Assembly: GCA_963674755.2 (NCBI GenBank)
Contig: CAXXVS010000002.1
Location: 896,001 to 960,000 of the forward strand
Reading direction: 5' to 3'
DNA: 64,000 nucleotides
Source of the DNA: Desulfobacterales bacterium
GTDB lineage: Bacteria; Desulfobacterota; Desulfobacteria; Desulfobacterales; UBA5852
Each line of letters begins with the position of its first letter. Within the stretch, counting starts at the first letter, position 1. The notes below the pieces were generated by a model. That model searched no databases, was not told the origin of the DNA, and saw only the letters and a list, made by a program, of their open reading frames with translations. This document shows, in pieces, positions 1 to 64,000 of the stretch. The position numbers and the translations under genes are program-made.

Positions 1-1267
1 TCTGGCAGACATGAAGGACGAAGAAGCCGCCGTGGAAGAAGCCGAGTCCATGGTGGGTGAAGAAGACAGCGCCGTGGTCAAGCTGGTCAACAAGATCATC
101 CTGGATGCTTACAGCCGGGGCGCTTCGGATATCCATATCGAACCCTATCCCGGCCGGCAGGAAACCGAAGTCCGCATTCGTATCGACGGCTCGTGCACGC
201 TTTATCAGAAGATTCCTTTTCAATTGCGCAACGCCGTATTATCCCGCCTTAAAATCATGGCCGATCTCGACATCGCCGAACGCCGCAAACCCCAGGATGG
301 GAAAATCCGTTTCAAGAAATTCGGCGGCAAAGATATCGAACTGCGTGTCGCGACGGTACCCACCCAGGGCGCCATGGAAGACATCGTATTGCGCATCTTG
401 GCGGCCGGGGAACCCATTCCCCTAAATCGCATCGGTTTCTCACACCGCAACTACGACAAGTTTGTCGAAGCCATTACCAAACCCTACGGGATCATTTTCG
501 TGTGCGGCCCCACAGGATCGGGCAAGACCACAACCCTGCATTCGGCCCTGAGCTACATCAATAAAACCGATACCAAGATCTGGACCGCGGAGGATCCGGT
601 GGAAATTACCCAGCGCGGCCTGCGGCAGGTGCAGGTCAAACCCCAGATCGGGTTTGATTTCGCCGCGGCCATGCGTTCTTTTTTGCGTGCCGACCCGGAT
701 GTCATCATGGTCGGTGAAATGCGGGACAAGGAAACCACCCATATCGGTATCGAAGCCTCTCTTACCGGCCATTTGGTCTTCTCGACGCTGCATACCAATA
801 ATGCCCCGGAGAGCATTACCCGTCTTTTGGACATGGGAATGGATCCCTTCAATTTCGCCGATGCCATCCTTTGTATTCTTGCCCAGCGTCTGGTACGCAC
901 CCTGTGCCGCGAGTGCAAGCGCTCCTATTCTCCGACCCAGACTCAGTATGACGAATTGGTGCGGGAGTATGGCAAAGACGTGTTTGACGCGCATGTCGAT
1001 ACCCCCTTCAGCGACAACCTCAAGTTATACAAACCCGTAGGCTGCGAAGCGTGCAACAGCAGTGGCTACCTGGGCCGCATGGGCATCCACGAATTGCTGG
1101 CCGGAACCGATGAACTGAGACACCTGATACAAAACAAGGCGCGAGTGGAAAACATCCGTGAACAGGCAGTCAAGGATGGCATGACCACTCTCAAACAAGA
1201 TGGTGTGGAAAAAATCTTCGGCGGCAACTGCGATCTGTTACAGGTTCGCAAGGTAACCATCAAATAG
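1..1267 (+). CDS. GspE/PilB-family type II/IV secretion ATPase (5' truncated by window edge)
   Basis: ASDIHIEP, Walker A GPTGSGKTTT, TAEDPVE, LRADPDVIMVGEMRD, LTGHLVFSTLHTN, CxxC...CxxC; frame open to the window start. Confidence 0.93.
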   Translation, partial: LADMKDEEAAVEEAESMVGEEDSAVVKLVNKIILDAYSRGASDIHIEPYPGRQETEVRIRIDGSCTLYQKIPFQLRNAVLSRLKIMADLDIAERRKPQDGKIRFKKFGGKDIELRVATVPTQGAMEDIVLRILAAGEPIPLNRIGFSHRNYDKFVEAITKPYGIIFVCGPTGSGKTTTLHSALSYINKTDTKIWTAEDPVEITQRGLRQVQVKPQIGFDFAAAMRSFLRADPDVIMVGEMRDKETTHIGIEASLTGHLVFSTLHTNNAPESITRLLDMGMDPFNFADAILCILAQRLVRTLCRECKRSYSPTQTQYDELVREYGKDVFDAHVDTPFSDNLKLYKPVGCEACNSSGYLGRMGIHELLAGTDELRHLIQNKARVENIREQAVKDGMTTLKQDGVEKIFGGNCDLLQVRKVTIK

Positions 1268-1378
1268 CCATTTGACGGGCATGGCACCCGCACCCTTTTA
1301 ATCCCCCAAGCGATATTGGGAAAGGCCGCCCACCGAAATCGTTGACATGCTTAGAATCACGCAACATCAGTCTCTAAG

Positions 1379-4243
1379 ATGAAAGACGCTGATCGCCTAT
1401 ACAATAGTCGGCTGACCAGGGGCTATCTCGACTACCTGCAATACCGTTATCCCGAACTTGATACTGACCATCTGTTGATCTCTGCCGGTATGTCGAGACC
1501 GGAGGTGAACGATCCCGCCCATTGGTTCAATCAGGATCAGGTGGATCGCTTTCACGAGGTACTGGTGCAGGCCACCGGTGATGCAACCATCTCCCGCGAG
1601 GCCGGCCGCTACCTTTCATCTTCCAAAGGACTCGGTCCGGTAAAACGCTATGCGCTCGGATTCGTCAATCCCGCCAACATCTTTACCCTCAGCGGCAAAC
1701 TCATGCCCCTTCTCACGCGCGGTGCCGCCATTACAACGCACCGGATGGGGGCCTCCAAAGTCGAGATCACAGCCACGCCTTTTCCGGGTGTCAGGGAGAA
1801 ACCCTACCAATGCGAAAACCGCATCGGCAATTTTGAAGGTGTCGGCATGCACTTCTCCCACCAGCACACCCGGATCGAGCATCCCGAATGTCTCCACCGG
1901 GGCGATGATTGCTGCCGCTATATCATCAGCTGGGAAACATCACCCGCCATCCTGTGGAAACGGATCCGTAATTTCGCGCTTATATTCAATCTGGCCGCCG
2001 CCGCCCCCATCGCCGTCTATCTGCCGCTGTGGATGGGGATCTCGATAATCCTGGGCTTGACCCTGGTCACCGCGTTTATCGGTATCTACGGCCTGCATCT
2101 GGAAAGAAAAGACCTCACCCGCGTTGTCATGGCCCAGGGGGATGTCGCCCAGGAGAATATCGATGATATTGATACGCGTTACGACAACGCACTCCTTGTC
2201 CAGGAAGTCGGACAGGCTACCGCAACGATTTTCGACAAAGATGAGCTCATCACGGCGGTCATTCGCATCATGCGGAATCGTCTGGATTTTGACCGGGGTT
2301 CCATCCTGCTTGCCGATCGGGAGGGATTGCATCTGGAATATAAGGCCGGATACGGATTTAGTGCGGAAAACGAAGCGTCCCTGCGACGGATCCGGTTCAA
2401 TTTGGGCAATCCGGAATCCCGTGGGATCTTCGTACGCAGCTTTCGGGATCAGAAGCCGCTGATCGTCGAGAATATCGACAAGATCAAACAACAGTTTTCC
2501 CCCCGGAGTCGACAGCTGCTGGAAAACATCAAGGCCCGTGCGCTTATCTGTGTTCCGATCGTATACGAAAACAGGACCATGGGCATTCTTGTGGTGGACA
2601 ATCATACCTCGCAGCAAAAATTGTCCCAAAGTGATTTAAACCTCATGATGGGCCTGGCTTCCCAGGTGGCGGTGGCCATCAACAATGCCGAGTCATTCCG
2701 GAAATTGCAGAAAAGTGAGGAAAAATACCGGGATATTTTCGAGAATGTGTCCGATTTTCTCTATTATCATGATCTGGACGGCCGTATCCTGGAAACCAAT
2801 CGGTCCTTCCGAAAGGTTTCCGGATACAGTCGGGACGAACTTTCCCGCATGTCCATCAAAGCGTTGATCCCTGAAAACTACCGGTGGGAGTTCGTTGCTT
2901 ATTTGAAAGAAATCAAAGCGGCCGGTCGTTCCGAGGGATCTATACGGCTCGAGAAAAAAAACGGTACCGAGTTCATTGTCGAGTACAAAAACTCTCTGGT
3001 CTACGATCATGATCAGCCGGTCGGTGTTCGGGGATCGGCCCGGGACATAACCGAACGCTGGCAGGCCGCCAAAGAAAAACGCCGGCTGGAAAAAAAGCTC
3101 GAGCACGCTAAAAAGATGGAAGCCATCGGCACCCTGGCCGGCGGTGTGGCCCATGACCTCAACAACATTTTAAGCGGCATCGTGAGCTATCCCGATTTAC
3201 TTCTGATGGATCTTCCGCCTGGCAGCCATCTGAGAGAACCGATCAAGACCATTCGTGATTCAGGTCAGAAGGCGGCAGCCATTGTTCAGGACTTGCTGAC
3301 CATGGCCAGAAGAGGGGTAACGGTAACCGACACCGCTGATTTGAATGGCATCCTTAAAGAATACCTGGATTCCCCCGAGCATGCCAAAATCATGTCTTTC
3401 CACCCAAATGTACAGATCGAATGCCACCCGACCGATGCTGTCCTGAACATCCTGGGGTCGCCGGTTCATCTGGCAAAAACCGTTATGAATCTGGTGTCGA
3501 ATGCCGCCGAAGCCATCACCGATGGCGGTGAAATCACCATACGCACCGCCAATCGCTATGTGGACGCGCCCATCGAGGGCTATGAGATTATCACCGAAGG
3601 CGACTATGCTGTATTTGAAATATCCGACACCGGCGTGGGCATTTCGCCCGAAGATCAAAAGCGGATTTTTGAGCCTTTTTACACCAAGAAGACCATGGGC
3701 CGCAGCGGTACCGGTCTGGGCATGTCCGTCGTCTGGGCGACAGTCAAAGACCACCGGGGGTATATCGATGTCAGCAGCTGCCCGGATGAGGGTACCACCT
3801 TTACCCTTTATTTTCCGGCAACCCGCGCCGAGAAGGCCAAGAGCATGGCGGCGGGATCGGTCGAAGACTATATGGGAAAGGGGGAGCGTATCCTGGTGGT
3901 GGACGACGTCAGGGAACAGCGCGAAATCGCGGCCGGCATTCTGAAGCGGCTGGGCTATGAGGTTGCATCCGTGGCCAGTGGTGAAGAAGCGGTGGCTGCG
4001 GTCCGCAGTCATCCGCCGGACCTGGTGGTTTTGGATATGATCATGGAGCCGGGCATCGACGGACTTGAAACCTATCAGAAACTGCTGGAAATCAACGCCG
4101 GTCAAAAAGCCATCATCGCCAGCGGCTATTCCGAATCCGAGCGCGTCCGTGCAACGCTCCGCATGGGGGCCGGCGCCTACATCAAGAAGCCCTACCTGTT
4201 CGACAAGATCGGCAGGGCTGTCAGGGCCGAGCTGGATCGCTAA
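1379..4243 (+). CDS. Hybrid sensor histidine kinase (V4R-like N-terminus, 2 TM, GAF, PAS, HisKA, HATPase, receiver)
   Basis: H-box AGGVAHDLNNIL, G boxes DTGVGI/GTGLGM, receiver VVDD/LDMIM/KKP; N-terminal QCEN...HPECLHRGDDCCRY motif. Confidence 0.92.
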   Translation: MKDADRLYNSRLTRGYLDYLQYRYPELDTDHLLISAGMSRPEVNDPAHWFNQDQVDRFHEVLVQATGDATISREAGRYLSSSKGLGPVKRYALGFVNPANIFTLSGKLMPLLTRGAAITTHRMGASKVEITATPFPGVREKPYQCENRIGNFEGVGMHFSHQHTRIEHPECLHRGDDCCRYIISWETSPAILWKRIRNFALIFNLAAAAPIAVYLPLWMGISIILGLTLVTAFIGIYGLHLERKDLTRVVMAQGDVAQENIDDIDTRYDNALLVQEVGQATATIFDKDELITAVIRIMRNRLDFDRGSILLADREGLHLEYKAGYGFSAENEASLRRIRFNLGNPESRGIFVRSFRDQKPLIVENIDKIKQQFSPRSRQLLENIKARALICVPIVYENRTMGILVVDNHTSQQKLSQSDLNLMMGLASQVAVAINNAESFRKLQKSEEKYRDIFENVSDFLYYHDLDGRILETNRSFRKVSGYSRDELSRMSIKALIPENYRWEFVAYLKEIKAAGRSEGSIRLEKKNGTEFIVEYKNSLVYDHDQPVGVRGSARDITERWQAAKEKRRLEKKLEHAKKMEAIGTLAGGVAHDLNNILSGIVSYPDLLLMDLPPGSHLREPIKTIRDSGQKAAAIVQDLLTMARRGVTVTDTADLNGILKEYLDSPEHAKIMSFHPNVQIECHPTDAVLNILGSPVHLAKTVMNLVSNAAEAITDGGEITIRTANRYVDAPIEGYEIITEGDYAVFEISDTGVGISPEDQKRIFEPFYTKKTMGRSGTGLGMSVVWATVKDHRGYIDVSSCPDEGTTFTLYFPATRAEKAKSMAAGSVEDYMGKGERILVVDDVREQREIAAGILKRLGYEVASVASGEEAVAAVRSHPPDLVVLDMIMEPGIDGLETYQKLLEINAGQKAIIASGYSESERVRATLRMGAGAYIKKPYLFDKIGRAVRAELDR

Positions 4244-4246
4244 GTC

Positions 4247-4387
4247 GTGCCCGTCCCGCGATGGCATCTTTAGGCCCCGTCCGGCGATCTCGCTCTTTGG
4301 AAATCCTCGCCGTACCAGCTACGCCTGCGGTTTCCAAATCCCTGCGGCCTTGGCCGGAACCAAAATCGACCATCTCGGGACGGGCCC
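4247..4387. repeat. MITE/REP-like intergenic repeat, copy A
   Basis: Terminal inverted repeat GTGCCCGTCC...GGACGGGCCC; internal CTCTTTGGAAATCCTCG and GCGGCCTTGGCCGGAACCAA are reverse complements of blocks in copy D (43293-43434). Confidence 0.8.
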
Positions 4388-4394
4388 TAAGCAA

Positions 4395-6206
4395 TTAGCC
4401 GTCTTTTTTAGCCTTTAGAAACCGTTCCAGCTGGCCGCGGTAGTAGGCCTGTTTTTCCTTGGCGCTGTCCAGCGCCTGCCGGGCATATCGGATGGCGTTG
4501 TCGATATCGCCGTTGACGAAATAGCATTCTGCCAGGGTATCCAGCACATGGGAGGCGGGGTCCAGGGCGGCGGCCCGGCGGGCCAGGGCCAGGGCACGCA
4601 CCGGATTGCGGAGGGTCGCATCCTCGCTAGTGGCATAAAGCCAAGCCAGGTTGTTGAGCGCCTCCGGGTTGTCCGGCGCCAATGACAGGGCATGTTCGTA
4701 GGCTTCAGCGGCCTCTTTTAATTTGTTCTGGTTGTATTGAAATGTTGCCAGCTGTGTGTAAAGAACGGAAGAATTTGGATGGTCATGAATAGCCTGCATT
4801 AGCGCTTCTTCATAGTTTTCGGCGTTTCCGCTATTGAGCTTATAGCCCGTTATGCCGATCCCGGTCATAAGAATAACAAATAGCAGAATACTAAAACGCA
4901 CTTTTCGGTTTTGGCGATCCACCCAGCGACGGCTGCCCTCGCATTTGAGGAGATATTCGACGCGTTCCCGGATGCTGAAGTGATGCCAGTTGGGTTTGTC
5001 CGGGGACTGGCCGCTGGTCAGGGCAATTTTCTGAAAGGTGGAAATCATGGGACGGGCTGAATCGAAAAGGCTGTATACATACACATCGGCCTGGCGCTCG
5101 AAGTTGCGCATGAAATAGCCGAAGACGAAGCGGAAATAGACCAGGAAGACGGCCAGGAAAATCGCGCTGTGCAAGGACCAAAGGAGGGTTTCCTGATCCA
5201 TCCCCCAGTTGAGGGCGGCCTGCAAGAGGGGCTCGGCAAAGAGGATCAGGTAAATCGTGAGGTCGTAGGTCGCAAAGACGATCAGCATGAAGCAGGACAT
5301 GAAAAAGATATAGTAAAGCAGGTGGTACTTTTTCACATGGCCGATTTCGTGTGCGATGACGGCGTCCACCTCCTCGGGCGTCAGGGAGCGCAGGAGGGAT
5401 TCCGTCACCAAAATATAGCGATATTTGCGGACGATGCCCATGACGCCCGCGGTAAGCATACGCCCGCCGAAAATGGGCCAGTACATGATATTGCGGTAGC
5501 CGATCCCGGCCCGCCGGCACAATGCCTGGATACGGTCACGGTAAAATCCGTCTTCGACCGGGTAGCAGGCCCACAGCCACTGGATCACAAGCGGTGCGAA
5601 AACGGCCACGAAGACGAGAAAGCCCACGAAGTAAATGACTTCTCCCGCGGTGGTGGAGAGAAACCGCTTGGGGGCTTCAAAAGGCAGCGCAAAGATGATG
5701 TCGGCCAACAGGGAGATCATCACCCATGGAATGAGAATCGGCACGGACATGCGCAGATTGGAGGCGATATAGCCCTGGCGGGAGATGGCGCTTCCGTATA
5801 GCCGCCGGTAGCTCGGATAGGCATTGTACCAGACGATGGTCAGGAGCGATAGAAAGAGCATCAGAAATACGATGGCAAGCAAAGTGGGCAACTTCTTGAA
5901 CAGGAACCAATTTTCCATGGTCGAAGGCAACCCGAGAAGGTGCACCATCACGGCAAACAGGGCGATGGCCGTGATGGACTGGCGGGTTATCAGGTTTGAG
6001 TGCCGATCGTCGGCGCGGTAGGTATCGATACGGTCGATGCTGGCGGCCAGGCGGCCAAAGAGCCAGCGCGACGTCGCCGCAAACCCGGCGGTCAGCAGGG
6101 CGGCCAGCAGCCAGGCCTCGTCCGGCGGGAACCCGGGGTTGCCGGCCGGCTGGTAGATGGCGAAGATCAGAATGGCGATGATCAGGTAGATAAAGTTGGC
6201 AAACAT
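4395..6206 (-). CDS. M48 (Ste24/HtpX-like) membrane metalloprotease with C-terminal TPR repeats
   Basis: Multiple TM segments, HEIGH zinc motif, FERQAD, TPR motifs (ALNNLAWLYAT, LDTLAECYF). Confidence 0.9.
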   Translation of the reverse strand: MFANFIYLIIAILIFAIYQPAGNPGFPPDEAWLLAALLTAGFAATSRWLFGRLAASIDRIDTYRADDRHSNLITRQSITAIALFAVMVHLLGLPSTMENWFLFKKLPTLLAIVFLMLFLSLLTIVWYNAYPSYRRLYGSAISRQGYIASNLRMSVPILIPWVMISLLADIIFALPFEAPKRFLSTTAGEVIYFVGFLVFVAVFAPLVIQWLWACYPVEDGFYRDRIQALCRRAGIGYRNIMYWPIFGGRMLTAGVMGIVRKYRYILVTESLLRSLTPEEVDAVIAHEIGHVKKYHLLYYIFFMSCFMLIVFATYDLTIYLILFAEPLLQAALNWGMDQETLLWSLHSAIFLAVFLVYFRFVFGYFMRNFERQADVYVYSLFDSARPMISTFQKIALTSGQSPDKPNWHHFSIRERVEYLLKCEGSRRWVDRQNRKVRFSILLFVILMTGIGITGYKLNSGNAENYEEALMQAIHDHPNSSVLYTQLATFQYNQNKLKEAAEAYEHALSLAPDNPEALNNLAWLYATSEDATLRNPVRALALARRAAALDPASHVLDTLAECYFVNGDIDNAIRYARQALDSAKEKQAYYRGQLERFLKAKKDG

Positions 6207-6246
6207 GGTCAGAGCATCAAGGGGTTAGAGGTGAATTCAGGGGCAG

Positions 6247-6807
6247 TCACGTGTTTTTGCGGCCAGGAGAGGAGGATGAATTCCGATAGTAGCGTTCCTT
6301 CTCACTATAAATGCAGCCGCAGTAGGGTTGGCGGTACATGCCAAGCTTTTTAGATGTTTCGATACCCGCTTTCCAGCCCACCCGAAAATCCCGATAGAGA
6401 AACGGAACGCCGCTTTCCCGGCCAATGGTGTCGCCCATTTCACGGATCAAATCGTGTTTCTGGTGGCGGCTGTAGAGCAGGGTGCTGGTGAAGGCGTCGA
6501 ACTTGCCTTTGCGGGCCACCCGGGCGGCGGCCCGCAGGCGATCGTGGTAGCAGTAGCGGCAACGTTCTTTCTCGCGGAAGGCGACATTGCGGATGAAGCC
6601 CTCCATGTCGTAGCCTTCTTGAATGATGACCCGCAACTGCTGCTCGGCGGCATAGCGCTCCAGGGTTTCCTGGCGTCGCAGACATTCCGTGTAGGGATGG
6701 ATGTTGTGGCGGTAAAAGTATCCCATCACGGTGTAGCCCTCGTCCCGCAGAACTTCAAGGGGATAGATCGTGCAAGGCCCGCAGCAGCTGTGCATGAGGA
6801 TTTTCAT
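6247..6807 (-). CDS. queH: Epoxyqueuosine reductase QueH
   Basis: HSCCGPC, NIHPYTE, RCxYCY, YRQxYCGCIYS motifs. Confidence 0.9.
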   Translation of the reverse strand: MKILMHSCCGPCTIYPLEVLRDEGYTVMGYFYRHNIHPYTECLRRQETLERYAAEQQLRVIIQEGYDMEGFIRNVAFREKERCRYCYHDRLRAAARVARKGKFDAFTSTLLYSRHQKHDLIREMGDTIGRESGVPFLYRDFRVGWKAGIETSKKLGMYRQPYCGCIYSEKERYYRNSSSSPGRKNT

Positions 6808-7487
6808 CGTCGCTCTCCAAAGATGGCCGTGCCGATCCGCACCAGGGTGGCCCCCTCATGGATGGCCGCCTCGAAGTCGCCGGTCATGCCCATGGAAAGT
6901 TCATCCATGGACACCCCGGGCAGCGCTTCGTCCCGTATGCGGTCCCGCAGTTCGCGCAAGGCCCGGAAATAGGGGCGCACCTTCTCAGGGGCATTGAAAT
7001 AGGGTGGCAGGGTCATCAGGCCTTTGATGCACACATGCTCCATCCGGCTGACCTGGCGGACCAGGCTCAGGGCTTCCTCCTCGTAAACCCCGGATTTGCT
7101 GACCTCCTTGCCGGTGTTGACCTGGATCAGAATGTCCTGCACCTTGCCGTTCTTGGCGGCCTGTTTGTCCAACTCACGGGCCAGTTTGAGGGAATCCACC
7201 GAGTGGATCATGTCGAACAGAGGCACGGCATACTTGGCCTTATTGCTCTGGAGATGGCCAATGAAATGCCATGATACGGCCAGATCGCCCAGGGCCTCGA
7301 TTTTTTCACGGGCCTCCTGGATATAGTTCTCTCCCAAAAGGGGAAGGCCGGCCGCCACGGCTTCCCGCACCCGTTCGGCTGGTACGGTTTTGCTCACCGC
7401 CACCAGCCGGACGGATTCCGGTCGCCGTCCGGCCGCGAGGGCGGCGGATCGAATGCGGTCGCGAATGGTATCGATTTGCATCTTCAT
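6804..7487 (-). CDS. yggS: YggS-family PLP homeostasis protein
   Basis: LVAVSKT, GENYIQE, WHFIGHLQSNK, LSMGMTGDF, VRIGTAIFG; start placed at the ATG of MKMQ. Confidence 0.93.
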   Translation of the reverse strand: MKMQIDTIRDRIRSAALAAGRRPESVRLVAVSKTVPAERVREAVAAGLPLLGENYIQEAREKIEALGDLAVSWHFIGHLQSNKAKYAVPLFDMIHSVDSLKLARELDKQAAKNGKVQDILIQVNTGKEVSKSGVYEEEALSLVRQVSRMEHVCIKGLMTLPPYFNAPEKVRPYFRALRELRDRIRDEALPGVSMDELSMGMTGDFEAAIHEGATLVRIGTAIFGERR

Positions 7488-7557
7488 GTCGGAATCGTCT
7501 CCATCATAAGAGCCGGGCACAGTACCCCAAGGATTGAAATTCAGGGAACATGATCCT

Positions 7558-8163
7558 TCAACCCGGGGGGGCAAGGTCCATGATGCTTTCCCTGATCAGG
7601 ATTTCCACCACCTCGCAGACCGGCAGCCCGACCACATTGGAATAGGAACCGCTGATGCGGCGTACCAGAAAGGTGCCCATCCCCTGGATGGCATAGGCGC
7701 CGGCTTTGTCAAAAGGCTCTCCGGTGCGGATGTACCATTCGATCTCCTTATCGCTCAACGCCTTGAACGTCACGTCCGTGGACACCGCATCGCTGAACAT
7801 GGCCTGGGTGCTCGATCGACGGATGCAAAAGCCCGTGTACACCTGGTGGGTCTTGCCCGACAGGCGGTTCAGCATGGAACGGGCTTCCTCCATCGAGCCG
7901 GGTTTGCCGAGAAGGCGGTTGTCGGCCGCCACGATGGTGTCAGCTCCGATGACCCAGGCCGCAGGATATTGCAGCGCCACGGCGTTCGCCTTGGCCTCGG
8001 CCAGGCGCCGCACATAGGCGGCCGGCTCATCAGGGGCGATACGGTCCTCGTCGAACGGGCTGGGAATGACGGTAAAACGCAATCCCGCCTGTTCCAGCAG
8101 GTATTTGCGCCGCGGAGACTGGGAAGCCAGAATTAGTTCGGCATTGGTGACGCCGCTGGTCAT
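7558..8163 (-). CDS. maf: Maf-family nucleotide pyrophosphatase
   Basis: ILASQSPRR, IGADTIV, LGKP, DKAGAYAIQG, NVVGLP. Confidence 0.93.
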   Translation of the reverse strand: MTSGVTNAELILASQSPRRKYLLEQAGLRFTVIPSPFDEDRIAPDEPAAYVRRLAEAKANAVALQYPAAWVIGADTIVAADNRLLGKPGSMEEARSMLNRLSGKTHQVYTGFCIRRSSTQAMFSDAVSTDVTFKALSDKEIEWYIRTGEPFDKAGAYAIQGMGTFLVRRISGSYSNVVGLPVCEVVEILIRESIMDLAPPG

Positions 8164-8291
8164 GGGGTTTCTGTTTCCACTTAAAGGTGAGTGATAAAAT
8201 TAAAAGATCAAGCCGGTGATTGTAGGTTTTTATCCTTTATCCGATATTCTTTTGCAGCTATCCTTACAGAAAAAAAGAAAAGGATTAACGG

Positions 8292-8488
8292 GTGCCCATC
8301 CCTAAACGGCATCGTTTGGCCCCTGGCGTCGTTCTCGCCTCCTGCCGGTCCTCGGCGTAGCTGGGCTGCGCCTGTGGGCGCCAACAGGTTGCGGTTTGTT
8401 GAACACGGATGTGTTTAAAAATCAAACGTGAAATCCTGTGCGGTGTTACGGGACCAGGAACCGAAGTCTACTATTTTTGGATGGGCAC
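8292..8488. repeat. MITE/REP-like intergenic repeat, copy B (longer variant)
   Basis: Perfect 10-bp terminal inverted repeat GTGCCCATCC...GGATGGGCAC; internal GGCATC..TTGGCCCC, TCCTCGGCGTAGC and GGAACC blocks resemble copy A. Confidence 0.72.
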
Positions 8489-8543
8489 TAACTACCAGAA
8501 GGCCATCGGATTGACAACCCGAGGCCAAAGTGCGGAGCAATTC

Positions 8544-9203
8544 ATGGTGTACTGGATCATCGGATATGGTCGGGTGGGGCGGCGGGCGCTCACACGCCTG
8601 CGGCACAAATCACCCGAAGCTGTTTTCACCGTTGTCGATCCGCGCCTTTCCAGACCGCCCGAGAAGATGAAAAACGTGCGTTGGCACCGCCAGGACGGCG
8701 TGGCGTTTTTGATGGATCACCACCCGGAGATGACGACCGACCCGTCGCCCTGGATCGTTCCGGCGTTGCCCCTTCATCTGGCCTTTGAATGGATCGTGGC
8801 CCGGATCAGGAAAACAGGCTCGGTGAGCACAATACCGGTACCCACCCATCTGGTGGCACAGCTCCCCAATGCGGTCGTCGGACCCGATGGGCAGGCCTAT
8901 GTCAGCAATGCGGATTTCATTTGTCCGATAAACTGCAGTGAGCCGGACGACAATTGCCCGGCGACCGGTCAGGCGAGACCATGTGATCTATATGCCTTTT
9001 TAGGCGACCTCCGGATCGAAGATTGCCGGTCTGTTGTTGTGCGCAGCCACCAGCTGGCCCCTGGCGTAGGGGGGTATCGCGGATGTCAATTGGAAGAGGC
9101 CCAGCGGGCTATTCAAACCCGACCGGGTAAGGTGTTGCTGAGCACCGCCAGCAAATGCCACGGCGTTGTGCACGCTTTAACGTTGGGAATGGATAAAGGA
9201 TAG
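8544..9203 (+). CDS. Uncharacterised protein with an N-terminal Rossmann (TrkA_N-like) motif and a Cys-rich C-terminal half
   Basis: IIGYGRVG dinucleotide-binding motif; CPINCSEPDDNCP and TASKCHG; the upstream ORF extension lies in the repeat. Confidence 0.7.
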   Translation: MVYWIIGYGRVGRRALTRLRHKSPEAVFTVVDPRLSRPPEKMKNVRWHRQDGVAFLMDHHPEMTTDPSPWIVPALPLHLAFEWIVARIRKTGSVSTIPVPTHLVAQLPNAVVGPDGQAYVSNADFICPINCSEPDDNCPATGQARPCDLYAFLGDLRIEDCRSVVVRSHQLAPGVGGYRGCQLEEAQRAIQTRPGKVLLSTASKCHGVVHALTLGMDKG

Positions 9204-9284
9204 ATGGAACGATTCGGTTCACATAAATCCGTAAACGCCATCAAACATTCTGAATCCAGCATTCATACTAACGGGCTGATTTTC

Positions 9285-9313
9285 TTGACAGTCATCTGTA
9301 TTCCCGTTAAAAG
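9285..9313 (+). promoter_or_regulatory. Putative sigma70 promoter for tRNA-Leu
   Basis: TTGACA-N17-TAAAAG about 20 nt before the tRNA. Confidence 0.5.
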
Positions 9314-9334
9314 CACCCTGGATATGCCCACCAT

Positions 9335-9422
9335 GCCCGGGTGGCGGAATAGGTAGACGCAAGGGACTTAAAATCCCTCGGTGTAATACACCGTGCCGGT
9401 TCGATTCCGGCCCCGGGCACCA
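9335..9422 (+). tRNA. tRNA-Leu (anticodon TAA)
   Basis: Acceptor stem GCCCGGG/CCCGGGC plus ACCA end; anticodon arm AGGGA-CTTAAAA-TCCCT; long variable arm; GGTTCGATTCC T-arm. Confidence 0.97.
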
Positions 9423-9512
9423 CGCTTTTCCATTAATTTCCCAACGTATCGATTGCTTGAGTTTTTATCTTTTCATTTCAGGTCGTATGGCGATTCGAGG
9501 CACCGATAGATA

Positions 9513-9905
9513 ATGGATGAAGCTTCACCCGAAAAGTCTCTAACGATCCAGTTCGCGCGGGAGCGCAGTCGGGAGGCGGCCGAGCGGACATTGATGGCTT
9601 GGATTCGCACCGCTTTAGCCTTGATCGGGTTCGGGTTTACAATTGCCAAATTCCACGACTACCTTGAACAATCCGAGTTGATGGCGGCCATCGACCCTAT
9701 TCACAGCGCACTTGTATTCGGCGGGAGTTTTATCGCCATAGGCGTTTTTGGCCTTATCGCCGCGATTGTGCAGCATTGGCGGATTTTAAGGCGGCTTGAA
9801 AGCGATGTATTCATTTACGCCCAACCCCGACGATTGCCGATGTTTGTGGCAATTCTCATTGTACTGATCGGTTTGTTCGGTCTCATGGCCCTCCTGATTT
9901 ATTGA
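9513..9905 (+). CDS. YidH/DUF202-family small membrane protein
   Basis: AAERTLMAWIRTALALIGFGF signature; 3 TM helices. Confidence 0.85.
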   Translation: MDEASPEKSLTIQFARERSREAAERTLMAWIRTALALIGFGFTIAKFHDYLEQSELMAAIDPIHSALVFGGSFIAIGVFGLIAAIVQHWRILRRLESDVFIYAQPRRLPMFVAILIVLIGLFGLMALLIY

Positions 9906-10053
9906 TCGTAACGAATGCTATTCCCCCCTCCTAATAGCTACGTGGAATCTGTGCTCTGGGCTTCCCGCAGGTTGGATTTTTCCGGCCCAATTATAGACCA
10001 ACCGAAGCATTGATACCCATCGATCAAATTAACTTCATCGTTATTTGACCAAC

Positions 10054-10076
10054 AAAAAGGCGGGCTGCTTGCCCGC
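10054..10076 (-). terminator. Intrinsic terminator (minus strand)
   Basis: Minus strand GCGGGC-AAGCA-GCCCGC-CTTTTT. Confidence 0.55.
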
Positions 10077-10146
10077 TGTCATCCAGATGCATCGATTGGT
10101 TTTTCAGGCCGAATGCCTGTTTTCAAGCGTATTGGGATAGTGTTGG

Positions 10147-10292
10147 GGAGGGGGCAAGACCCGATGTCTTGCCCCCGACGAAAGGAGTTGGAATGGAATC
10201 CGTTGACGGCAATCGAGGGATCGTGAACTTCAAAAGCGCTCAGGGTTGATAGGCCAGGTCTGTAGGCGGTCGATCCCTGATTGCCACTTGAC
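10147..10292 (-). ncRNA. Candidate sigma54-dependent small RNA (about 145 nt; may extend to the terminator at 10054)
   Basis: Starts 12 nt after a sigma54 -12 box; 15-bp stem GGCAATC-AGGGATCG/CGATCCCT-C-GATTGCC; C/U-rich linker TTCCATTCCAACTCCTTTC; 11-bp GC hairpin at 10150-10176; no plausible ORF on this strand. Confidence 0.62.
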
Positions 10293-10303
10293 GCGGATTA
10301 ATA

Positions 10304-10318
10304 GCAATCCCTGTGCCA
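10304..10318 (-). promoter_or_regulatory. sigma54 (-24/-12) promoter
   Basis: TGGCACAGGGATTGC matches TGGCAC-N5-TTGC. Confidence 0.85.
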
Positions 10319-10390
10319 GAACGCCCCTCGACGATTTAGGCTAAAATAACAGTAGGATGGAATTTTTCAGATAATTGGATCAATACCTGT

Positions 10391-10428
10391 TTGACAGGAT
10401 CTGTCAGTCGCAATGCCGTAAATTGTCA
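10391..10428. promoter_or_regulatory. Tandem upstream activator site for a sigma54 enhancer-binding protein
   Basis: TTGACAGGATCTGTCAG-tcgca-ATGCCGTaaattGTCA; closely similar site at 35525-35562 at the same distance from its promoter. Confidence 0.72.
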
Positions 10429-10570
10429 GGCCACACGATGAGAAAACCCCGCTTGGGAGCCTTATCGGAGAGATGAGGGGTGAAACAACCCACCCAAAAT
10501 AAAGACGGCTCTATTAGGGAAGTGTAGGGCGTTTGGGTGAGGAGGGCGCCATCATCGCTATATTTCAGTC

Positions 10571-10599
10571 AAAAAAGGGCGGAGCTTTCGCTCCGCCCT
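10571..10599 (-). terminator. Intrinsic terminator (minus strand) with no upstream ORF
   Basis: AGGGCGGAGC-GAAA-GCTCCGCCCT-TTTTT. Confidence 0.8.
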
Positions 10600-10859
10600 G
10601 CGAGGAAGGTTATAAGGAATGCCACCAATACCGGCGACACCCGTATTGATGATAAGGACGGCGGTGCAAATGTTCAAGGGGTTTCGGCAATCCATGCTGA
10701 GCAGAGGCCTTTTCCCTATCCCTTATGTGTCAAGGCAGATACCGGACCTTCGGAATGTATTAACGCCCCACGTCCGAATGTTGTCTTAGAACTCCCTCCC
10801 TTTATACGGACACTCGATTAAAAAGTTCTTGACAAGATGCCCCATTTTTTTTACGTGTT

Positions 10860-10898
10860 TGTCACACATAGCGAATATTTGTAACGCAATGTGTGACA
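10860..10898. promoter_or_regulatory. Inverted repeat, probable IclR operator, just downstream of TTGACA (10829)
   Basis: TGTCACACAT-N19-ATGTGTGACA upstream of the iclR-like gene. Confidence 0.55.
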
Positions 10899-10976
10899 CA
10901 TGTATGACCTATACTTTCCCTGTATACGACAATAGCGATTACACACGGATCTTTTTGCTTAAGGCGAGGGCACGCG

Positions 10977-11771
10977 ATGCCATCCAAAGGGAAAAAATAC
11001 TATGTCATTTCTTCGCTGGGAAAAGGTTTGCGGGTGTTGGAACTGCTGGCCGAACACGGCGAATTGGGTGTTTCGGCCGTGGCCGCCCATTTGGATACAA
11101 ATCGGGCCGGCTGCCATCGGTTTCTATTGAGTTTGAGAGACTTGGGTTATGTGGAGAAAACGGAGGAAGGGCGCTATAGGCTGACCTTTAAAGTCCTTGA
11201 ACTCGGCATGAAGAAGCTCGAACGTTTTGAAATACGACATACGGCCCATCCCATGATGCAGGAGCTTTCCCGCGCCTTCCGTGAGACCGTCAATCTGGGT
11301 TTCTGGGACGGGCACGCCATCGTTCATCTGGACAAAATCAATAGCACTGAAATTCTTCGCATGGATTCAGGGTTGGGCACCCTGGCACCGGCCTATTGCA
11401 CCGGGTTGGGCAAGGCGATTCTGGCATTTTTGCCGGAGGATGAAGTCGATATCTATCTTCAGACGATCGAGTTCGAACGACTAACACCGAATACCATCCA
11501 TTCGGCGGACACCTTCAAGAAAGCCCTTTACAGGATTCGTGAGAGAGGCTTTGCCGTTGACAACGAAGAACTCAGCATCGGATTGCGCTGCATTGGAGCT
11601 CCGGTTTTTGACTACACCGGAAGGGCTAGTTTTGCGCTCAGCATCTCCGGGCCTACGCACCGAATGTCGGACGAGCGCGTAGAGGCAATGTCCGAAATCC
11701 TACAAAGCGTCTGCCAGCGCTTGTCACAAAAAATCGGCAGCCCAGGCCAACAGGCCCCGGGTTTTGCCTAA
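10977..11771 (+). CDS. IclR-family transcriptional regulator
   Basis: SLGKGLRVLE HTH; ETVNLG, YCTGLGKAILA, GFAVDNEE..GLRCIGAPV. Confidence 0.93.
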   Translation: MPSKGKKYYVISSLGKGLRVLELLAEHGELGVSAVAAHLDTNRAGCHRFLLSLRDLGYVEKTEEGRYRLTFKVLELGMKKLERFEIRHTAHPMMQELSRAFRETVNLGFWDGHAIVHLDKINSTEILRMDSGLGTLAPAYCTGLGKAILAFLPEDEVDIYLQTIEFERLTPNTIHSADTFKKALYRIRERGFAVDNEELSIGLRCIGAPVFDYTGRASFALSISGPTHRMSDERVEAMSEILQSVCQRLSQKIGSPGQQAPGFA

Positions 11772-11791
11772 ACAGGGAGGAATCGAAACTC

Positions 11792-12634
11792 ATGGGGAAA
11801 AAACATACGCGGTTTGACTTGCAGAAGATGAAGGACGAGCGCCAACGGGCCGTATGGGTCACGGCCTATGACTATTGGACAGCCAGCTTTGCCGAACAGG
11901 CTGGGATGGACATGATTCTGGTGGGGGATTCCCTCGGGATGTGCATCTACGGTTACAGTGGAACGGTCCCGGTCACCATGGACCAGTGCATTTATCACAG
12001 CGAAGCGGTTCGCCGGGGAGCGTCCAACACGTTTGTGATCGGCGACATGCCTTTTCTCTCCTACCAGGTGAGCGTTCCGGAAGCGGTGCGCAACGCCGGC
12101 CGCTTTCACAAGGAAGCCGGGGTGGACGCCATCAAGCTTGAGGGCGGACAACGCGTCATTGGGCAGATCCGCGCCATTGCCGACGGCGGCATGCTGGTCA
12201 TGGGCCACATCGGACTGACCCCCCAGAGTTCGGGCATGCAGGGAGGCTTTAAAGCCCAAGGACGCACGGCCGAAGCCGCTAGGGACCTTATCGAAGACGC
12301 CGTGGCCATCGAGGCGGCGGGTGCCTTCGCCCTTTTGGTGGAGGCGGTACCGCCGGAAGTCTGCGGCATCATCCGTGACAAGTTGACGATTCCCGTCTAC
12401 AGCATCGGCGCCGGTTGGGAAGCGGACGGGCAGCTCATGATCTGCAGTGATGTGCTGGGCATATTCCAGGCCTTCACCCCCAAGTTCGTCAAGAAATACG
12501 AAAACCTGGGGAAAAAGACGGTCGAAGCCTTCCAGCAATACGTCCAAGATGCCCGTAGCGGCGAATTTCCCAAGGAAGAACATGCCTACAAGATGGTGAC
12601 GGGTGAGTTGGAGAAATTGAAACAAATGCTTTAA
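11792..12634 (+). CDS. panB: 3-methyl-2-oxobutanoate hydroxymethyltransferase (PanB) homolog
   Basis: TAYDY, ILVGDSLG, DMPFLSY, IKLEGG, MGHIGLTPQ, IGAG, DGQ. Confidence 0.88.
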   Translation: MGKKHTRFDLQKMKDERQRAVWVTAYDYWTASFAEQAGMDMILVGDSLGMCIYGYSGTVPVTMDQCIYHSEAVRRGASNTFVIGDMPFLSYQVSVPEAVRNAGRFHKEAGVDAIKLEGGQRVIGQIRAIADGGMLVMGHIGLTPQSSGMQGGFKAQGRTAEAARDLIEDAVAIEAAGAFALLVEAVPPEVCGIIRDKLTIPVYSIGAGWEADGQLMICSDVLGIFQAFTPKFVKKYENLGKKTVEAFQQYVQDARSGEFPKEEHAYKMVTGELEKLKQML

Positions 12635-12868
12635 CCGAAGGGGAAAGGTTAACATAGAAGGGCAACAAACGAAGATTTAGGATTTCGATAAAAACACCAG
12701 GATTACGGCATGCGGCCGTGATTAGAGAATTCAACAACAACGGTATGCATCGGCATACATTGAAAAACACATCAGCGTGTTCGCTCCCGAAATAAGGATT
12801 TTTGGTTTTGACAGGAAGGTCAGGAGCAGAAAAGCCATTTCCGGAGGGGCACATTACCGGAGGTCTTT

Positions 12869-13813
12869 ATGTCAGCAGTGCTTAAAACGATTCGTGATTT
12901 CATGGAAAAAGAAGGTATCCCCGGACGGGACGCCTATGATCTGCCCACATCGACCAAGTCCTTCCCGGACGGCGCCAGTTTCCGCATCGAAATCGCCGGC
13001 GTGGAGCGTGCCTCGACCATGGAGGCCATGATCGACGAGGCGCGCAAACGCAATGTGACTATTCACCGCTGCATCGCCGCGGTGGGCGGATCCACCTACT
13101 GCGATTTCGAGGAGCTCAAAGCCATGGCCCAGATGGCGCGCGACGAGAAGATCGAGATGATCATGACCGTTGGCCACCGCAAGGGCTGGGACGCGGGCTC
13201 CAAGGAGATCTCCACGGCGGAAGGCGCCATGCAGGGCTTTCGGCTGCGCGGATCGGACAACATCTCCTATCACATCGCTGACATCATGCGGAACATCGAC
13301 GCCGGCCATCGCGGTTTCCTGGTTTACGATGAAGGGGTGCTCTACATCCTGAACAAGATGCGGGCCGAGGGACTGATTCCGGCTGAGACCATCTTCAAGT
13401 TTTCGGTTTTTGGCGGGTACTGCAGCGCGGCCGGCGCCAAAGTGATCGAGTCCATGGGGGCCAACTCCATGAACCCCATCTCCGATGTGTCCCTGCCGAT
13501 TCTGGGCTCAATCCGGAAAGCCGCCGACCTGCCGCTGGATGTTTATCTCATCATCGTGGACTCATTCGGCGGCATGTTCCGGGCCTATGAAGCGCCCGAA
13601 ATCGCCCGGGTGGCCGCCCCCTGCTACTTCAAGTTCGAGCCGGGAACCTCGGAAGGCGACATCTACAAACCGTGGATTACCGAAGCCTTTCACGGCAACC
13701 TCATCCGCGAAAAAGTCAAGATTGCCTCCATCGTTATGGAGATCATGCAGAAGCACGCCCCGGATTTAAAGACTTCCGCAAAAGGGCCGGCGGACCTTGT
13801 TTTACCGCGATGA
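12869..13813 (+). CDS. Uncharacterised U32-peptidase-like TIM-barrel protein
   Basis: 314-aa ORF with RBS GGAGG; LPTSTKSFPDGASFRIEI N-terminus recalls proteins annotated as U32-like; function unknown. Confidence 0.55.
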   Translation: MSAVLKTIRDFMEKEGIPGRDAYDLPTSTKSFPDGASFRIEIAGVERASTMEAMIDEARKRNVTIHRCIAAVGGSTYCDFEELKAMAQMARDEKIEMIMTVGHRKGWDAGSKEISTAEGAMQGFRLRGSDNISYHIADIMRNIDAGHRGFLVYDEGVLYILNKMRAEGLIPAETIFKFSVFGGYCSAAGAKVIESMGANSMNPISDVSLPILGSIRKAADLPLDVYLIIVDSFGGMFRAYEAPEIARVAAPCYFKFEPGTSEGDIYKPWITEAFHGNLIREKVKIASIVMEIMQKHAPDLKTSAKGPADLVLPR

Positions 13814-13928
13814 CCGGAGCCAGCGGCTGATGGTTGAAGGTGCCATGCGATCCTGAGGACCGCGATCGTTACCCTTCGCCCTGCCCAAGAGGGAAAAAGA
13901 TACCGAATAGACCGTAAGGACAGCCCCT

Positions 13929-15104
13929 ATGACAACGATCGATAAACTAGCTCGACGCACCCACCAAGTGGAGTGGTCGGGAATTCGCATCATGTTCGCT
14001 ATGGCCGAACAAATCCCGGATGTCGTCAATCTGGGGATCGGTCAGCCCGACTTCGATACGCCGGCATTTATTCGCGAGGCCGCGAAAAAGGCTTTGGACG
14101 AGGGGTTTACCCGCTATCCGCCCGCCAAGGGCTTTGCGGATCTGCGCAAGGCCATCGCCCAAAAGCTCGCGGTCGAAAACGGCATCACGGCCGACCCCAA
14201 CGCCGAAATCTTCGTGGCCGTAGGGGCTATGCAGGTCATTTTCAACACCTGTCTGCACTTGCTCAACCCGGGCGATGAGGTGATCGTCATAGATCCAGGC
14301 TACGACTACTATTCCCAGATCCGGTTGTTCGGCGGGGTGCCTGTGCCGGTCAAGGTCTACGAGTCCAACCAGTTCAAGGTGGATCCGGCCGACATCGAGG
14401 CGGCCATCACCGAGAAGACCAAACTGATGATCATTAACACGCCCTCCAATCCCACCGGGGCACTCTTCGACGAAGAGATCCTCAAGACGATAGCCGACAT
14501 GGCCCAAGCCCGCGACATCTGGGTACTTTCGGACGAACCATACGAGCATATCCTTTTTGACGGGCACAACCATGTCAGCATCGGCGCTTTCGAGGGCATG
14601 GCCGAGCGCACCATTTCGGCCTTCACCCTTTCCAAATCCTATGCCATGACCGGCTGGCGGGTAGGCTACGCAGCCGCGCCTAAGGTGATCGTCGACGAGA
14701 TGGAAAAATTGATGGAGCATATGGTCTCCGGCGTGGCGGCCATGGCCCAGCGGGCTGCCTTGGCCGCCATCACTGCTCCCCAGGATTGCGTGCAGGAGAT
14801 GGTGGCCACCTACGACCAGCGGCGACAGCTCGTCTACGATGGACTCAACGCCATCGACGGCATCCGCTGCCTCAAGCCGGAATCGACCTTCTACGCTTTC
14901 CCGAACATCAAGGCCACCGGGCTCTCCTCCTGGGAATTTGCCAAATACCTGGTGCAAGAACACCGGGTGGCGGTGGTGCCGGGAAGCATTTTCGGTGAGG
15001 GTGGCGAAGGATACGTGCGCTTTTCCTTTGCCGCCGGAATGAATCAGCTCAAGGAGGGCATTGCCCGTATCGAGAGAGGGGTGGCAGGTTTGAAACGCCC
15101 ATGA
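13929..15104 (+). CDS. Class I/II PLP-dependent aminotransferase
   Basis: NLGIGQPDF, NTPSNPTG, SDEPYE, SKSYAMTGWRVG. Confidence 0.92.
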   Translation: MTTIDKLARRTHQVEWSGIRIMFAMAEQIPDVVNLGIGQPDFDTPAFIREAAKKALDEGFTRYPPAKGFADLRKAIAQKLAVENGITADPNAEIFVAVGAMQVIFNTCLHLLNPGDEVIVIDPGYDYYSQIRLFGGVPVPVKVYESNQFKVDPADIEAAITEKTKLMIINTPSNPTGALFDEEILKTIADMAQARDIWVLSDEPYEHILFDGHNHVSIGAFEGMAERTISAFTLSKSYAMTGWRVGYAAAPKVIVDEMEKLMEHMVSGVAAMAQRAALAAITAPQDCVQEMVATYDQRRQLVYDGLNAIDGIRCLKPESTFYAFPNIKATGLSSWEFAKYLVQEHRVAVVPGSIFGEGGEGYVRFSFAAGMNQLKEGIARIERGVAGLKRP

Positions 15105-15149
15105 TCCGGAAACGCCTGTCCGGGCCTTTTTCTGAAGAGAGGAACGATC

Positions 15150-16322
15150 ATGCCGTTATTTCCCAAAGAAGAATATCTTGAACGGCTGCGCAAAACCAAG
15201 ACGCGCATGAGCGCGGCCGGCATCGATGTGCTGGTGGTGTCCGATCCGGCCAACATGAACTACCTAACCGGCTATGACGGTTGGTCCTTTTATGTGCCCC
15301 AGTGCGTGGTGGTCGGACTGGATGCCGATCTTCCCCTGTGGATCGGGCGGGGGATGGACGTGGCCGGCGCCCGTCACACCACTTTTTTACCCGAAGGCAA
15401 CATTGTCGGGTATCCGGACCATTACGTGCAGACCCTGGAGCGCCATCCCCTCAACTTTGTGGGGGATCGGATCAGGGATCGCGGCTGGGGAAACAAAACC
15501 GTGGGCGTGGAAATGGATGCCTATTATTTTTCAGCCCGCTCCTACGCCGAACTCCAGAAGCATCTACCCGACGCCCAATTCGCCAATGCCGACCTTTTGG
15601 TGAACTGGATTCGGTTGGTCAAGTCCGACGGAGAGATCGCCCTGATGAAAGAGGCCGGCAAGATTGCCGAGCGAGTTATGCAGACCGCCATCGACCGGCT
15701 TGAGCCGGGCGTGCGGGAGTGCGATGCCGTGGCTGCCGTCTACCAGGCCCAGATGTCCGGCACGCCGGATTTCGGAGGCGATTACCCCGCCATTGTCCCT
15801 ATGATGCCAACCGGCGAGAAGACATCGGCGCCGCACCTGACCTGGACCGACGCTCCCTACCAGAGCGAACAGATGGTCAACCTGGAACTGGCGGCCTGCC
15901 GCCATCGGTATCATTGCCCCATAGCTCGAACCGCTTATCTGGGGAAAAACCCGCCGGCCAAACTGGTGGAATTGGCCAATCACACCGTGGAAGGACTTGA
16001 CATCACGCTGGGGGCCATCAAACCGGGAATGCGGGCCGAGGAGGTGGAGCTGGTATGGCGCAACCATATCGCCAAGGCCGGTCTCGAGAAGGAATCCCGC
16101 ATCGGCTACGCCATGGGGCTGAACTACCCACCGGATTGGGGGGAGCACACCGCCAGTCTGCGCCCGGGGGATCAGACCGTGCTGGCGCCCAACATGACCT
16201 TTCATATGATTCTGGGCATGTGGATGGACGACTACGGATTCGAGTGCAGCGAGTCGCTGCGGCTGACGGAGACGGGCTGTGAAACCTTTGCCGACTTTCC
16301 GCGCAAGCTGTTTGTCAAATGA
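15150..16322 (+). CDS. eutD: Ectoine hydrolase EutD/DoeA-like (M24 fold), paralog 1
   Basis: DPANMNYLTGYDGWSFY, GGDYPAIVP, APHLTW, GLNYPPDWGEHTASLRPGD. Confidence 0.82.
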   Translation: MPLFPKEEYLERLRKTKTRMSAAGIDVLVVSDPANMNYLTGYDGWSFYVPQCVVVGLDADLPLWIGRGMDVAGARHTTFLPEGNIVGYPDHYVQTLERHPLNFVGDRIRDRGWGNKTVGVEMDAYYFSARSYAELQKHLPDAQFANADLLVNWIRLVKSDGEIALMKEAGKIAERVMQTAIDRLEPGVRECDAVAAVYQAQMSGTPDFGGDYPAIVPMMPTGEKTSAPHLTWTDAPYQSEQMVNLELAACRHRYHCPIARTAYLGKNPPAKLVELANHTVEGLDITLGAIKPGMRAEEVELVWRNHIAKAGLEKESRIGYAMGLNYPPDWGEHTASLRPGDQTVLAPNMTFHMILGMWMDDYGFECSESLRLTETGCETFADFPRKLFVK

Positions 16323-16378
16323 GGCGCGAGAAAAACGGTACCGGACGGAAAGAAACTTAAACCGAGAGGCTATGCACA

Positions 16379-17110
16379 TTGATTTACCGCACACGCCAAG
16401 GACAAGTGAGCAGCGGGGAGGCCATCGGCATCCTTTTGCTCGACACGGCGGTACCTTTCATCCCGGGGGATGTGGCCAATGCCACAACGTATAACTTTCC
16501 GGTGCGATTTAGGAAGGTAGAGGGATTCTCGGTAGCGCGGGCCATTGGCAAGGATCCCACGATATACGAGGTTCTCAAGGCGGCAGCCGAGGAACTGGTC
16601 GAACAGGGCGTGCGGGCCGTGACCGGGGATTGCGGATTTATGGCGTTGCACCAGGCACGCCTGGCGGATGAATTGGGGGTTCCCGTATTTTTGTCGAGCC
16701 TGCTGCAGATTCCGTTCATACTGAATATCCTCGGGAAAAGGGCCAAAGTTGGCGTGATTACGGCCGACAGCCGCAGTCTGGATGCCGGCCTTCTGGCGGT
16801 GGTGGGTGTCGGCGAGCCTGACCGCTTGGTCATCGAAGGACTGGAGGACCGCGAGGCCTTCTTCCGGTTCGCCATCGAGGAGACCGGTCTGCTCGATGCG
16901 GCGGAGGTGAAAGCCGAGGTGATCGAGGCCGGCCGACATATCGTGGCGCGCGATGATGCCGTGGGGGCGTTCCTGCTGGAGTGCAGTCTCTTGCCCCCCT
17001 ATGCCGCCGCCCTGCAGGAAAGGCTTCAAATGCCCGTGTTCGACTATATCACCATGATCAACCATGTTTTTTCAGCCGTCGTCCAACGACCTTACAACGG
17101 CTATCTCTAA
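16379..17110 (+). CDS. Asp/Glu/hydantoin racemase-family protein
   Basis: PGDVANATTY, GDCGF, LLECS (two-Cys pattern); TTG start with RBS GAGAGG. Confidence 0.78.
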   Translation: MIYRTRQGQVSSGEAIGILLLDTAVPFIPGDVANATTYNFPVRFRKVEGFSVARAIGKDPTIYEVLKAAAEELVEQGVRAVTGDCGFMALHQARLADELGVPVFLSSLLQIPFILNILGKRAKVGVITADSRSLDAGLLAVVGVGEPDRLVIEGLEDREAFFRFAIEETGLLDAAEVKAEVIEAGRHIVARDDAVGAFLLECSLLPPYAAALQERLQMPVFDYITMINHVFSAVVQRPYNGYL

Positions 17111-17151
17111 ACAAAAAGGGGCGCTGGATACCGAAGGAGACCGGTTACACA

Positions 17152-18363
17152 ATGGACGACCTTAAGCACCTATCCGAACAGATCGCGCAATATCACGACG
17201 AACTGATCGCGCTGCGACGGGACTTCCATCAGCATCCCGAGCTGGGCTTCCAGGAATTTCGCACCGCCGACCGGATCGAAGCTTATTTGAAGGCGATCGG
17301 CTTGACGCCCTGTCGCATGGCCGGCACCGGGGTCGTGGCCTGTCTCGAGGGCGCGTACCCCGGTCCTGTGGTGATGCTCAGGGCGGACATGGACGCCCTG
17401 CCGGTCAGAGAGGCAAACGCGATCTCCTACAAATCGCAGAATCCCGGCGTGATGCACGCCTGCGGGCATGATGCCCACATGGCCATGCTGCTGGTGGCAG
17501 CCAAGGTGCTGGCGCAAAACAAACAGGATATTCCCGGAACGATCAAGTTCGTTTTCCAACCCAACGAAGAGATCGCCGGCGCCCTGCCGATGATCGAGGA
17601 GGGGGTTCTCGAAAATCCCAAGGTCGATGCCGTCATGGGGCTGCATGTCTGGACCCCGGTGCCATCCGGCAGGATCGGCATCACGGCTGGACCGGTCATG
17701 GGGGGATTGGATGTCTTCAAAATGACCATTTCCGGCAAGGGGGGCCATACCGGGGTACCCGAGGACGCGGTGGATCCCATCCTGGCGGCCGCCAATCTGA
17801 TTCAAACGGTGCAGATGGTCCAGACCCGGGAGATCAGCAACCTGAAGTCCACCATCATCATGTTCGGCCGGATTGCCGGGGGCACCAAAAGCAACATCAT
17901 CCCCGACAAGGTCGATCTGGAAGGATCGATCCGGTTTCTCTACCAAGGGGGGCCGGACAGTGAGGAACAGCCCACGGAACGGTTTCTGCGCGTTGCCGAA
18001 AGCGTCAGCCGGACCCATCGCTGCCAATGTGGCATCGAGATCATCCACGAGAACATTCCCCTGATCAACGACCCCGGCATGGTGGCGCTGGCCCGCGCGG
18101 CGGCGGCAGAGGTCTTCGGCGACAAAAACGCTGTGGTCGACAATCAGACGATTGCCAGCGAGGACTTTTCCGAGTTCAGCACGCGGGTCCCGGGCGTATT
18201 TATGTTTCTGGGGGCCGGCAACGCCGAGAAAGGCACGGCCTTTCCCCATCACAATCCGCGTTTCAACGTCGATGAAGATGTCCTGTTAAGCGGTGTCGCC
18301 ATGCACGTGCAAGGCGCCTTGCATTATTTGACCCGGATTTCAGAAGAAGGAGGTGAACGATAG
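17152..18363 (+). CDS. M20D amidohydrolase
   Basis: HQHPELGFQE, LRADMDALP, HACGHDAH, FQPNEE, GGHT, SEDF, HHNPRF. Confidence 0.92.
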   Translation: MDDLKHLSEQIAQYHDELIALRRDFHQHPELGFQEFRTADRIEAYLKAIGLTPCRMAGTGVVACLEGAYPGPVVMLRADMDALPVREANAISYKSQNPGVMHACGHDAHMAMLLVAAKVLAQNKQDIPGTIKFVFQPNEEIAGALPMIEEGVLENPKVDAVMGLHVWTPVPSGRIGITAGPVMGGLDVFKMTISGKGGHTGVPEDAVDPILAAANLIQTVQMVQTREISNLKSTIIMFGRIAGGTKSNIIPDKVDLEGSIRFLYQGGPDSEEQPTERFLRVAESVSRTHRCQCGIEIIHENIPLINDPGMVALARAAAAEVFGDKNAVVDNQTIASEDFSEFSTRVPGVFMFLGAGNAEKGTAFPHHNPRFNVDEDVLLSGVAMHVQGALHYLTRISEEGGER

Positions 18364-18438
18364 CGGCAACCCTAACCTAAATGATCACTCAACAGCCCAA
18401 GGCTCGCCCGACGAGCTGTTTACGAAAGGAGCCCCACC

Positions 18439-19488
18439 ATGAAGAAATCCATCCTGCTATTGACGACCATTTTGGTCCTCACGTTTTTCGGCACCGCCAT
18501 GGCCGCTAATTACAACGGTCCGGCCATCAATGCCAAGCTGGCCTCGGAAGAGATCGAAGGCGACTTCATGACAGTCTGGGCGCGGAATTTTTCCGACCAC
18601 ATGAAAGAATGGTCAGGCGGCAAGATCAATATCGAAGTCTATCCCTACGGCACCCTGGGAGCCACCGGCGACATCAACGAGTTGGCCCAGATGGGCGTGG
18701 TGGAGTTCGTTTTTTCCGACCATGCCTGGATCAGCTCCTTTGTGCCCCAGGCCCAGGCCCTGGCTCTGAACTACATCTTCCCCACCGAAAAAGTGCCCGA
18801 GGTGCTCGGCTGGATGGCCCAAAACGGTAAATTTCTGCCGCTTCTGGAAGACGCCTTCCGTAAAAACGGCTTGGTACCCCTGTCCATCATGTTCGAGGGT
18901 TGGCAGTGGGTCACCTCCAAGAAGCCGATTACTTCCCTGGCCGACATGAAAGGCCTTAAGCTCCGTCTGATGTCCTCCAAGCTGCTGGTGGAAGACTACA
19001 AGGCCTACGGGGCCAGCCCCACGCCCATGAGCTACGGCGAAGTCTACAGCGGCCTGCAGATGGGTCTGATCGATGCGCAGGTCAACCCCCTGTTCGCCAT
19101 CTATTCCATGAAGTTCTATGAAGTACAGGATTACCTTACCCAGCTCAAGAGCGAGCCGTTTATCGGGATTCCCACGGTGAACGAGGATTTTTTTAACAGC
19201 CTGCCCAAGGAAGTTCAGGATGAGATGCGCAAATTCTGGATCGACGCCATCGTGCCGGCCGGAAACTGGATCACCAAACGCAATGCCGAGGATATGGAAA
19301 AGATGAAGGCGGCCAAGCCGTCGCTCAAGTTCGAGGTCCTGGACAATGCCACCATCGCCAAGTTTAAGGCCCGGGCCGAAACGGTCTACCCGGAATATAC
19401 TAAAATTGGCGGTGACGGGGCCCAGGCTATTCTGGACGCCCTGTTGAAAGACATCGCGAATGCGAAAAAGGCCCTGAATATCAAATAG
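18439..19488 (+). CDS. dctP: TRAP transporter substrate-binding protein DctP (TeaA/UehA-like)
   Basis: Signal peptide; YPYGTLG, EGWQW, LKLRLM, EVYSGLQMGLIDAQ, MKFYEVQDY. Confidence 0.9.
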   Translation: MKKSILLLTTILVLTFFGTAMAANYNGPAINAKLASEEIEGDFMTVWARNFSDHMKEWSGGKINIEVYPYGTLGATGDINELAQMGVVEFVFSDHAWISSFVPQAQALALNYIFPTEKVPEVLGWMAQNGKFLPLLEDAFRKNGLVPLSIMFEGWQWVTSKKPITSLADMKGLKLRLMSSKLLVEDYKAYGASPTPMSYGEVYSGLQMGLIDAQVNPLFAIYSMKFYEVQDYLTQLKSEPFIGIPTVNEDFFNSLPKEVQDEMRKFWIDAIVPAGNWITKRNAEDMEKMKAAKPSLKFEVLDNATIAKFKARAETVYPEYTKIGGDGAQAILDALLKDIANAKKALNIK

Positions 19489-19499
19489 GGAAAGAGCGA

Positions 19500-19526
19500 T
19501 CTGCCGCGGCCTTGCGCCGCGGCAGA
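19500..19526 (+). other. Stable hairpin between dctP and dctQ (mRNA stabiliser or partial terminator)
   Basis: TCTGCCGCGGC-cttgc-GCCGCGGCAGA. Confidence 0.55.
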
Positions 19527-19560
19527 ACCTGCTTGTTTACCGCAGCCCGAAGGCAAGCTC

Positions 19561-20145
19561 ATGAAAACAGACAATGAACCTCCGGTGAACCCCAGCGCTC
19601 TGCGCCGTTTCAACCGGGGCGTCGGCAAGGTCATCAACGCGGTGGAAGTCTCCATTCTGGTGTTCTGCGTGGCGGCCCTGGGGGTGCTCTTGATCACGGA
19701 AGTGGTGGCGCGCACCTTTTTCCAGAGCATCTATTTCGCCGAAGAAATCTCCATGTTTCTCGTGATGCTGACGACTTTTGCCGGCGTGAGCTACGGCGTG
19801 CGCAAAGCCCGGCACATCCGTATGGGCGCCTTCCTGGACATGATGCCGCCTAAAATGGAAAAGACCTTCATCATTATCATATCGCTGATCAGTGCCGTGG
19901 TAATGGGGATCATGGCCTATTTTTCCTTCGAATACCTGATGAACGCCATGTCCCGGGGCCATATGAGCCCGGCCCTGCGGGTCCCCAAGTGGATCTTTTA
20001 TGTGATCGTACCGGTGGGCTTCGGCCTTGCCAGTATCCAGTACATCCGCACGATCATTAAAAACATCATCGAGAAGGAGCCCTGGCAGAGCCCGGACCAG
20101 CAGAGCGAATACGAAGATGAAGAGATCGGGGGGGCCTCGCTATGA
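19561..20145 (+). CDS. dctQ: TRAP small permease DctQ
   Basis: 4 TM helices; AEEIS, HIRM motifs; position in operon. Confidence 0.88.
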   Translation: MKTDNEPPVNPSALRRFNRGVGKVINAVEVSILVFCVAALGVLLITEVVARTFFQSIYFAEEISMFLVMLTTFAGVSYGVRKARHIRMGAFLDMMPPKMEKTFIIIISLISAVVMGIMAYFSFEYLMNAMSRGHMSPALRVPKWIFYVIVPVGFGLASIQYIRTIIKNIIEKEPWQSPDQQSEYEDEEIGGASL

Positions 20146-21428
20146 CACTATTCGGCATCAGTCTGGCCAGTATGCTTTTGATCGGGTTCCCCTTCATGGT
20201 GACCCTGCTGGGATCCCTGATTCTCTATGTCTATGTTTATATGCCGGGCATGGCACCTAAACTGGTGACGACCATGGTGCAGCAGGTGATCACTGGTGTG
20301 ACGCCGCCGGCTCTGGTATGCGTGCCCATGTTCATCCTCTCGGCCAGTATCATAACCTCCGGCAAATCCGCCCGGCGGCTGATCGAGATGATCAAGGCTT
20401 TCGTGGGCCACCTGCCCGGGGGACTACCCATTACCACCAATGCCAGTTGCACCCTCTTCGGGGCGGTCTCCGGTTCCACCCAGGCCACCGTGGCCGCCAT
20501 CGGCGGTACCATGCGCCCCATGCTGCTGGAAGCCGGCTATCCCAGCTCCTTTACCCTGGGATTGATTATCAATTCCAGCGACATCGCTTTTCTGATTCCC
20601 CCCAGCATCGGCTTCATCGTCTACGGCGTGGCGACCAGCACTTCCATCGGAATGCTGTTTCTGGCCGGGGTCTTCCCGGGCCTGATGATCCTGATTATGT
20701 TTTCCACCTACTGCTTCATCTATTCCAAGATCAAAAAGGTGGGGGTTCTTCCCCGCGCGAACTGGTCCCAACGGTGGAAGGCCGTCCGCCAGGGGCTGCC
20801 GGTCATGGGGTTTCCGGTCATTATTGTGGGCGGCATCTACGCGGGCTACCTCAGTCCCACGGAGGCGGCGGCGGTATCCGTGGCTTACGCCCTGTTTCTG
20901 GAGACCGTCGTCTACAGAAGCATTACCTTTGAGCGGATCGTGGACGCCTTTCTGCAGACCGGCGTCATCACCGGCGTGGTGTTCATCCTCGTGGGAGCCG
21001 GACAGGCCTTCTCCTGGATGATCGGTTTCATGCAGATCCCCCAGCAAATCCTGCCTCCGTTGTTCGGCGCCGACCCTTCCGTCTTGCGGGTGATCGTCAT
21101 CGTGGTTTGCGTGTACTTCGTGGCCTGCATGTTCGTGGACCCCATCGTGGCCATCTTCATCCTGAGCCCCATTTTCCAGCCCTATGTCCTGAGCTCCGGC
21201 GTGGATCCGATTTTGCTGGGGACCCTCGTGACCCTGCAGGCGGCCATCGGTTCCGCCACGCCCCCCTTTGGATGCGACATCTTCACCGCCCAGCTGATCT
21301 TCAGACGACCCTATGTCGAGGTCATCGGACATGCCCTGCCGTTTATCCTGATCCTGATCCTGGCGACCGTCATCCTGGTCGTCTTTCCCCAGATCACGCT
21401 GTTTTTGCCGCAGTTGGCCATGGGATAG
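20142..21428 (+). CDS. dctM: TRAP large permease DctM
   Basis: VPMFIL, FGAVSGS, LIPPSI, PTEAA, TPPFG; about 12 TM. Confidence 0.92.
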   Translation: MTLFGISLASMLLIGFPFMVTLLGSLILYVYVYMPGMAPKLVTTMVQQVITGVTPPALVCVPMFILSASIITSGKSARRLIEMIKAFVGHLPGGLPITTNASCTLFGAVSGSTQATVAAIGGTMRPMLLEAGYPSSFTLGLIINSSDIAFLIPPSIGFIVYGVATSTSIGMLFLAGVFPGLMILIMFSTYCFIYSKIKKVGVLPRANWSQRWKAVRQGLPVMGFPVIIVGGIYAGYLSPTEAAAVSVAYALFLETVVYRSITFERIVDAFLQTGVITGVVFILVGAGQAFSWMIGFMQIPQQILPPLFGADPSVLRVIVIVVCVYFVACMFVDPIVAIFILSPIFQPYVLSSGVDPILLGTLVTLQAAIGSATPPFGCDIFTAQLIFRRPYVEVIGHALPFILILILATVILVVFPQITLFLPQLAMG

Positions 21429-21672
21429 TGAATTGGCCGTGCCGGGTCCGCGACATTAATGCGGATTAAAGACGAGACTCAGCGATTAAGAGAGGGATGT
21501 GAAGAAGGAAAAAGGGTAAAAAGCGGCATTGAAAAGGAAAAGGGGACCGGCTGACCGACATTGTCCGTTTTCCCAGTGCCGCTATCCGTTTGTTTGACGT
21601 TTTGAATGACAACTGGAATGCCTAAATCGCCTACCGGTCATTCGCCTGTGGGTGATCGCATGAGGAAATCCT

Positions 21673-22683
21673 ATGGCAAAAAATCATGCCACCCAACAGA
21701 TGCCGACGCTGCATGACACCTATCTGGCCCAACGCCGCATCCAGCCTTTGATCTGGGAAACCCCGCTTAGGGAATGCCGCGAACTGGCCGAGCGAACCGG
21801 AGCCCGAAGCGTACACTTCAAACTGGAATGCCTGCAGCATACGGGCGCCTTCAAGGTGCGGGGGGCCGCCAACAAGATCCTTGGCCTAACGGATGAGGCT
21901 CGGCAAAAAGGCGTGGCCACCTTTTCAACGGGTAACCACGGCAAAGCGGTGGCTTTTGTGGCGGAAAGGAGCGGCATCCCGGCCGTGGTCTGCCTTTCCG
22001 AGCACGTGCCCGTCTACCGGGCGGATATGATCCGCGCCCTGGGGGCCGAGTTGTCCATCAAAGGCCAATCCCAGGACGAAGCCGAGGCCAACTACCATCG
22101 GCTCGTCGCGGAGCGGGGACTCGTTCCGGTGGTCCCTTTCGACGATCCTGCCATCATTGCCGGACAGGGCACCATCGCGCTGGAGATCCTGAAGACGCTT
22201 CCCGACACGGACATCCTTATCATCCAACTGTCCGGCGGCGGCCTGCTGGCCGGCATCGCCATGGTGGCCAAATCCATCAATCCTGCTATTCGGGTTGTGG
22301 GGGTCTCCCTGGAACGATCCCCGGCCATGCTGAAAAGCATCGAGGCCGGACGGCCGGTACAAGTGGAAGAGATGGACACCATCGCCGATTCGCTTCTGGG
22401 GGGTATCGGCAGGGATAACCACTACACGCTGCCCCTGGTGAGGCGCTTCGTGGACCACCATTTGGTCGTTGCCGAAGATCCTATTAAGGACGCCATGGTT
22501 TATCTCTTTGACCGGCATCGGCTAATTGCCGAGGGCGCCGCCGCTGTCGGGGTGGCCGTGCTGCTCCACGGAATGCTGAATGTAACCGGTCAGCGGGTCG
22601 TTACCTTGCTGTCGGGCAGCACCATCGATTCAGAGGTCTATCTCCAAGTCCTGCAAGAGAGGAGCAAGGCTTCGCCGATTTGA
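21673..22683 (+). CDS. eutB: Threonine/serine dehydratase family, EutB-like (hydroxyectoine utilisation)
   Basis: KLECLQHTGAFKVRGA, STGNHG, IAGQGTIALE, SGGGL, ADSLLGGIG; context with eutD. Confidence 0.75.
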   Translation: MAKNHATQQMPTLHDTYLAQRRIQPLIWETPLRECRELAERTGARSVHFKLECLQHTGAFKVRGAANKILGLTDEARQKGVATFSTGNHGKAVAFVAERSGIPAVVCLSEHVPVYRADMIRALGAELSIKGQSQDEAEANYHRLVAERGLVPVVPFDDPAIIAGQGTIALEILKTLPDTDILIIQLSGGGLLAGIAMVAKSINPAIRVVGVSLERSPAMLKSIEAGRPVQVEEMDTIADSLLGGIGRDNHYTLPLVRRFVDHHLVVAEDPIKDAMVYLFDRHRLIAEGAAAVGVAVLLHGMLNVTGQRVVTLLSGSTIDSEVYLQVLQERSKASPI

Positions 22684-22712
22684 TAGTTGCAGGGTATGAA
22701 AGGGGGAACACC

Positions 22713-23750
22713 GTGAGATGGAAAACGACTATCCTGGCGACCGTGTTTGCCGGAACGCTCATCTTCGGGACCACCACGCAGGCTCTGGCTGTTAAGCGCT
22801 TATGGCAGATTGCGCTCGAGGAGATCGAGGGCAGTATGCAATTTGCATATGCCCAAAAATTTGTCAATGTTATCGAGACCAACACCGGCGCGGAGATTCG
22901 CTGCGAAATTCATCCTTATGGCGAACTCGGCACTTCGGGAGATATCACCCGGCTCCTGCAAAACGGCGATCTTCAGTTTGCGTTTCAATCACCCGGTCAT
23001 TTGGGTGCCATTATTCCCGAGGTGCAGGTTTTCTCCATTCATTATCTCTTCCCGACGGATTCCAAACAACTTGAACGGATGCTTCGTCATGGGCCTCAAA
23101 CCCGGCGCACGCTTGGGAAATATTACCGCCAAAACCGCCTGGAATTGCTATCCATCATCGCAGAGGGCTGGCAGATCTGGACGGCCGACAAACCCATCCG
23201 TTCGCCCGCCGATTTTAAGGGCGTCACTTTTAGGGTCATGTCCTCACCGCTGCTGATAACCGCTTATCGCCTTTATGGCGCCTATGCGATCACCGTGCCT
23301 TATTCGGAGATTTACACTGATCTTGAACTGGGGCGCATCGATGCCGAAACGCAGCCTTTTTTTGCCATCCAGGAAATGAAGTTCTATGAAGTCCAGGATT
23401 ACATGATCAATGCCCGGCAGCTGCCCTTTATTGCCACCTTTGTTGCCAACCGTGATTTCATGGACGGCCTGCCCGAAGAAATCCGTCAAACGATTCAGGA
23501 AGCCGTCGAGACGTCCAACGACTTCATTTTCGATCTGGAGGCGCGGATGAATGCCGAGCGGTATCAAATGATCATGAAGACCAAGCCCTCCATGCAATAT
23601 ATAGAACTGACCAAGCAAGAGATCGATGTTTTCCGGTCCAAAGCAAAACCCCTGCGCCAAAAATATTTGAAAATGGGAGGCACGGGGGCGCAGGAGGTGC
23701 TGGATGCGGTCCTAAAGGACAAGGCCTGGGCGGAGCAGCAGGGGAATTAA
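22713..23750 (+). CDS. dctP: Second TRAP substrate-binding protein DctP
   Basis: GTG start; signal peptide; HPYGELG, EGWQ, FRVM, MKFYEVQDY. Confidence 0.88.
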   Translation: MRWKTTILATVFAGTLIFGTTTQALAVKRLWQIALEEIEGSMQFAYAQKFVNVIETNTGAEIRCEIHPYGELGTSGDITRLLQNGDLQFAFQSPGHLGAIIPEVQVFSIHYLFPTDSKQLERMLRHGPQTRRTLGKYYRQNRLELLSIIAEGWQIWTADKPIRSPADFKGVTFRVMSSPLLITAYRLYGAYAITVPYSEIYTDLELGRIDAETQPFFAIQEMKFYEVQDYMINARQLPFIATFVANRDFMDGLPEEIRQTIQEAVETSNDFIFDLEARMNAERYQMIMKTKPSMQYIELTKQEIDVFRSKAKPLRQKYLKMGGTGAQEVLDAVLKDKAWAEQQGN

Positions 23751-23818
23751 CACTTTCGGAAACATCTCACCAAGCTGTTAAAGAAGAGTGCCATTTACTT
23801 CACATAGAGGATGATCAT

Positions 23819-25000
23819 ATGAATAAAAATCCTTTGTTTACATTGGATATTTATCAACAGCGGGTGCGCGATGTCAAAGCGCGTATGGACCATGCGGGAA
23901 TGGAACTCCTGCTCGTGATGGATCCGGCCAACATGAATTACCTGAGCGGTTACGACGGCTGGTCCTTCTACGTGCACCAGGGTCTGGTGGTCGATTTGAA
24001 TGCCGAATGCCCCTTCTGGTTCGGCCGGGAGCAGGATTCCAACGGGGCACGGCTGACATCATGGCTTCCGGAAGAGGCCATCTACGGATATCCGGACCAT
24101 TATGTCCAATCCCGCTACACCCACACCATGCGCTATTTGGCCGACCTCCTGCGGGAGAAGGGGCTGGATCGGAAACGCCTCGGTCTGGAGATGGACGGCT
24201 ACTGGTTCAATGCCCGCATGTATCTGACCCTTCAGGAAGAACTGCCCCGGGCGCACCTGATGGATGCCACCCACTTGGTCAACTGGGTGAAAACCGTGAA
24301 ATCACCCGAGGAGATTGCCGTCATGCGCGAGGCGGCCCGTATCTGCGAGGAGGTCATGGGAACCGCCGTCGAGGAGATCGAGGTGGGCGTTTGGGAGAAG
24401 GATGTGGCCGCCAAGGTGTGCGCCGCCCAAATCGCCGGAACGGAGACCTTTGGGGGGTCTTCGCCGGCCATCTTCCCGATCATGCCCTCGGCCGAACGGA
24501 CTTCGACGGCGCATCTCACTTTCGATCCGGACCGGCGCTACCAGAAAAACGACGTGGTGCTGCTGGAGTTGAGCGGCGTCCGGCACCGCTACCATGCCCC
24601 TCTTTCACGTACGGTTTACTTGGGCGATCCTCCCGAAGACCTGCGCCGCACCGCCGAAGCGGTGATCGAAGGGCTCCAGAAGACGCTATCCTATATGGGG
24701 CCCGGGGTGACGGCGGAGGAGGTGGAGGCCTGCTGGCGTGAGGCGATTGCCCATACCGGCCTGGTCAAGCCCTCGCGGGTCGGATACTCTTACGGACTCA
24801 ACTATGTGCCGGACTGGGGCGAGCATACGGTAAGTCTGCGGCCTGGGGACAAAACGGTTCTCAAAGCGGGTATGACCCTTCATTTCATGCCGGGCATCTG
24901 GCTGGACGACTACGGATTCGAATGTAGCGAACCCGTCTTGATTAACGAGAGCGGATGCGAAAAATTTATCGAATTCCCTCAGGAACTGGTGATCAAATAA
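23819..25000 (+). CDS. eutD: Ectoine hydrolase EutD/DoeA-like, paralog 2
   Basis: DPANMNYLSGYDGWSFYVHQ, GLNYVPDWGEHTVSLRPGD. Confidence 0.78.
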   Translation: MNKNPLFTLDIYQQRVRDVKARMDHAGMELLLVMDPANMNYLSGYDGWSFYVHQGLVVDLNAECPFWFGREQDSNGARLTSWLPEEAIYGYPDHYVQSRYTHTMRYLADLLREKGLDRKRLGLEMDGYWFNARMYLTLQEELPRAHLMDATHLVNWVKTVKSPEEIAVMREAARICEEVMGTAVEEIEVGVWEKDVAAKVCAAQIAGTETFGGSSPAIFPIMPSAERTSTAHLTFDPDRRYQKNDVVLLELSGVRHRYHAPLSRTVYLGDPPEDLRRTAEAVIEGLQKTLSYMGPGVTAEEVEACWREAIAHTGLVKPSRVGYSYGLNYVPDWGEHTVSLRPGDKTVLKAGMTLHFMPGIWLDDYGFECSEPVLINESGCEKFIEFPQELVIK

Positions 25001-25015
25001 AAAAAGGAAGCCTTC

Positions 25016-25393
25016 ATGGATAAAGAGGTTATCTACACGGCAGAAGCCCCTGAGCCCGGCCCCTATTCCCAGGCTATTCGTTACGGCAACCTCATTTTCG
25101 TGGCTGGTCAGACATCGGAAGATCCCGAGACCAGCTGTCCAGTGCACGGCTCCGTTACAGTCCAGACCGAGCGGATTATGCGAAATATCGAAACCATCTT
25201 GAAGGCCGCCGGCACCGGGCTTGAAAAGATTCTGCGGGTGGATGTCTACCTGAGCTCGTTGGCCTTCAAGCCGGAGTTCAACGCGGCCTACGCCCAATTT
25301 TTTGCAGGTGCTCCCCCGGTGCGCAATTGCGTGGCCGTAGCGGGGATTGATGATGGCCTGGATGTGGAGATTGAGGTCATCGCGGGGGTATAA
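25016..25393 (+). CDS. ridA: RidA/YjgF-family enamine/imine deaminase
   Basis: PGPYSQAI, FVAGQ, PVRNCV (conserved Arg), VEIEVIA. Confidence 0.85.
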   Translation: MDKEVIYTAEAPEPGPYSQAIRYGNLIFVAGQTSEDPETSCPVHGSVTVQTERIMRNIETILKAAGTGLEKILRVDVYLSSLAFKPEFNAAYAQFFAGAPPVRNCVAVAGIDDGLDVEIEVIAGV

Positions 25394-25622
25394 ACCCCAA
25401 TAGCATGGGAAAGACGAAATGCCCCTCAAGCCGATAGGGCATTTTGAATCAAATTCTCGTTCTCTCGACTTCATCAAGCCCTGCAGTGTAACCCCGCCTA
25501 CCGTTCCTCGAAAGTGCGTTGAATGATGAATAATTCAACGGCCATGGATTTCCCCTTTTCATTTGCGGTATTAGAGCCGGCCCAGAGGCGCGATCTAAGG
25601 CGCCTTCACAACTGAAAAGGGC

Positions 25623-25649
25623 TCAAGTTTAGAAAACGCCGGGCGATAA
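25623..25649 (+). promoter_or_regulatory. sigma28 (FliA) promoter upstream of motAB
   Basis: TCAAGTTT-N11-GGCGATAA. Confidence 0.75.
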
Positions 25650-25660
25650 ACTATGTGATG

Positions 25661-25740
25661 CTGCCCTTTGGCAACTGGGTGGGCTTGGATGCCGTCGCGC
25701 TCCTAAAGAGCGGACCGACTGCGACGTTTGCCAAAGGCAG
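25661..25740 (+). promoter_or_regulatory. Structured 5' leader of motA (candidate cis-regulatory RNA)
   Basis: Outer stem CTGCC(C)TTTGGCAA/TTGCCAAAGGCAG; inner GTCGC/GCGAC; CGCTC-ctaaa-GAGCG hairpin. Confidence 0.45.
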
Positions 25741-25831
25741 ATTGGATTAAAGGGGGCCTGTTGCGTTGAAAGTCCGGCGGTTATCATCTTCAATCGTTTC
25801 AAATTAAACCTGGAGGAGAAGCGATAGGGTT

Positions 25832-26629
25832 ATGGATCTGGCAACCATCATCGGGCTGATCGGCGGCACAGGATTGATCGTCACTTCCATTGTGTTGGGG
25901 GGAAGCGCCTCTGTTTTTTTCAATGTGCCGAGCCTTCTGATTGTCGTTGGGGGAACCTTTGCGACGTCTTTTATAAAATTTACCCTGTCGGATGTTTTCA
26001 ATTCCATCCAGGTCGGCATGAAGGCCTTTCTTGTCAAAGTGGAACCGCCCGAGGACATCATCCAGACCATGATCGGTTATGCCAAAATGGCCAAAAAGGA
26101 GGGGCTTATCTCTCTGGACCAGGAAAACCCCAAGGACCCCTTTATGGCCAAAGCCCTTCGCTATTTATCGGATGGTTACGATGAGCACCTGATCGAGGAA
26201 ATGCTCAACAAGGACATCCGCATGACGGTGACACGCCACACCACCGGCCAAAATGTTTTCAAGGGCATGGGGGACTCGGCACCGGCTTTCGGCATGATCG
26301 GCACCCTGATCGGCCTGGTGCAGATGCTGAGCAGCATGAGTGATCCGGCAAGCATCGGACCTTCCATGGCGGTGGCTCTGCTGACAACCCTTTACGGTGC
26401 CTTGGTTGCCAATTTCATCTGTTTGCCTCTGGCGGACAAGCTTGCCTTGCGGAGTCAGCAGGAACAGCAGACCAAGTCCATCATACGGGAAGCGGCTGTG
26501 GGCATCAACCAGGCCCTTTCACCCATGGTGTTGGAAGAATCCCTGAAAATTTACCTTGCCCCTACGGGACGCAAGAAGAAAGATAAAAAAGTCGACGAAG
26601 AGAGCGAACCTGTCAAGGAAGCCGCCTGA
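25832..26629 (+). CDS. motA: Flagellar stator A subunit (MotA/PomA)
   Basis: MDLATIIG, LIVVGGT, APAFGMIGTLIGLV, MAVALLTTLYG. Confidence 0.93.
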   Translation: MDLATIIGLIGGTGLIVTSIVLGGSASVFFNVPSLLIVVGGTFATSFIKFTLSDVFNSIQVGMKAFLVKVEPPEDIIQTMIGYAKMAKKEGLISLDQENPKDPFMAKALRYLSDGYDEHLIEEMLNKDIRMTVTRHTTGQNVFKGMGDSAPAFGMIGTLIGLVQMLSSMSDPASIGPSMAVALLTTLYGALVANFICLPLADKLALRSQQEQQTKSIIREAAVGINQALSPMVLEESLKIYLAPTGRKKKDKKVDEESEPVKEAA

Positions 26630-26631
26630 TC

Positions 26632-27453
26632 ATGTCTGAAGATGCCACATTCGACGCCCCGCCGGAGGATAAGGGGGCACCCAGATGGATGGTCACCTTT
26701 GGTGATTTAATGAGTCTCCTGCTTTGCTTTTTTGTGCTCCTGCTTTCATTTTCCGAGATGGATCGCCAAAAATACAAATTGGTGGCAGGCTCCCTGGCAC
26801 AGGCCTTCGGAGTCCAGCGCAAGACCAAGTCTGATGAAAGCCCCAAGGGCGCCACGATGGTCGCCCTCAGTTTTGACCAGGACCTTGTTCCGAAGTACAG
26901 GCAGGAGGAATACATTGCCATGGAGGCCATGGAAGCCCTGGGGAAGGATCTTAAAAAGGCGCTGGAGGGAAAGCTCAAGGGGATGGAAGACCAGGTGGAA
27001 ATCGACGTGAACGGCAACCAGACCATTATCCGTTTGCAAGGGGGGGCCACCTTCGATTCCGGCCAGGCCGGCATCAAGGCCCACTTGATCCCCATTCTGG
27101 AGGAAATCGGTCTTCGTTTAAAAGGTACCGACGGCGACATCATCATTGCGGGCCATACCGATAATGTGCCTATTCATGGAGGGCCTTTTGAAACCAATCT
27201 GAAGCTTTCCATCGCACGTGCTGCCGAAGTTGCCGAATTTATGATTGATCGTGTTGGAATTGCACCGGAGCGGATATCCACCATGGGGTTCGGTGAGTAC
27301 CGGCCGGCCTATTCCAACGATACTGAAGATGGCCGGGAAAAAAACCGACGCGTAGAAATCATTTTGACCGCCATGCCAAAAACAATCCCGGAATCTGCTC
27401 CATCGAAATCACCCCTGCCGACCGATTCAGGACCCGAAACGGTCCACCCATAG
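26632..27453 (+). CDS. motB: Flagellar stator B subunit (MotB/PomB)
   Basis: WMVTFGDLMSLLLCFFVLL; OmpA-like domain GHTDN...NRRVEI. Confidence 0.93.
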   Translation: MSEDATFDAPPEDKGAPRWMVTFGDLMSLLLCFFVLLLSFSEMDRQKYKLVAGSLAQAFGVQRKTKSDESPKGATMVALSFDQDLVPKYRQEEYIAMEAMEALGKDLKKALEGKLKGMEDQVEIDVNGNQTIIRLQGGATFDSGQAGIKAHLIPILEEIGLRLKGTDGDIIIAGHTDNVPIHGGPFETNLKLSIARAAEVAEFMIDRVGIAPERISTMGFGEYRPAYSNDTEDGREKNRRVEIILTAMPKTIPESAPSKSPLPTDSGPETVHP

Positions 27454-27582
27454 TGTCGTGCCGCCTGTGTCTATATCGGCAGGCGGCATCGGTGCCGTCA
27501 TGTTCAACCATGCCTAATTGTGTTACGATTGATCTGATGCGACCTGACAAAAATTCCTATGAGCGGGAGTGGCGCTGTCCTT

Positions 27583-28755
27583 ATGCCTGAACATGCCTGG
27601 ATCATAACCCCGGGAGCCTATGAGGATGTCGATCTGGCCGCCCTCGGGATTAACGCCCGCCCCAAGCGCGTTATGGCTTACGCCCTGTCCGATATCGGAC
27701 GCTATCTGCTTTCTCCCGCGCCCATCGAAATTGAAAGCCGCCTGCTGGGATGCGAATGTTGCTTCAAACCAGGGATTTGGCGAAGAGTGAAGTCGGCTGC
27801 AGTGGGTCTGATAAACCGCAAACCCCCTACGGAATCCATAGGCCATCCCGACACGGAGGATCGGCGTCTCCTGCTCGCCCGCCATTTCATGCGGATGCCT
27901 GCCTTGCGGGACCGCCAGCTGGCACGCCATATTGATCGTATACGCGGCCTGCTGCATCCTCTCGACCCTGTGGCCCGTGAAATCGCCACGACCCCTCTCC
28001 AGCGGTTGGCGGATATCCGTGGGGTGTGCGAAGACGAGGGCGGTCATCGCACCTATATCAACCTGAGCGGTGATCTGGAAGCCAAGCGGGGATATGTTCT
28101 CGACCATTTGCTCAAGCGCGTACCCATAACCCTGACACAAGCCCGCATTGCCGACCGTCTTTACGACTTGCGAGGGCTCGACCCGGCGCGCTATCGCTCT
28201 GAACGGCAGCACCGCCTTCTTAGATTCCAGACAAATGGACGTTTTTTCATATGTCTGCTGAGCCGGACCAATAAAGTGTCGTTTTGGGTCGATGATGCCG
28301 ACCGCCTTCGTCAACTGCTGCTGATCCAGCAGGCCCTCGAAACCGATCCTGTTCTGAACAAGGCCTTCGATGAGTGCTTTGAGGGAAGAGCCCGCGCTTT
28401 GCGGCTAATGATCAATCCCGAGATGGATATCGACTACTCCCGCAATCGCCTGCCCAAGGTCTATGAGACCCTATTTGCGTCACTGGAACTGGATGGTGCC
28501 CAGCAGCAAGGTGTGATTCACTCCCTGAACGCCCAGCAGATGGCCATCTCGTTCAGCTTTGTCCCCCAAGACCTGGGAGATTCCCGGGCGATGACCTGCA
28601 TATCGGTCCTGCATGATGTCAAAGCGCTGGAGACTTTTCGGCAGGCCGTGCCGGAACTCTATGCGGAAATCAACCGCAAGGCCACCCTGTCGGAAGCCGG
28701 TAGATACTATTTGTTGGAGTCGATTGAGGGGCATCCTGATGAAGAGGGCTTATAA
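27583..28755 (+). CDS. Hypothetical protein (about 390 aa), translationally coupled to the Lon-like gene
   Basis: Long ORF (alternative start 27559) overlapping the next gene by 17 nt; no motif recognised. Confidence 0.7.
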   Translation: MPEHAWIITPGAYEDVDLAALGINARPKRVMAYALSDIGRYLLSPAPIEIESRLLGCECCFKPGIWRRVKSAAVGLINRKPPTESIGHPDTEDRRLLLARHFMRMPALRDRQLARHIDRIRGLLHPLDPVAREIATTPLQRLADIRGVCEDEGGHRTYINLSGDLEAKRGYVLDHLLKRVPITLTQARIADRLYDLRGLDPARYRSERQHRLLRFQTNGRFFICLLSRTNKVSFWVDDADRLRQLLLIQQALETDPVLNKAFDECFEGRARALRLMINPEMDIDYSRNRLPKVYETLFASLELDGAQQQGVIHSLNAQQMAISFSFVPQDLGDSRAMTCISVLHDVKALETFRQAVPELYAEINRKATLSEAGRYYLLESIEGHPDEEGL

Positions 28756-31027
28756 CGCCAACGACTATGCCTGGATCAAGGAATTGCTTCAGTACCCGCT
28801 TATCCTGAAAGAGCGGCTTGGTCATTTCGAGGATACATCCGAAATCCGGGTGCCGGATGACCCCATCGAGCAGGTTATTTTCCAGGATCGCGCCAAAAAA
28901 ACCATCCGCAAAATCGCGCATAAACGCGGACACATCCTTATGGTGGGCCGCCCGGGAACCGGCAAATCCATGCTAGCCGGCATGCTGCAGGACGTTCTCA
29001 CCCAATCGCTCCATGATTATATCCGGCCGCATGATTCGATTTTGGCCTATCCCGGCAAAGATCGCAACCATATCCGAATCGCCTATGAAGACCCCGCGGC
29101 AGCAGATCGACTGATCGAAGATTTGCAGGCGAGATTGGAATCCATCGCTTCCCGCGAAGCCTCATTTTCTTTGGCGGAGCAGATCGATGCGGTACGTCGC
29201 ATCAAAATCGCGCTTCTGCTGGCGACCTTCCTGCTGGGGGTCGGGAGCTGGTATTTGCCGCTCCTGCTGGCGGTGGCCGGCATCACCGGCATTGGGAGCA
29301 TTTTTCTTTTCCTCCAGGAGAACAACCACAGGGCCCAGGAAAAAATCCAGCAGAACCAGCAGCAGGGCACCCCGCCCAATATCAGACCGATATTCGACAT
29401 GCTGCCGGTGGTGCTCTACGACCCTCGTCAGAATCTAAGCCTGCTGGCCCGCATTGCCGAGCCGAATGCCCGCGTCATGAAAGGCGGATTTCGCCACGAC
29501 CCCTATCAGTCCGGTAATTTGCAGACCCCGCCCCACAAACGGGCCTATCTGGGGGCCCATGCCACAGCGCCCATTATTTACATTGATGAACTACGCACCC
29601 TGCTGCGCATCGGCTATATGCCGGAGCTGTTGGAAATCATGCAGGAAAAGCAGTACATCCTTGAAGGCGGCGGGTCGACGGGCAGCGGTGCGGCGGATCG
29701 CTCCGAGAATCCTTTGAAGGCCGACAACATCATCGTAGCCTGCTGCAACCATGATACCATCCAGCACCTGCGATCCGAGGGCGACGGCGCTTTCCTCAGC
29801 CGCATCGAGGACAAGGGGGAGATCGTCTACATGGAGAGTGCGGTCGCCGAGACGCCGGAAACCGTTGTTCAGGCGGCCCAATATGTCAAACAGGAGGTTG
29901 ACCATATTGCGGACGAATTCGCGTCCGCCTGGGGAGAAGTCCTCGCCAAGGAAGGCATGGAAAGCGTGCGGCAACGCTGCGAGACCATTTTCGGACGACG
30001 TCTGTCGCCGGGCTTCAGCTTGACGACCAGGGAATTTTCCCGGGATGCGGTCATGGAAATCATAAAAGAGATGCGCTGCCGGGCATCCGACCGCAAACTG
30101 ACCAGCATTTTGCGTCCCATCAACGGGATTATCAAAGGGGCGGTGTTCGAGGCCATTTTCAGCGATTCTCCAAGAGTGGAACCCCACCATGTCCAGATTG
30201 CTTTGCAGGAGCATCTCAGTTTGGAAGGGGCCATGCAGAGGGATATCGCTTCCCATAAGAAAGACCTGAAGAAATATATCGATTCTATTACCGACTCGAT
30301 CGGCTACGTGGTGGGTTTGGCCGTGATTGCTTCGGCCGCGTCCGGCCAAATGCACGGCCAGCCCCTCCCGATCCACGGCCAGGTGGATGCGGGCGGCGCC
30401 GACCGGGTGGTCGCCGCCGGGAAAATTGGTGAAATCGCCCTGGCCGCCGCCCAGAACGTGCGGGCTTCCATCCGACGGATCCTCAAAAAAATCGGTGCGC
30501 CGCATGTGGGCTATGAAATGCATATCGAATACATCCAAGCCCATGGCGGTGTGGAAGGGGACAGCGCCTCCGCCGCCATCGACGTGGCGCTGATATCGGA
30601 TTTTATCCGTCAACCGGTCAACGCCAAATTTGCCGTCACCGGGTCATTGACAGGCGACATCATTCTGGCGGTGGGCGGGGTTACTGAAAAACTGAGATCG
30701 ATCATGGACCCTGTTTTAGGCATGTCCGGTGCCTGCGTTCCCTGGCAGAACAAGCACGACATTGAACCCTTGCTGATCAACAAGACCGCAGAATTCTTGC
30801 TCCAAGATGAGATTCCCGGCATACGCATCTATCGCAAGGCCCACCGCCAGGCACCCTTTGACGTCTATTTCTGCAAGACTAAATGGCATGTCTATCTCAT
30901 CATGATGGCCATCGACCGGGATCAAGTCGAACGCCGGATGGCCGACCGCTGCCGACGCGATACGGATTTGATCAAACGCTCCGACCGATCGTGGCGTCGA
31001 TCGTCGACATCGTTGGAAACGCGATGA
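28739..31027 (+). CDS. LonB-type (archaeal-like) AAA+ serine protease with a transmembrane insertion
   Basis: DQVI-like EQVIFQD, Walker A GRPGTGKS, hydrophobic hairpin IALLLATFLLGVGSWYLPLLLAVAGITGIGSIFLFL, Walker B IYIDE, HIEYIQAHGGVEGDSAS and GGVTEK Ser-Lys dyad. Confidence 0.85.
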   Translation: MKRAYNANDYAWIKELLQYPLILKERLGHFEDTSEIRVPDDPIEQVIFQDRAKKTIRKIAHKRGHILMVGRPGTGKSMLAGMLQDVLTQSLHDYIRPHDSILAYPGKDRNHIRIAYEDPAAADRLIEDLQARLESIASREASFSLAEQIDAVRRIKIALLLATFLLGVGSWYLPLLLAVAGITGIGSIFLFLQENNHRAQEKIQQNQQQGTPPNIRPIFDMLPVVLYDPRQNLSLLARIAEPNARVMKGGFRHDPYQSGNLQTPPHKRAYLGAHATAPIIYIDELRTLLRIGYMPELLEIMQEKQYILEGGGSTGSGAADRSENPLKADNIIVACCNHDTIQHLRSEGDGAFLSRIEDKGEIVYMESAVAETPETVVQAAQYVKQEVDHIADEFASAWGEVLAKEGMESVRQRCETIFGRRLSPGFSLTTREFSRDAVMEIIKEMRCRASDRKLTSILRPINGIIKGAVFEAIFSDSPRVEPHHVQIALQEHLSLEGAMQRDIASHKKDLKKYIDSITDSIGYVVGLAVIASAASGQMHGQPLPIHGQVDAGGADRVVAAGKIGEIALAAAQNVRASIRRILKKIGAPHVGYEMHIEYIQAHGGVEGDSASAAIDVALISDFIRQPVNAKFAVTGSLTGDIILAVGGVTEKLRSIMDPVLGMSGACVPWQNKHDIEPLLINKTAEFLLQDEIPGIRIYRKAHRQAPFDVYFCKTKWHVYLIMMAIDRDQVERRMADRCRRDTDLIKRSDRSWRRSSTSLETR

Positions 31028-31057
31028 TAAAACATCCCCTATGAGGTCAAATTGCCC

Positions 31058-31084
31058 TCAAGTTGCCGTGAATTCAGGCGATAA
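31058..31084 (+). promoter_or_regulatory. sigma28 promoter upstream of the HDOD gene
   Basis: TCAAGTTG-N11-GGCGATAA. Confidence 0.7.
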
Positions 31085-31274
31085 CCCCTATACAATCTAT
31101 TTTTTTGCAGTGTTCTTAGGACACGCGTTTGATCTTCGTGTTCAGCAATGCCAAGCGCTGTTGCATTACAGAACCGTTTTTTTGCCCTGTAAATGTAAGG
31201 GACCGCCGGCCGATCAGATCCAAACCGCTATGGTCGTGAAAACGCGCTAACCTTTATCAGGAAGAGTATGAATC

Positions 31275-32390
31275 ATGAAATTTGAGTGCCCCAGCTGCCG
31301 GAATAGCTACAATGTGCCTGATGAAAAGCTTCCCCCGAAGAAAATGGTCGTGTTCCCTTGTCCGAAATGCAAAGGTAAAATCGAGCTTAACCTGGAGACG
31401 GCCCGGAAGAATTCCCTTCCGCCCGAATCCCATACGACCGAAACCGCTCAAGATGTCGTGGCGGCAGAGGCGGGCCCGCCCAATAACACTCCGCTGATCG
31501 GCAACAACGGGGATTTTCGAAAAAAGGTCCTGCGCAAGCTCAAAGATCTGCCCCCCATGCCGCAGATTGTTTTCAAGGCCCGGCAGGTCATTGCCGACCC
31601 GGATTCCGAAATGGCCGAGCTGGCGGACCTGCTGGAATCTGATCAGGCGATTGCCACTAAAGTTCTCAAACTGGCCAACAGCGCCTATTATGGCCTGAGC
31701 GGAAAAGTCTCCTCTATCCGACATGCATCCAGCCTGCTGGGGTATAAGGCGCTGGGGCAGTTGATTTCTATGGTTGGCAGCGCGTCGGTTCTGGGAAAAA
31801 CCCTGGACGGATATGATCTGGATTCCGCCGGCGCCTGGCGGCATTCCTTGATGGCGGCGAGCGCTTCGCGCATCATCGCTCTCCGACGCCATCCGGGTCT
31901 GGAAGGCGACGCCTTTTCAGCCGGCCTAATCCATGACGTTGGCAAACTGGTCCTGGATAACTATGTCTTGGAGCGCAAAAGCGAATTCGAACGCATCACG
32001 GCGGGCGGCCGTCGATCCATGCTATCGGCTGAACAACATCTTCTTGGTCTGGACCATGCCGATATCGGATACGAGGTTTGTAAACATTGGAACATTCCGG
32101 AAACCATTTCGAAAGCGATTCGATTCCACCACAACCCATCTAATAGCGATCAGGATCCTTTATCATATATTGTTTTCATGGCTAATTCCATCGCCAATAT
32201 CGTCAAATCCATGGAAGAAACCGAAGGGACGATCGCCCAGTTGGAAGGCATCGAAGGCTTTATGTACATGATCGACGATGATGTCCTTGATTTCTTAGAT
32301 CTTCCTGAAGATGAGGTTCCCGCCATATTGACGGACGCTCGTGATGCCGTAAATAAGCTTTCCGAAGAGATGCAGATTTTAGCGAACTAG
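31275..32390 (+). CDS. Zinc-ribbon + HDOD domain protein
   Basis: CPSC...CPKC ribbon; LPPMP, VLKLANSAYY, WRHSL, AGLIHDVGKL, HADIG, IRFHH. Confidence 0.9.
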   Translation: MKFECPSCRNSYNVPDEKLPPKKMVVFPCPKCKGKIELNLETARKNSLPPESHTTETAQDVVAAEAGPPNNTPLIGNNGDFRKKVLRKLKDLPPMPQIVFKARQVIADPDSEMAELADLLESDQAIATKVLKLANSAYYGLSGKVSSIRHASSLLGYKALGQLISMVGSASVLGKTLDGYDLDSAGAWRHSLMAASASRIIALRRHPGLEGDAFSAGLIHDVGKLVLDNYVLERKSEFERITAGGRRSMLSAEQHLLGLDHADIGYEVCKHWNIPETISKAIRFHHNPSNSDQDPLSYIVFMANSIANIVKSMEETEGTIAQLEGIEGFMYMIDDDVLDFLDLPEDEVPAILTDARDAVNKLSEEMQILAN

Positions 32391-32435
32391 GCTTAAAATA
32401 GCTGGCCTGCCGCCTTTTAATCACCAATCCAACAA

Positions 32436-32468
32436 GCGCCCTGGTCCACTGTGACCACGGGCGTTTTT
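32436..32468 (+). terminator. Intrinsic terminator after the HDOD gene
   Basis: CGCCCTGGTC-loop-GACCACGGGCG-TTTTT. Confidence 0.6.
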
Positions 32469-32492
32469 ATTGGACCTGCCCGGACGAAAACA

Positions 32493-32519
32493 TCAAGTTT
32501 TTGTCCGTCGCGCCGATAA
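32493..32519 (+). promoter_or_regulatory. sigma28 promoter
   Basis: TCAAGTTT-N11-GCCGATAA (consensus -10). Confidence 0.8.
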
Positions 32520-32552
32520 AATTATTGTGGGTCGGCCAAATCATCTTACTGA

Positions 32553-32700
32553 GCGCCCGTCCAGCGATGATGGATCTTGGTTCCAGCCAAGGCCGCAGTG
32601 ATTCGGGAACCGACGGCGTAGTCGTGTGAGCGACAGCGTTGCGTAGCGGGGCTGGGGCGAAGACCGACAAAAGCCAAAGATGCCATTTGTGGATGGGCAC
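32553..32700. repeat. MITE/REP-like repeat, copy C
   Basis: GCGCCCGTCC...GGATGGGCAC ends; TTGGTTCCAGCCAAGGCCGCAGTGATT matches copy D with 2 mismatches. Confidence 0.78.
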
Positions 32701-32747
32701 TACCTAACAACCCGGGACGTTGGTCCGGACTGTGTTGAAGGAGCGCC

Positions 32748-33575
32748 ATGAACACACAGACCATTTTGCGAGGCGAGGGGGACGGCTTAACAACGACCGC
32801 CGAGGAAGACTTAGGATATTCGCCGGAAGAGCATTTTGATCGGGCCATAGCCGTCTGTTCGCGGCTGTTGTTGGGAGTGGGCAATCCCGGGCATGACCTG
32901 CAGGCGGCTCTGGCACAGCTTGCATTGGGTTTTGATGCGCGCCATGTGGTCTTGTTTCAGATCGAATCTTATCATACCGAAGATAACCGTGGGCGCAGGA
33001 TAGTCTGCTCCCAGGATGTTACCTGCCCTTATTGCAAAGATAGCCGAGATTGGGACTATATTGGTCTCATTGACAATGATATGCGCATGCGACTGGAGAG
33101 GGGACAAAGCTGCTCTCATGATGTTCGAAACCTCCCGCATCACTTGGCGCAGGGGTTTTATGAGCGCGACGTGGTACGACTGATAATGGTACCCCTGACC
33201 GTTCTAGGCAAATGGTGGGGGTTTTTATGCATCGAAGCATTGCAGGCCGACATAGAGAGGCTGCCGGTAGAGGAAAACCATCTTAAAACTGTGGGGGCTC
33301 TTTTTTCTGTATTCTATGAGCGGCAGCATGCCGTGGAAGGATTTCATGAACGCAAGGAGCTCTCCGGTGCTCTTGAAATGGCGGGAACGGTTTGTCACAA
33401 ATTAAATCAGCCCATGCAGGTGATCCTGGGCTATGCCAGCATGGTAACCTCCGGTGACATCAGCGAAAAGGAACAAATCATCGAAATCGTGCAGTTGATT
33501 GAAAATGAAACCCGGCAGATGGGCATCATCACGAAAAATCTAATGGGCATCACGAAAAATCGCGGCGCTGAATAG
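32748..33575 (+). CDS. GAF-domain protein with a C-terminal HisKA-like helix and no ATPase domain
   Basis: MVPLTVLGKWWGFL GAF pattern; AGTVCHKLNQPMQVILG H-box at the C-terminus. Confidence 0.72.
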   Translation: MNTQTILRGEGDGLTTTAEEDLGYSPEEHFDRAIAVCSRLLLGVGNPGHDLQAALAQLALGFDARHVVLFQIESYHTEDNRGRRIVCSQDVTCPYCKDSRDWDYIGLIDNDMRMRLERGQSCSHDVRNLPHHLAQGFYERDVVRLIMVPLTVLGKWWGFLCIEALQADIERLPVEENHLKTVGALFSVFYERQHAVEGFHERKELSGALEMAGTVCHKLNQPMQVILGYASMVTSGDISEKEQIIEIVQLIENETRQMGIITKNLMGITKNRGAE

Positions 33576-33591
33576 CGCCGCGATTTTTTTT
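33555..33591 (+). terminator. Intrinsic terminator overlapping the stop codon
   Basis: AAAAATCGCGGCGCT-gaat-AGCGCCGCGATTTTTTTT. Confidence 0.75.
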
Positions 33592-33618
33592 CACTAGGGA
33601 GGGCAAGAAGGGGTTTCC

Positions 33619-34653
33619 ATGCGGGTATCCATTTGCCGCGAAACACTGTCAACGGCTGAAGGAGGCCGATCAAATGCCAGCGTTGTGAACCTCAAGGCCG
33701 GGGGTCTGCTGCAAGCCAGAATTGTCGAAATAACGGCCTCCGGAAAAACCGTGTTCCAATTTGACGGTTTTCGGGCGGTGGCAGGAAGACGGGTGGAAGG
33801 ACAGATAGGTGATATTTGGCAGTTTGAAGTCCTTCGGGATATGAATGCGCAAAGCGACCGCTCGCAGCAACGACACAGCGCAGCAAATCCGGCACAACCA
33901 GTGGGTCGACCGCGAATCTCCAATGCGGTGTCGCAGAGCAGCATAAGCTTGCGATTGATACCGCTATCAGGAAAACATGACGCTTTCGAATCCTCCAAGA
34001 ATGCACCGGCAACATCGCTTCGAATGACCTTCTCCGGTGTGGCCATCCCTGTAACGCCGCCCGGTTTGAGCAGCCAGGTCTTGCAGCCCGTGCAGGTTCT
34101 ATGGACATGGCTTCAGCAGATGCGCGATGCTATGCCGTGGTCAGGTGAAATTGGGGCAAAGTCGACCCTGAAGCAGTGGAAGCTTCAAACGGAGGCCCGG
34201 GAAAAGGCATCGCCACAATTGCTGGATCACCCTGATCCAGCAGATTTGAAAAAGGTCGATCGCTCGGGAGAGCCCTGGCATCATATTATGTCAGGTGGCT
34301 TCCAGCTTGGCCAACGACGGATCAAGATGAACCTCTATAGGCGTTCTTCTGGGAGGGAAGCGAATGCCCCCCCCAACTTATTGAAAGCGGTTTTTCTTCT
34401 GGACCTTGAGAATGCCGGAGCAATGCGGGTGGATATCAAGATGGGGGCCGAGCACATTCAGGTGGGCATTTTCGTCAAGGATGAAGATACCCGCAGCCGA
34501 TTTTCAGCGGGATTGCCGGCGTTGACCAACGCTTTGTCAGCACTTAGCAAACAGTGTTATTGCCATGTGGCGGTGGACGCCTCCAAGATTCAGGAAGGTT
34601 ACGAAGAGCAACTCGTGATCCCGGAAGCAGTGCGGTTGAATATCCAGGCCTGA
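33619..34653 (+). CDS. FliK-like flagellar hook-length control domain protein
   Basis: Low-complexity middle; C-terminal FLLDLENAGAMRVDI...F...LPALTNAL; adjacent FlhB-like gene. Confidence 0.6.
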   Translation: MRVSICRETLSTAEGGRSNASVVNLKAGGLLQARIVEITASGKTVFQFDGFRAVAGRRVEGQIGDIWQFEVLRDMNAQSDRSQQRHSAANPAQPVGRPRISNAVSQSSISLRLIPLSGKHDAFESSKNAPATSLRMTFSGVAIPVTPPGLSSQVLQPVQVLWTWLQQMRDAMPWSGEIGAKSTLKQWKLQTEAREKASPQLLDHPDPADLKKVDRSGEPWHHIMSGGFQLGQRRIKMNLYRRSSGREANAPPNLLKAVFLLDLENAGAMRVDIKMGAEHIQVGIFVKDEDTRSRFSAGLPALTNALSALSKQCYCHVAVDASKIQEGYEEQLVIPEAVRLNIQA

Positions 34654-34658
34654 ACCCT

Positions 34659-34913
34659 ATGAAAAAAACACCCCGTCAAGCTGTGGCACTGCGCTACGAC
34701 CACCAAAAGGACCAGGCCCCCTGTGTCTTGGCCAAAGGATCCGGTTATATCGCGGAGAAAATCATCCAAGCAGCGCAACAATACGACATTCCTCTGGTGC
34801 AGGATCCGGTGGCCGAGGAATTGCTCAGCCAGGTGGAGCTGGGAAAGACGATTCCCCCTGAATTCTATCGAGCCGTAGCTGAAATACTGGCCTTCGTGTA
34901 TCGTTTGAAATGA
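34659..34913 (+). CDS. EscU/YscU/FlhB C-terminal-like (FlhX) protein
   Basis: AVALRYD..APCVLAKGSG.IAEKII..A...IP; AVAEILAFVY. Confidence 0.88.
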   Translation: MKKTPRQAVALRYDHQKDQAPCVLAKGSGYIAEKIIQAAQQYDIPLVQDPVAEELLSQVELGKTIPPEFYRAVAEILAFVYRLK

Positions 34914-35063
34914 CGAAACGGACGCAATTACCGCTCCGACCTGTTCAATCAGGGCTTTTCAAGCGCTTCAAATGAAAAGAACGGCATCCTGATACCCGGC
35001 CTTGGGCGAGATCTACCAAAGCATTTTTTCGGCCTGACGTGCCTGCCCGCAGGCGCATCCAGG

Positions 35064-35318
35064 TTATGCTGCGGAAGACGACCAGGCGCCCGCGACGCTG
35101 CTCACGACAAAAGGCTCGGCATCGTGAATGGCCGTCGAATAATGTTTGCATACCGGGCAGAATTTGCGGGGCATGCCGCGGCCGGTCCATAAAAGCTTAA
35201 CGCGGTGATGGGTTCCACACTTCGGGCAAACGCATTCCGTCGATGTCTCGCGCAAACAGACAGCCTGGATGGATTCAATTCTTTTTTCGTCGTCGCTCTT
35301 TCCCGTTTCCTCTCTCAT
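35064..35318 (-). CDS. Small zinc-ribbon protein (CPKC...CPVC)
   Basis: RBS GGAG 9 nt before ATG; ECVCPKCGTHH...WTGRG.PRKFCPVC; lies downstream of a sigma54 promoter. Confidence 0.7.
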   Translation of the reverse strand: MREETGKSDDEKRIESIQAVCLRETSTECVCPKCGTHHRVKLLWTGRGMPRKFCPVCKHYSTAIHDAEPFVVSSVAGAWSSSAA

Positions 35319-35340
35319 TGTCCGTTCTCCATTTAAGAAT

Positions 35341-35426
35341 TGGGATCGAGGGGTTGTGGGCGTGGATAACCGGTCAAAATCGTCAGGCAGTAGGATGTTC
35401 CGTTACCCCTGTGATTGCCATTGGTT
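35341..35426 (-). ncRNA. Structured leader RNA related to the candidate sRNA at 10147-10292
   Basis: TGGCAATCA at +7; AGGGGT/ACCCCT and ATC/GAT pairing over about 80 nt; shared CCTAC..CCTG, TTTTGA and CCCTCGAT. Confidence 0.55.
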
Positions 35427-35437
35427 AAACAATATAA

Positions 35438-35452
35438 GCAATTCTAATGCCA
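35438..35452 (-). promoter_or_regulatory. sigma54 (-24/-12) promoter
   Basis: TGGCATTAGAATTGC. Confidence 0.82.
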
Positions 35453-35524
35453 TATTATCTAAGTCTAATTTTCTACATAATACCGGACAGACACGGACGG
35501 GAGAAATCGAAAGACCCTATCGGC

Positions 35525-35562
35525 TTGACGGGATTTGTCAGGCTATATGCCGTTATACGTCA
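35525..35562. promoter_or_regulatory. Tandem upstream activator site (second copy)
   Basis: TTGACGGGATTTGTCAG-gctat-ATGCCGTtatacGTCA. Confidence 0.72.
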
Positions 35563-35782
35563 TAAATATGACATATAAGATGAATTCGATTTAATTTTAG
35601 AGAGGGAATTTTGGCGTTTGGAAGGTGGACAGGGGGCGATTATTACATGGCACCCCCTGCCATTCCTCCTGAAGGTCGCAGGACGGTGGGGCCCGCGACG
35701 ACCCGGAATGGCCTATCGACCTTTTCGTCGACGATCTTTAACACAAATCGCATACAGGGATCGGTTTTTCGCTGGGGTGCCT

Positions 35783-36253
35783 TCAAGCGCTCAGGGCCTG
35801 ATCTGGGATGGCCTCCATTGTTTCCAATGTCAAGGTGTCGGCATGCAGATCGTAAATCTTACGGTTGTCCAGCCAGTTCACAGCATCGGCCATGGAAGGG
35901 AAGAGGGCGAAGTCGCGCGGGAGTTTGTGCTCTTTGACCCAGATGGAAAAACTATGGAAAAGGCGTTGGGAACTGCTGTAAATATGGGGGATTTTTTCCT
36001 GGTGGACAATGGCGGTTTTGCCGGGTACATGCCGGTTGGCATCATAGGCTGAACGCAGATGCTCCGCCAGTCTGAAAAGGTCCATGGAACTGATGGAGTT
36101 GAGGTTCAGGCGGCGAATATCGAAAATCTCAAATTGAGCCGGAGCCTGCAGGTAGGCGCGCATGGCGCTTAGCAAATCGTTGAGGTTGAACGTATCCGAC
36201 CAGGTGTGGAGCGCAAAATCGGTATGATGGTAATGCACAAAATCAATGGCCAT
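35783..36253 (-). CDS. Hypothetical protein (possible STAS/SEC14-like fold)
   Basis: RBS GGGAGG before MAIDF; IFDIR...KTAIV...FPSMADAVNWL pattern. Confidence 0.55.
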   Translation of the reverse strand: MAIDFVHYHHTDFALHTWSDTFNLNDLLSAMRAYLQAPAQFEIFDIRRLNLNSISSMDLFRLAEHLRSAYDANRHVPGKTAIVHQEKIPHIYSSSQRLFHSFSIWVKEHKLPRDFALFPSMADAVNWLDNRKIYDLHADTLTLETMEAIPDQALSA

Positions 36254-36600
36254 AACCTGCCTCCCTGCAGTGTTACAGCCGAACCCGCTGTGTCGCTTCA
36301 TATCTAACCACATAACTCATGGATTATCAAGTAAAATCAACGAGAGAAAAGATGTTTTAGGAACAGCGGCCCGTCTGGTCAAACCGGCCATGATCGATTG
36401 TGATCGGCGGCGGAGAATCTGTTGAAAATCCCGCTCTTCGACCCTTGCAGCAATTTTCCCCATGACATTTTTCTATCGACCGCCAGCAACCGATCCGTGC
36501 ATCGGCCTTCGCCCGCTTGGCGCTGGACGGATGACGGTCGTTGTGGCATGGTGGCGTTCAATTTGGCTTTCAGCATTCATCCACGAAAGGGGACAGGCGC

Positions 36601-37305
36601 GTGGCCCGGAAAAAATTTTATGCTGTCCGCCGTGGGCACCGCAGCGGCATTTATACGGAATGGTTCGGTCCGCAAGGCGCCCAGGTGCAGGTGAAGGGCT
36701 TTGCAGGCGCCCAATACCGGGGCTTTGCAACGCGTGCTGAAGCACAGGCCTTTCTGGAAGGGTCTTCGCCTGCTGCCAAAGCCCCCCTCACTCACGAAGC
36801 ATTATCGATAGAGGACGAGCCCCACATAGTGGTGTTTACCGACGGAGGGGCCATCGGGAATCCCGGACCCGGTGGTTACGGCGTCGTTATCCTTCCTCCG
36901 AACGGCGAACGCCAGGAGCTCTCCGGCGGTTATCGATGGACGACCAACAACCGCATGGAATTGATGGCCTGTATAACGGCCCTCGATCACCTGGAACCGG
37001 ATTTGCCGATTATCTTGCACAGCGATTCCCGCTATATGGTGGATGCCATCAACAAGCGATGGGCTGTCGGCTGGCGGAAAAGGGGGTGGAAAAAAGCCGA
37101 CGGTCAGCCGGCTAAAAATCCGGATTTGTGGGCCCGGCTGCTGCAGCGTCTTGAAATGCTCCAGGTGACCTTCAGGTGGGTCAAAGGGCATGCCGGACAG
37201 GAATGGAACGAGCGTTGCGACCAATTGGCCGGGCAGGCCATGAATCAGACCGATCTGCCAGCCGACATTGGCTACGAAGAGGGGATGCTGAACACGAAAA
37301 ACTGA
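36601..37305 (+). CDS. rnhA: Ribonuclease HI with N-terminal hybrid-binding (Cauli_VI) domain
   Basis: KFYAVRRG..GIY.EW; FTDGG..GNPGPGG, TTNNRMEL, SDS, WVKGHAG..NERCD. Confidence 0.93.
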   Translation: MARKKFYAVRRGHRSGIYTEWFGPQGAQVQVKGFAGAQYRGFATRAEAQAFLEGSSPAAKAPLTHEALSIEDEPHIVVFTDGGAIGNPGPGGYGVVILPPNGERQELSGGYRWTTNNRMELMACITALDHLEPDLPIILHSDSRYMVDAINKRWAVGWRKRGWKKADGQPAKNPDLWARLLQRLEMLQVTFRWVKGHAGQEWNERCDQLAGQAMNQTDLPADIGYEEGMLNTKN

Positions 37306-37327
37306 AGCGTTTTGAATCCCAGACCTG

Positions 37328-37828
37328 TTAGCGCCACCCGACCGGTTCGTATCCCTTGTCACGGAGGCATTTCTCCACAAAACGGCGAAAGGTGGGACCC
37401 GGATCTCCCGACCGGATGACGCCACGGGTCAAAGCGCCGGCCGCCCCACCGGCCGCACCGGCTGCCGCCCCTTTGCCGACGCTGCCCAGCACAGCGCCCA
37501 CCGCCGCTCCGGTTGCGCCCCCCACGGCCGCGCCACTGGCTGTATCTTTGGCAATCTCAGCACCCGCCTGCGTATCCGCCCCATAGGTCCTTGCCAATTC
37601 CATGCAACGGTCGATGTCGGTCTCGGCGGCTTCCTGCCCAACCTGGGTTAGCTGGTAGTTGGGGTAGAGGACCGGGCGTTTCGATCCACACCCCCCCATT
37701 ATGCCCAGAGCGACCAGCATCAGCCAAACCGCAGAGGGGCGGATGGAACCAGCGCGGATAAAAGTCTCCCAATCGGATCGTGAGGTCTTTTCCCTATGGC
37801 ATCGGTTCATCATGGTCATGCGGGCCAT
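37328..37828 (-). CDS. Glycine-zipper lipoprotein
   Basis: Lipobox-like IMGGC; GAAVGGATGAAVGA repeats; CLRDKGY; start uncertain. Confidence 0.72.
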   Translation of the reverse strand: MARMTMMNRCHREKTSRSDWETFIRAGSIRPSAVWLMLVALGIMGGCGSKRPVLYPNYQLTQVGQEAAETDIDRCMELARTYGADTQAGAEIAKDTASGAAVGGATGAAVGAVLGSVGKGAAAGAAGGAAGALTRGVIRSGDPGPTFRRFVEKCLRDKGYEPVGWR

Positions 37829-37892
37829 CACCTTCTTTCTGTTTATGTGGCTGTTCCTACCATAAACCAATGAAGATGGGCGAAGCGCATCC

Positions 37893-38507
37893 TCATTTTC
37901 CGGAAGAGGAATCGACTTCGGGCTTTAAAGGTTTTGCGACGGTTTTTACGGGCATCACCCTATCGTTGCCCTGACGGCCGGAGCGTCTGCCATGTGCACG
38001 GTCAATGCGATTAAGCGCCACACGACGCTGCATAGCATCCTTCAGGACATGGTCAAAAGACTTGATGCGGTTTCGTTCCCCGGATGTTCCGGAAGAAGCG
38101 GGATAGCGGTACCAGGGCCGGAATCGGTATTGGGGGGCGTTCTGCAGCCAGCGGAAAATGTGTCTCAAGACCTTGGCGGGATCGATTGACTGTAAGGCGG
38201 CCAGCAGCCGGTCACCTTTTTGGCGTGGCATTGCATCGGAGGGCGACGAAGGGAAATCCGGCGGCGGGTTTCTTTCAGATGCGGCCGAGCGACGCTTCCT
38301 GGGCGGTGCTGCTACCTGCTGCTTTAAAAACGCATAGGCCAGGTTGGCATCCTGGATGTTTTTCTCTGCCAGGCGTTTCAGCGTGGAGCCTTGCGAATAC
38401 CGGTCGGGATGCCAGATTTTGACCTGCTGGCGATAGGCTTTTTTGATATCGGCCAGGGACGGACTTCCGACGAGTCCTAAAATCTCCTGTGCTTTGGCAG
38501 TATTCAT
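37893..38507 (-). CDS. J-domain (DnaJ-like) protein
   Basis: IKKAYRQQVKIWHPDRY. Confidence 0.82.
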   Translation of the reverse strand: MNTAKAQEILGLVGSPSLADIKKAYRQQVKIWHPDRYSQGSTLKRLAEKNIQDANLAYAFLKQQVAAPPRKRRSAASERNPPPDFPSSPSDAMPRQKGDRLLAALQSIDPAKVLRHIFRWLQNAPQYRFRPWYRYPASSGTSGERNRIKSFDHVLKDAMQRRVALNRIDRAHGRRSGRQGNDRVMPVKTVAKPLKPEVDSSSGK

Positions 38508-38538
38508 ACGTGGCTTTCGCAGCGCCGCGCATTGCGGC

Positions 38539-38934
38539 CTATTCCCAACGGTTGTCCCCGTGGTGGCGCAATTCGATCGTGTGGATATCCCCTTTTTCGC
38601 TGATCAGCATGGTTACGCTGAAGCTGACGATACTGATGATGAGCGAACCCAAAATAGCGGCCCAGAAGCCGTGGACGTTAAAGCCGGGAATCAGGGAAGA
38701 GGCCATTTTGAGCATGGCGGCGTTGATCACAAAGGTGAAAAATCCCAGGGACAAAACGTTGATCGGAAGGGTTAGAATCAGGAGAATCGGGCGGAAGAAA
38801 GCGTTCAGAAAACCCAACATGGCAGCAGCCAGAAAAGCGGCCAGAAATCCGCTCACCTGAATGCCGTCCAACAGATAGGACGCAACGCCGATGGCGCAGG
38901 TCACCGTAATCCAGCGAACCATCAATCCTCTCAT
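38539..38934 (-). CDS. Holin superfamily IV / YvlD-like membrane protein
   Basis: LNAFFRPIL.ILTLP...LSLGFF..VINA; 4 TM. Confidence 0.85.
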   Translation of the reverse strand: MRGLMVRWITVTCAIGVASYLLDGIQVSGFLAAFLAAAMLGFLNAFFRPILLILTLPINVLSLGFFTFVINAAMLKMASSLIPGFNVHGFWAAILGSLIISIVSFSVTMLISEKGDIHTIELRHHGDNRWE

Positions 38935-39091
38935 CTTGCCTCCCTTGCAATCATGCTTGAATCCCATACGCCGCCAGCCCCACTATAAACATCCCGACGA
39001 ACAATGGCCACGCGGCATGTCCGGCAGCGAAAGAAAAATGCTGCTGCCGGGATCGGCGCGTCAGGGGCGGGAACAGGAAGCAAGGCTTTGA

Positions 39092-40441
<1,350 letters not shown>

Positions 40442-40554
40442 GGATTACGACTCCTTTGGGTTTGATTATCGTGTCTGGCGGGCAAGCTTCCCCTGATCGC
40501 GATTTGGATCGTTTTGTCAGGAAATTCCCCGATGGTCGCCTCTGATCCCCTATA

Positions 40555-42252
40555 TTATATGTATCCCCGCTGCCCCAGGGCAACGAGGACCTGCTGGGCC
40601 GCTTCGTCCGGTGAAAGCTCGGTCGTGTCCACCCACACTTCGGGGTTCTCGGGGATTTCGTAGGGGTCGTCCACCCCGGTAAACCCTTTGATCAAACCGG
40701 CCCGGGCCTTGGCGTACATCCCCTTGCGATCACGCTGCTCGCAGGTGTCGATGGGAGTGGCCACGTGGACTTCAAAAAACCCACCGTATTCTTCGATGAT
40801 CTGCCGGATTTCACGGCGCGTGGTTTCGTAGGGCGCAATCGGGGCGCAGATGGCGATGCCCCGGTTTTTGGTGATCTCGCTGGCCACGAACCCGATGCGC
40901 CGGACGTTGATGTCCCGGTCCTCCTTGGAAAAAGTCAGTTTGCTGGACAGGTTGCGTCTGACGATATCCCCGTCCAGAAGGGTCACCGGCCGATCCCCTT
41001 TTTCCAGAAATTTGGCCAAAAGGACTTGGGCGATGGTGGACTTGCCGGCCCCGGATAGGCCTGTCATGAACACCGTAAAGCCCCGGCGGCGCGGTGGGGG
41101 ATACGAGCGGCGAATTTCGGCCATGACTTCCGGGAAGGTGAACCAGGAGGGCACCCGTTTGCCGGAACCGATGCGGTCGCGGATGTCGGTGCCGCTCATG
41201 GCAATGGTCTGAGCCCCCTCCGGCACCTGGTCCACGAACCGGAATTCATCTTCAAAGGGCAGGTAGACCATTTCTTCGATGGGAACGATGGCGACCCCGA
41301 TTTCCTCGGTCAGTTCTTCGGCGGCGCGTCGCGCCGCTTCGGGTGGATAATACGGGCTGCCGTGGAGGTCCTTGCCCGGGCCGGCGTGGTCGTGGCCGAC
41401 GATAAAATGAGTGCATCCGAAATTGCGGGCGATGATGGCGTGCAGCAGGGCCTCGCGTGGACCGGCCAGGCGCATGGCCAGGGGCAGCAGGTTGAGGATA
41501 TGGCTGTCCGGCGGGTAATGGTGGGCCATGGCCTTGTGGCAGCGCACGCGGGTATAGTGGTCGAAATCCCCCGGCTTGGTCATGCCAACAACAGGCATCA
41601 GAAGCAAATTGGCGCCGGTCTGGTGCATGGCATGCAGGGTCATCTCGAACTGGGGCCGGTGGAGGGGGTGACGCGTCTGGAAGCCGACAATGCGCTTCCA
41701 GCCCAGCTTTTGATACATGGCCCGGACTTCCCGGGGGCTGAACCGATTTTGTTTGAAGTCGAACCGCAACGGAGCGCTCAGTACCTCCAGGGCACCGCCC
41801 ACGTAATAGTCGCCGCAGCGCTGGAAGAGGTAGTGGACGCCGGGATGATGAGGATCGGAGGTGCCATATACGCTGCGGGCTTCCTTTTCACGCTCCACCG
41901 GCCACAAGTCTTCGATGTGCATGATGGCCAGCAGGAACCCCTCGGGATCCCGCAGGGTGACGGACTGTCCCACCTCGAGGCTCCGGGCGCTATTCTCGGA
42001 AATATCCAGCGTGACGGGCAGGGGCCACAGGGTGCCGTCCTGCAAACGCATGCGATCCAGGACAGATTCGTAGTCCGAGCGCGTCATGAAGCGGTCCAGA
42101 GGCGAGAAAACGCCGGAGGCGATAAGCTCTAAATCGCACAAATGCCTTTCGTTCAAGGTAATGTCCGGCAGGCTGAGGGACAGCTCCTTGAGCAGGCGTT
42201 TGCGTTCATCATCGACGAGAAGATCGACCAGTGCCGGGGCGGCTGCATCCAT
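40555..42252 (-). CDS. sat: Bifunctional sulfate adenylyltransferase / adenylylsulfate kinase
   Basis: FQTR.PLHR, AGPREA, HFIVG.DHAG; C-terminal GLSGAGKST, LDGD, KGFTGVDDPYE. Confidence 0.93.
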   Translation of the reverse strand: MDAAAPALVDLLVDDERKRLLKELSLSLPDITLNERHLCDLELIASGVFSPLDRFMTRSDYESVLDRMRLQDGTLWPLPVTLDISENSARSLEVGQSVTLRDPEGFLLAIMHIEDLWPVEREKEARSVYGTSDPHHPGVHYLFQRCGDYYVGGALEVLSAPLRFDFKQNRFSPREVRAMYQKLGWKRIVGFQTRHPLHRPQFEMTLHAMHQTGANLLLMPVVGMTKPGDFDHYTRVRCHKAMAHHYPPDSHILNLLPLAMRLAGPREALLHAIIARNFGCTHFIVGHDHAGPGKDLHGSPYYPPEAARRAAEELTEEIGVAIVPIEEMVYLPFEDEFRFVDQVPEGAQTIAMSGTDIRDRIGSGKRVPSWFTFPEVMAEIRRSYPPPRRRGFTVFMTGLSGAGKSTIAQVLLAKFLEKGDRPVTLLDGDIVRRNLSSKLTFSKEDRDINVRRIGFVASEITKNRGIAICAPIAPYETTRREIRQIIEEYGGFFEVHVATPIDTCEQRDRKGMYAKARAGLIKGFTGVDDPYEIPENPEVWVDTTELSPDEAAQQVLVALGQRGYI

Positions 42253-42324
42253 TGCGGGCTCCAGGAATTAAGATAAAGAAAAAAGGGCCGGATATGGCCG
42301 GCATCCCAAGGACGCCTCTGCGGA

Positions 42325-43194
42325 TTAAGATTCCTCTGGTAAGCCGTCCATGACAACGGATTTTACCACGAACCAGGGATTGCGCAAATTCTCCCTATTG
42401 TAGCGCAAGGGGGCTTCAGTATCAAACACCACCAGGCGGGCGCCGGCCGCCTCGGCAATGGCCTGGCCTGCGGCGGTGTCCCATTCCATGGTGGGGCCGG
42501 TGCGCGGATAAAGCTGGGCGCGCCCTTCAGCCACCATGCAGATTTTTAGGGAACTGCCCGCCGAAATCAATTCCACCTTACCGTGCTGTCTTCGGAGATC
42601 ATCCACGATCTGCTGGACTTCGGGAGTGCTGTGGGAGCGGCTGCCCACCACGGTAAAAGGCGCGGTCGGGTCTGAGGGGAGGGGCAGCTGTTGGCTTGCA
42701 TTGCACAGGGTCTGAAGTTGCTCCCCTCTATTGGCGGTGGTTTCGGCCGGATGACCGATCCGGCCGGCGGCCTGGGGTAATTTGTAGGCGCCCCTATCGG
42801 TGGCACCGAAGTAGAGAACATCCTGCACCGGCACGTAGATGACCCCCATTACGGGGCGGCCGTCGCGAATCAGGGCGATGTTGACGGTAAATTCCCCATT
42901 GCGTTTGACGAATTCCTTGGTGCCGTCCAACGGGTCGAGCAACCAGAAGGTCTGCCAGAACTTGCGTTCGTCATAGGGCATGTCGCGCCCCTCTTCGCTT
43001 AAAATGGGCAGTTGGGCGGATGCCAGGTGATCGACAAGAATTTGGTGTGATCGGCGATCGGCCAGCGTGAGGGGGGAATCATCCGCCTTATGCTCCACCA
43101 CAAAGTCCGTCTCGTAGATCTCCAAAATGGCCCGGCCCGCCTGGATAGCGGCTTCTATGGCGGTCAACAACAGCTGCTCCATGAGTTCTCCCAC
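42325..43194 (-). CDS. cysQ: 3'(2'),5'-bisphosphate nucleotidase CysQ
   Basis: KADDSPLTLAD, LSEE, DPLDGTKEF, SRSH, GSSLK, EWDTAAG. Confidence 0.93.
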   Translation of the reverse strand: MGELMEQLLLTAIEAAIQAGRAILEIYETDFVVEHKADDSPLTLADRRSHQILVDHLASAQLPILSEEGRDMPYDERKFWQTFWLLDPLDGTKEFVKRNGEFTVNIALIRDGRPVMGVIYVPVQDVLYFGATDRGAYKLPQAAGRIGHPAETTANRGEQLQTLCNASQQLPLPSDPTAPFTVVGSRSHSTPEVQQIVDDLRRQHGKVELISAGSSLKICMVAEGRAQLYPRTGPTMEWDTAAGQAIAEAAGARLVVFDTEAPLRYNRENLRNPWFVVKSVVMDGLPEES

Positions 43195-43292
43195 TGTTTC
43201 CAGCCCTGTTCGATGCGAACACCGCCTATGGAGCGGTGATGGACTGTGTCTTAGGTGAAAATGATATCCGCTTTTTGTTGGTGCCCTAAATA

Positions 43293-43434
43293 GTGTTCGT
43301 CCAGAGGGGGTAGATGTTGGTTCCGGCCAAGGCCGCCGTGATTTTGAAACCGGAGACGTCGCTGGGCTACAGCGAGGATTTCCAAAGAGTCAGAACGCGG
43401 GCCGGGCCGAAAGAATTTATTTATGGATGGGCAC
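43293..43434. repeat. MITE/REP-like repeat, copy D
   Basis: GTGTTCGTCC...GGATGGGCAC ends; internal blocks shared with copies A and C. Confidence 0.78.
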
Positions 43435-43620
43435 TGAATAGGCGAAATACCGTTTATTTACAACCCCTGCACATCGCTTTATCGGAGGTCTGGCGTTCAG
43501 GCGAGGGCGGTATTTAACATTGACCTCCCTCTTGCCAACCATTTTTTTAAAACGGTATAGTGGCGCATCCCAACGGGAAACGGAGTTTTAGCGATCAAAA
43601 AATCGGGGGTAGGGAACAAT

Positions 43621-45012
43621 ATGCCGAAAGGTCTGGTCATAGCAGGTACCTCCAGCGGAAGCGGCAAGACGACGCTCACTTTGGCGTTACTGGCCGCCCT
43701 GATGAAACGGGGATATCGCCTGGTGCCTTTCAAGGTGGGGCCCGACTTCATTGATCCCGGGCATCACACCCGACTCACGGGCACCACGAGCCGCAATCTG
43801 GACGGCTGGATGCTCTCCCAAGCCTATAATCAGGCGCTTTTTCAGCGCGGCCGCCGTCAGGCGGATATGGCCGTTGTGGAAGGGGTCATGGGGCTTTACG
43901 ACGGCTACGACGGCCGCAGCGAGGCCGGCTCCACCGCCCAGATGGCCAAATGGCTGGATCTTCCGGTGCTGCTGGTGGTGGACGCCCGCAGCATGGCCCG
44001 CAGCGCGGCCGCTCTCCTGCAAGGCTTCGAGAATTTCGACCCGCAGGTCCGTTTTGCCGGGGTGGTCTTCAATCGCATCGGCAGCCCGCGGCACCTGGCA
44101 TATCTGAAAGAGGCCCTGGAAGGACACGTGAAGATGCCCTGTCTCGGAGGAATCCCCCGGGAGGCATCCATCACGATCCCCGAACGCCATCTGGGGCTGC
44201 ATACAGCCGAGGATCATCCCCTCGATCCATCGACTGTCAGGCAGTTGGAGGATCTGGCGGAAACCCATATCGACATGAACCGGCTAATCGGCCTGGCCGA
44301 AGCCCCTGCCGTCGACAGGGGCCCTTCGGGTGCCGAAACGGTTGCGACAGGTGGCCGGGTCCGTATCGGCGTAGCCCGGGATGCCGCCTTTTGTTTCTAT
44401 TACCCGGACAATCTGGAATTATTAGAGGCTTACGGCGCTGAGATCGCCTTTTTTTCGCCCATGACGAATGACCGTCTGCCAGAAGACATCGATGGACTCT
44501 ATTTGGGCGGCGGCTATCCCGAGTTGCATGCCGCAACGCTTGCGGATAACCATCGCTTAAGGGATGAGATCCAAAAAAGCAGCCGGGCCGGCATGCCCGT
44601 CTACGCCGAATGCGGGGGGTTCATGTATCTGTGCCGCTGCCTGACGGATATCGAAGGGACAAACCACCCCATGGTGGGGTGTTTCCCTTTCGAAACGCGC
44701 ATGCTGTCCCGACGCCGGGCCCTTGGGTATCGGGAAATTCGCCTGGCGGCCCCTTCGCTGCTGGGACCGGAGGGAGGCCTCGGGCGGGGGCATGAATTCC
44801 ACTATTCGGAATTGATAGGTGGTGTTGATACGGTGGAAACAGTCTATGAAGCCACCCCGCGATCCGGCCAGGAGATGACCACGGAGGGGTTCCGTATTCA
44901 CAACACCCTGGGGAGTTATATTCACTTGCATTTTGGCAGCAATCCCGCTATGGCCTGTCACTTTGTTGAAAATTGCCGCGCCTTCCAGTCAGAAAGGACC
45001 CATCGCCTATGA
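43621..45012 (+). CDS. cbiA: Cobyrinate a,c-diamide synthase
   Basis: SGSGKTT, FKVGPDFIDP, VEGVMGLYDG, GGGYPE, AECGG, GHEFHYS. Confidence 0.93.
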   Translation: MPKGLVIAGTSSGSGKTTLTLALLAALMKRGYRLVPFKVGPDFIDPGHHTRLTGTTSRNLDGWMLSQAYNQALFQRGRRQADMAVVEGVMGLYDGYDGRSEAGSTAQMAKWLDLPVLLVVDARSMARSAAALLQGFENFDPQVRFAGVVFNRIGSPRHLAYLKEALEGHVKMPCLGGIPREASITIPERHLGLHTAEDHPLDPSTVRQLEDLAETHIDMNRLIGLAEAPAVDRGPSGAETVATGGRVRIGVARDAAFCFYYPDNLELLEAYGAEIAFFSPMTNDRLPEDIDGLYLGGGYPELHAATLADNHRLRDEIQKSSRAGMPVYAECGGFMYLCRCLTDIEGTNHPMVGCFPFETRMLSRRRALGYREIRLAAPSLLGPEGGLGRGHEFHYSELIGGVDTVETVYEATPRSGQEMTTEGFRIHNTLGSYIHLHFGSNPAMACHFVENCRAFQSERTHRL

Positions 45013-45626
45013 AACCGGCGGAAATCGAAGCCCTCAGCTTTCAGATCATTGATAAGGAAGCTGGCGACCACGGCTTTCCAGCGGACCAATGGACCATCGT
45101 ACGCCGCATGATTCATACCAGCGCCGATTTTGACTATCTGACCAGCGTGCGCTTTCATTCCGATGCGGTGCGGGCCGGCATCCAAGCGATCTCGGACGGT
45201 CGCAACATCGTCACCGACACCAACATGGCCCGTGCCGGCATCCGTAAAAGCGCGCTTCTCCGGTTTGGAGGCTCCCTGGCGTGTCTGATCGACGATCCCA
45301 CCGTGGCCCACGCTGCGCGGGATTCCGGCTGCACGCGGGCTATGGCCGCGGTGGATGCGGCCATCCCGCTGATGCGCAAGGGCATCTATGTCATCGGCAA
45401 TGCCCCCACCGCTCTCCTGCGGCTGATGGAGCTTATAAAGGAAGGTCAGGCGGCGCCCGCCCTGGTGATTGGGCTGCCGGTGGGGTTTGTCAATGCGGCC
45501 GAATCCAAGGCCATGCTGGTGGCGATGGATATCCCCTTTATCAGCAATGTGGGGCGCAAAGGCGGATCCAATGTCGCCGCCAGCGTCATCAATGCGTTGA
45601 TCGGGCTGGCGTTGGCCCCACCCTGA
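45009..45626 (+). CDS. cbiC: Cobalt-precorrin-8 methylmutase
   Basis: RMIHTSADF, IGNAPTAL, PVGFVNAAESK, GRKGGS. Confidence 0.93.
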   Translation: MKPAEIEALSFQIIDKEAGDHGFPADQWTIVRRMIHTSADFDYLTSVRFHSDAVRAGIQAISDGRNIVTDTNMARAGIRKSALLRFGGSLACLIDDPTVAHAARDSGCTRAMAAVDAAIPLMRKGIYVIGNAPTALLRLMELIKEGQAAPALVIGLPVGFVNAAESKAMLVAMDIPFISNVGRKGGSNVAASVINALIGLALAPP

Positions 45627-45741
45627 GGGAGCCCTCCGACCTGTCCTTGCCGTAAGCGGGGGCCTTTGCCATAGCTGCCATCCGCGTTACGAATGCTGAT
45701 CATGCCTGCCTGTCCGATGGCAGGTGGGAAGCCTGACGGTC

Positions 45742-46842
45742 ATGCCGAAAAAAAACCTGCGGTGCGGCTTTACAACGGGAACGGCCGCCGCGGCTGCAAC
45801 CAAAGCCGCGTTGCAGGCCATTTTGCACCCGCGTCTGCCCGAGACGGTACGGATCGATTTCCTGACCGAAGGTTACATCGACATCCCGGTGCATCGCCTG
45901 GAACGCCTGACGTCCACCAGGGCGCGGGCCACCGTTATCAAAGATGCCGGCGACGATCCGGATGTCACCCACCGGGCCGAGATCGGCGCGATGGTGACGG
46001 TGACAAGGGCGGCCCTGCCGTCCGATGATGTTCTCCGGGTTATTATCCGCGGCGGTCAGGGGGTTGGAAGGATCACCAAACCGGGCCTTGAATTGCCGCC
46101 CGGGGAGCCGGCCATCAATTCCGGGCCGCGGCGCATGATCCGCCACGCTGTCCGTCAGGTGGTGGGCCCGGATGCACCGCCAATGACGATCGAGGCGGAA
46201 ATCTTCGTGCCCCAGGGCGAAGCGTTGGCCCTCCGAACCCTCAATGCACGGCTTGGCATCGTGGGCGGGATTTCCATCCTGGGCACCACCGGCATCGTGA
46301 AACCCATGTCCCACGACGCCTATACCGCCACGATTCGATCGGCCCTTTCGGTGGCCCGGGCTACCGGCCGGGACCGGGTGGCCATGACCACCGGCCGGCG
46401 TAGCGAACGGCATGCCCAACAATTTCTGAAAGGGTGGGCCGACGACCAGTTCGTGCAGATCGGCGACTATTTTCAGTTCGCTCTGTCAACGGCGGGCGAA
46501 ATGGCGTTCGGACAGGTCATTGTGGCGGTCTTTTTCGGCAAGGCGGTCAAGATGGCCTTGGGCGTGCCGCACACCCATGCCGCCCGGTCGTCCCTGGTGC
46601 TGGACCAACTGGCGGATTGGACCGCCGCCTTGACCGGCCAGTCTTCCCTGGCCGCCCGTGTTCGCGAAGCCAATACCGCCCGACAGGCCTTTGAATTACT
46701 GGGCCCTTATCCGGATGTCATTGCCCGGGTCGGGCAGGGCATCGTGACGTACGCCCAAGCGTTTGCCGGCCACCGGCTGGCGGTGCGCAGCTTGATTTTC
46801 GATTTTCAGGGCGACATCGTCTTTGATTCCGAAGGAAAATGA
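45742..46842 (+). CDS. cbiD: Cobalt-precorrin-5B C1-methyltransferase
   Basis: GFTTGT, KDAGDDPDVTH, GEPAIN, GGISILGTTG. Confidence 0.93.
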   Translation: MPKKNLRCGFTTGTAAAAATKAALQAILHPRLPETVRIDFLTEGYIDIPVHRLERLTSTRARATVIKDAGDDPDVTHRAEIGAMVTVTRAALPSDDVLRVIIRGGQGVGRITKPGLELPPGEPAINSGPRRMIRHAVRQVVGPDAPPMTIEAEIFVPQGEALALRTLNARLGIVGGISILGTTGIVKPMSHDAYTATIRSALSVARATGRDRVAMTTGRRSERHAQQFLKGWADDQFVQIGDYFQFALSTAGEMAFGQVIVAVFFGKAVKMALGVPHTHAARSSLVLDQLADWTAALTGQSSLAARVREANTARQAFELLGPYPDVIARVGQGIVTYAQAFAGHRLAVRSLIFDFQGDIVFDSEGK

Positions 46843-46852
46843 GGCGGAATTT

Positions 46853-48106
46853 ATGAAAAAGCCATCGTCCAGCGCCGGCCATTCCCTTCCCATCGACATC
46901 ATCGGGATGGGGATGGGCCGTGGCGATTTGACGGCCAACCATCTGCGCCTTATCGAAGCGGCGGCGCTTTTGGTGGGGGGGCGCCGCCACCTGGCGTTGT
47001 TTCCGGAAAAAGTACCCAGAACGCTTGAGATTACATCTGATTTGAAAGGCCTGGCCGAAGAGATCCGCCGCCGGGAACGCTCCCAACCCATCGTTGTCCT
47101 GGCATCGGGGGACCCGCTCTATTATGGCATCGGGACCTATCTGGTGAAGGCTCTGGGCCGGGAAAACGTCCGTATCCATCCGAATATTACCGCGGTGGCG
47201 GCGGCCTTTGCCCGCATGGGCGAGCCCTGGCAGGACGTACCGGTGGTAAGCCTGCACGGACGCCGCCAGGAATCCCGGCTGCAAGGGGCTATCCAGACGG
47301 CCGACCGCATTGCCGTTTTCACCGATCCGGTCTGCTCGCCGGTCTGGATCGGTGATTTCCTCTGCCGCCAGCATATCCGTGACCTGACGATCGGTGTTTT
47401 CGAAAACCTCGGCAGTGATGACGAGCGTGTCTCATGGCATACGCCCGAATCCATAAACGATAAGACTTTTCAAGCACCCAATATGGTGGTGCTTAAACGA
47501 GAGGCGCCGCTGTCGGACCGGCATCCCCCCCTGCATCTGGGCATGCCTGAATCCGCCTACGACCATGAACGCGGGGTGATCACGAAAGCCGAAGTCCGGG
47601 CCGTGTCCCTGGCCCGTCTGGGCCTGATGCCCAACCAGACCCTCTGGGATCTGGGGGCCGGCAGCGGTGCGCTGGCCATCGAAGCTTCCCTGCTCATGCC
47701 GGGGGGACGCATCTGGGCCGTGGAGAAGAATCGGGCGCGCGTCCATCAGATCATCACCAATCGGGATCGTTACGGCGTCGCCAACCTGGAAGTGGTCCAG
47801 GCCGACCTGCCCGATGGGTTGGGCAACCTGCCGGATCCCGATCGGGTTTTCATCGGCGGCGGCGGCCCATCCCTGGCCGCAACCCTGGACGTAGTCTGCG
47901 GGCGGTTTCCCAAGGGCGGGATTCTGGTGGTCAATACCGTACTCATGGACAGTCTGCACGAAACCCTGCAACGCCTCAAAACCTTTGGCTTGGACACCGA
48001 CGTGGTACAGATCCAGGCCAGCCGCAGCCGCCCCTTGGCTGCCAGCGATCGCCTGGAAGCCATGAATCCGGTCTGGATCATCAGGGGACGGCGCAAGTTG
48101 GCCTAA
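46853..48106 (+). CDS. cbiE: Bifunctional CbiE/CbiT methyltransferase (decarboxylating)
   Basis: ASGDPLYYGIG, SLHGR, ITKAEVR, WDLGAGSG. Confidence 0.9.
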   Translation: MKKPSSSAGHSLPIDIIGMGMGRGDLTANHLRLIEAAALLVGGRRHLALFPEKVPRTLEITSDLKGLAEEIRRRERSQPIVVLASGDPLYYGIGTYLVKALGRENVRIHPNITAVAAAFARMGEPWQDVPVVSLHGRRQESRLQGAIQTADRIAVFTDPVCSPVWIGDFLCRQHIRDLTIGVFENLGSDDERVSWHTPESINDKTFQAPNMVVLKREAPLSDRHPPLHLGMPESAYDHERGVITKAEVRAVSLARLGLMPNQTLWDLGAGSGALAIEASLLMPGGRIWAVEKNRARVHQIITNRDRYGVANLEVVQADLPDGLGNLPDPDRVFIGGGGPSLAATLDVVCGRFPKGGILVVNTVLMDSLHETLQRLKTFGLDTDVVQIQASRSRPLAASDRLEAMNPVWIIRGRRKLA

Positions 48107-48159
48107 ACATGATCACAAGGCAATGACTTTCCTGCAATCCATCAACCGATGAGGTCGAT

Positions 48160-48960
48160 ATGTCGAACGAACATCCTCCCGTTCTTTTCGTGGGAGCCGG
48201 CCCGGGGGACCCGGAACTGATAACGGTTAAAGGGCGCAACGCCCTGGCCCACGCCGATCTGGTGATCTATGCCGGTTCCCTGGTGCCGGAGGCGGTCCTG
48301 GCATGGACGCCCTCCACGGCCCGCCGGCTCAACAGCGCCGGTCTGACCCTGGAAGAGGTCATCGCCGAGATCGAAAGCGCCTGGCTGGAAGGGCAGCACG
48401 TTGTCCGGCTGCACACGGGCGACCCCAGTCTCTACGGGGCCATATTCGAACAGATGGCCGAACTCAACCGGCAATCGATTCCCTACCGAGTGATTCCGGG
48501 GGTAACCGCCGCCTTTGCCGCGGCCGCCGCCATGGGCATCGAGTATACCCTGCCGGAGATTTCCCAGACCCTCATCATTACCCGCATGGAAGGGCGCACG
48601 CCGGTACCCGAAAAGGAAGCCCTGGCCGCCCTGGCGGCCCACCAGGCCACCATGGCCATTTACCTGAGTGTGGGTATGGCGGATAAGGTGGCGAATGTCC
48701 TGCAGGAGGCTTACGGCGCTGCAGCACCCTGCGCGGTGGTCTATCGCGCCAGCCAGCCGGAGGAAACCATCGTCTGGACCACCTTGGATAAAATGGTGGA
48801 AGCTGTGCGGCAAGCCGCCATACGGCGACAAGCCGTGATTATCGTAGGGCGCGTGCTGGACGTGAGCCTTGAAAACCTGCGCCACAAATCCCGCCTGTAC
48901 GATGCCGGGTTTTCCCACGGCTTCCGTAAGGGCGACCAGGAAGTTGGACCAGATGATTAG
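48160..48960 (+). CDS. cbiF: Cobalt-precorrin-4 C11-methyltransferase
   Basis: VGAGPGDPELIT, YAGSLV, RLHTGDPSLYG, SRLYD. Confidence 0.92.
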   Translation: MSNEHPPVLFVGAGPGDPELITVKGRNALAHADLVIYAGSLVPEAVLAWTPSTARRLNSAGLTLEEVIAEIESAWLEGQHVVRLHTGDPSLYGAIFEQMAELNRQSIPYRVIPGVTAAFAAAAAMGIEYTLPEISQTLIITRMEGRTPVPEKEALAALAAHQATMAIYLSVGMADKVANVLQEAYGAAAPCAVVYRASQPEETIVWTTLDKMVEAVRQAAIRRQAVIIVGRVLDVSLENLRHKSRLYDAGFSHGFRKGDQEVGPDD

Positions 48961-48999
48961 CATCTGTTTGCTAACCACTTTTTTAAACAACAGATAGCT

Positions 49000-50067
49000 A
49001 TGCCATTTCGGAACGAAAATATCGCCATGTGGGCCTTGACGAGCAGCGGCGCGCGCCTGGGGAGGGAATTGCAGACCCATTTCCCGGGCAGCCATCTTTT
49101 TCTGGGATCGAAGACCGCGCACCAGGAGGGGGCCCACCGCTTCGACCGCCTGGCCGATGCATTGCCCCGGCAGTTTGCCCGTTTTGACGGCCATATCTTT
49201 ATCATGGCGGCCGGCATCGTGGTGCGCTCCCTGGCGCCCCTGTTAGATCATAAGACCACCGATCCGGCCGTGGTGGTGGTGGACGAATGCGGCCGCCATG
49301 CCATCAGCCTCCTTTCCGGCCACCTGGGCGGGGCCAACGCCTTGGCCCGCCGAATCGGAACATGCATCGGCGCACGGCCGGTCATTACCACGGCCACCGA
49401 CCTCCGGGAGGTGCCGGCCATCGACCTCATCGCCCAGGCAAAGGGGTTGATCATTGAAAACCCGGCGGCGATCCGGCATGTGAGTATGACCCTGCTCGAA
49501 GGCCGCCGTGTTCGCCTGTACGACCCCCAGGGATGGCTTGACGGGGCCCTGCCCCGCGAGGGATTCCAAGTGCTCACCCCCAGCGAATCCTCTGACGATG
49601 GGGGGCCGGACCGGGTCGGCCCCGGGGTCTGGATCGACGACATTCGCATTGACCTGCCCGATGAAATCCTGGTATTGCGACCCCCATCGTTGTTTGTGGG
49701 GGTGGGGTGCAACCGGAACACACCAGGAGAAGAGATCCAGGATCTGCTCCATCGGGTGCTGAATGATTACCATCTGGCAGCCGCCAGTATTGCCGGGTTG
49801 GCCAGCATCGATCTGAAGGCCGATGAAGAAGGACTGCTGGCCCTGGCGCAATCCCTGTCACGGCCACTGGTCTTTTTCTCCAGGGACCAACTGGCAACGG
49901 TCCGGGAAATTCCCACCCCTTCGAAGGTGGTCCAAAAACACGTAGGAGTCGAGAGCGTATGCGAAGCAGCGGCCATTCTGGCCTCGGGCAACGGAACTCT
50001 GATCGCCCCCAAACAGGTGACCCCCAACGCGACCATCGCGATAGCCCGCCAACCCTTTATATCGTAG
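49000..50067 (+). CDS. cbiG: Cobalt-precorrin-5A hydrolase
   Basis: GIVVR, DPAVVVVD, LSGHLGGAN, VITTATD, GVGC, SVCEAAA. Confidence 0.9.
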   Translation: MPFRNENIAMWALTSSGARLGRELQTHFPGSHLFLGSKTAHQEGAHRFDRLADALPRQFARFDGHIFIMAAGIVVRSLAPLLDHKTTDPAVVVVDECGRHAISLLSGHLGGANALARRIGTCIGARPVITTATDLREVPAIDLIAQAKGLIIENPAAIRHVSMTLLEGRRVRLYDPQGWLDGALPREGFQVLTPSESSDDGGPDRVGPGVWIDDIRIDLPDEILVLRPPSLFVGVGCNRNTPGEEIQDLLHRVLNDYHLAAASIAGLASIDLKADEEGLLALAQSLSRPLVFFSRDQLATVREIPTPSKVVQKHVGVESVCEAAAILASGNGTLIAPKQVTPNATIAIARQPFIS

Positions 50068-50834
50068 GCCTTGGGCCCGGGGCCCTGGAGCATCTTTCAT
50101 CACGCGCGCGGGAGGTGCTGGCGGCCTCTGACACCATCGTGGGCTACACCACCTATATTGAGCTTATCCAGCCCCTCATCAAAGGCAAACAGGTCATCAG
50201 CACCGGCATGACCCGGGAGGTGGACCGTGTGGAAGCCGGCATCAACGCCGCGCTCCAGGGAAGTACCACCGCGGTGGTATCCAGCGGTGATGCCGGCATC
50301 TATGCCATGGCCGGACTGATTCTCGAAATCTGCCAGAAGCGCGGCCTGCTGCTGGCCCGAACCGCGGGGAAGGGGAATAAAGACGCCCTTCAGATTGACA
50401 TTATTCCTGGCATCCCGGCCCTGGCCGCTGGCGCCTCCCTTCTGGGGGCCCCCCTGACCCACGATTTTGCGGTAATCAGCCTGAGCGACCTGCTGACCCC
50501 CTGGGAGACCATTACCCGGCGCCTGACAGCCGCCGCCCAGGCCGATTTCGTCATTGTCATTTACAACCCCAAAAGCCGGCGGCGCCAGGATCACCTTGCA
50601 CGGGCCTGTGAGATTATCGGCCGCTACCGCGGCCCGGATACACCGGCCGGCATTGTAACCGGGGCGTCCCGGCCCAATCAGCGCGTGGCGGTCACCACCC
50701 TGGCGGAACTGCCCAATGCGGCGGTGGACATGCAGACCATCCTGTTCATCGGCAATTCGAGCACCTCGACCTACGAGGGGTTCATGGTGACACCGCGGGG
50801 CTATGCCCGTAAATACAATATGGAAGGCCAATGA
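49959..50834 (+). CDS. cbiH: Precorrin-3B C17-methyltransferase (true start uncertain)
   Basis: LYIVGLGPG, SSGDAGIYAMAG, ISLSDLLTPW, YNPKS, TPRGY. Confidence 0.9.
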   Translation: MRSSGHSGLGQRNSDRPQTGDPQRDHRDSPPTLYIVGLGPGALEHLSSRAREVLAASDTIVGYTTYIELIQPLIKGKQVISTGMTREVDRVEAGINAALQGSTTAVVSSGDAGIYAMAGLILEICQKRGLLLARTAGKGNKDALQIDIIPGIPALAAGASLLGAPLTHDFAVISLSDLLTPWETITRRLTAAAQADFVIVIYNPKSRRRQDHLARACEIIGRYRGPDTPAGIVTGASRPNQRVAVTTLAELPNAAVDMQTILFIGNSSTSTYEGFMVTPRGYARKYNMEGQ

Positions 50835-50877
50835 GAGCGCATCGGATCCCCCTGCAACCGCTTCCGAGGAACCGGTC

Positions 50878-51426
50878 ATGACAAACCAGGATATCCGCAC
50901 CATGGCTCCCCAGAAAGGCCGTGTCCATGTCTACACCGGCAATGGCAAGGGAAAAACCACGGCCGCCCTGGGCCTTTGTCTGCGGGCGGTGGGCGCCGGC
51001 TATCGCGTCTATATTGCCCAGTTCATGAAAGCGGGAACTTACAGCGAGCTCAAGGCCCTTAAACAGCTGGGCGATCAGGTCACGGTGGAACAGTTCGGGA
51101 GCGGCCGGTTCGTAAGGGGGACGCCTTCGGAGGAAGACCGGAAAAAATCCCGGGAGGGATTTCAGGCGGTAATGGCCGCCCTTATCAGTGGCGGCTATCA
51201 GATGGTCATTATCGATGAATGTATGGTGGCTTTTCATCAGGGACTTCTGTCACAGGCACAGCTGCAGTCCATCCTGGACCAGCGGCCGGCGGCCGTGGAA
51301 TTGATCCTGACCGGGCGCCATGCCCCCGCCGACGTGATCGCCCAAGCCGATCTGGTGACCGACATGCAAGAGGTGAAGCACTATTTCCACAAGGGTATTA
51401 CAGCGAGGGACGGCATTGAAAAATAA
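50878..51426 (+). CDS. cobO: Cob(I)alamin adenosyltransferase (CobO/BtuR)
   Basis: YTGNGKGKTTAALG, QFMK, LILTGR, ADLVT, GIE. Confidence 0.9.
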   Translation: MTNQDIRTMAPQKGRVHVYTGNGKGKTTAALGLCLRAVGAGYRVYIAQFMKAGTYSELKALKQLGDQVTVEQFGSGRFVRGTPSEEDRKKSREGFQAVMAALISGGYQMVIIDECMVAFHQGLLSQAQLQSILDQRPAAVELILTGRHAPADVIAQADLVTDMQEVKHYFHKGITARDGIEK

Positions 51427-52915
51427 AACGCCCGCAAGCTGCCTGGCGGTTTTCGGAACCGGTTCGGATGTGGGCAAAAGCGTTGTCACCACCGGCATCT
51501 GCCGCTCGCTCCAGCGCCGCGGCATTCGTGTGGCCCCCTACAAGGCCCAGAACATGTCCAACAATTCAGGGGTTAGCCCGGAAGGCCTGGAGATGGGGCG
51601 GGCCCAGATTGCCCAGGCGGAAGCCTGCGGTCTGCCGCCCCAGGTGGATATGAACCCTATTTTGCTGAAACCCACCAGCGAGGTGGGCTCCCAGGTGGTA
51701 CTGCTGGGGGAGGCCCTTTCCAATCAAACCGCAACGGAGTACCACCGCAACAAGGAGCGCCTCTACCAGACGGCCTGCGGTGCGCTTGATCGCCTGCGGG
51801 AGCGCTTCGAGGTCGTTGTGATGGAAGGGGCCGGATCCTGTGCCGAGGTCAACCTGGCGGCCCACGACATCGTCAACTTCCGCATGGCCGAACATGCCGG
51901 GGCCCCGGTCATCCTGGTGGCCGACATCCACCGGGGCGGCGTGTTCGCCCAGATCGTGGGCACCCTGGCCTGCCTGGAGGAAGAACGCCGGCAGCGGGTG
52001 GCAGGCTTCATTGTCAATCGCTTCCGGGGGGACATAGACCTTTTCAGCGACGGTGTGGACTGGATCGAGCAACATACCGGCAAACCTGTTTTCGGCGTTT
52101 TGCCCTGGTACCGGCATTTCGTCATCGACCAGGAAGACTCCGTGGTCATCGAACAGCCACAACGGGTGACACCCCATACCGACGGCGGCGCTCTGGTGGG
52201 CGTGATCCGCATACCGCACATCTCCAATTTCACGGATTTCGATCCCTTGCAAGCAGTGGAGGGACTGGGCGTTCATTTCCTGGAAAAGGTCCAGCCCCTG
52301 GATGGTTTTCAGGCCGTGATCCTGCCCGGCTCGAAAAACACCCGAGCCGACCTACGCTGGCTCTTTGAGAACGGGTGGGCGGATACCATTCAGCGTTTTG
52401 TGGCGAATGGCGGCCATGCGTTGGGGATCTGCGGGGGATACCAGATGATGGGGGAGACGGTCTACGATCCTGACGGATTGGAAGGTCGTCCCGGTAAAAC
52501 CGCCGGACTGGCGCTGCTGCCGGTGGAAACGGTCCTGCAGGCCCCCAAGACCACCACCCTAACCCGTTTTAAATGGGGGGGCACCGAGGGCCTGGGCTAT
52601 GAAATCCACATGGGCCAGACCCGCCGGCCCCACGGCGATCCAGCCCTGCTCGAAGTGCTCACGCGCAACGAAGCCACCGATCCGGACGAAGACGGCTGCC
52701 AATCAGCCCGGGGGTGCGCCATGGGCACCTACCTGCACGGTTTTTTCGACACGCCTGGTATCATCCGCCAATGGCTGAGCACCATCGGATTGGACCATCT
52801 GGCAGTGGGGGCATTGCAGGGGCCCGCCGCCCGCCAAAAAGCCTACGACGCCCTGGCCGACCATATGGAAACCTATTTGGACATGGCGGCCATTAGTGCT
52901 CTGATGGAAAGATAG
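51416..52915 (+). CDS. cobQ: Cobyric acid synthase
   Basis: GTGSDVGKS, KAQNMS, MNPILLKP, EGAGS, GICGGYQM, GYEIH, GTYLHG; TTG start. Confidence 0.93.
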   Translation: MKNKTPASCLAVFGTGSDVGKSVVTTGICRSLQRRGIRVAPYKAQNMSNNSGVSPEGLEMGRAQIAQAEACGLPPQVDMNPILLKPTSEVGSQVVLLGEALSNQTATEYHRNKERLYQTACGALDRLRERFEVVVMEGAGSCAEVNLAAHDIVNFRMAEHAGAPVILVADIHRGGVFAQIVGTLACLEEERRQRVAGFIVNRFRGDIDLFSDGVDWIEQHTGKPVFGVLPWYRHFVIDQEDSVVIEQPQRVTPHTDGGALVGVIRIPHISNFTDFDPLQAVEGLGVHFLEKVQPLDGFQAVILPGSKNTRADLRWLFENGWADTIQRFVANGGHALGICGGYQMMGETVYDPDGLEGRPGKTAGLALLPVETVLQAPKTTTLTRFKWGGTEGLGYEIHMGQTRRPHGDPALLEVLTRNEATDPDEDGCQSARGCAMGTYLHGFFDTPGIIRQWLSTIGLDHLAVGALQGPAARQKAYDALADHMETYLDMAAISALMER

Positions 52916-52966
52916 TTATTTAATGTATAACCTCATGAATAAGTGAAAAAATAGCTGAAATATAAG

Positions 52967-53515
52967 ATGATAGAATTTTATACAGGAGGGTGCCGAAGCG
53001 GCAAGAGCAGGGCGGCCCTGGAACGGGCCGATCAGATCGGCGCCCACCGCAAACTGTTCATCGCCACCTGCCAGCCTTTGGACGGGGAAATGCGGGCCCG
53101 TATTAAACGCCATCGGCAGGAGCGGGACCGGATCTGGGAAACGCTTGAGGAGCCCATTGATATCGCAAACCTTATCCGTACCCACAGCGAGCCGCAGACC
53201 GTGATTCTGGTGGATTGTCTGACCCTCTGGTTGACCAACCTGATCCTCCAGGATGTGGACGACGCTGCGCTTCAGCGACGAATCGAAACCCTTGCAGACA
53301 GTTTGTCCGACGCCCATGGACCGGTCCTGCTGGTGGCCAATGAAGTTGGCCTGGGTATCGTGCCGGAAAATGCCATGAGCCGTCGTTTTCGGGATTGGGC
53401 CGGAAGCCTCAATCAGAGGGTGGCCCAATGCGCCCAACGGGTGGTTTGGACCGTGGCCGGCATTCCGGTCCAAATCAAGGCTCCCGAATCCCCGGGATCT
53501 GCCTCAGCGCCATGA
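52967..53515 (+). CDS. cobU: Adenosylcobinamide kinase / guanylyltransferase
   Basis: GG.RSGKS, DCLTLW, NEVGLG, FRD. Confidence 0.92.
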   Translation: MIEFYTGGCRSGKSRAALERADQIGAHRKLFIATCQPLDGEMRARIKRHRQERDRIWETLEEPIDIANLIRTHSEPQTVILVDCLTLWLTNLILQDVDDAALQRRIETLADSLSDAHGPVLLVANEVGLGIVPENAMSRRFRDWAGSLNQRVAQCAQRVVWTVAGIPVQIKAPESPGSASAP

Positions 53516-54237
53516 AATCGTTTATCGCGGCCATCCAGTTTTTGACCATCCTGCCGTTGGGCCCCAAGGGCACCTATGCCCCACGGGCCATGATCCCCTG
53601 GTTTCCGGTGGTGGGCCTCCTGATGGGGGTGATGCTGGCCCTTTTCGACATCATTGTGTCGAACTTGTGGGCGCCTCCGGCCGCGGCGGTTCTCGATGTG
53701 ATCCTCCTCATGGTTCTGACCGGGGCCCTGCACCTGGACGGATTAGGGGACACGGCCGACGGCCTCTACGGCCACCGGCCGCAGGCCCGTGCCCTGGAAA
53801 TCATGAAGGACAGTCGCATCGGCGCCATGGCCCTGGTGACCGTCGTGGCTGCCTTGATGATGAAATGGAGCGGTCTGGCCGGGGTGGCGCAGCACCGTTT
53901 TCTTGTGCTGGCCTTGGTACCGGCCTATGCCCGGGGCGCCATGCTTTTCGGCATTCGCGCCCTGCCTTACGGCCGCAGCAGCGGCACAGGCTACGATCTT
54001 TTTGCAGCGCCCCTGGGAGTTCGCGATTTCAGCGGCCTTATGGCCGTGGCCGGCCTATCGTTGCTGCTGGGCTGGCCGGCCCTGATCCTCAACCTGGTCT
54101 ATCTTTTTCTGGTCTGGGGAACGTTGATCTATTACCGCCGCAAATTGGGCTGCATTACCGGCGATATGCTGGGTGCCATGGCGGAAGTGACGGAAAGCGT
54201 GCTCTTTTTCCTGATGGCCATGGAGGTCTGGCGATGA
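53512..54237 (+). CDS. cobS: Cobamide synthase
   Basis: QFLTILP, GALHLDGLGDTADG, IMKDSRIG, TGDMLGA. Confidence 0.92.
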   Translation: MKSFIAAIQFLTILPLGPKGTYAPRAMIPWFPVVGLLMGVMLALFDIIVSNLWAPPAAAVLDVILLMVLTGALHLDGLGDTADGLYGHRPQARALEIMKDSRIGAMALVTVVAALMMKWSGLAGVAQHRFLVLALVPAYARGAMLFGIRALPYGRSSGTGYDLFAAPLGVRDFSGLMAVAGLSLLLGWPALILNLVYLFLVWGTLIYYRRKLGCITGDMLGAMAEVTESVLFFLMAMEVWR

Positions 54238-55319
54238 TCCGCGGTCACGGCGGCAATACCCATGATCTGGCCCGGGCCCTGGGATGCCCGCTGGACGCCA
54301 TCATCGATATGAGCAGCAATGTCAATCCCTTTGGTCCGCCGTCCGACCTGTTGACCCACCTGAAAGAGCGGCTTTTGCGAATTGGTGCCTTGCCCGAAGT
54401 GGATGGCCGCTCGGCTGTGGAGCGGTTTGCCGGTCACTGGGGCATCCCCCCCGAAGAGGTGGTCATCGGAAGCGGCACCACCCAGCTGATCTATGATCTG
54501 CCCTGGGCGCTGAATACCCGGCGGGCTTTGATCATCGGGCCGACCTATGCGGACTACCGTGACGGCTGCCTGCGCAACAAGGTCGATTGCGACTTCTGGC
54601 TGGCCCGGGAGGAAAACGGCTTTCAACCGGACGCAAACGCCATCCGGGAGGCCCTGGCGGGATTCGATACGGTCTATATCTGCAATCCCAACAATCCCAC
54701 CGGCGCCCTGATGCCCTGGAAAACGCTCACAACGCTCTGCCGGCAGTTTCCCGACATCCATTTTGTGGTCGATGAGTCCTATCTGCCCTTCGTGGACACC
54801 CCTGAGCAAATATCGCTTTTGACCGATCGTCCGTCCAACGTGGTGGTGCTGCACTCTCTGTCGAAAATTTTTCGCATTCCGGGTCTGCGGATCGGTTTTG
54901 CCGTGGGCGAGGCCGGGATCATTAAACGCCTGCGGGATCGTGCGCTTCCCTGGAACGTCAACAGTCTGGCCCTGGAGGCGTTTCACTACCTGCTGGATGA
55001 AGGCCAGGCCACGGCCATGGCACGTTTTGTCCAGGAAACGCGCACCCGCTTGACGGAGGAGCGTACCGCCATGATGGCGCGGTTGGCCGCTATCCCGGGC
55101 ATCCGCCTGTTTGCGAGCACCACCGGCTTTTTTGTGGTCCGTCTTCCGGAGTCCCACCGGTCGGAGGCGGTTTGCCGGCGGTTGGCCGCGGAGAAGATCC
55201 TGGTGCGGGACTGCGCCAACTTCAAGGGCCTGTCCGAGCGGTTTATCCGGATCTCCCTCCAGGACAGCGCCACCAACCATCAATGCGCCGCGATTTTAGA
55301 AGCGATTTTAACCCGTTGA
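54234..55319 (+). CDS. cobD: Threonine-phosphate decarboxylase
   Basis: HGGN, SSNVNP, CNPNNPTG, DESY, SLSK...PGLRIG. Confidence 0.9.
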   Translation: MIRGHGGNTHDLARALGCPLDAIIDMSSNVNPFGPPSDLLTHLKERLLRIGALPEVDGRSAVERFAGHWGIPPEEVVIGSGTTQLIYDLPWALNTRRALIIGPTYADYRDGCLRNKVDCDFWLAREENGFQPDANAIREALAGFDTVYICNPNNPTGALMPWKTLTTLCRQFPDIHFVVDESYLPFVDTPEQISLLTDRPSNVVVLHSLSKIFRIPGLRIGFAVGEAGIIKRLRDRALPWNVNSLALEAFHYLLDEGQATAMARFVQETRTRLTEERTAMMARLAAIPGIRLFASTTGFFVVRLPESHRSEAVCRRLAAEKILVRDCANFKGLSERFIRISLQDSATNHQCAAILEAILTR

Positions 55320-55358
55320 TGAATTGCCAGCCGACAATGACCGACTTGTTCTTGCGCC

Positions 55359-56342
55359 ATGACGGAGCCCATGCTGGTTGACCCTTCAATGCTTTTGGCC
55401 CTGGCAATGCCGCTGGCTTTCATCCTGGATTTTTTCCTGGGCGATCCGCCGCGGCTGCCCCATCCCATCCGCTGGATGGGGCGGGCCATCGAGCGGGGGG
55501 AACCGTATTTCCGGAATTTCAGCATTCCCCTGAAATGGAGCGGTTTGTGGTTCACGGTCACCCTGGTGGCGGCGACCTGGGGCTTGGCTCAACTTCTCCT
55601 ATGGCTGGCATGGTCCATTAATCCCTGGCTGGGCGGATTGATCAACCTGCTGATGATCTATTATGCCCTGGCCGTCCGGTCCCTGCAGGACGCCGCGTTG
55701 ATGGTTGCCCGGTCACTCGGGCAGGACGATCTCCCCCTGGCCCGTCGGCGGGTGTCCATGATCGTGGGGCGGGAAACCGATGGCCTGGATCAGGAAGGGG
55801 TCGGGCGGGCCGCTGTCGAAACTGTGGCCGAAAACCTGGTGGACGGCGTCGTGGCGCCCCTTTGCTATGCCGCTTTGGGGGGCGGCCCGCTGGCCCTGGC
55901 TTACAAGATGGTGAATACCCTGGATTCCATGGTGGGGTATAAAAACGACCGTTACCGCGATTTCGGTTGGGCGTCCGCCCGGCTCGACGATGGGGCCAAC
56001 TGGCTCCCGGCGCGTTTGGCGGTGCCGCTCGTGGCCTTGGCGGCAGTTTGGTTGAACGGGCGCTGGCGGGAAGCCCTGGCCATCGTCTGGCGCGACGGGC
56101 GCAAGCACACCAGTCCCAATGCCGGCCTGTCCGAAGCGGCGTTTGCCGGTGCGCTTGCCATACGCCTGGGCGGTCCCAACCGCTACCATGGCATGCTGGT
56201 GGACAAACCCTGGATCGGGGAGGAATTCGGCGCCGTGACCGTCGCGGATGTTCAGCGCTCCTGCGATCTCATGCTGCTGACCGCGGTCGGGGCCTTGATC
56301 GTGCTGTGGGGTCTGGCCATGGCCGCCGCGCTTCTTTTTTAA
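55359..56342 (+). CDS. cbiB: Adenosylcobinamide-phosphate synthase
   Basis: GDP...HPI, ETVAENLVDG, NTLDSMVGY, SPNAG. Confidence 0.92.
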   Translation: MTEPMLVDPSMLLALAMPLAFILDFFLGDPPRLPHPIRWMGRAIERGEPYFRNFSIPLKWSGLWFTVTLVAATWGLAQLLLWLAWSINPWLGGLINLLMIYYALAVRSLQDAALMVARSLGQDDLPLARRRVSMIVGRETDGLDQEGVGRAAVETVAENLVDGVVAPLCYAALGGGPLALAYKMVNTLDSMVGYKNDRYRDFGWASARLDDGANWLPARLAVPLVALAAVWLNGRWREALAIVWRDGRKHTSPNAGLSEAAFAGALAIRLGGPNRYHGMLVDKPWIGEEFGAVTVADVQRSCDLMLLTAVGALIVLWGLAMAAALLF

Positions 56343-56352
56343 GGAAGACCTG

Positions 56353-57162
56353 ATGCCCAGCGACCCGCCGATCCTGCCCCGCTCCTGGAAGCACCGCTGC
56401 CCTTTTCGTCTTGGTACCACCTCGTTCATCTATCCGGCCGGCTACCGGGAAAACGTGGTTCGCCTGGGGCCGTATCTCGATGAAATCGAACTTTTAATGT
56501 TCGAAAGCCAGCCTTCCAGCTGTCCCACCGAAGCGTTGGTGCACGATCTGCGGCGGCTGGGGGCGACACACGCACTCACCTACAATGTCCACCTGCCCAC
56601 CGATCTCAACTTAACCCATCCCAACGAACACGTCCGTCATCAATCCTGCCGGGTCTTAAAGGCTTTCGTGACGACGCTCGCCCCGTTAACCCCCACAGTT
56701 CACGTTCTTCATCTTTCGCCACCGGACCCGATTCACAGCGGAAAGGATCTTCTGGTCTGGCAACGCATGGCTGAAAATGCCTTGGAAAGCATTCTGAAAA
56801 CCGGTCTGTCCCCCCGCCGGCTGGCATTGGAGAATCTCTTTTTCCCTTTTGAATGGCTGACGCCCCTGGTGGAAGGATCCGATCTCGGAGTCTGCCTCGA
56901 TATCGGGCATCTGGCCCTTCAGAAGGCCGACCTGGAAGGGTTCCTGGCGAATTACGGCCATCGAATCGTAATCACCCACCTGCACGGCCTGTATCAAGGC
57001 AAGGATCACGCTCCCCTGGGAGGGTTGCCCCCGGGTTACCGGCCATTGCTCACCGAATGGCTTGGGCGTTTTGAAGGCAGCGTGTCCCTGGAAGTATTCG
57101 GATTCGAACCACTGCTGTCATCTCTCATCTGTTTGGATGACTGGATGTCACCGGCGGGCTGA
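56353..57162 (+). CDS. cbiR: Cobamide-remodelling phosphodiesterase CbiR (AP endonuclease 2 fold)
   Basis: LGTTSFIYP, IELLMFE, VHLP, LEN, CLDIGH, HLHG...DH, LEVF; last gene of the cob operon. Confidence 0.8.
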   Translation: MPSDPPILPRSWKHRCPFRLGTTSFIYPAGYRENVVRLGPYLDEIELLMFESQPSSCPTEALVHDLRRLGATHALTYNVHLPTDLNLTHPNEHVRHQSCRVLKAFVTTLAPLTPTVHVLHLSPPDPIHSGKDLLVWQRMAENALESILKTGLSPRRLALENLFFPFEWLTPLVEGSDLGVCLDIGHLALQKADLEGFLANYGHRIVITHLHGLYQGKDHAPLGGLPPGYRPLLTEWLGRFEGSVSLEVFGFEPLLSSLICLDDWMSPAG

Positions 57163-57219
57163 ACGGTTGGTCCAGGTCAAAGGGCAGGGGGCTAAAACCA
57201 GAGGGGCGCCCGGGAAGCG

Positions 57220-57822
57220 TCAGCGACGATTCGCATCCGTTTGGCCGGCAGCGGCCCCGGCCGCCAGAAACCGCGCCGCTTTTTTCTCGGAAACCGTTTC
57301 CAGCCCCAACATGGTCTGAACATTGAGACCGTCGATGGTGGTGATCAGCAGGTGGGCCAGGGTCTCAAGGTCGTCATGGGTCGGGAAAAGGCGAACCAGG
57401 GCTTCCAGGGCCCGGGCGTGCCAATAGGCATAGGTTTTCCGGTAGCGTTTGCGCAGATCTTCGTTGCCGTTCATGGCCTGACAAACCAGATTGAGGTGCA
57501 AGCGCATGCGAATCCGGTTGCGCTTGTGCTTGTGCAAAAGCCAGTAGATCAATTCTTCCGGTTGGGCTTTCCCGCTTCCGCTATCCATGAGGTCGAAGAT
57601 GAAATCGGTAATATCGCCCACATGTTTTTTGGCGATGTCGAAAATCAGGATTTCCTTGGTAGGGTAGTAGTAGTAAAGGGTCCCTTTGCTGATGCCGGCC
57701 GCCCGGGCGATGGCCGTCAAACTGAGCTCTTCCAGACCGCCCTCCACGAAGAGACGGCCGGCGGCGTCCACGATGGCATCCTTGCGACGAGATTGGCGTT
57801 TATGGCGTTTGCGCGTGTCCAT
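57220..57822 (-). CDS. TetR/AcrR-family regulator
   Basis: IARAAGISKGTLYYYYPTKE HTH. Confidence 0.92.
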   Translation of the reverse strand: MDTRKRHKRQSRRKDAIVDAAGRLFVEGGLEELSLTAIARAAGISKGTLYYYYPTKEILIFDIAKKHVGDITDFIFDLMDSGSGKAQPEELIYWLLHKHKRNRIRMRLHLNLVCQAMNGNEDLRKRYRKTYAYWHARALEALVRLFPTHDDLETLAHLLITTIDGLNVQTMLGLETVSEKKAARFLAAGAAAGQTDANRR

Positions 57823-57900
57823 ATCAGTGGGTTTCCAGGGTTTTCAAAAGGGGTGAAAATATAACAAAGATAGTTTATATTTATAATAAATACAAATATA

Positions 57901-57926
57901 TAATTTCAGCCGAACGGCTGAAATTA
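57901..57926. promoter_or_regulatory. Perfect inverted repeat, probable TetR operator
   Basis: TAATTTCAGCCG-AA-CGGCTGAAATTA between divergent tetR and aor. Confidence 0.65.
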
Positions 57927-58031
57927 ATGTTGACATTATCCATTGCCTGTGTCAACAGAATCTTAATGGCATTCATCATAACCTCGATAAGCCGCGGTTG
58001 ATCTATCCGGTCGGGCCGGTCGGGAGGCGCT

Positions 58032-60020
58032 ATGGACAAAGGCTACACAGGTAAGATTCTTAAAGTCGATCTGAGCACCGGCGATATCCAGGAGGAGGAC
58101 ATCCCGGACGGGGTCTACGAGCGATTCCTGTCCGGCATGGGGCTGGGCGCCTATATCCTCTACCGGGACATCCCGGCGGATGCCGATCCCCTGGGGCCGG
58201 AAAATATCCTGGGATTCGTGACCGGTCTTCTGACCGGAACGGGCAGTCTGTTTACCGGGCGCTGGATGGTGGTGGGCAAATCCCCCCTGACCGGCGGCTG
58301 GGGAGACGCCAATTGCGGCGGGATGCTGGCCGCTTCCATCAAACGTTGCGGCTATGACGGCATTTTCATCAAAGGATGCAGCGCGCATCCGGTCTATCTC
58401 GAGGTAAAAAACGGCCGAGCCGCCCTCCACGAGGCCGGCGACCTTTGGGGACGGGATACGGTGGAAACCGAGGCCCTGCTCACCCAACGCTGCCACAAAA
58501 AGAAATTGCCCCGGGTGGCCTGCATCGGACCGGCCGGCGAAAACCGCTCCCTGATTTCAGGCATCTGCACGGACAAGGGGCGCATTGCGGCCCGTTCCGG
58601 ACTGGGGGCGGTGATGGGCGCCAAAAAACTCAAAGCCGTAGTGTTTACGGGTACACGCAACATCAAGCCCCACAATCGGGAGGCGATCCACCGTCTCAGC
58701 CGCAAATGCAGCCGCTGGGCCACTTTCCGGATTCCGTTTCTTTCAGGGGGCATGGTGGGCAAGCTGGGCACTCTCATGCGCATCCTGCCCACCCAGATGG
58801 CCATGGACGGTCTGTTATACCGGCTGATGCTCAGCAAGTGGGGGACTCCCGCCATGAATCAGATGTCGGTGGAAATGGGGGATTCGCCCATCAAGAACTG
58901 GAAAGGCAGCAACCAGGATTTCGACCTCAAGCGGTCCCGAACAATCAACCCCGATCTTTTCCGCCAGTGCGAAATCGTGAAGTACCACTGTTACTCCTGC
59001 CCGGTGGGGTGCGGCGGCATCTGTGCTACGGGCGGTCGCTTCAGCGAGACCCACAAGCCGGAATACGAAACCGTGCTGGCCCTGGGGGGGCTGTGCCTCA
59101 ACGAAGATGCCGATAGCATCTTCTACCTGAATGAACTGCTCAACCGGGCCGGCATGGATACCATCTCGGCCGGGGGCACCGTGGCTTTTGCCATCGAGTG
59201 CTATGAGAAGGGCCTGATCACCAAGGAAGATACGGAAGGGCTGGAGCTGACCTGGGGCAATACCGAGGCCATCGTGGCCCTGATCGAAAAAATGATCCGG
59301 CGGACAGGCATCGGCGACCTGCTGGCCGACGGCAGCAAAGCAGCGGCGGAAAGAATCGGATGCGGCGCCCATTACTATGCCATCCATGCCGGGGGACAGG
59401 AGCTGCCCATGCACGACGGGCGCTGCGATCCCGGTTTCGCGGTTCACTACGCGGTGGAGCCCAGCCCGGGCAAACACACCGTGGGCGCCCAGATGTATTA
59501 TGAAATGTACCGCTTGTGGAAAAAGGTCAAATCCCTCCCCAAACCGGACAAGTTTTATTTCAAGGGCCGTAAATACGTGGCCGACCAGACCAAGGCGGTG
59601 TGCAGTGCCGTTTGCAGCAAATATATGAACGTGCTGAACGGCACTGGCACCTGCCTCTTCGGGTCCTTTCTGGGGGCGGACCGGCTGCCCCTTTTCGAAT
59701 GGCTCAATGCCGCCACAGGCTGGGACAAGACGCCGGAAGACTACCTGGCCATCGGCGAAGCGGTGCAGACCCTGCGACAGGCCTTCAATGTCAAACACGG
59801 GCGCGACCCCCGAATGAACTTCCCAACACCCCGTGCAACGGGGCAGCCCCCCCTGAGCGCCGGCGCCAACAAGGAACGCCGGGTGGCAATCGAGACCATG
59901 GCCCAGGATTACTGGCAGCAGTTCGGTTGGGATGCCACCACCGGCCATCCACGTCCGGAGGCCATACCCGCCCTCGATGAGACCCGGACGGCAGCGCCCG
60001 GGGATGAAACGCGTTCGTAA
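58032..60020 (+). CDS. aor: Aldehyde:ferredoxin oxidoreductase family (W/Mo-bis-pterin)
   Basis: KSPLTGG, AARSGLGAVMGAK, CYSCPVGC, PEYET, GMDTIS. Confidence 0.9.
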   Translation: MDKGYTGKILKVDLSTGDIQEEDIPDGVYERFLSGMGLGAYILYRDIPADADPLGPENILGFVTGLLTGTGSLFTGRWMVVGKSPLTGGWGDANCGGMLAASIKRCGYDGIFIKGCSAHPVYLEVKNGRAALHEAGDLWGRDTVETEALLTQRCHKKKLPRVACIGPAGENRSLISGICTDKGRIAARSGLGAVMGAKKLKAVVFTGTRNIKPHNREAIHRLSRKCSRWATFRIPFLSGGMVGKLGTLMRILPTQMAMDGLLYRLMLSKWGTPAMNQMSVEMGDSPIKNWKGSNQDFDLKRSRTINPDLFRQCEIVKYHCYSCPVGCGGICATGGRFSETHKPEYETVLALGGLCLNEDADSIFYLNELLNRAGMDTISAGGTVAFAIECYEKGLITKEDTEGLELTWGNTEAIVALIEKMIRRTGIGDLLADGSKAAAERIGCGAHYYAIHAGGQELPMHDGRCDPGFAVHYAVEPSPGKHTVGAQMYYEMYRLWKKVKSLPKPDKFYFKGRKYVADQTKAVCSAVCSKYMNVLNGTGTCLFGSFLGADRLPLFEWLNAATGWDKTPEDYLAIGEAVQTLRQAFNVKHGRDPRMNFPTPRATGQPPLSAGANKERRVAIETMAQDYWQQFGWDATTGHPRPEAIPALDETRTAAPGDETRS

Positions 60021-60042
60021 CACTGTAGGAGGATAGGTGCCC

Positions 60043-60267
60043 ATGGCATCCGTGACGCACGGCACACCGTCATTTGTACGTAAAAAATGCATGGCCTGCA
60101 AAATCTGTATGGACGACTGCCCGGTGAGTTGCATCGGTGTGGAGGAACGCGGTACGCCTGAGGACCCCCACGGCTACCCTTTCCTGGACGATGCGGCGCT
60201 GTGCATCCACTGCGGACGCTGTGCCGAAAACTGCCCGGTGGGCGCCATCGAAATGGTGGCCGCCTGA
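60043..60267 (+). CDS. 2x[4Fe-4S] ferredoxin
   Basis: CMACKICMDDCP and CIHCGRCAENCP. Confidence 0.9.
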   Translation: MASVTHGTPSFVRKKCMACKICMDDCPVSCIGVEERGTPEDPHGYPFLDDAALCIHCGRCAENCPVGAIEMVAA

Positions 60268-60333
60268 AAGCGATGCAAGGGACACCCGCAGACCCCGGTT
60301 TTTGGATGACAAGAAATAAGGAAGGGTAGCGCT

Positions 60334-60867
60334 ATGGAATTGCACTATCGCGACGTGTCGCCCGGCCGAAGCTATCCCCAAAGGGCCTATTTGAGTATCA
60401 ACCTGTGGTTCATGGGACGGGCCATCCAGGCGGCCTCCCGCGTCGACGACCGGGTGCGGCGCGAAATCCGGGGGCTGCCGCCGGAATTTACGTTTGCCCT
60501 GGGCATCTTGCCGGATGGGCCGTATCTGGTGGTGCGCAAACAGGGCAAAGACAGTGCCCGTTACATCGGCCGGAGGATTGATGCTCAGCCGGTGGATTTG
60601 GCCCTATCCTTCAAGCATCTGGAAGCCGGCTTTCTAACCTTTACCTTTCGTGAAAACACATCCGTGGCGACCGCCCGGGACCGACTGGTGGTGGACGGGG
60701 AGGTGGGCTATGCCTGCTCGGTGGTACGGATTCTCGACATCGTGCAGATCTACCTGCTACCGAAGCCGATTGCCCGAATGGCTGTCAAACGCTATCCCCA
60801 TTGGCCCCTGGGCGACAAACTGATCAACCGGTCCCGCATCTATTGGCGGACCCTCATCGGTTATTGA
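60334..60867 (+). CDS. Hypothetical protein (possible SCP2-like lipid-binding fold)
   Basis: VDLALSFK...LVVDGE pattern; position in operon. Confidence 0.5.
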   Translation: MELHYRDVSPGRSYPQRAYLSINLWFMGRAIQAASRVDDRVRREIRGLPPEFTFALGILPDGPYLVVRKQGKDSARYIGRRIDAQPVDLALSFKHLEAGFLTFTFRENTSVATARDRLVVDGEVGYACSVVRILDIVQIYLLPKPIARMAVKRYPHWPLGDKLINRSRIYWRTLIGY

Positions 60868-60924
60868 CAGTGCCCCTGCGGTGACGGCGCCGCCACGCAA
60901 CCTTAATGATGATAGGAAGACATC

Positions 60925-62106
60925 ATGCGCGTGCCCAACTCCATGGAATTCGAATGCCCGGTCAAAATCCACTGTGGGGACCGGGCTCTGAACCACATCC
61001 CGTTCGAATTGCGGGCGATAGGGTCGGCCAAGCCGCTTGTGATCGGCGACGAAGCCGCCACCCGGGAGAATCGAATGGCGGCGGTGCTGAATGCTTGCCG
61101 GGATGCGGACATGACCATGGGGGTGGTGGAGGACGTACCTTTGGCAGATATGACGGATAGCCTGCTGCAGCTGGCCGCTATCTACCGTGACAAGGACTGT
61201 GATGCCATTGTCGCCGTGGGGCAGGAAACATTTATGGACCTGGCCAAAGCCCTGAATTTGCTTCTGTCCACCGGGGCGGATACCCTGGCGCCGTTGGCCG
61301 ACGGGCAGACCGTTCCCCGAACCCTCAATCCCTTGGCGGTCATTCCAGCGGCCTCCGCCGACGGGTTTGAGGCGTCGGGCTACCTGCATTTTGAGGGACA
61401 TACCCTGCGATCAGTCCATTTGATGCCGCAACTGCTCTTTCTCGATCCCCGTGCAACCGGCCGGCCTGATGACGAGGCCATGGTGGCGACCGCCCTGAAC
61501 GCGCTCACCAACGGTGTGGAGGCCTACTTCGGTGTCGATACCAATCCCATAAAGGCCATCTATGCCCGCCCCGCCACTCTGCTTGCCACAGAGGCGCTCT
61601 GTGTGCTGGCGGGGCGCGGCACCCGCGCTGCCGACCTTGCCATGACCGTCACTCATGCGGCCGCCCTGGGCGGATGTGCCTTGGGAGGTGACCGGCTCTC
61701 GACCACGCATTGCCTGGCCCAGGCCATCGCAGCCACCGGCAAGGCTTCGGAGGCCCAGGCCAAAGGCGTTCTCCTGTCCTATGTACTGGAACAGCGTGTC
61801 CTGGAAGGAGCGATGAATGTCGATGTGTTATTGAGTCTGGCTGGCGGCAACGACCGTTTTGCCCGTACGCCCGAGCACCAGCGTGGCCCGGCAGCGATTT
61901 ATTTTATACGCAGTCTGATCAACCAGCTGTTCGAAACCAGCGACGGTAAAATCGGTCGGACTCTGCAGGACATCGGTCTGACGCGTTCCGCGCTTGCTGC
62001 CATTGCCAAGAGCGCCTGCGCGGATGATACCCATGAGAATCCGGAGGTCTTTGAAACCATCCTCACCCATGCGTGGGAAGGGCGGCCCTTTGGTTGTATG
62101 ACCTGA
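60925..62106 (+). CDS. Degenerate iron-containing alcohol dehydrogenase homolog (probable pseudoenzyme)
   Basis: Collinear with the neighbouring ADH, but the GGGS, TTAGTGSE, DALTH and PHG motifs are altered. Confidence 0.75.
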   Translation: MRVPNSMEFECPVKIHCGDRALNHIPFELRAIGSAKPLVIGDEAATRENRMAAVLNACRDADMTMGVVEDVPLADMTDSLLQLAAIYRDKDCDAIVAVGQETFMDLAKALNLLLSTGADTLAPLADGQTVPRTLNPLAVIPAASADGFEASGYLHFEGHTLRSVHLMPQLLFLDPRATGRPDDEAMVATALNALTNGVEAYFGVDTNPIKAIYARPATLLATEALCVLAGRGTRAADLAMTVTHAAALGGCALGGDRLSTTHCLAQAIAATGKASEAQAKGVLLSYVLEQRVLEGAMNVDVLLSLAGGNDRFARTPEHQRGPAAIYFIRSLINQLFETSDGKIGRTLQDIGLTRSALAAIAKSACADDTHENPEVFETILTHAWEGRPFGCMT

Positions 62107-62134
62107 TCCTCCCCATTAAGGAGCGCATTTCATC

Positions 62135-63385
62135 ATGCTGAATATCCCCGGGTATTATGAATATTGCTGCCGCGTCAATGTCGTGGCCGGACACGACGCC
62201 CTGGAAAAAATTCCTGGCATTCTTGCAGGGGTTAACGCTTCCCGTCCCATGATTGTAACGGACCCCGGGGTGGCCGGGGCCGGTCTGATCGATCTGGTGA
62301 CCAGTGCTTTGGGCAACCAGGTGCAGATTGGCGGCGTGGATGCCGAAGTCCCGCCGGATTCCTCTCTCGAGGCCGTACGGCGGATCGCGGCGGCCTATCG
62401 CCAAAACGACTGTGATGCCCTGATCGCCGTGGGAGGCGGATCGGTTCTGGACACGGCCAAGGGGGTCAACATCATGGTCTCGGAGGAGACCGGCGATCTG
62501 ATGGCCTTCAGCGGGGCCGGCGCCCTGAAGCACCGCCTCAAGCCGCTCATCGCCATTCCCACCACAGCCGGCACCGGATCGGAAACCACCCTGGTGGCGG
62601 TCATCAAAGACCATGAACGCCACCAAAAAATGCTGTTTACCAGTTATTTTCTTCTGCCGGATGCGGCCATTCTCGATTCCCGCATGACCCTCACCCTGCC
62701 GCCGGCCATCACGGCCGCCACTGCCATGGATGCCCTCACCCATGCCATGGAAGCCTATACCTGCCTGGCCAAAAACCCGTTGAGCGATGCCAGCGCCATA
62801 TCCGCCATCGAACTGATCGCGCGGCATCTCATGCCGGTCATGAAACAGCCCGACGACCGGGACGGCCGTCTGGCCCTGGCCCTGGCCGCCACCCTGGCCG
62901 GCATGGCCTTTTCCAATGCCATGGTGGGAATGGTGCACACCATCGGACATGCCATCGGGGCGGTTTGCGGTGTGCCCCACGGCACCTGTATGGCCATCCT
63001 CCTGCCCTATGGCCTGGAGTACAATCTGCACCGCAACGGTCATTTGACGTCCGAGCTGCTTCTGCCCCTCGAGGGGGCCGATGTCTATGCCCGCACACCC
63101 CAGGAGAAGCGCGCCCTGCGGGTGATCGTACGGGTCAGGGAGCTGAACCAGTCCCTCAATGACATCACCCACGGACGGCATGCCCGCTTTCTCGGCGAAA
63201 TCATCGACCGGGACGGCAACCCGGCCGTGCCCAAGGATCGTTTGCCGGACATCGTCGCGACGGCCAAAAACGATGGGTCCTTGCTTTACAATCCCGAAGA
63301 GCTGGATGACGAGGACTATCGGATGGTTCTTGAACACGCCTGGGACGGCACCCCCCTGGATCGCAACCGGGTTAAAAAGGGATAG
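62135..63385 (+). CDS. Iron-containing alcohol dehydrogenase
   Basis: GGGSVLDTAK, PTTAGTGSE, DALTHAME, HTIGH, PHG. Confidence 0.93.
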   Translation: MLNIPGYYEYCCRVNVVAGHDALEKIPGILAGVNASRPMIVTDPGVAGAGLIDLVTSALGNQVQIGGVDAEVPPDSSLEAVRRIAAAYRQNDCDALIAVGGGSVLDTAKGVNIMVSEETGDLMAFSGAGALKHRLKPLIAIPTTAGTGSETTLVAVIKDHERHQKMLFTSYFLLPDAAILDSRMTLTLPPAITAATAMDALTHAMEAYTCLAKNPLSDASAISAIELIARHLMPVMKQPDDRDGRLALALAATLAGMAFSNAMVGMVHTIGHAIGAVCGVPHGTCMAILLPYGLEYNLHRNGHLTSELLLPLEGADVYARTPQEKRALRVIVRVRELNQSLNDITHGRHARFLGEIIDRDGNPAVPKDRLPDIVATAKNDGSLLYNPEELDDEDYRMVLEHAWDGTPLDRNRVKKG

Positions 63386-63571
63386 ACCGCACCGCACCCG
63401 CTTGACCCGTTGGGACAAACCCGTTATTTTCCGCCATTAGCGCCACCTTGATGGGCTTGGCTGCCATGGCAGGACTTCCTGATGCTTGGGCAGGTGATTC
63501 GTGCTCTTTGTTCATGGCATGGCAGGTCCTGCGCTTAACCGCATCATGCTTTTGTCCAATCGGAAGAAGAC

Positions 63572-64000
63572 ATGCCTGGCTTCTCTTTAGTTACCGGCAA
63601 TCGCCTGGAGCGATTGGCCCGCGTTCTTGCCCAGCGTACCCAGGGGCGTTCAGGGGATCCCTTCACCCCGGAGACGATCGTGATCCAGAGCCGGGGCATG
63701 GAGCGCTGGCTGGCATTGGCCAGCGCCAGGCATATCGGCATCGCCGCCAACCTGCACTTTCCCTTTCCGGAGGCCTTCATCCGCACGGTGATCAAAGCGG
63801 TGCTGCCCGAGGTGCCGGAAGCGGAACCCTTCCAGCGCGATGTCATGCTCTTCGCCATTTTCGACCTGCTGCCCCGCTGCCTGGAGACAGATCCCTCCTT
63901 CGCGCCGTTGCAAGGGTACCTTCGTCAGGACGACCGGGGGGAAAAACGGCTGCAGCTGGCTCAGCGGATCGCCCATCTTTTCGACCAGTACCAAATCTTT
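63572..64000 (+). CDS. recC: Exodeoxyribonuclease V gamma subunit (3' truncated)
   Basis: My translation: MPGFSLVTGNRLERLA...DPFTPETIVIQSRGMERWL...GIAANLHFPFP...IAHLFDQYQ; not in the supplied track. Confidence 0.88.
   Translation, partial: MPGFSLVTGNRLERLARVLAQRTQGRSGDPFTPETIVIQSRGMERWLALASARHIGIAANLHFPFPEAFIRTVIKAVLPEVPEAEPFQRDVMLFAIFDLLPRCLETDPSFAPLQGYLRQDDRGEKRLQLAQRIAHLFDQYQIF

Follow-up and report, generated by a model that had tools for sequence, protein, structure and literature searches.

Noncoding RNAs that depend on sigma-54 and an enhancer-binding protein (EBP) have already been documented in sulfate reducers (PMC3333781; PMC4641369). The available text on the D. vulgaris sigma-54 regulome describes four noncoding RNAs with dedicated activators (PMC4641369; PMC3333781), and the Desulfovibrio cases described in the available parts of these and a further paper include DVU0679 with Dv_sRNA2, DVU2359 with a noncoding RNA, and two sigma-54 sRNAs in D. 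alaskensis G20 (PMC3333781; PMC4641369; PMC4045070). The full text on the sRNA CJnc230 of Campylobacter jejuni mentions the anti-Shine-Dalgarno sequence twice (PMC11187230), and PilR regulons are described, in the source text available, as extending past pilA to flagellar genes (PMC6058289). Here we describe two loci in a 64,000-nucleotide stretch of a Desulfobacterales genome (the window), which are genuine copies of an sRNA gene family, not described before, of one sulfate-reducer genus.

Two loci with one enhancer and promoter geometry

Each locus, on the minus strand, has a pair of TGAC-N7-GTCA enhancer sites at a spacing of 22 bp, followed after 88 bp by a -24/-12 sigma-54 promoter, and the predicted RNAs share the 5' start (G/A)UGGCAAUCA. 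The sequence-only reading had described a repeated cassette of enhancer, sigma-54 promoter and RNA, with equal internal spacing of the enhancer sites, an equal enhancer-to-promoter offset and a common word near the RNA start. All of these held: the geometry is identical, and the word TGGCAATCA lies at 10278-10286 in locus 1 and at 35412-35420 in locus 2. The long form of the RNA, seen at locus 1, consists of a 5' stem-loop (helices P1 and P2), a single-stranded CU-rich stretch and a GC hairpin. The parts of locus 1 are as follows.

10576..10599, minus strand: terminator hairpin and U tract (10 pairs, 8 of them GC; TTTTT tail), just upstream of the enhancer
10414..10428, minus strand: distal enhancer site TGACAATTTACGGCA, one mismatch to TGAC-N7-GTCA
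10392..10406, minus strand: proximal enhancer palindrome TGACAGATCCTGTCA, matched in 18 of 18 long-form copies
10341..10358, minus strand: putative IHF-like bend site CATCCTACTGTTATTTTAG, a consensus match
10303..10318, minus strand: sigma-54 -24/-12 promoter TGGCACAGGGATTGCT, predicted start near 10292
10208..10285, minus strand: 5' stem-loop, from fold and covariation
10279-10285 with 10208-10214, minus strand: P1, GGCAAUC/GAUUGCC
10271-10277 with 10217-10223, minus strand: P2, GGGAUCG/CGAUCCC
10177..10207, minus strand: single-stranded CU-rich linker GUCAACGGAUUCCAUUCCAACUCCUUUCGUC, presumed seed, anti-Shine-Dalgarno-like, unpaired in folds
10150..10176, minus strand: GC hairpin GGGGGCAAGAC-AUCGG-GUCUUGCCCCC, 5 pairs with compensatory changes, no U tract 3' of it
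10052..10076, minus strand: canonical U-tract terminator, 75 nt past the GC hairpin, possible true 3' end

Chance likeness of the two cassettes is excluded by counts in the window, the genome and shuffled sequence. With up to two mismatches allowed, the 17-nt core of the enhancer has two matches in the window against 0.17 expected; TGGYAYN5TTGCW has three against 0.24 expected, a number reached in 0 of 100 shuffles; and a 29-nt pattern (up to 2 mismatches) finds only locus 1 and locus 2 in the 6.7-Mb genome, its reversed control finding nothing. The arrangement recurs among 18 long-form copies: a sigma-54 promoter match lies 26-31 nt before the RNA model start in 17, the proximal enhancer site (up to 1 mismatch) lies 88-89 bp upstream of the promoter in all 18, and in 15 the distal site precedes the proximal site by exactly 22 bp. 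CTGT(T/A)AT or WATCWN5TTR, a consensus match only, occurs at about the IHF-like position in 10 of the 18. The terminator at 10576..10599 is predicted to insulate the locus 1 cassette, and similar hairpins stand upstream of the enhancer in other copies.

A genus-restricted RNA family with covarying stems

Among the 12 other genomes of the genus, BLASTN found homologues in 7, and several of these have two or three copies. A covariance model (R1), an approach proposed in the sequence-only reading, matched in 15 of 17 family genomes (12 of the 12 other genomes of genus g1, 2 of 3 in g3, 0 of 1 in g2), and every one of the 13 genomes searched from the genus carries the multi-copy family. Matches in the sister genus were weak, and an order-wide sample gave matches in 4 of 151 genomes only. 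A pattern scan of 185,579 species' genomes returned 45 matches, of which 7 are true members (58.9-150.4 bits), all in MAG records of uncultured Desulfobacteraceae, Desulfobacterales or 'delta proteobacterium'; the other 38 loci scored at most 22.5 bits. Neither RNA matched any Rfam family at E values up to 10, in agreement with the earlier impression that the RNA belongs to no recognized family.

The locus 1 RNA folds far more stably than expected from its composition (z -4.76, equaled by 0 of 200 shuffles). RNAalifold, run on 18 long-form copies aligned by MAFFT without fitting to the model, recovered P1, P2 and the hairpin; the compensatory changes noted earlier between the two loci were borne out more widely, with 10 of 24 pairs kept through changes on both sides, although these represent few independent events among closely related paralogues and the P1 sequence is nearly invariant in most copies. 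In G004, for instance, P1 reads GGCAGUC/GACUGCC, and the second copy in this genome has GGCGGUC/GACCGCC. When the alignment is fitted to the model, pairing extends to 96.8% of cells; shuffles reach 88.8 +/- 0.6 and slid partners 32-52%. The locus 1 loop, of about 45 nt, contains the words GCCUGAC, CCUGA and CUUUUGA, which recur across the family; CCTAC, also listed in the sequence-only reading as a shared loop word, does not.

The CU-rich stretch, short forms and leaders

The part most likely to act is one absent from the earlier account: the CU-rich stretch with its downstream hairpin. The linker is unpaired in all folds, its CUCC core is conserved across the family alignments, and it carries CACC(C)UCCUU, akin to the genome's own 16S 3' end GGAUCACCUCCUUUCU. 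In the short form, inspected in four genomes, the stem-loop is absent, and the promoter is followed by about 25 nt, UUUUCUCCCUCCUCUU, a hairpin and a U tract. A crude genome-wide duplex search for targets gave no interpretable ones.

At locus 2 the cassette precedes a gene for a small zinc-ribbon protein, for which no Pfam or NCBIfam family was matched.

35548..35562, minus strand: distal enhancer site TGACGTATAACGGCA, TGAC-N7-GTCA type
35526..35540, minus strand: proximal enhancer palindrome TGACAAATCCCGTCA, TGAC-N7-GTCA type
35437..35452, minus strand: sigma-54 promoter TGGCATTAGAATTGCT, predicted start near 35426
35345..35420, minus strand: leader remnant of the 5' stem-loop, with UGGCAAUCA at 35412-35420
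35325-35330, minus strand: Shine-Dalgarno GGAGAA, ahead of the zinc-ribbon ORF
35318 (ATG) to 35064 (stop), minus strand: 84-aa zinc-ribbon ORF with two CxxC pairs

One copy is free-standing and one an mRNA leader, as the sequence-only reading had it, and the leader arrangement recurs: a sigma-54 promoter and stem-loop precede the zinc-ribbon gene in 7 of the 20 loci of that gene, distributed over six genomes (G000, G004, G001 [twice], G008, G011 and G012). In G004 and G008, the entire stem-loop and a CU-rich stretch lie upstream of the ORF, the leader being the whole sRNA gene minus its end, so that much of the likeness can be put down to a shared origin through duplication and fusion.

Most long forms, locus 1 included, have a GC hairpin without a U tract (that at 10150..10176 was not called in a terminator search), which leaves the 3' end uncertain; the locus 1 RNA would possibly be about 146 or about 235 nt long, depending on which end applies. 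An ORF lies directly downstream in 4 of 13 copies inspected, so that some of the family may serve as leaders instead of free sRNAs. The element might even be mainly a cis-acting 5' leader of the riboswitch or attenuator kind, its stand-alone copies being decayed or orphaned leaders; the stem-loop would then sense a protein or ligand, and the CU-rich stretch and GC hairpin would form an expression platform controlling read-through into, or translation of, the downstream ORF. We judge this possible but unlikely. It accords with the missing U tracts, with the variety of small ORFs that follow the element (zinc-ribbon at 7 loci, a 126-aa ORF in G011 and G009, an ORF for a hydrophobic peptide of about 40 aa in G001 and G002) and with the short-leader 3' arm CGACCCC, which has two possible partners, the 5' arm or the Shine-Dalgarno GGGGG together with the start codon. 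However, this alternative pairing lacks covariation (0 of 22 pairs over 5 sequences, with a positive, unfavorable RNAalifold covariation term); 8 of the 13 copies inspected, including locus 1, end in a canonical terminator 85-100 nt further on with no intervening ORF; and the short form is itself a promoter-to-terminator unit of about 75 nt. The downstream ORFs are moreover mutually unrelated, an observation more in keeping with capture of a promoter or sRNA than with a dedicated sensor.

The sequence-only reading had also suggested that the free locus 1 RNA titrates a protein or ligand of the shared stem-loop and thereby sets expression of the locus 2 leader. The two RNAs have in common the 5' arm UGGCAAUCA, the loop words GCCUGAC and UUUUGA and an inner helix, and their like promoters would drive joint synthesis; even so, titration is unsupported and in our view very unlikely. 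The stem-loop of about 80 nt ascribed to both loci stands for locus 1 (P1 and P2), whereas at locus 2 only the inner helix is present (AGGGGU at 35405-35410 with ACCCCU at 35349-35354) and the leader is no more stable than shuffled sequence (z +0.14, equaled by 108 of 200). The outer helix GGCAAUC/GAUUGCC has no 3' partner there and is also absent from the G001, G011 and G012 leaders, and the CU-rich stretch, the most conserved functional-looking part, is missing from the leader in the window. No conserved protein-binding motif was found across the family alignments, in which GGA motifs in loops, compared by eye with the CsrA consensus, were not conserved; and descent from a whole sRNA gene, with intermediates in G004 and G008, accounts for the likeness. 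Least probable of all is that the promoter cassette alone is functional and the transcribed likeness a neutral remnant of recent duplication: paralogues within a genome are alike over the whole unit of about 290 nt, and P1 is nearly invariant in most copies, but enhancer, promoter and RNA have been retained even though the sequence separating them has diverged, the stems retain pairing through compensatory changes, and the family persists in every genome of the genus searched.

The enhancer regulon and a candidate activator

The enhancer also marks a wider regulon, as had been suggested. A perfect TGAC-N7-GTCA lies 40-140 bp upstream of 7 of the 85 sigma-54-like promoters of the genome, which belong to pilA, the four RNA or leader loci, one more candidate for a short sRNA and an unknown operon, and tandem site pairs number only 6 genome-wide against 0 in five shuffled genomes. 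Downstream of a PilR-like gene, a sigma-54 promoter with the same enhancer is kept in 9 of 11 genomes; in the 7 of those 9 whose inspected sequence reaches the ORF, the promoter precedes the pilin gene. Because the same type of enhancer thus stands before a type IV pilin gene adjoining a PilR-like activator, the PilR-like protein is the best candidate activator, although unproven. G003, G008 and G009 (90, 98 and 95% complete) and also G012 (70% complete) yielded neither a PilR-like orthologue nor an HTH, and the first three carry long-form copies with intact enhancers despite this; the pilin gene is absent from the G003 and G009 assemblies. In G000 and G004, the gene immediately before the second copy encodes a different activator, P0001.

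Proposed mechanism

We regard as moderately probable a reading that joins a stand-alone sRNA family, sigma-54/EBP control, action in trans, a leader paralogue and a PilR-like candidate activator. Locus 1 would be the gene for a stand-alone regulatory RNA belonging to a multi-copy family restricted to one Desulfobacterales genus, and its transcription, presumably rpoN dependent, would require sigma-54 RNA polymerase. An EBP would occupy, as two dimers, both TGAC-N7-GTCA palindromes, which have a spacing of 22 bp and lie about 110 and 88 bp ahead of the -24 element; an IHF bend would probably assist. We infer that the CU-rich stretch, a mimic of the 16S rRNA anti-Shine-Dalgarno tail, acts in trans by pairing with the ribosome-binding sites of target mRNAs and blocking their translation, and the 5' stem-loop may stabilize the RNA or give specificity. 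Locus 2 would be a paralogous cassette whose promoter and inner stem-loop drive the mRNA for the 84-aa zinc-ribbon protein, so that the small protein and the sRNAs would answer to the same signal. If the PilR-like protein is the regulator, the RNA family would belong to a regulon of pilus and surface behavior.

Comparison with known systems

The PilS-PilR/pilA systems of Pseudomonas, Geobacter and Myxococcus resemble the present one, as far as the available source text goes, in that the gene for a response-regulator EBP adjoins a pilin gene that depends on sigma-54 and has activator sites upstream (PMC6058289). The enhancer here is TGACA-N5-TGTCA, present twice, whereas the P. aeruginosa PilR site is given there as TGT-N11-AGA plus GTCT (PMC6058289); unlike in those systems, no pilS lies beside the PilR-like gene, and our literature searches found no PilR-dependent sRNA. 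CJnc230 is, in the sections available, likewise an RpoN-dependent sRNA of a motility regulon and acts on translation of motility regulators (PMC11187230). It is nevertheless unrelated in sequence, single-copy and without an upstream enhancer of the TGAC-N7-GTCA type. CJnc230 is processed from an mRNA 3' end.

Closer in lineage are the Desulfovibrio RNAs, which, according to the available text, also come from sulfate reducers with very many EBPs and have sigma-54 sRNA genes with a dedicated upstream activator site (PMC3333781; PMC4641369; PMC4045070); the sRNA just downstream of the D. vulgaris activator gene DVU0679 (PMC3333781, in the part available) recalls the second copy here behind P0001. 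They belong to another order and are set apart here by their descriptions, there being no matching Rfam model for them; those descriptions, as available, are of single genes, whereas the present family is multi-copy with long, short and leader forms. The Vibrio RNAs Qrr1-5, dependent on LuxO and sigma-54, are alike in having several paralogous sRNA genes per genome, each under a separate sigma-54 promoter with upstream sites for an EBP of the response-regulator type, and a conserved single-stranded seed common to the paralogues (PMC3730234; 10.1101/2021.07.01.450815). They differ in phylum and enhancer motif and share no likeness in sequence or structure, with no Rfam match at E values up to 10. 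Unlike that of Qrr, the seed described here mimics the anti-Shine-Dalgarno sequence, and one cassette is fused to an ORF.

The cassettes at locus 1 and locus 2

The minus-strand cassettes at locus 1 and locus 2 consist of the same elements in the same order, and in a pairwise alignment of the two loci the functional elements agree while the spacers diverge.

Elements of the two cassettes and the ORF of locus 2
10414-10428, minus strand: distal enhancer site of locus 1, TGACAATTTACGGCA
10392-10406, minus strand: proximal enhancer site of locus 1, TGACAGATCCTGTCA
10303-10318, minus strand: sigma-54 promoter of locus 1, TGGCACAGGGATTGCT
10278-10286, minus strand: RNA start word of locus 1, UGGCAAUCA
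35548-35562, minus strand: distal enhancer site of locus 2, TGACGTATAACGGCA
35526-35540, minus strand: proximal enhancer site of locus 2, TGACAAATCCCGTCA
35437-35452, minus strand: sigma-54 promoter of locus 2, TGGCATTAGAATTGCT
35412-35420, minus strand: RNA start word of locus 2, UGGCAAUCA
35064-35318, minus strand: zinc-ribbon ORF, 84 aa, two CxxC pairs

At both loci the enhancer comprises two TGAC-N7-GTCA-type sites with 22 bp between them, the start of a -24/-12 promoter (TGGCAC-N5-TTGC), suitably spaced from the RNA, follows 88 bp after the proximal site, and UGGCAAUCA starts about 7 nt downstream of the predicted transcription start (near 10292 at locus 1 and near 35426 at locus 2). The 17-nt enhancer core (at most two mismatches) was found twice in the window against 0.17 occurrences expected, and the sigma-54 promoter pattern three times against 0.24 expected, the third match (29744-29759) lying inside a Lon-like ORF without an enhancer. 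A genome-wide scan with the 29-nt enhancer pattern (at most two mismatches) returned only locus 1 and locus 2 in the 6.7-Mb genome and nothing for the reversed control. The recurrence of the enhancer and promoter patterns at both loci is not due to chance, and the repeated cassette described in the sequence-only reading is confirmed.

Divergent from locus 1 is an IclR regulator, the start of a plus-strand region (10977-25393) that continues with an aminotransferase, M24 and M20 peptidases, two TRAP transporter sets, a PLP enzyme, and RidA; the genes after IclR are likely an island for amino-acid or peptide catabolism. Convergent with locus 2 is a plus-strand motility cluster (25832-34913) encoding MotA, MotB, an unknown 398-aa ORF, and a Lon-like AAA protease, followed by an HDOD/HD protein with a zinc ribbon, a HisKA fragment, a FliK-like protein, and a protein resembling the FlhB C terminus.

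A new RNA family of narrow range

Of the 12 remaining genomes in the genus, 7 contain homologues of locus 1 by BLASTN, often two or three apiece. A covariance model of the family (R1), built from ten copies and used at E ≤0.001 for genome searches, matched 15 of the 17 genomes of the taxonomic family: 12 of 12 in the genus (g1), two of three in a second genus (g3), and none in the single g2 genome, with about 2-7 matches per genome when weak and opposite-strand ones are counted. In an even order-wide sample, 4 of 151 genomes matched, three of them from the genus, the source genome (G000) included; the fourth match, in G047 (E 2.8e-7), was rejected on inspection, as it resembles a simple GATTACCGATCA repeat. 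When one genome from each of 185,579 species was scanned for an exact pattern, 45 loci came up. R1 gives 58.9-150.4 bits for seven of them, all in records titled as MAGs of an uncultured Desulfobacteraceae, Desulfobacterales, or "delta proteobacterium" organism; the remaining 38 score at most 22.5 bits and are chance matches, as expected of such a pattern.

At the gathering threshold, the sole Rfam 15 match in the whole window was a tRNA gene (RF00005, 60.3 bits) at 9335-9419 on the plus strand, about 700 bp from the end of locus 1. With E values up to 10, the best match for locus 1 and locus 2 was an unrelated snoRNA model at 19.3 bits (gathering threshold 45), and the RNA copies at 13 further loci had no Rfam match; two SAM riboswitch matches at one of these (L023, 2336-2561) lie apart from the RNA copy at 1501-1652. 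None of the known families, with Qrr, CrcZ, Pxr, and similar ones among them, came near its gathering threshold. The proposal of a new RNA family is thus upheld by homologues across the genus and by the Rfam comparison. Hardly anything has been charted of the sRNAs of this phylum, to which it adds a well-defined family backed by covariation; given its narrow range and known mechanism class, it serves as a helpful annotation and as a lead that can be tested rather than a surprise.

Promoter architecture and structure of the long form

Long forms are present in 11 genomes. Among 18 long-form copies, a sigma-54 match lies 26-31 nt ahead of the model start in 17, a TGAC-N7-GTCA site (at most one mismatch) lies 114-121 nt ahead of it in all 18, and a second such site lies exactly 22 bp further upstream in 15, a spacing that would place two dimers on the same helix face. 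The activator sites, in the range of about 80-150 bp upstream of the promoter, thus keep their position across the copies, and they are rare genome-wide. Between enhancer and promoter, 10 of the 18 copies have a CTGT(T/A)AT or WATCWN5TTR word that fits a putative IHF bend site, at the level of a consensus match.

RNAalifold was applied to a MAFFT alignment, not fitted to structure, of the 18 long-form copies. The predicted fold has an outer helix, P1, of 7 bp (GGCAAUC/GAUUGCC), separated by a small internal loop from an inner helix, P2, also of 7 bp (GGGAUCG/CGAUCCC). These enclose a loop of about 45-60 nt with the recurring words GCCUGAC, CCUGA(C/G)C, and CUUUUGA; an unpaired CU-rich linker of about 30 nt and a GC hairpin (GGGGCAAGRC...GYCUUGCCCC) complete the long form. 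Ten of 24 pairs are maintained despite changes on both sides, counts that come from close relatives and paralogues and so represent few independent events. Covariation is clearest in P1, which reads GGCGGUC/GACCGCC in the second G000 copy (C2:1807211-1807360) and GGCAGUC/GACUGCC in its orthologue in G004. In a model-fitted alignment of 25 matches, five rows of which proved to be short forms or noise, 96.8% of cells pair, against 88.8 ± 0.6% for shuffles and 32-52% for slid partners. Locus 1 itself adopts the expected fold in prediction, at -58.2 kcal/mol (z -4.76).

At locus 1, the GC hairpin (10150-10176) is followed by CUCCCCAAC, with no U's, and the terminator scan made no call there; a canonical terminator lies at 10060-10076, 75 nt beyond. 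The predicted RNA would be about 146 or about 235 nt long. Eight of 13 copies inspected are laid out alike, with a U tract marking a second terminator 85-100 nt past the hairpin. The semiconserved stretch of about 80 nt between hairpin and canonical terminator (L016, L023, L034, L033, L022, and L032), with the words ..CCUAACC..CAGGCGG..GGCAGGGAAG..UUGAUAC.., possibly forms a 3' domain of the RNA. A cobalamin riboswitch was suspected there from ..CAGGCGG..GGCAGGGAAG.., but neither that nor any other Rfam family matches the stretch.

A search for RNA runs that contain this part of the genome listed none. No ORF lies between promoter and terminator at locus 1; some other copies continue into ORFs, for which Pfam returned nothing informative. 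Directly after the RNA, L017 and L025 (G001 and G002) have an ORF for a hydrophobic peptide of about 40 aa ending in ..LLML(I/F)PLIF, and L024 and L026 (G011 and G009) encode a conserved 126-aa protein without a Pfam family.

The CU-rich module and its proposed action

The unpaired linker has a CUCC core within CACC(C)UCCUU(U/A), a conserved C/U-rich stretch complementary to GGAGG. Its likeness to the 3' end of the 16S rRNA of G000 (...GGAUCACCUCCUUUCU) suggests that it imitates the anti-Shine-Dalgarno tail. A short form consists of the CU-rich/hairpin module alone: a sigma-54 promoter, about 25 nt, UUUUCUCCCUCCUCUU, a hairpin, and a U tract. It occurs downstream of a TGAC-N7/8-GTCA site in G000 (C2:1719889), G001, G010, and G005. 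A further short sigma-54 sRNA candidate in G000 (C3:503817, minus strand; L139), which R1 does not match, combines a TGACACAAAAAGTCA enhancer, a TGGCATGCTGTTTGCT promoter, UUUCCUCCUUAA as its seed, and a hairpin ending in a U tract.

Occlusion of ribosome-binding sites is known for other C/U-rich sRNAs. From the conserved linker and the short form, which retains only the linker/hairpin module, we infer a similar action in trans, in which the CU-rich linker would pair with the ribosome-binding sites of targets and occlude them. A duplex search of 33,360 start sites, taken from crude ORF guesses, gave no interpretable ranking of targets. A seed-plus-hairpin sRNA (..CACCACCUCCCUCGCUUGGGGCAAGGC..) was also seen in the sister genus (L027 and L041 of G014, L028 of G016), where the patterns used picked up neither a sigma-54 promoter nor a TGAC enhancer; the seed module may predate the sigma-54 cassette.

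The zinc-ribbon gene and the history of its leader

The 84-aa zinc-ribbon protein of locus 2 belongs to no Pfam or NCBIfam family, and its atlas matches are unnamed clusters only; its gene is conserved in 15 of the 17 family genomes, often in two or three copies. Upstream of 7 of 20 such loci inspected (one each in G000, G004, G008, G011, and G012 and two in G001) are a sigma-54 promoter, an enhancer, and a stem-loop. Twelve of the other 13 lie downstream of a weak PilZ-like gene without such a promoter. This promoter-less zinc-ribbon copy next to the PilZ-like gene lies 7-11 kb from the PilR-like gene in five genomes (G004 C8, G010 C15, G001 C3, G013 C194, and G014 C1), an arrangement not seen in G000.

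In G004 and G008 the leader is the whole long-form RNA (P1, P2, and the CU-rich stretch) running into the ORF, whereas the leaders of G000, G001, G011, and G012 have neither the 3' arm of P1 nor the CU-rich stretch. These graded forms argue that the leader arose by fusion of an sRNA gene with a duplicated mini-protein gene, and they catch an sRNA gene at several stages of conversion into an mRNA leader. The locus 2 leader retains P2 alone (AGGGGU/ACCCCU), with a fold no more stable than shuffles. Both the full stem-loop that the sequence-only reading drew there and its proposal that the free RNA titrates a ligand or protein controlling the leader are wrong or unsupported. A switch model for the short leaders, in which the 3' arm would pair alternatively with the 5' arm or across the Shine-Dalgarno sequence and start codon, was rejected, as no covariation accompanies it. 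What that reading had right was the cassette and the new family; it had overlooked the CU-rich module and the short form, as well as the origin of the leader by fusion and the link to a pilin gene.

Candidate activators

The G000 genome has 69 genes for sigma-54 activators (enhancer-binding proteins, EBPs). Perfect TGAC-N7-GTCA sites lie 40-140 bp upstream of 7 of its 85 sigma-54-like promoters: those of four RNA/leader loci, the extra short sRNA candidate, an unknown operon (C3:1695884), and a type IV pilin gene outside the window (C2:1217819; L137/L140). The pilin gene is directly downstream of P0003 (C2:1218188-1219612), a PilR-like response-regulator EBP, and has a sigma-54 promoter with two perfect TGACA-N5-TGTCA sites 21 bp apart. 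Among 11 genomes, which span three genera, nine have a sigma-54 promoter and this enhancer downstream of the P0003 orthologue, with two perfect sites 21 bp apart in six of the nine; they precede a pilin gene in seven of the nine, wherever the stretch examined extends to the ORF. This reads as a clear phylogenetic footprint of a putative PilR-type site, of the same kind as at the RNA genes, so that RNA genes and the pilA promoter share one type of activator site. The word GTGTGCATA stands just upstream of the pilin enhancer sites in G000 and G004, and also upstream of the short sRNA at C2:1719889; a shorter GTGCATA takes its place in G010 and G006.

Tandem TGAC-N7-GTCA pairs number six in the G000 genome against none in five shuffled genomes.

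Remaining tandem TGACA-N5-TGTCA pairs of G000, besides those above, and what lies downstream
C3:1695764-1699400 (L138): HTH_20, zinc-ribbon/HAMP, and two phosphonate-type binding protein genes
C3:653770: gene for a CcdA/DsbD-like membrane protein
C3:715224: gene for a secreted protein
C3:1885783: AT-rich stretch of unclear content

Co-occurrence did not single out an activator, as neither the PilR-like nor the P0001 type is found in every RNA-bearing genome. A P0003-type protein or HTH was not found in G003, G008, and G009 (MAGs, 90-98% complete), which nonetheless have long-form copies with intact enhancers; the P0003-type HTH was not found in G012, nor a pilin of this type in G003 and G009. 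Synteny between G003 and G001 at the second zinc-ribbon gene covers 3 kb, with no pilR region adjoining. All these genomes are MAGs of 81-98% completeness, so that neither a P0003 nor a P0001 absence is proven. By the shared site type, a PilR-like protein is the leading candidate for activator of the RNA family, though at somewhat less than even probability, and some other EBP is only slightly less probable. P0001 (C2:1805612-1807012), an EBP with 35% identity to P0003 and a different HTH, stops 57 nt upstream of the copy 2 enhancer in G000 and is likewise placed in G004; adjacency goes no further, as P0001 is not upstream of copy 2 in G001, G010, and G008, and a close P0001-type protein was not found in G002, G003, and G011, leaving this type the least probable of the three.

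Whichever EBP acts, one of the 69 activators would gain a concrete regulon of sRNAs, a mini-protein, a pilin gene, and a few more operons, and if the link to PilR is true, a PilR regulon would for the first time have an sRNA arm, as far as literature searches show. A wider reading, which we consider unlikely as a whole, is that a PilR-type system uses paralogous RNAs mimicking the anti-Shine-Dalgarno sequence together with a coregulated zinc-ribbon mini-protein, that a surface or pilus signal thereby throttles or reprograms translation of strongly initiating mRNAs (for example, in switching between pili and the flagellar genes flanking locus 2), and that the sRNA gene also serves as a portable cassette, made up of a sigma-54 promoter and a leader, which captures small ORFs.

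Comparison with known systems

Small RNAs dependent on sigma-54 and an EBP are an established kind, among them the multicopy, LuxO-dependent Qrr1-5 of Vibrio; C. jejuni reportedly has an RpoN-dependent sRNA, CJnc230. Literature searches found no paper on the present family or on a PilR-dependent sRNA, although the D. vulgaris binding-site tables could hold a related motif. Four noncoding RNAs with dedicated activators belong to the sigma-54 regulome of D. vulgaris (PMC4641369), and two sigma-54 sRNAs are described for D. alaskensis (PMC4045070). The placement of P0001 beside copy 2 in G000 and G004 mirrors that of DVU0679 and an sRNA in D. vulgaris (PMC3333781). The present family shares its logic with known sigma-54 sRNAs, whereas its sequence and structure match no curated family, and it is set apart by its long, short, and leader forms and by an enhancer common to pilA.

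Follow-up and report, generated by a model that had tools for sequence, protein, structure and literature searches.

A sigma54-driven, multi-copy small RNA family with an exposed anti-Shine-Dalgarno linker in Desulfobacterales and its probable link to PilR

The window, a 64,000-nt stretch of DNA from a Desulfobacterales bacterium, contains an intergenic region with a convergent DUF202 gene on one side and a divergent IclR gene on the other, in which a sigma54-type promoter on the minus strand precedes two hairpins. This raises the question of whether the locus is an RNA gene and, if so, what activates it and what its product acts upon. The sequence-only reading had proposed a sigma54-driven structured RNA exposing a linker complementary to the Shine-Dalgarno (SD) sequence. 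The elements of the locus are as follows.

10392..10428, minus strand: double palindromic enhancer, likely PilR boxes (TGAC-N7-GGCA at 10428-10414 and TGAC-N7-GTCA at 10406-10392)
10341..10353, minus strand: IHF-like motif between enhancer and promoter, with a presumed role
10303..10318, minus strand: sigma54 -24/-12 promoter (TGGCAC-N5-TTGC at 10318-10304), with the predicted +1 at about 10292
10208..10285, minus strand: SL1, a 14-bp interrupted 5′ stem closing a variable loop of about 45 nt, supported by covariation
10177..10207, minus strand: CU-rich single-stranded linker, the predicted seed, conserved in orthologues
10187-10180, minus strand: anti-SD CUCCUUUC within the linker, from the sequence
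10195-10193, minus strand: anti-AUG (CAU) within the linker, from the sequence
10150..10176, minus strand: SL2, an 11-bp GC hairpin without a U-tract and the likely mature 3′ end, supported by covariation, with conservation stopping past it
10054..10076, minus strand: intrinsic-terminator-like hairpin with a U-tail, the end of a predicted 239-nt primary transcript

The sequence agreed with the earlier description of SL2 as a perfect GC hairpin lacking a U-tract, since the minus strand forms a perfect 11-bp stem with a 5-nt loop, followed by CUCCCC. The 146-nt RNA had a minimum free energy (MFE) of −58.2 kcal/mol (z = −4.63), and none of 200 shuffled sequences was equally stable upon folding. 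The seed between the 5′ stem and the hairpin was mostly single-stranded, with a mean unpaired probability of 0.79 over 10198-10180 and, in the MFE structure, a weak stem of 3 bp at the 5′ edge. Its complement is indeed a ribosome-binding site with a start codon, but the spacing is GAAAGGAG-N5-AUG, with the ATG at 10193, and not the N6 given originally. The U-tail of the terminator at 10054-10076 is present on the minus strand only, the strand of the sRNA, from which a primary transcript of 239 nt was predicted, close to the earlier figure of about 240 nt; this terminator was not kept in the closest orthologue. No RNA run was listed as containing the stretch, which speaks neither for nor against expression; three runs of unrecorded kind that contain the contig confirm only the existence of the DNA, one of them with strain differences outside 10147-10292.

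Relatives of the sRNA were found by BLAST in 6 of 12 genomes of the same genus and in none of 48 others. A covariance model detected the family in 10 of the 12 same-genus genomes, with several copies each, and weakly in two of three sister-genus genomes, while stricter filters left only two borderline matches among 147 other genomes of the order. Genome G000 had four related loci, and the gene neighbourhoods of the copies were unrelated, varying by locus. In a metagenome scan, a pattern restricted to a single enhancer box, the promoter and 7 stem nucleotides brought up at least 80 loci (81 matches), with a second box in 53, the SL1-closing strand in 54 and SL2 in 42, these counts being based on simple patterns with some false positives. 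Removal of duplicates resulted in 69 members, of which 54 were full copies containing SL1, linker and SL2. A pattern search of a genome collection gave 24 loci, six of them in deltaproteobacterial or Desulfobacterales records and the other 18 probably due to chance. The plasmid search and the viral contig search (0 contigs) returned no match to the element. Rfam gave no match over 10147-10292 at E ≤ 5, and a single sub-threshold match, outside the element, for six homologous loci.

Both stems covaried. In a MAFFT alignment of 37 of the 51 extracted copies, from which near-duplicates and copies with hard-to-align SL2 were left out, double changes occurred in 13 of 25 pairs and 97% of cells were paired, a result reached by none of 500 shuffles, with slid controls showing 41-57% pairing. 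SL1 had 98.8% of cells paired with double changes in 6 of 14 pairs, and SL2 had double changes in 7 of 11. A model-fitted alignment of the 54 matches gave 18 of 25 pairs with double changes, although such an alignment leans to the model. The G-U pairs fit the minus strand. The SL1 loop was the most variable part, and no consensus fold was found for it in the family alignment.

By contrast with the SL1 loop, whose identity to three orthologues was 0.86, 0.68 and 0.66, the linker was among the best-kept parts (0.97, 0.94 and 0.90). The sigma54 site was 94-100% identical in the same orthologues, and identity past SL2 dropped to 0.56-0.60. Across the 54 copies, the linker contained on average 9.6% G and 78% C+U, and the anti-SD was present in 50. 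The complement of SD plus AUG was found in 28 of 54 copies versus 11.8% of shuffled linkers, an enrichment that is overstated since the copies are related by descent and the counts are not independent. The anti-SD part of the proposed seed thus holds throughout most of the family, whereas the anti-AUG, missing in 26 of 54, is common and not universal. Beyond CU-richness, linker sequences diverged between subfamilies. With promoter, both stems and CU-rich linker recurring in 54 non-redundant copies, the proposal of a structured RNA gene stands, and we consider it very likely that the sRNA is a real, conserved, multi-copy non-coding RNA gene.

Several observations concern the surroundings of the copies. 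A tRNA-Leu gene (TAA anticodon) is located at 9335-9419 on the plus strand of the window, 730 nt from the sRNA, and in the metagenome copy L209 a tRNA-like 3′ fragment interrupts the element at SL2, which hints at a position of some copies at the borders of islands. Directly upstream, at about 10642-10570 on the minus strand, there is a second candidate sRNA with a 5′ hairpin, a CU-rich linker and a strong U-tailed terminator, preceded by a sigma70-like promoter at 10677-10649. Its terminator and CU-rich tract, not its body, are kept in G004, and CU-rich tracts with terminators also occur upstream of several homologues of the sRNA family.

The regions past SL2 differed among the 54 copies: a U-tract followed in 2, a terminator at 226-260 nt from the start in 12, an open reading frame (ORF) in 12 and neither in 25, while 3 had too little flank. 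The parts of the sRNA also occur separately. A minimal sibling at G000:C2:1719916-1719972 (L077), about 57 nt long and with its own sigma54 promoter, consists only of linker, hairpin and U-tail, and its seed had no mismatch in any of the seven genomes, out of 17 with the family, that hold it. Conversely, a Zn-ribbon gene is preceded by SL1 alone, in many cases decayed, as in the window at 35064-35562.

35319..35562, minus strand: paralogous cassette with the same double box and sigma54 promoter and a degenerate SL1 as 5′ leader (nhmmer E 1.5e-24)
35064..35318, minus strand: gene of an 84-aa Zn-ribbon-like protein behind this leader (50 homologues, mostly unnamed)

The 84-aa protein matched no Pfam family above the cut-off. 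Since the 57-nt sibling comprises only linker and SL2, and SL1 alone leads the Zn-ribbon gene, we infer that linker plus SL2 is the acting module and SL1 a 5′ stabiliser. In the tandem cassettes L212 and L213, an sRNA copy is followed at once by a second enhancer-promoter unit, which in L213 leads into the Zn-ribbon gene. In the sister genus, G014:C7:145836-146068 (L071) and G016:C452 (L060) contain tandem units of a CU-rich tract and a GGGGCAAGG hairpin, which lack a sigma54 site and may represent arrayed, related sRNAs.

Folding with the 3′ extension reduced seed accessibility from 0.75-0.98 to 0.21-0.62 in all seven siblings given the extension, but not in the window copy (0.79 vs 0.74). 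Because the long form masks the seed in these siblings, trimming of the 239-nt transcript to SL2 (about 146 nt) is plausible, with the reservation that the window copy behaves differently. The drop in identity past SL2 and the rarity of U-tracts there also fit the 3′ processing suggested by the sequence-only reading.

The ORFs behind some copies allow the element to be read as a cis-acting 5′ leader in which the linker masks the ribosome-binding site of the downstream gene, the window copy being a vestige whose gene has been lost. Twelve of 54 copies precede an ORF encoding either a 33-41-aa peptide with a hydrophobic C-terminus or a protein of about 126 aa, as seen behind L004, L251, L252, L255, L269; L055, L201, L203, L224, L226 and L234. 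In 6 of 10 ORF-bearing folds, the seed paired with the SD by at least 4.6 expected base pairs; SL1 also leads the Zn-ribbon gene, and past SL2 an ORF-bearing copy looks like the copies without an ORF, a likeness that suggests gene loss. Judging by a short stretch common to both, the peptide may have arisen by erosion of the larger protein, for which the one copy examined had no Pfam match. However, the seeds had no preference for their own downstream SD in a 10×10 matrix, 39 of 51 copies with enough flank lacked such an ORF, and neither ORF family was found in G000. The three orthologues have no downstream ORF, yet their linkers are among the best-kept segments, and the minimal sibling ends in a U-tail and has an invariant seed. 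Consequently, we regard the cis-acting leader as an unlikely explanation of the window copy, and favour an sRNA pairing in trans.

What such an sRNA might pair with was addressed by duplex energy over 5591 self-called genes of G000, a calculation that did not include target accessibility. No credible target emerged, as 7 of 23 shuffled seeds did as well as or better than the top match at −32.5 kcal/mol. The 60-aa ORF before copA, the top match in G000, was rejected since its pairing is lost in G004 (from about −36 to −22 kcal/mol), as was a CoA-disulfide-reductase-like gene with a site in G000 and G004, for which G005 has only a 35% homologue. Among 26 pattern loci examined in G004 and G005, genes that we take to be atpB, a MaoC-like gene and a CysZ-like gene kept moderate sites, none of them decisive, and a search with the pattern SD+ATGAARCGTT yielded scattered genes only. 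The genes pilA, pilT, pilU, divIVA, yggT and ccdA were not predicted as targets, with pilA, pilT and pilU ranking poorly. The seed may act on many mRNAs, or the method may have missed the target.

The 57-nt sibling L077 was predicted to pair at 16 of 17 nt with the ribosome-binding site of both tuf copies of G000, ranking in the top 15 for both, and the energies for all four tuf copies of G005 and G001 fell within the top 0.3% of G000 energies. As the leaders of tuf genes are conserved in any case, this pairing is only a lead. Another candidate target of this sibling, the Zn-ribbon gene in the pilT operon, was dismissed, having a match in two of six genomes only.

Searches in which the positive controls were detected found Hfq in 0 of 21 genomes and ProQ and CsrA each in 0 of 5. 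The long unpaired CU-rich seed would suit chaperone-free pairing. The failure of a specific target to emerge also fits a PilR-driven non-coding RNA that uses SL1 or the pyrimidine tract to bind a protein, as a scaffold or sponge, rather than pairing with mRNA, and so does the conservation of the stem sequences in addition to their pairing. On the other hand, SL1 contributes the most variable loop of the RNA and is dispensed with in the minimal sibling, the complement of ribosome-binding site plus AUG is enriched in the linkers as given above, and the alignment lacks the repeated GGA loops which, together with CsrA, would mark a Csr/Rsm sponge. A protein-binding role therefore appears improbable, and we judge repression by trans pairing at ribosome-binding sites, a prediction from the seed model, to be reasonably likely.

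The promoter region indicates how the gene may be controlled. Two palindromes of the type TGAC-N7-G(T/G)CA were located 73-76 nt upstream of the sigma54 site in 20 of 20 homologous loci, 10 of which had been found by the RNA body alone. A count of 63 of 68 members with the double box is partly circular and carries no weight here. The motif YWGWWAT was present in 47 of the 68 members, as opposed to 1.6% of genomic 30-mers taken at random, and the example at 10341..10353 is a putative IHF-like site. The double-box pattern occurred 2-5 times in each of five genomes, with no occurrence of the reversed control. Eight sigma54 promoters of G000 carry the boxes, four belonging to the sRNA family and one to a type IV pilin gene. 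The same double box was present upstream of pilA in G000, G004, G010 and G001, 10 of the 29 pilin loci considered in the order had at least one box no more than 600 nt away, and the metagenome pattern also matched three pilin promoters from other taxa. In G000, an NtrC-type gene at C2:1218185-1219579, close homologues of which were named PilR by JGI, is immediately followed by the boxes of pilA. Since the same double box lies between the PilR-named activator gene and pilA, the sRNA family is probably a branch of the PilR regulon, and control by PilR is a likely reading of the promoter sequences.

In the portions of the literature compared, PilR activates pilA from a sigma54 promoter (PMC6211767, PMC6058289), and the hallmark of Pseudomonas aeruginosa PilR is given as TGT-N11-AGA, which is not the form of the palindrome seen here (PMC6058289). 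In our own reading, the junction of the two boxes would have the same N11 spacing. Motifs for PilR of Geobacter and D. vulgaris may be given in figures or supplements outside the literature compared.

Further occurrences of the double box in G000 were noted at C3:653770-655202, the promoter of ccdA/DsbD and thioredoxin, divergent from a yggT-divIVA-pilT-pilU operon and conserved in five relatives, and at C3:1695764-1699392, an HTH / Zn-ribbon-HAMP / phosphonate-binding operon; both promoters are likely further members of the PilR regulon. The pilA leader itself (G000:C2:~1217792-1217675; also L314, L321 and L322) is a conserved structured 5′ UTR of about 120 nt with a long closing stem, which is followed by GUCAAC, the same hexamer that follows SL1 of the sRNA.

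The trans-acting sRNA could instead be switched on by another sigma54 enhancer-binding protein that recognises a similar palindrome. The paralogue at G000:C2:1807072 has another NtrC-type gene as its immediate upstream neighbour, an arrangement like that of Pxr and Dv_sRNA2, and the distance from box to promoter is 108-109 nt at pilA versus 73-76 nt at the sRNAs. However, this NtrC-type protein is 35% identical to PilR, the activator near a copy in G001 is likewise distant from PilR (38%), and the boxes are of the same form as those directly behind pilR, which makes a different activator doubtful. The paralogue in question, G000:C2:1807206-1807355 (L063), is of full length, and its 3′ extension folds back on the seed.

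The idea that the plus-strand 18-codon ORF (10193-10249) is the functional element, or that the sRNA is a cis-antisense antitoxin to it, is very improbable in spite of its strong ribosome-binding site and AUG in the window copy and three orthologues, as 26 of 54 copies lack a counterpart, those that exist vary between 2 and 39 codons and are unrelated in sequence, the peptide has no hydrophobic character, and the conserved promoter and G-U pairs indicate the minus strand. Conservation of an ORF was seen on neither strand of the element. A type I toxin-antitoxin system was rejected likewise, because the antisense ORFs are not conserved and the 41-aa peptide behind some copies was not found in G000.

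The PilR-linked sRNA can be compared with four known systems. The Qrr1-5 RNAs of Vibrio are sibling sRNAs under one sigma54 activator that repress by pairing with ribosome-binding sites, but they need Hfq and end in U-tailed terminators, whereas neither Hfq nor ProQ was found in the genomes searched here and a U-tract directly past SL2 is confined to the two copies mentioned. According to the sections compared, the deltaproteobacterial Pxr of Myxococcus xanthus is a stem-loop RNA with a sigma54 promoter, an upstream enhancer for an NtrC-type activator, paralogues, and longer precursors processed by the exonuclease RNase D (PMC5684412, PMC10217877, PMC5568312). The window sRNA shares the promoter, enhancer, stem-loops and paralogues, with a longer precursor that is predicted only. 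Pxr has its own regulatory genes, pxrR/pxrK, as neighbours and works by means of the SL1 loop, while the window sRNA probably has PilR as a distant activator and conserves an anti-SD linker between its stems; it also matched no Rfam family, Pxr included. Its architecture resembles that of CJnc230/FlmE of Campylobacter jejuni as outlined in PMC11187230, where FlmE is cut from the flgE mRNA and is flagellar, in contrast to the multi-copy, type IV pilus-linked sRNA with its own enhancer-dependent promoter. Dv_sRNA2 of the sulfate reducer Desulfovibrio vulgaris is reported in the part of PMC3333781 compared as a target of the response regulator DVU0679 and lies directly downstream of its own regulator; the probable activator here, PilR, is distant, and this comparison is by description, not by sequence. 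The family most likely works in the manner of Pxr, Qrr or FlmE without belonging to any of them, and represents an RNA family that was not previously described. In titles and abstract openings of the open-access literature, neither an sRNA under the PilR response regulator nor an sRNA family from Desulfobacterales came up. Sigma54-driven anti-RBS sRNAs are already known; what sets this family apart is the probable control by PilR, which is a new regulator link, its modular copies and host genomes in which searches for Hfq, ProQ and CsrA gave nothing.

Taken as a whole, the mechanism would begin with PilR binding the double enhancer, whereupon sigma54 polymerase would transcribe the stand-alone sRNA gene. 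Shortening of the 239-nt transcript at its 3′ end would stop at the stable SL2 hairpin, with SL1 serving as the 5′ stabiliser and linker plus SL2 as the acting part. The exposed CU-rich linker would then pair in trans across the SD and start codon of mRNAs, blocking translation, and this pairing would proceed without Hfq or ProQ. We give this complete scheme of a PilR-activated, trans-acting anti-RBS sRNA a little better than an even chance. A far more tentative proposal, which we hold to be rather unlikely as it stands, is that PilR has a post-transcriptional arm consisting of a modular, still-expanding, chaperone-free sRNA family that arose from the 5′ leaders of PilR-dependent mRNAs, mimics the anti-SD and covers the SD and start codon of many mRNAs. 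All stages would then be visible, from leader with gene, leader with eroded gene and free sRNA to the minimal 57-nt sRNA, the latter acting on both tuf ribosome-binding sites.

The weight of the family is limited by its narrow range, which is essentially one genus, by relatives derived from MAGs and by the lack of a target. If the L077-tuf pairing is true, it would link the capacity for translation to the sensing of pili or surfaces. If the scheme is confirmed, it would add an RNA output to the PilSR pilus-sensing system, yield a PilR box usable for this order, provide a model of multi-copy riboregulation in genomes that gave no match to Hfq, ProQ or CsrA, and offer a natural series for the birth of an sRNA from an mRNA leader.
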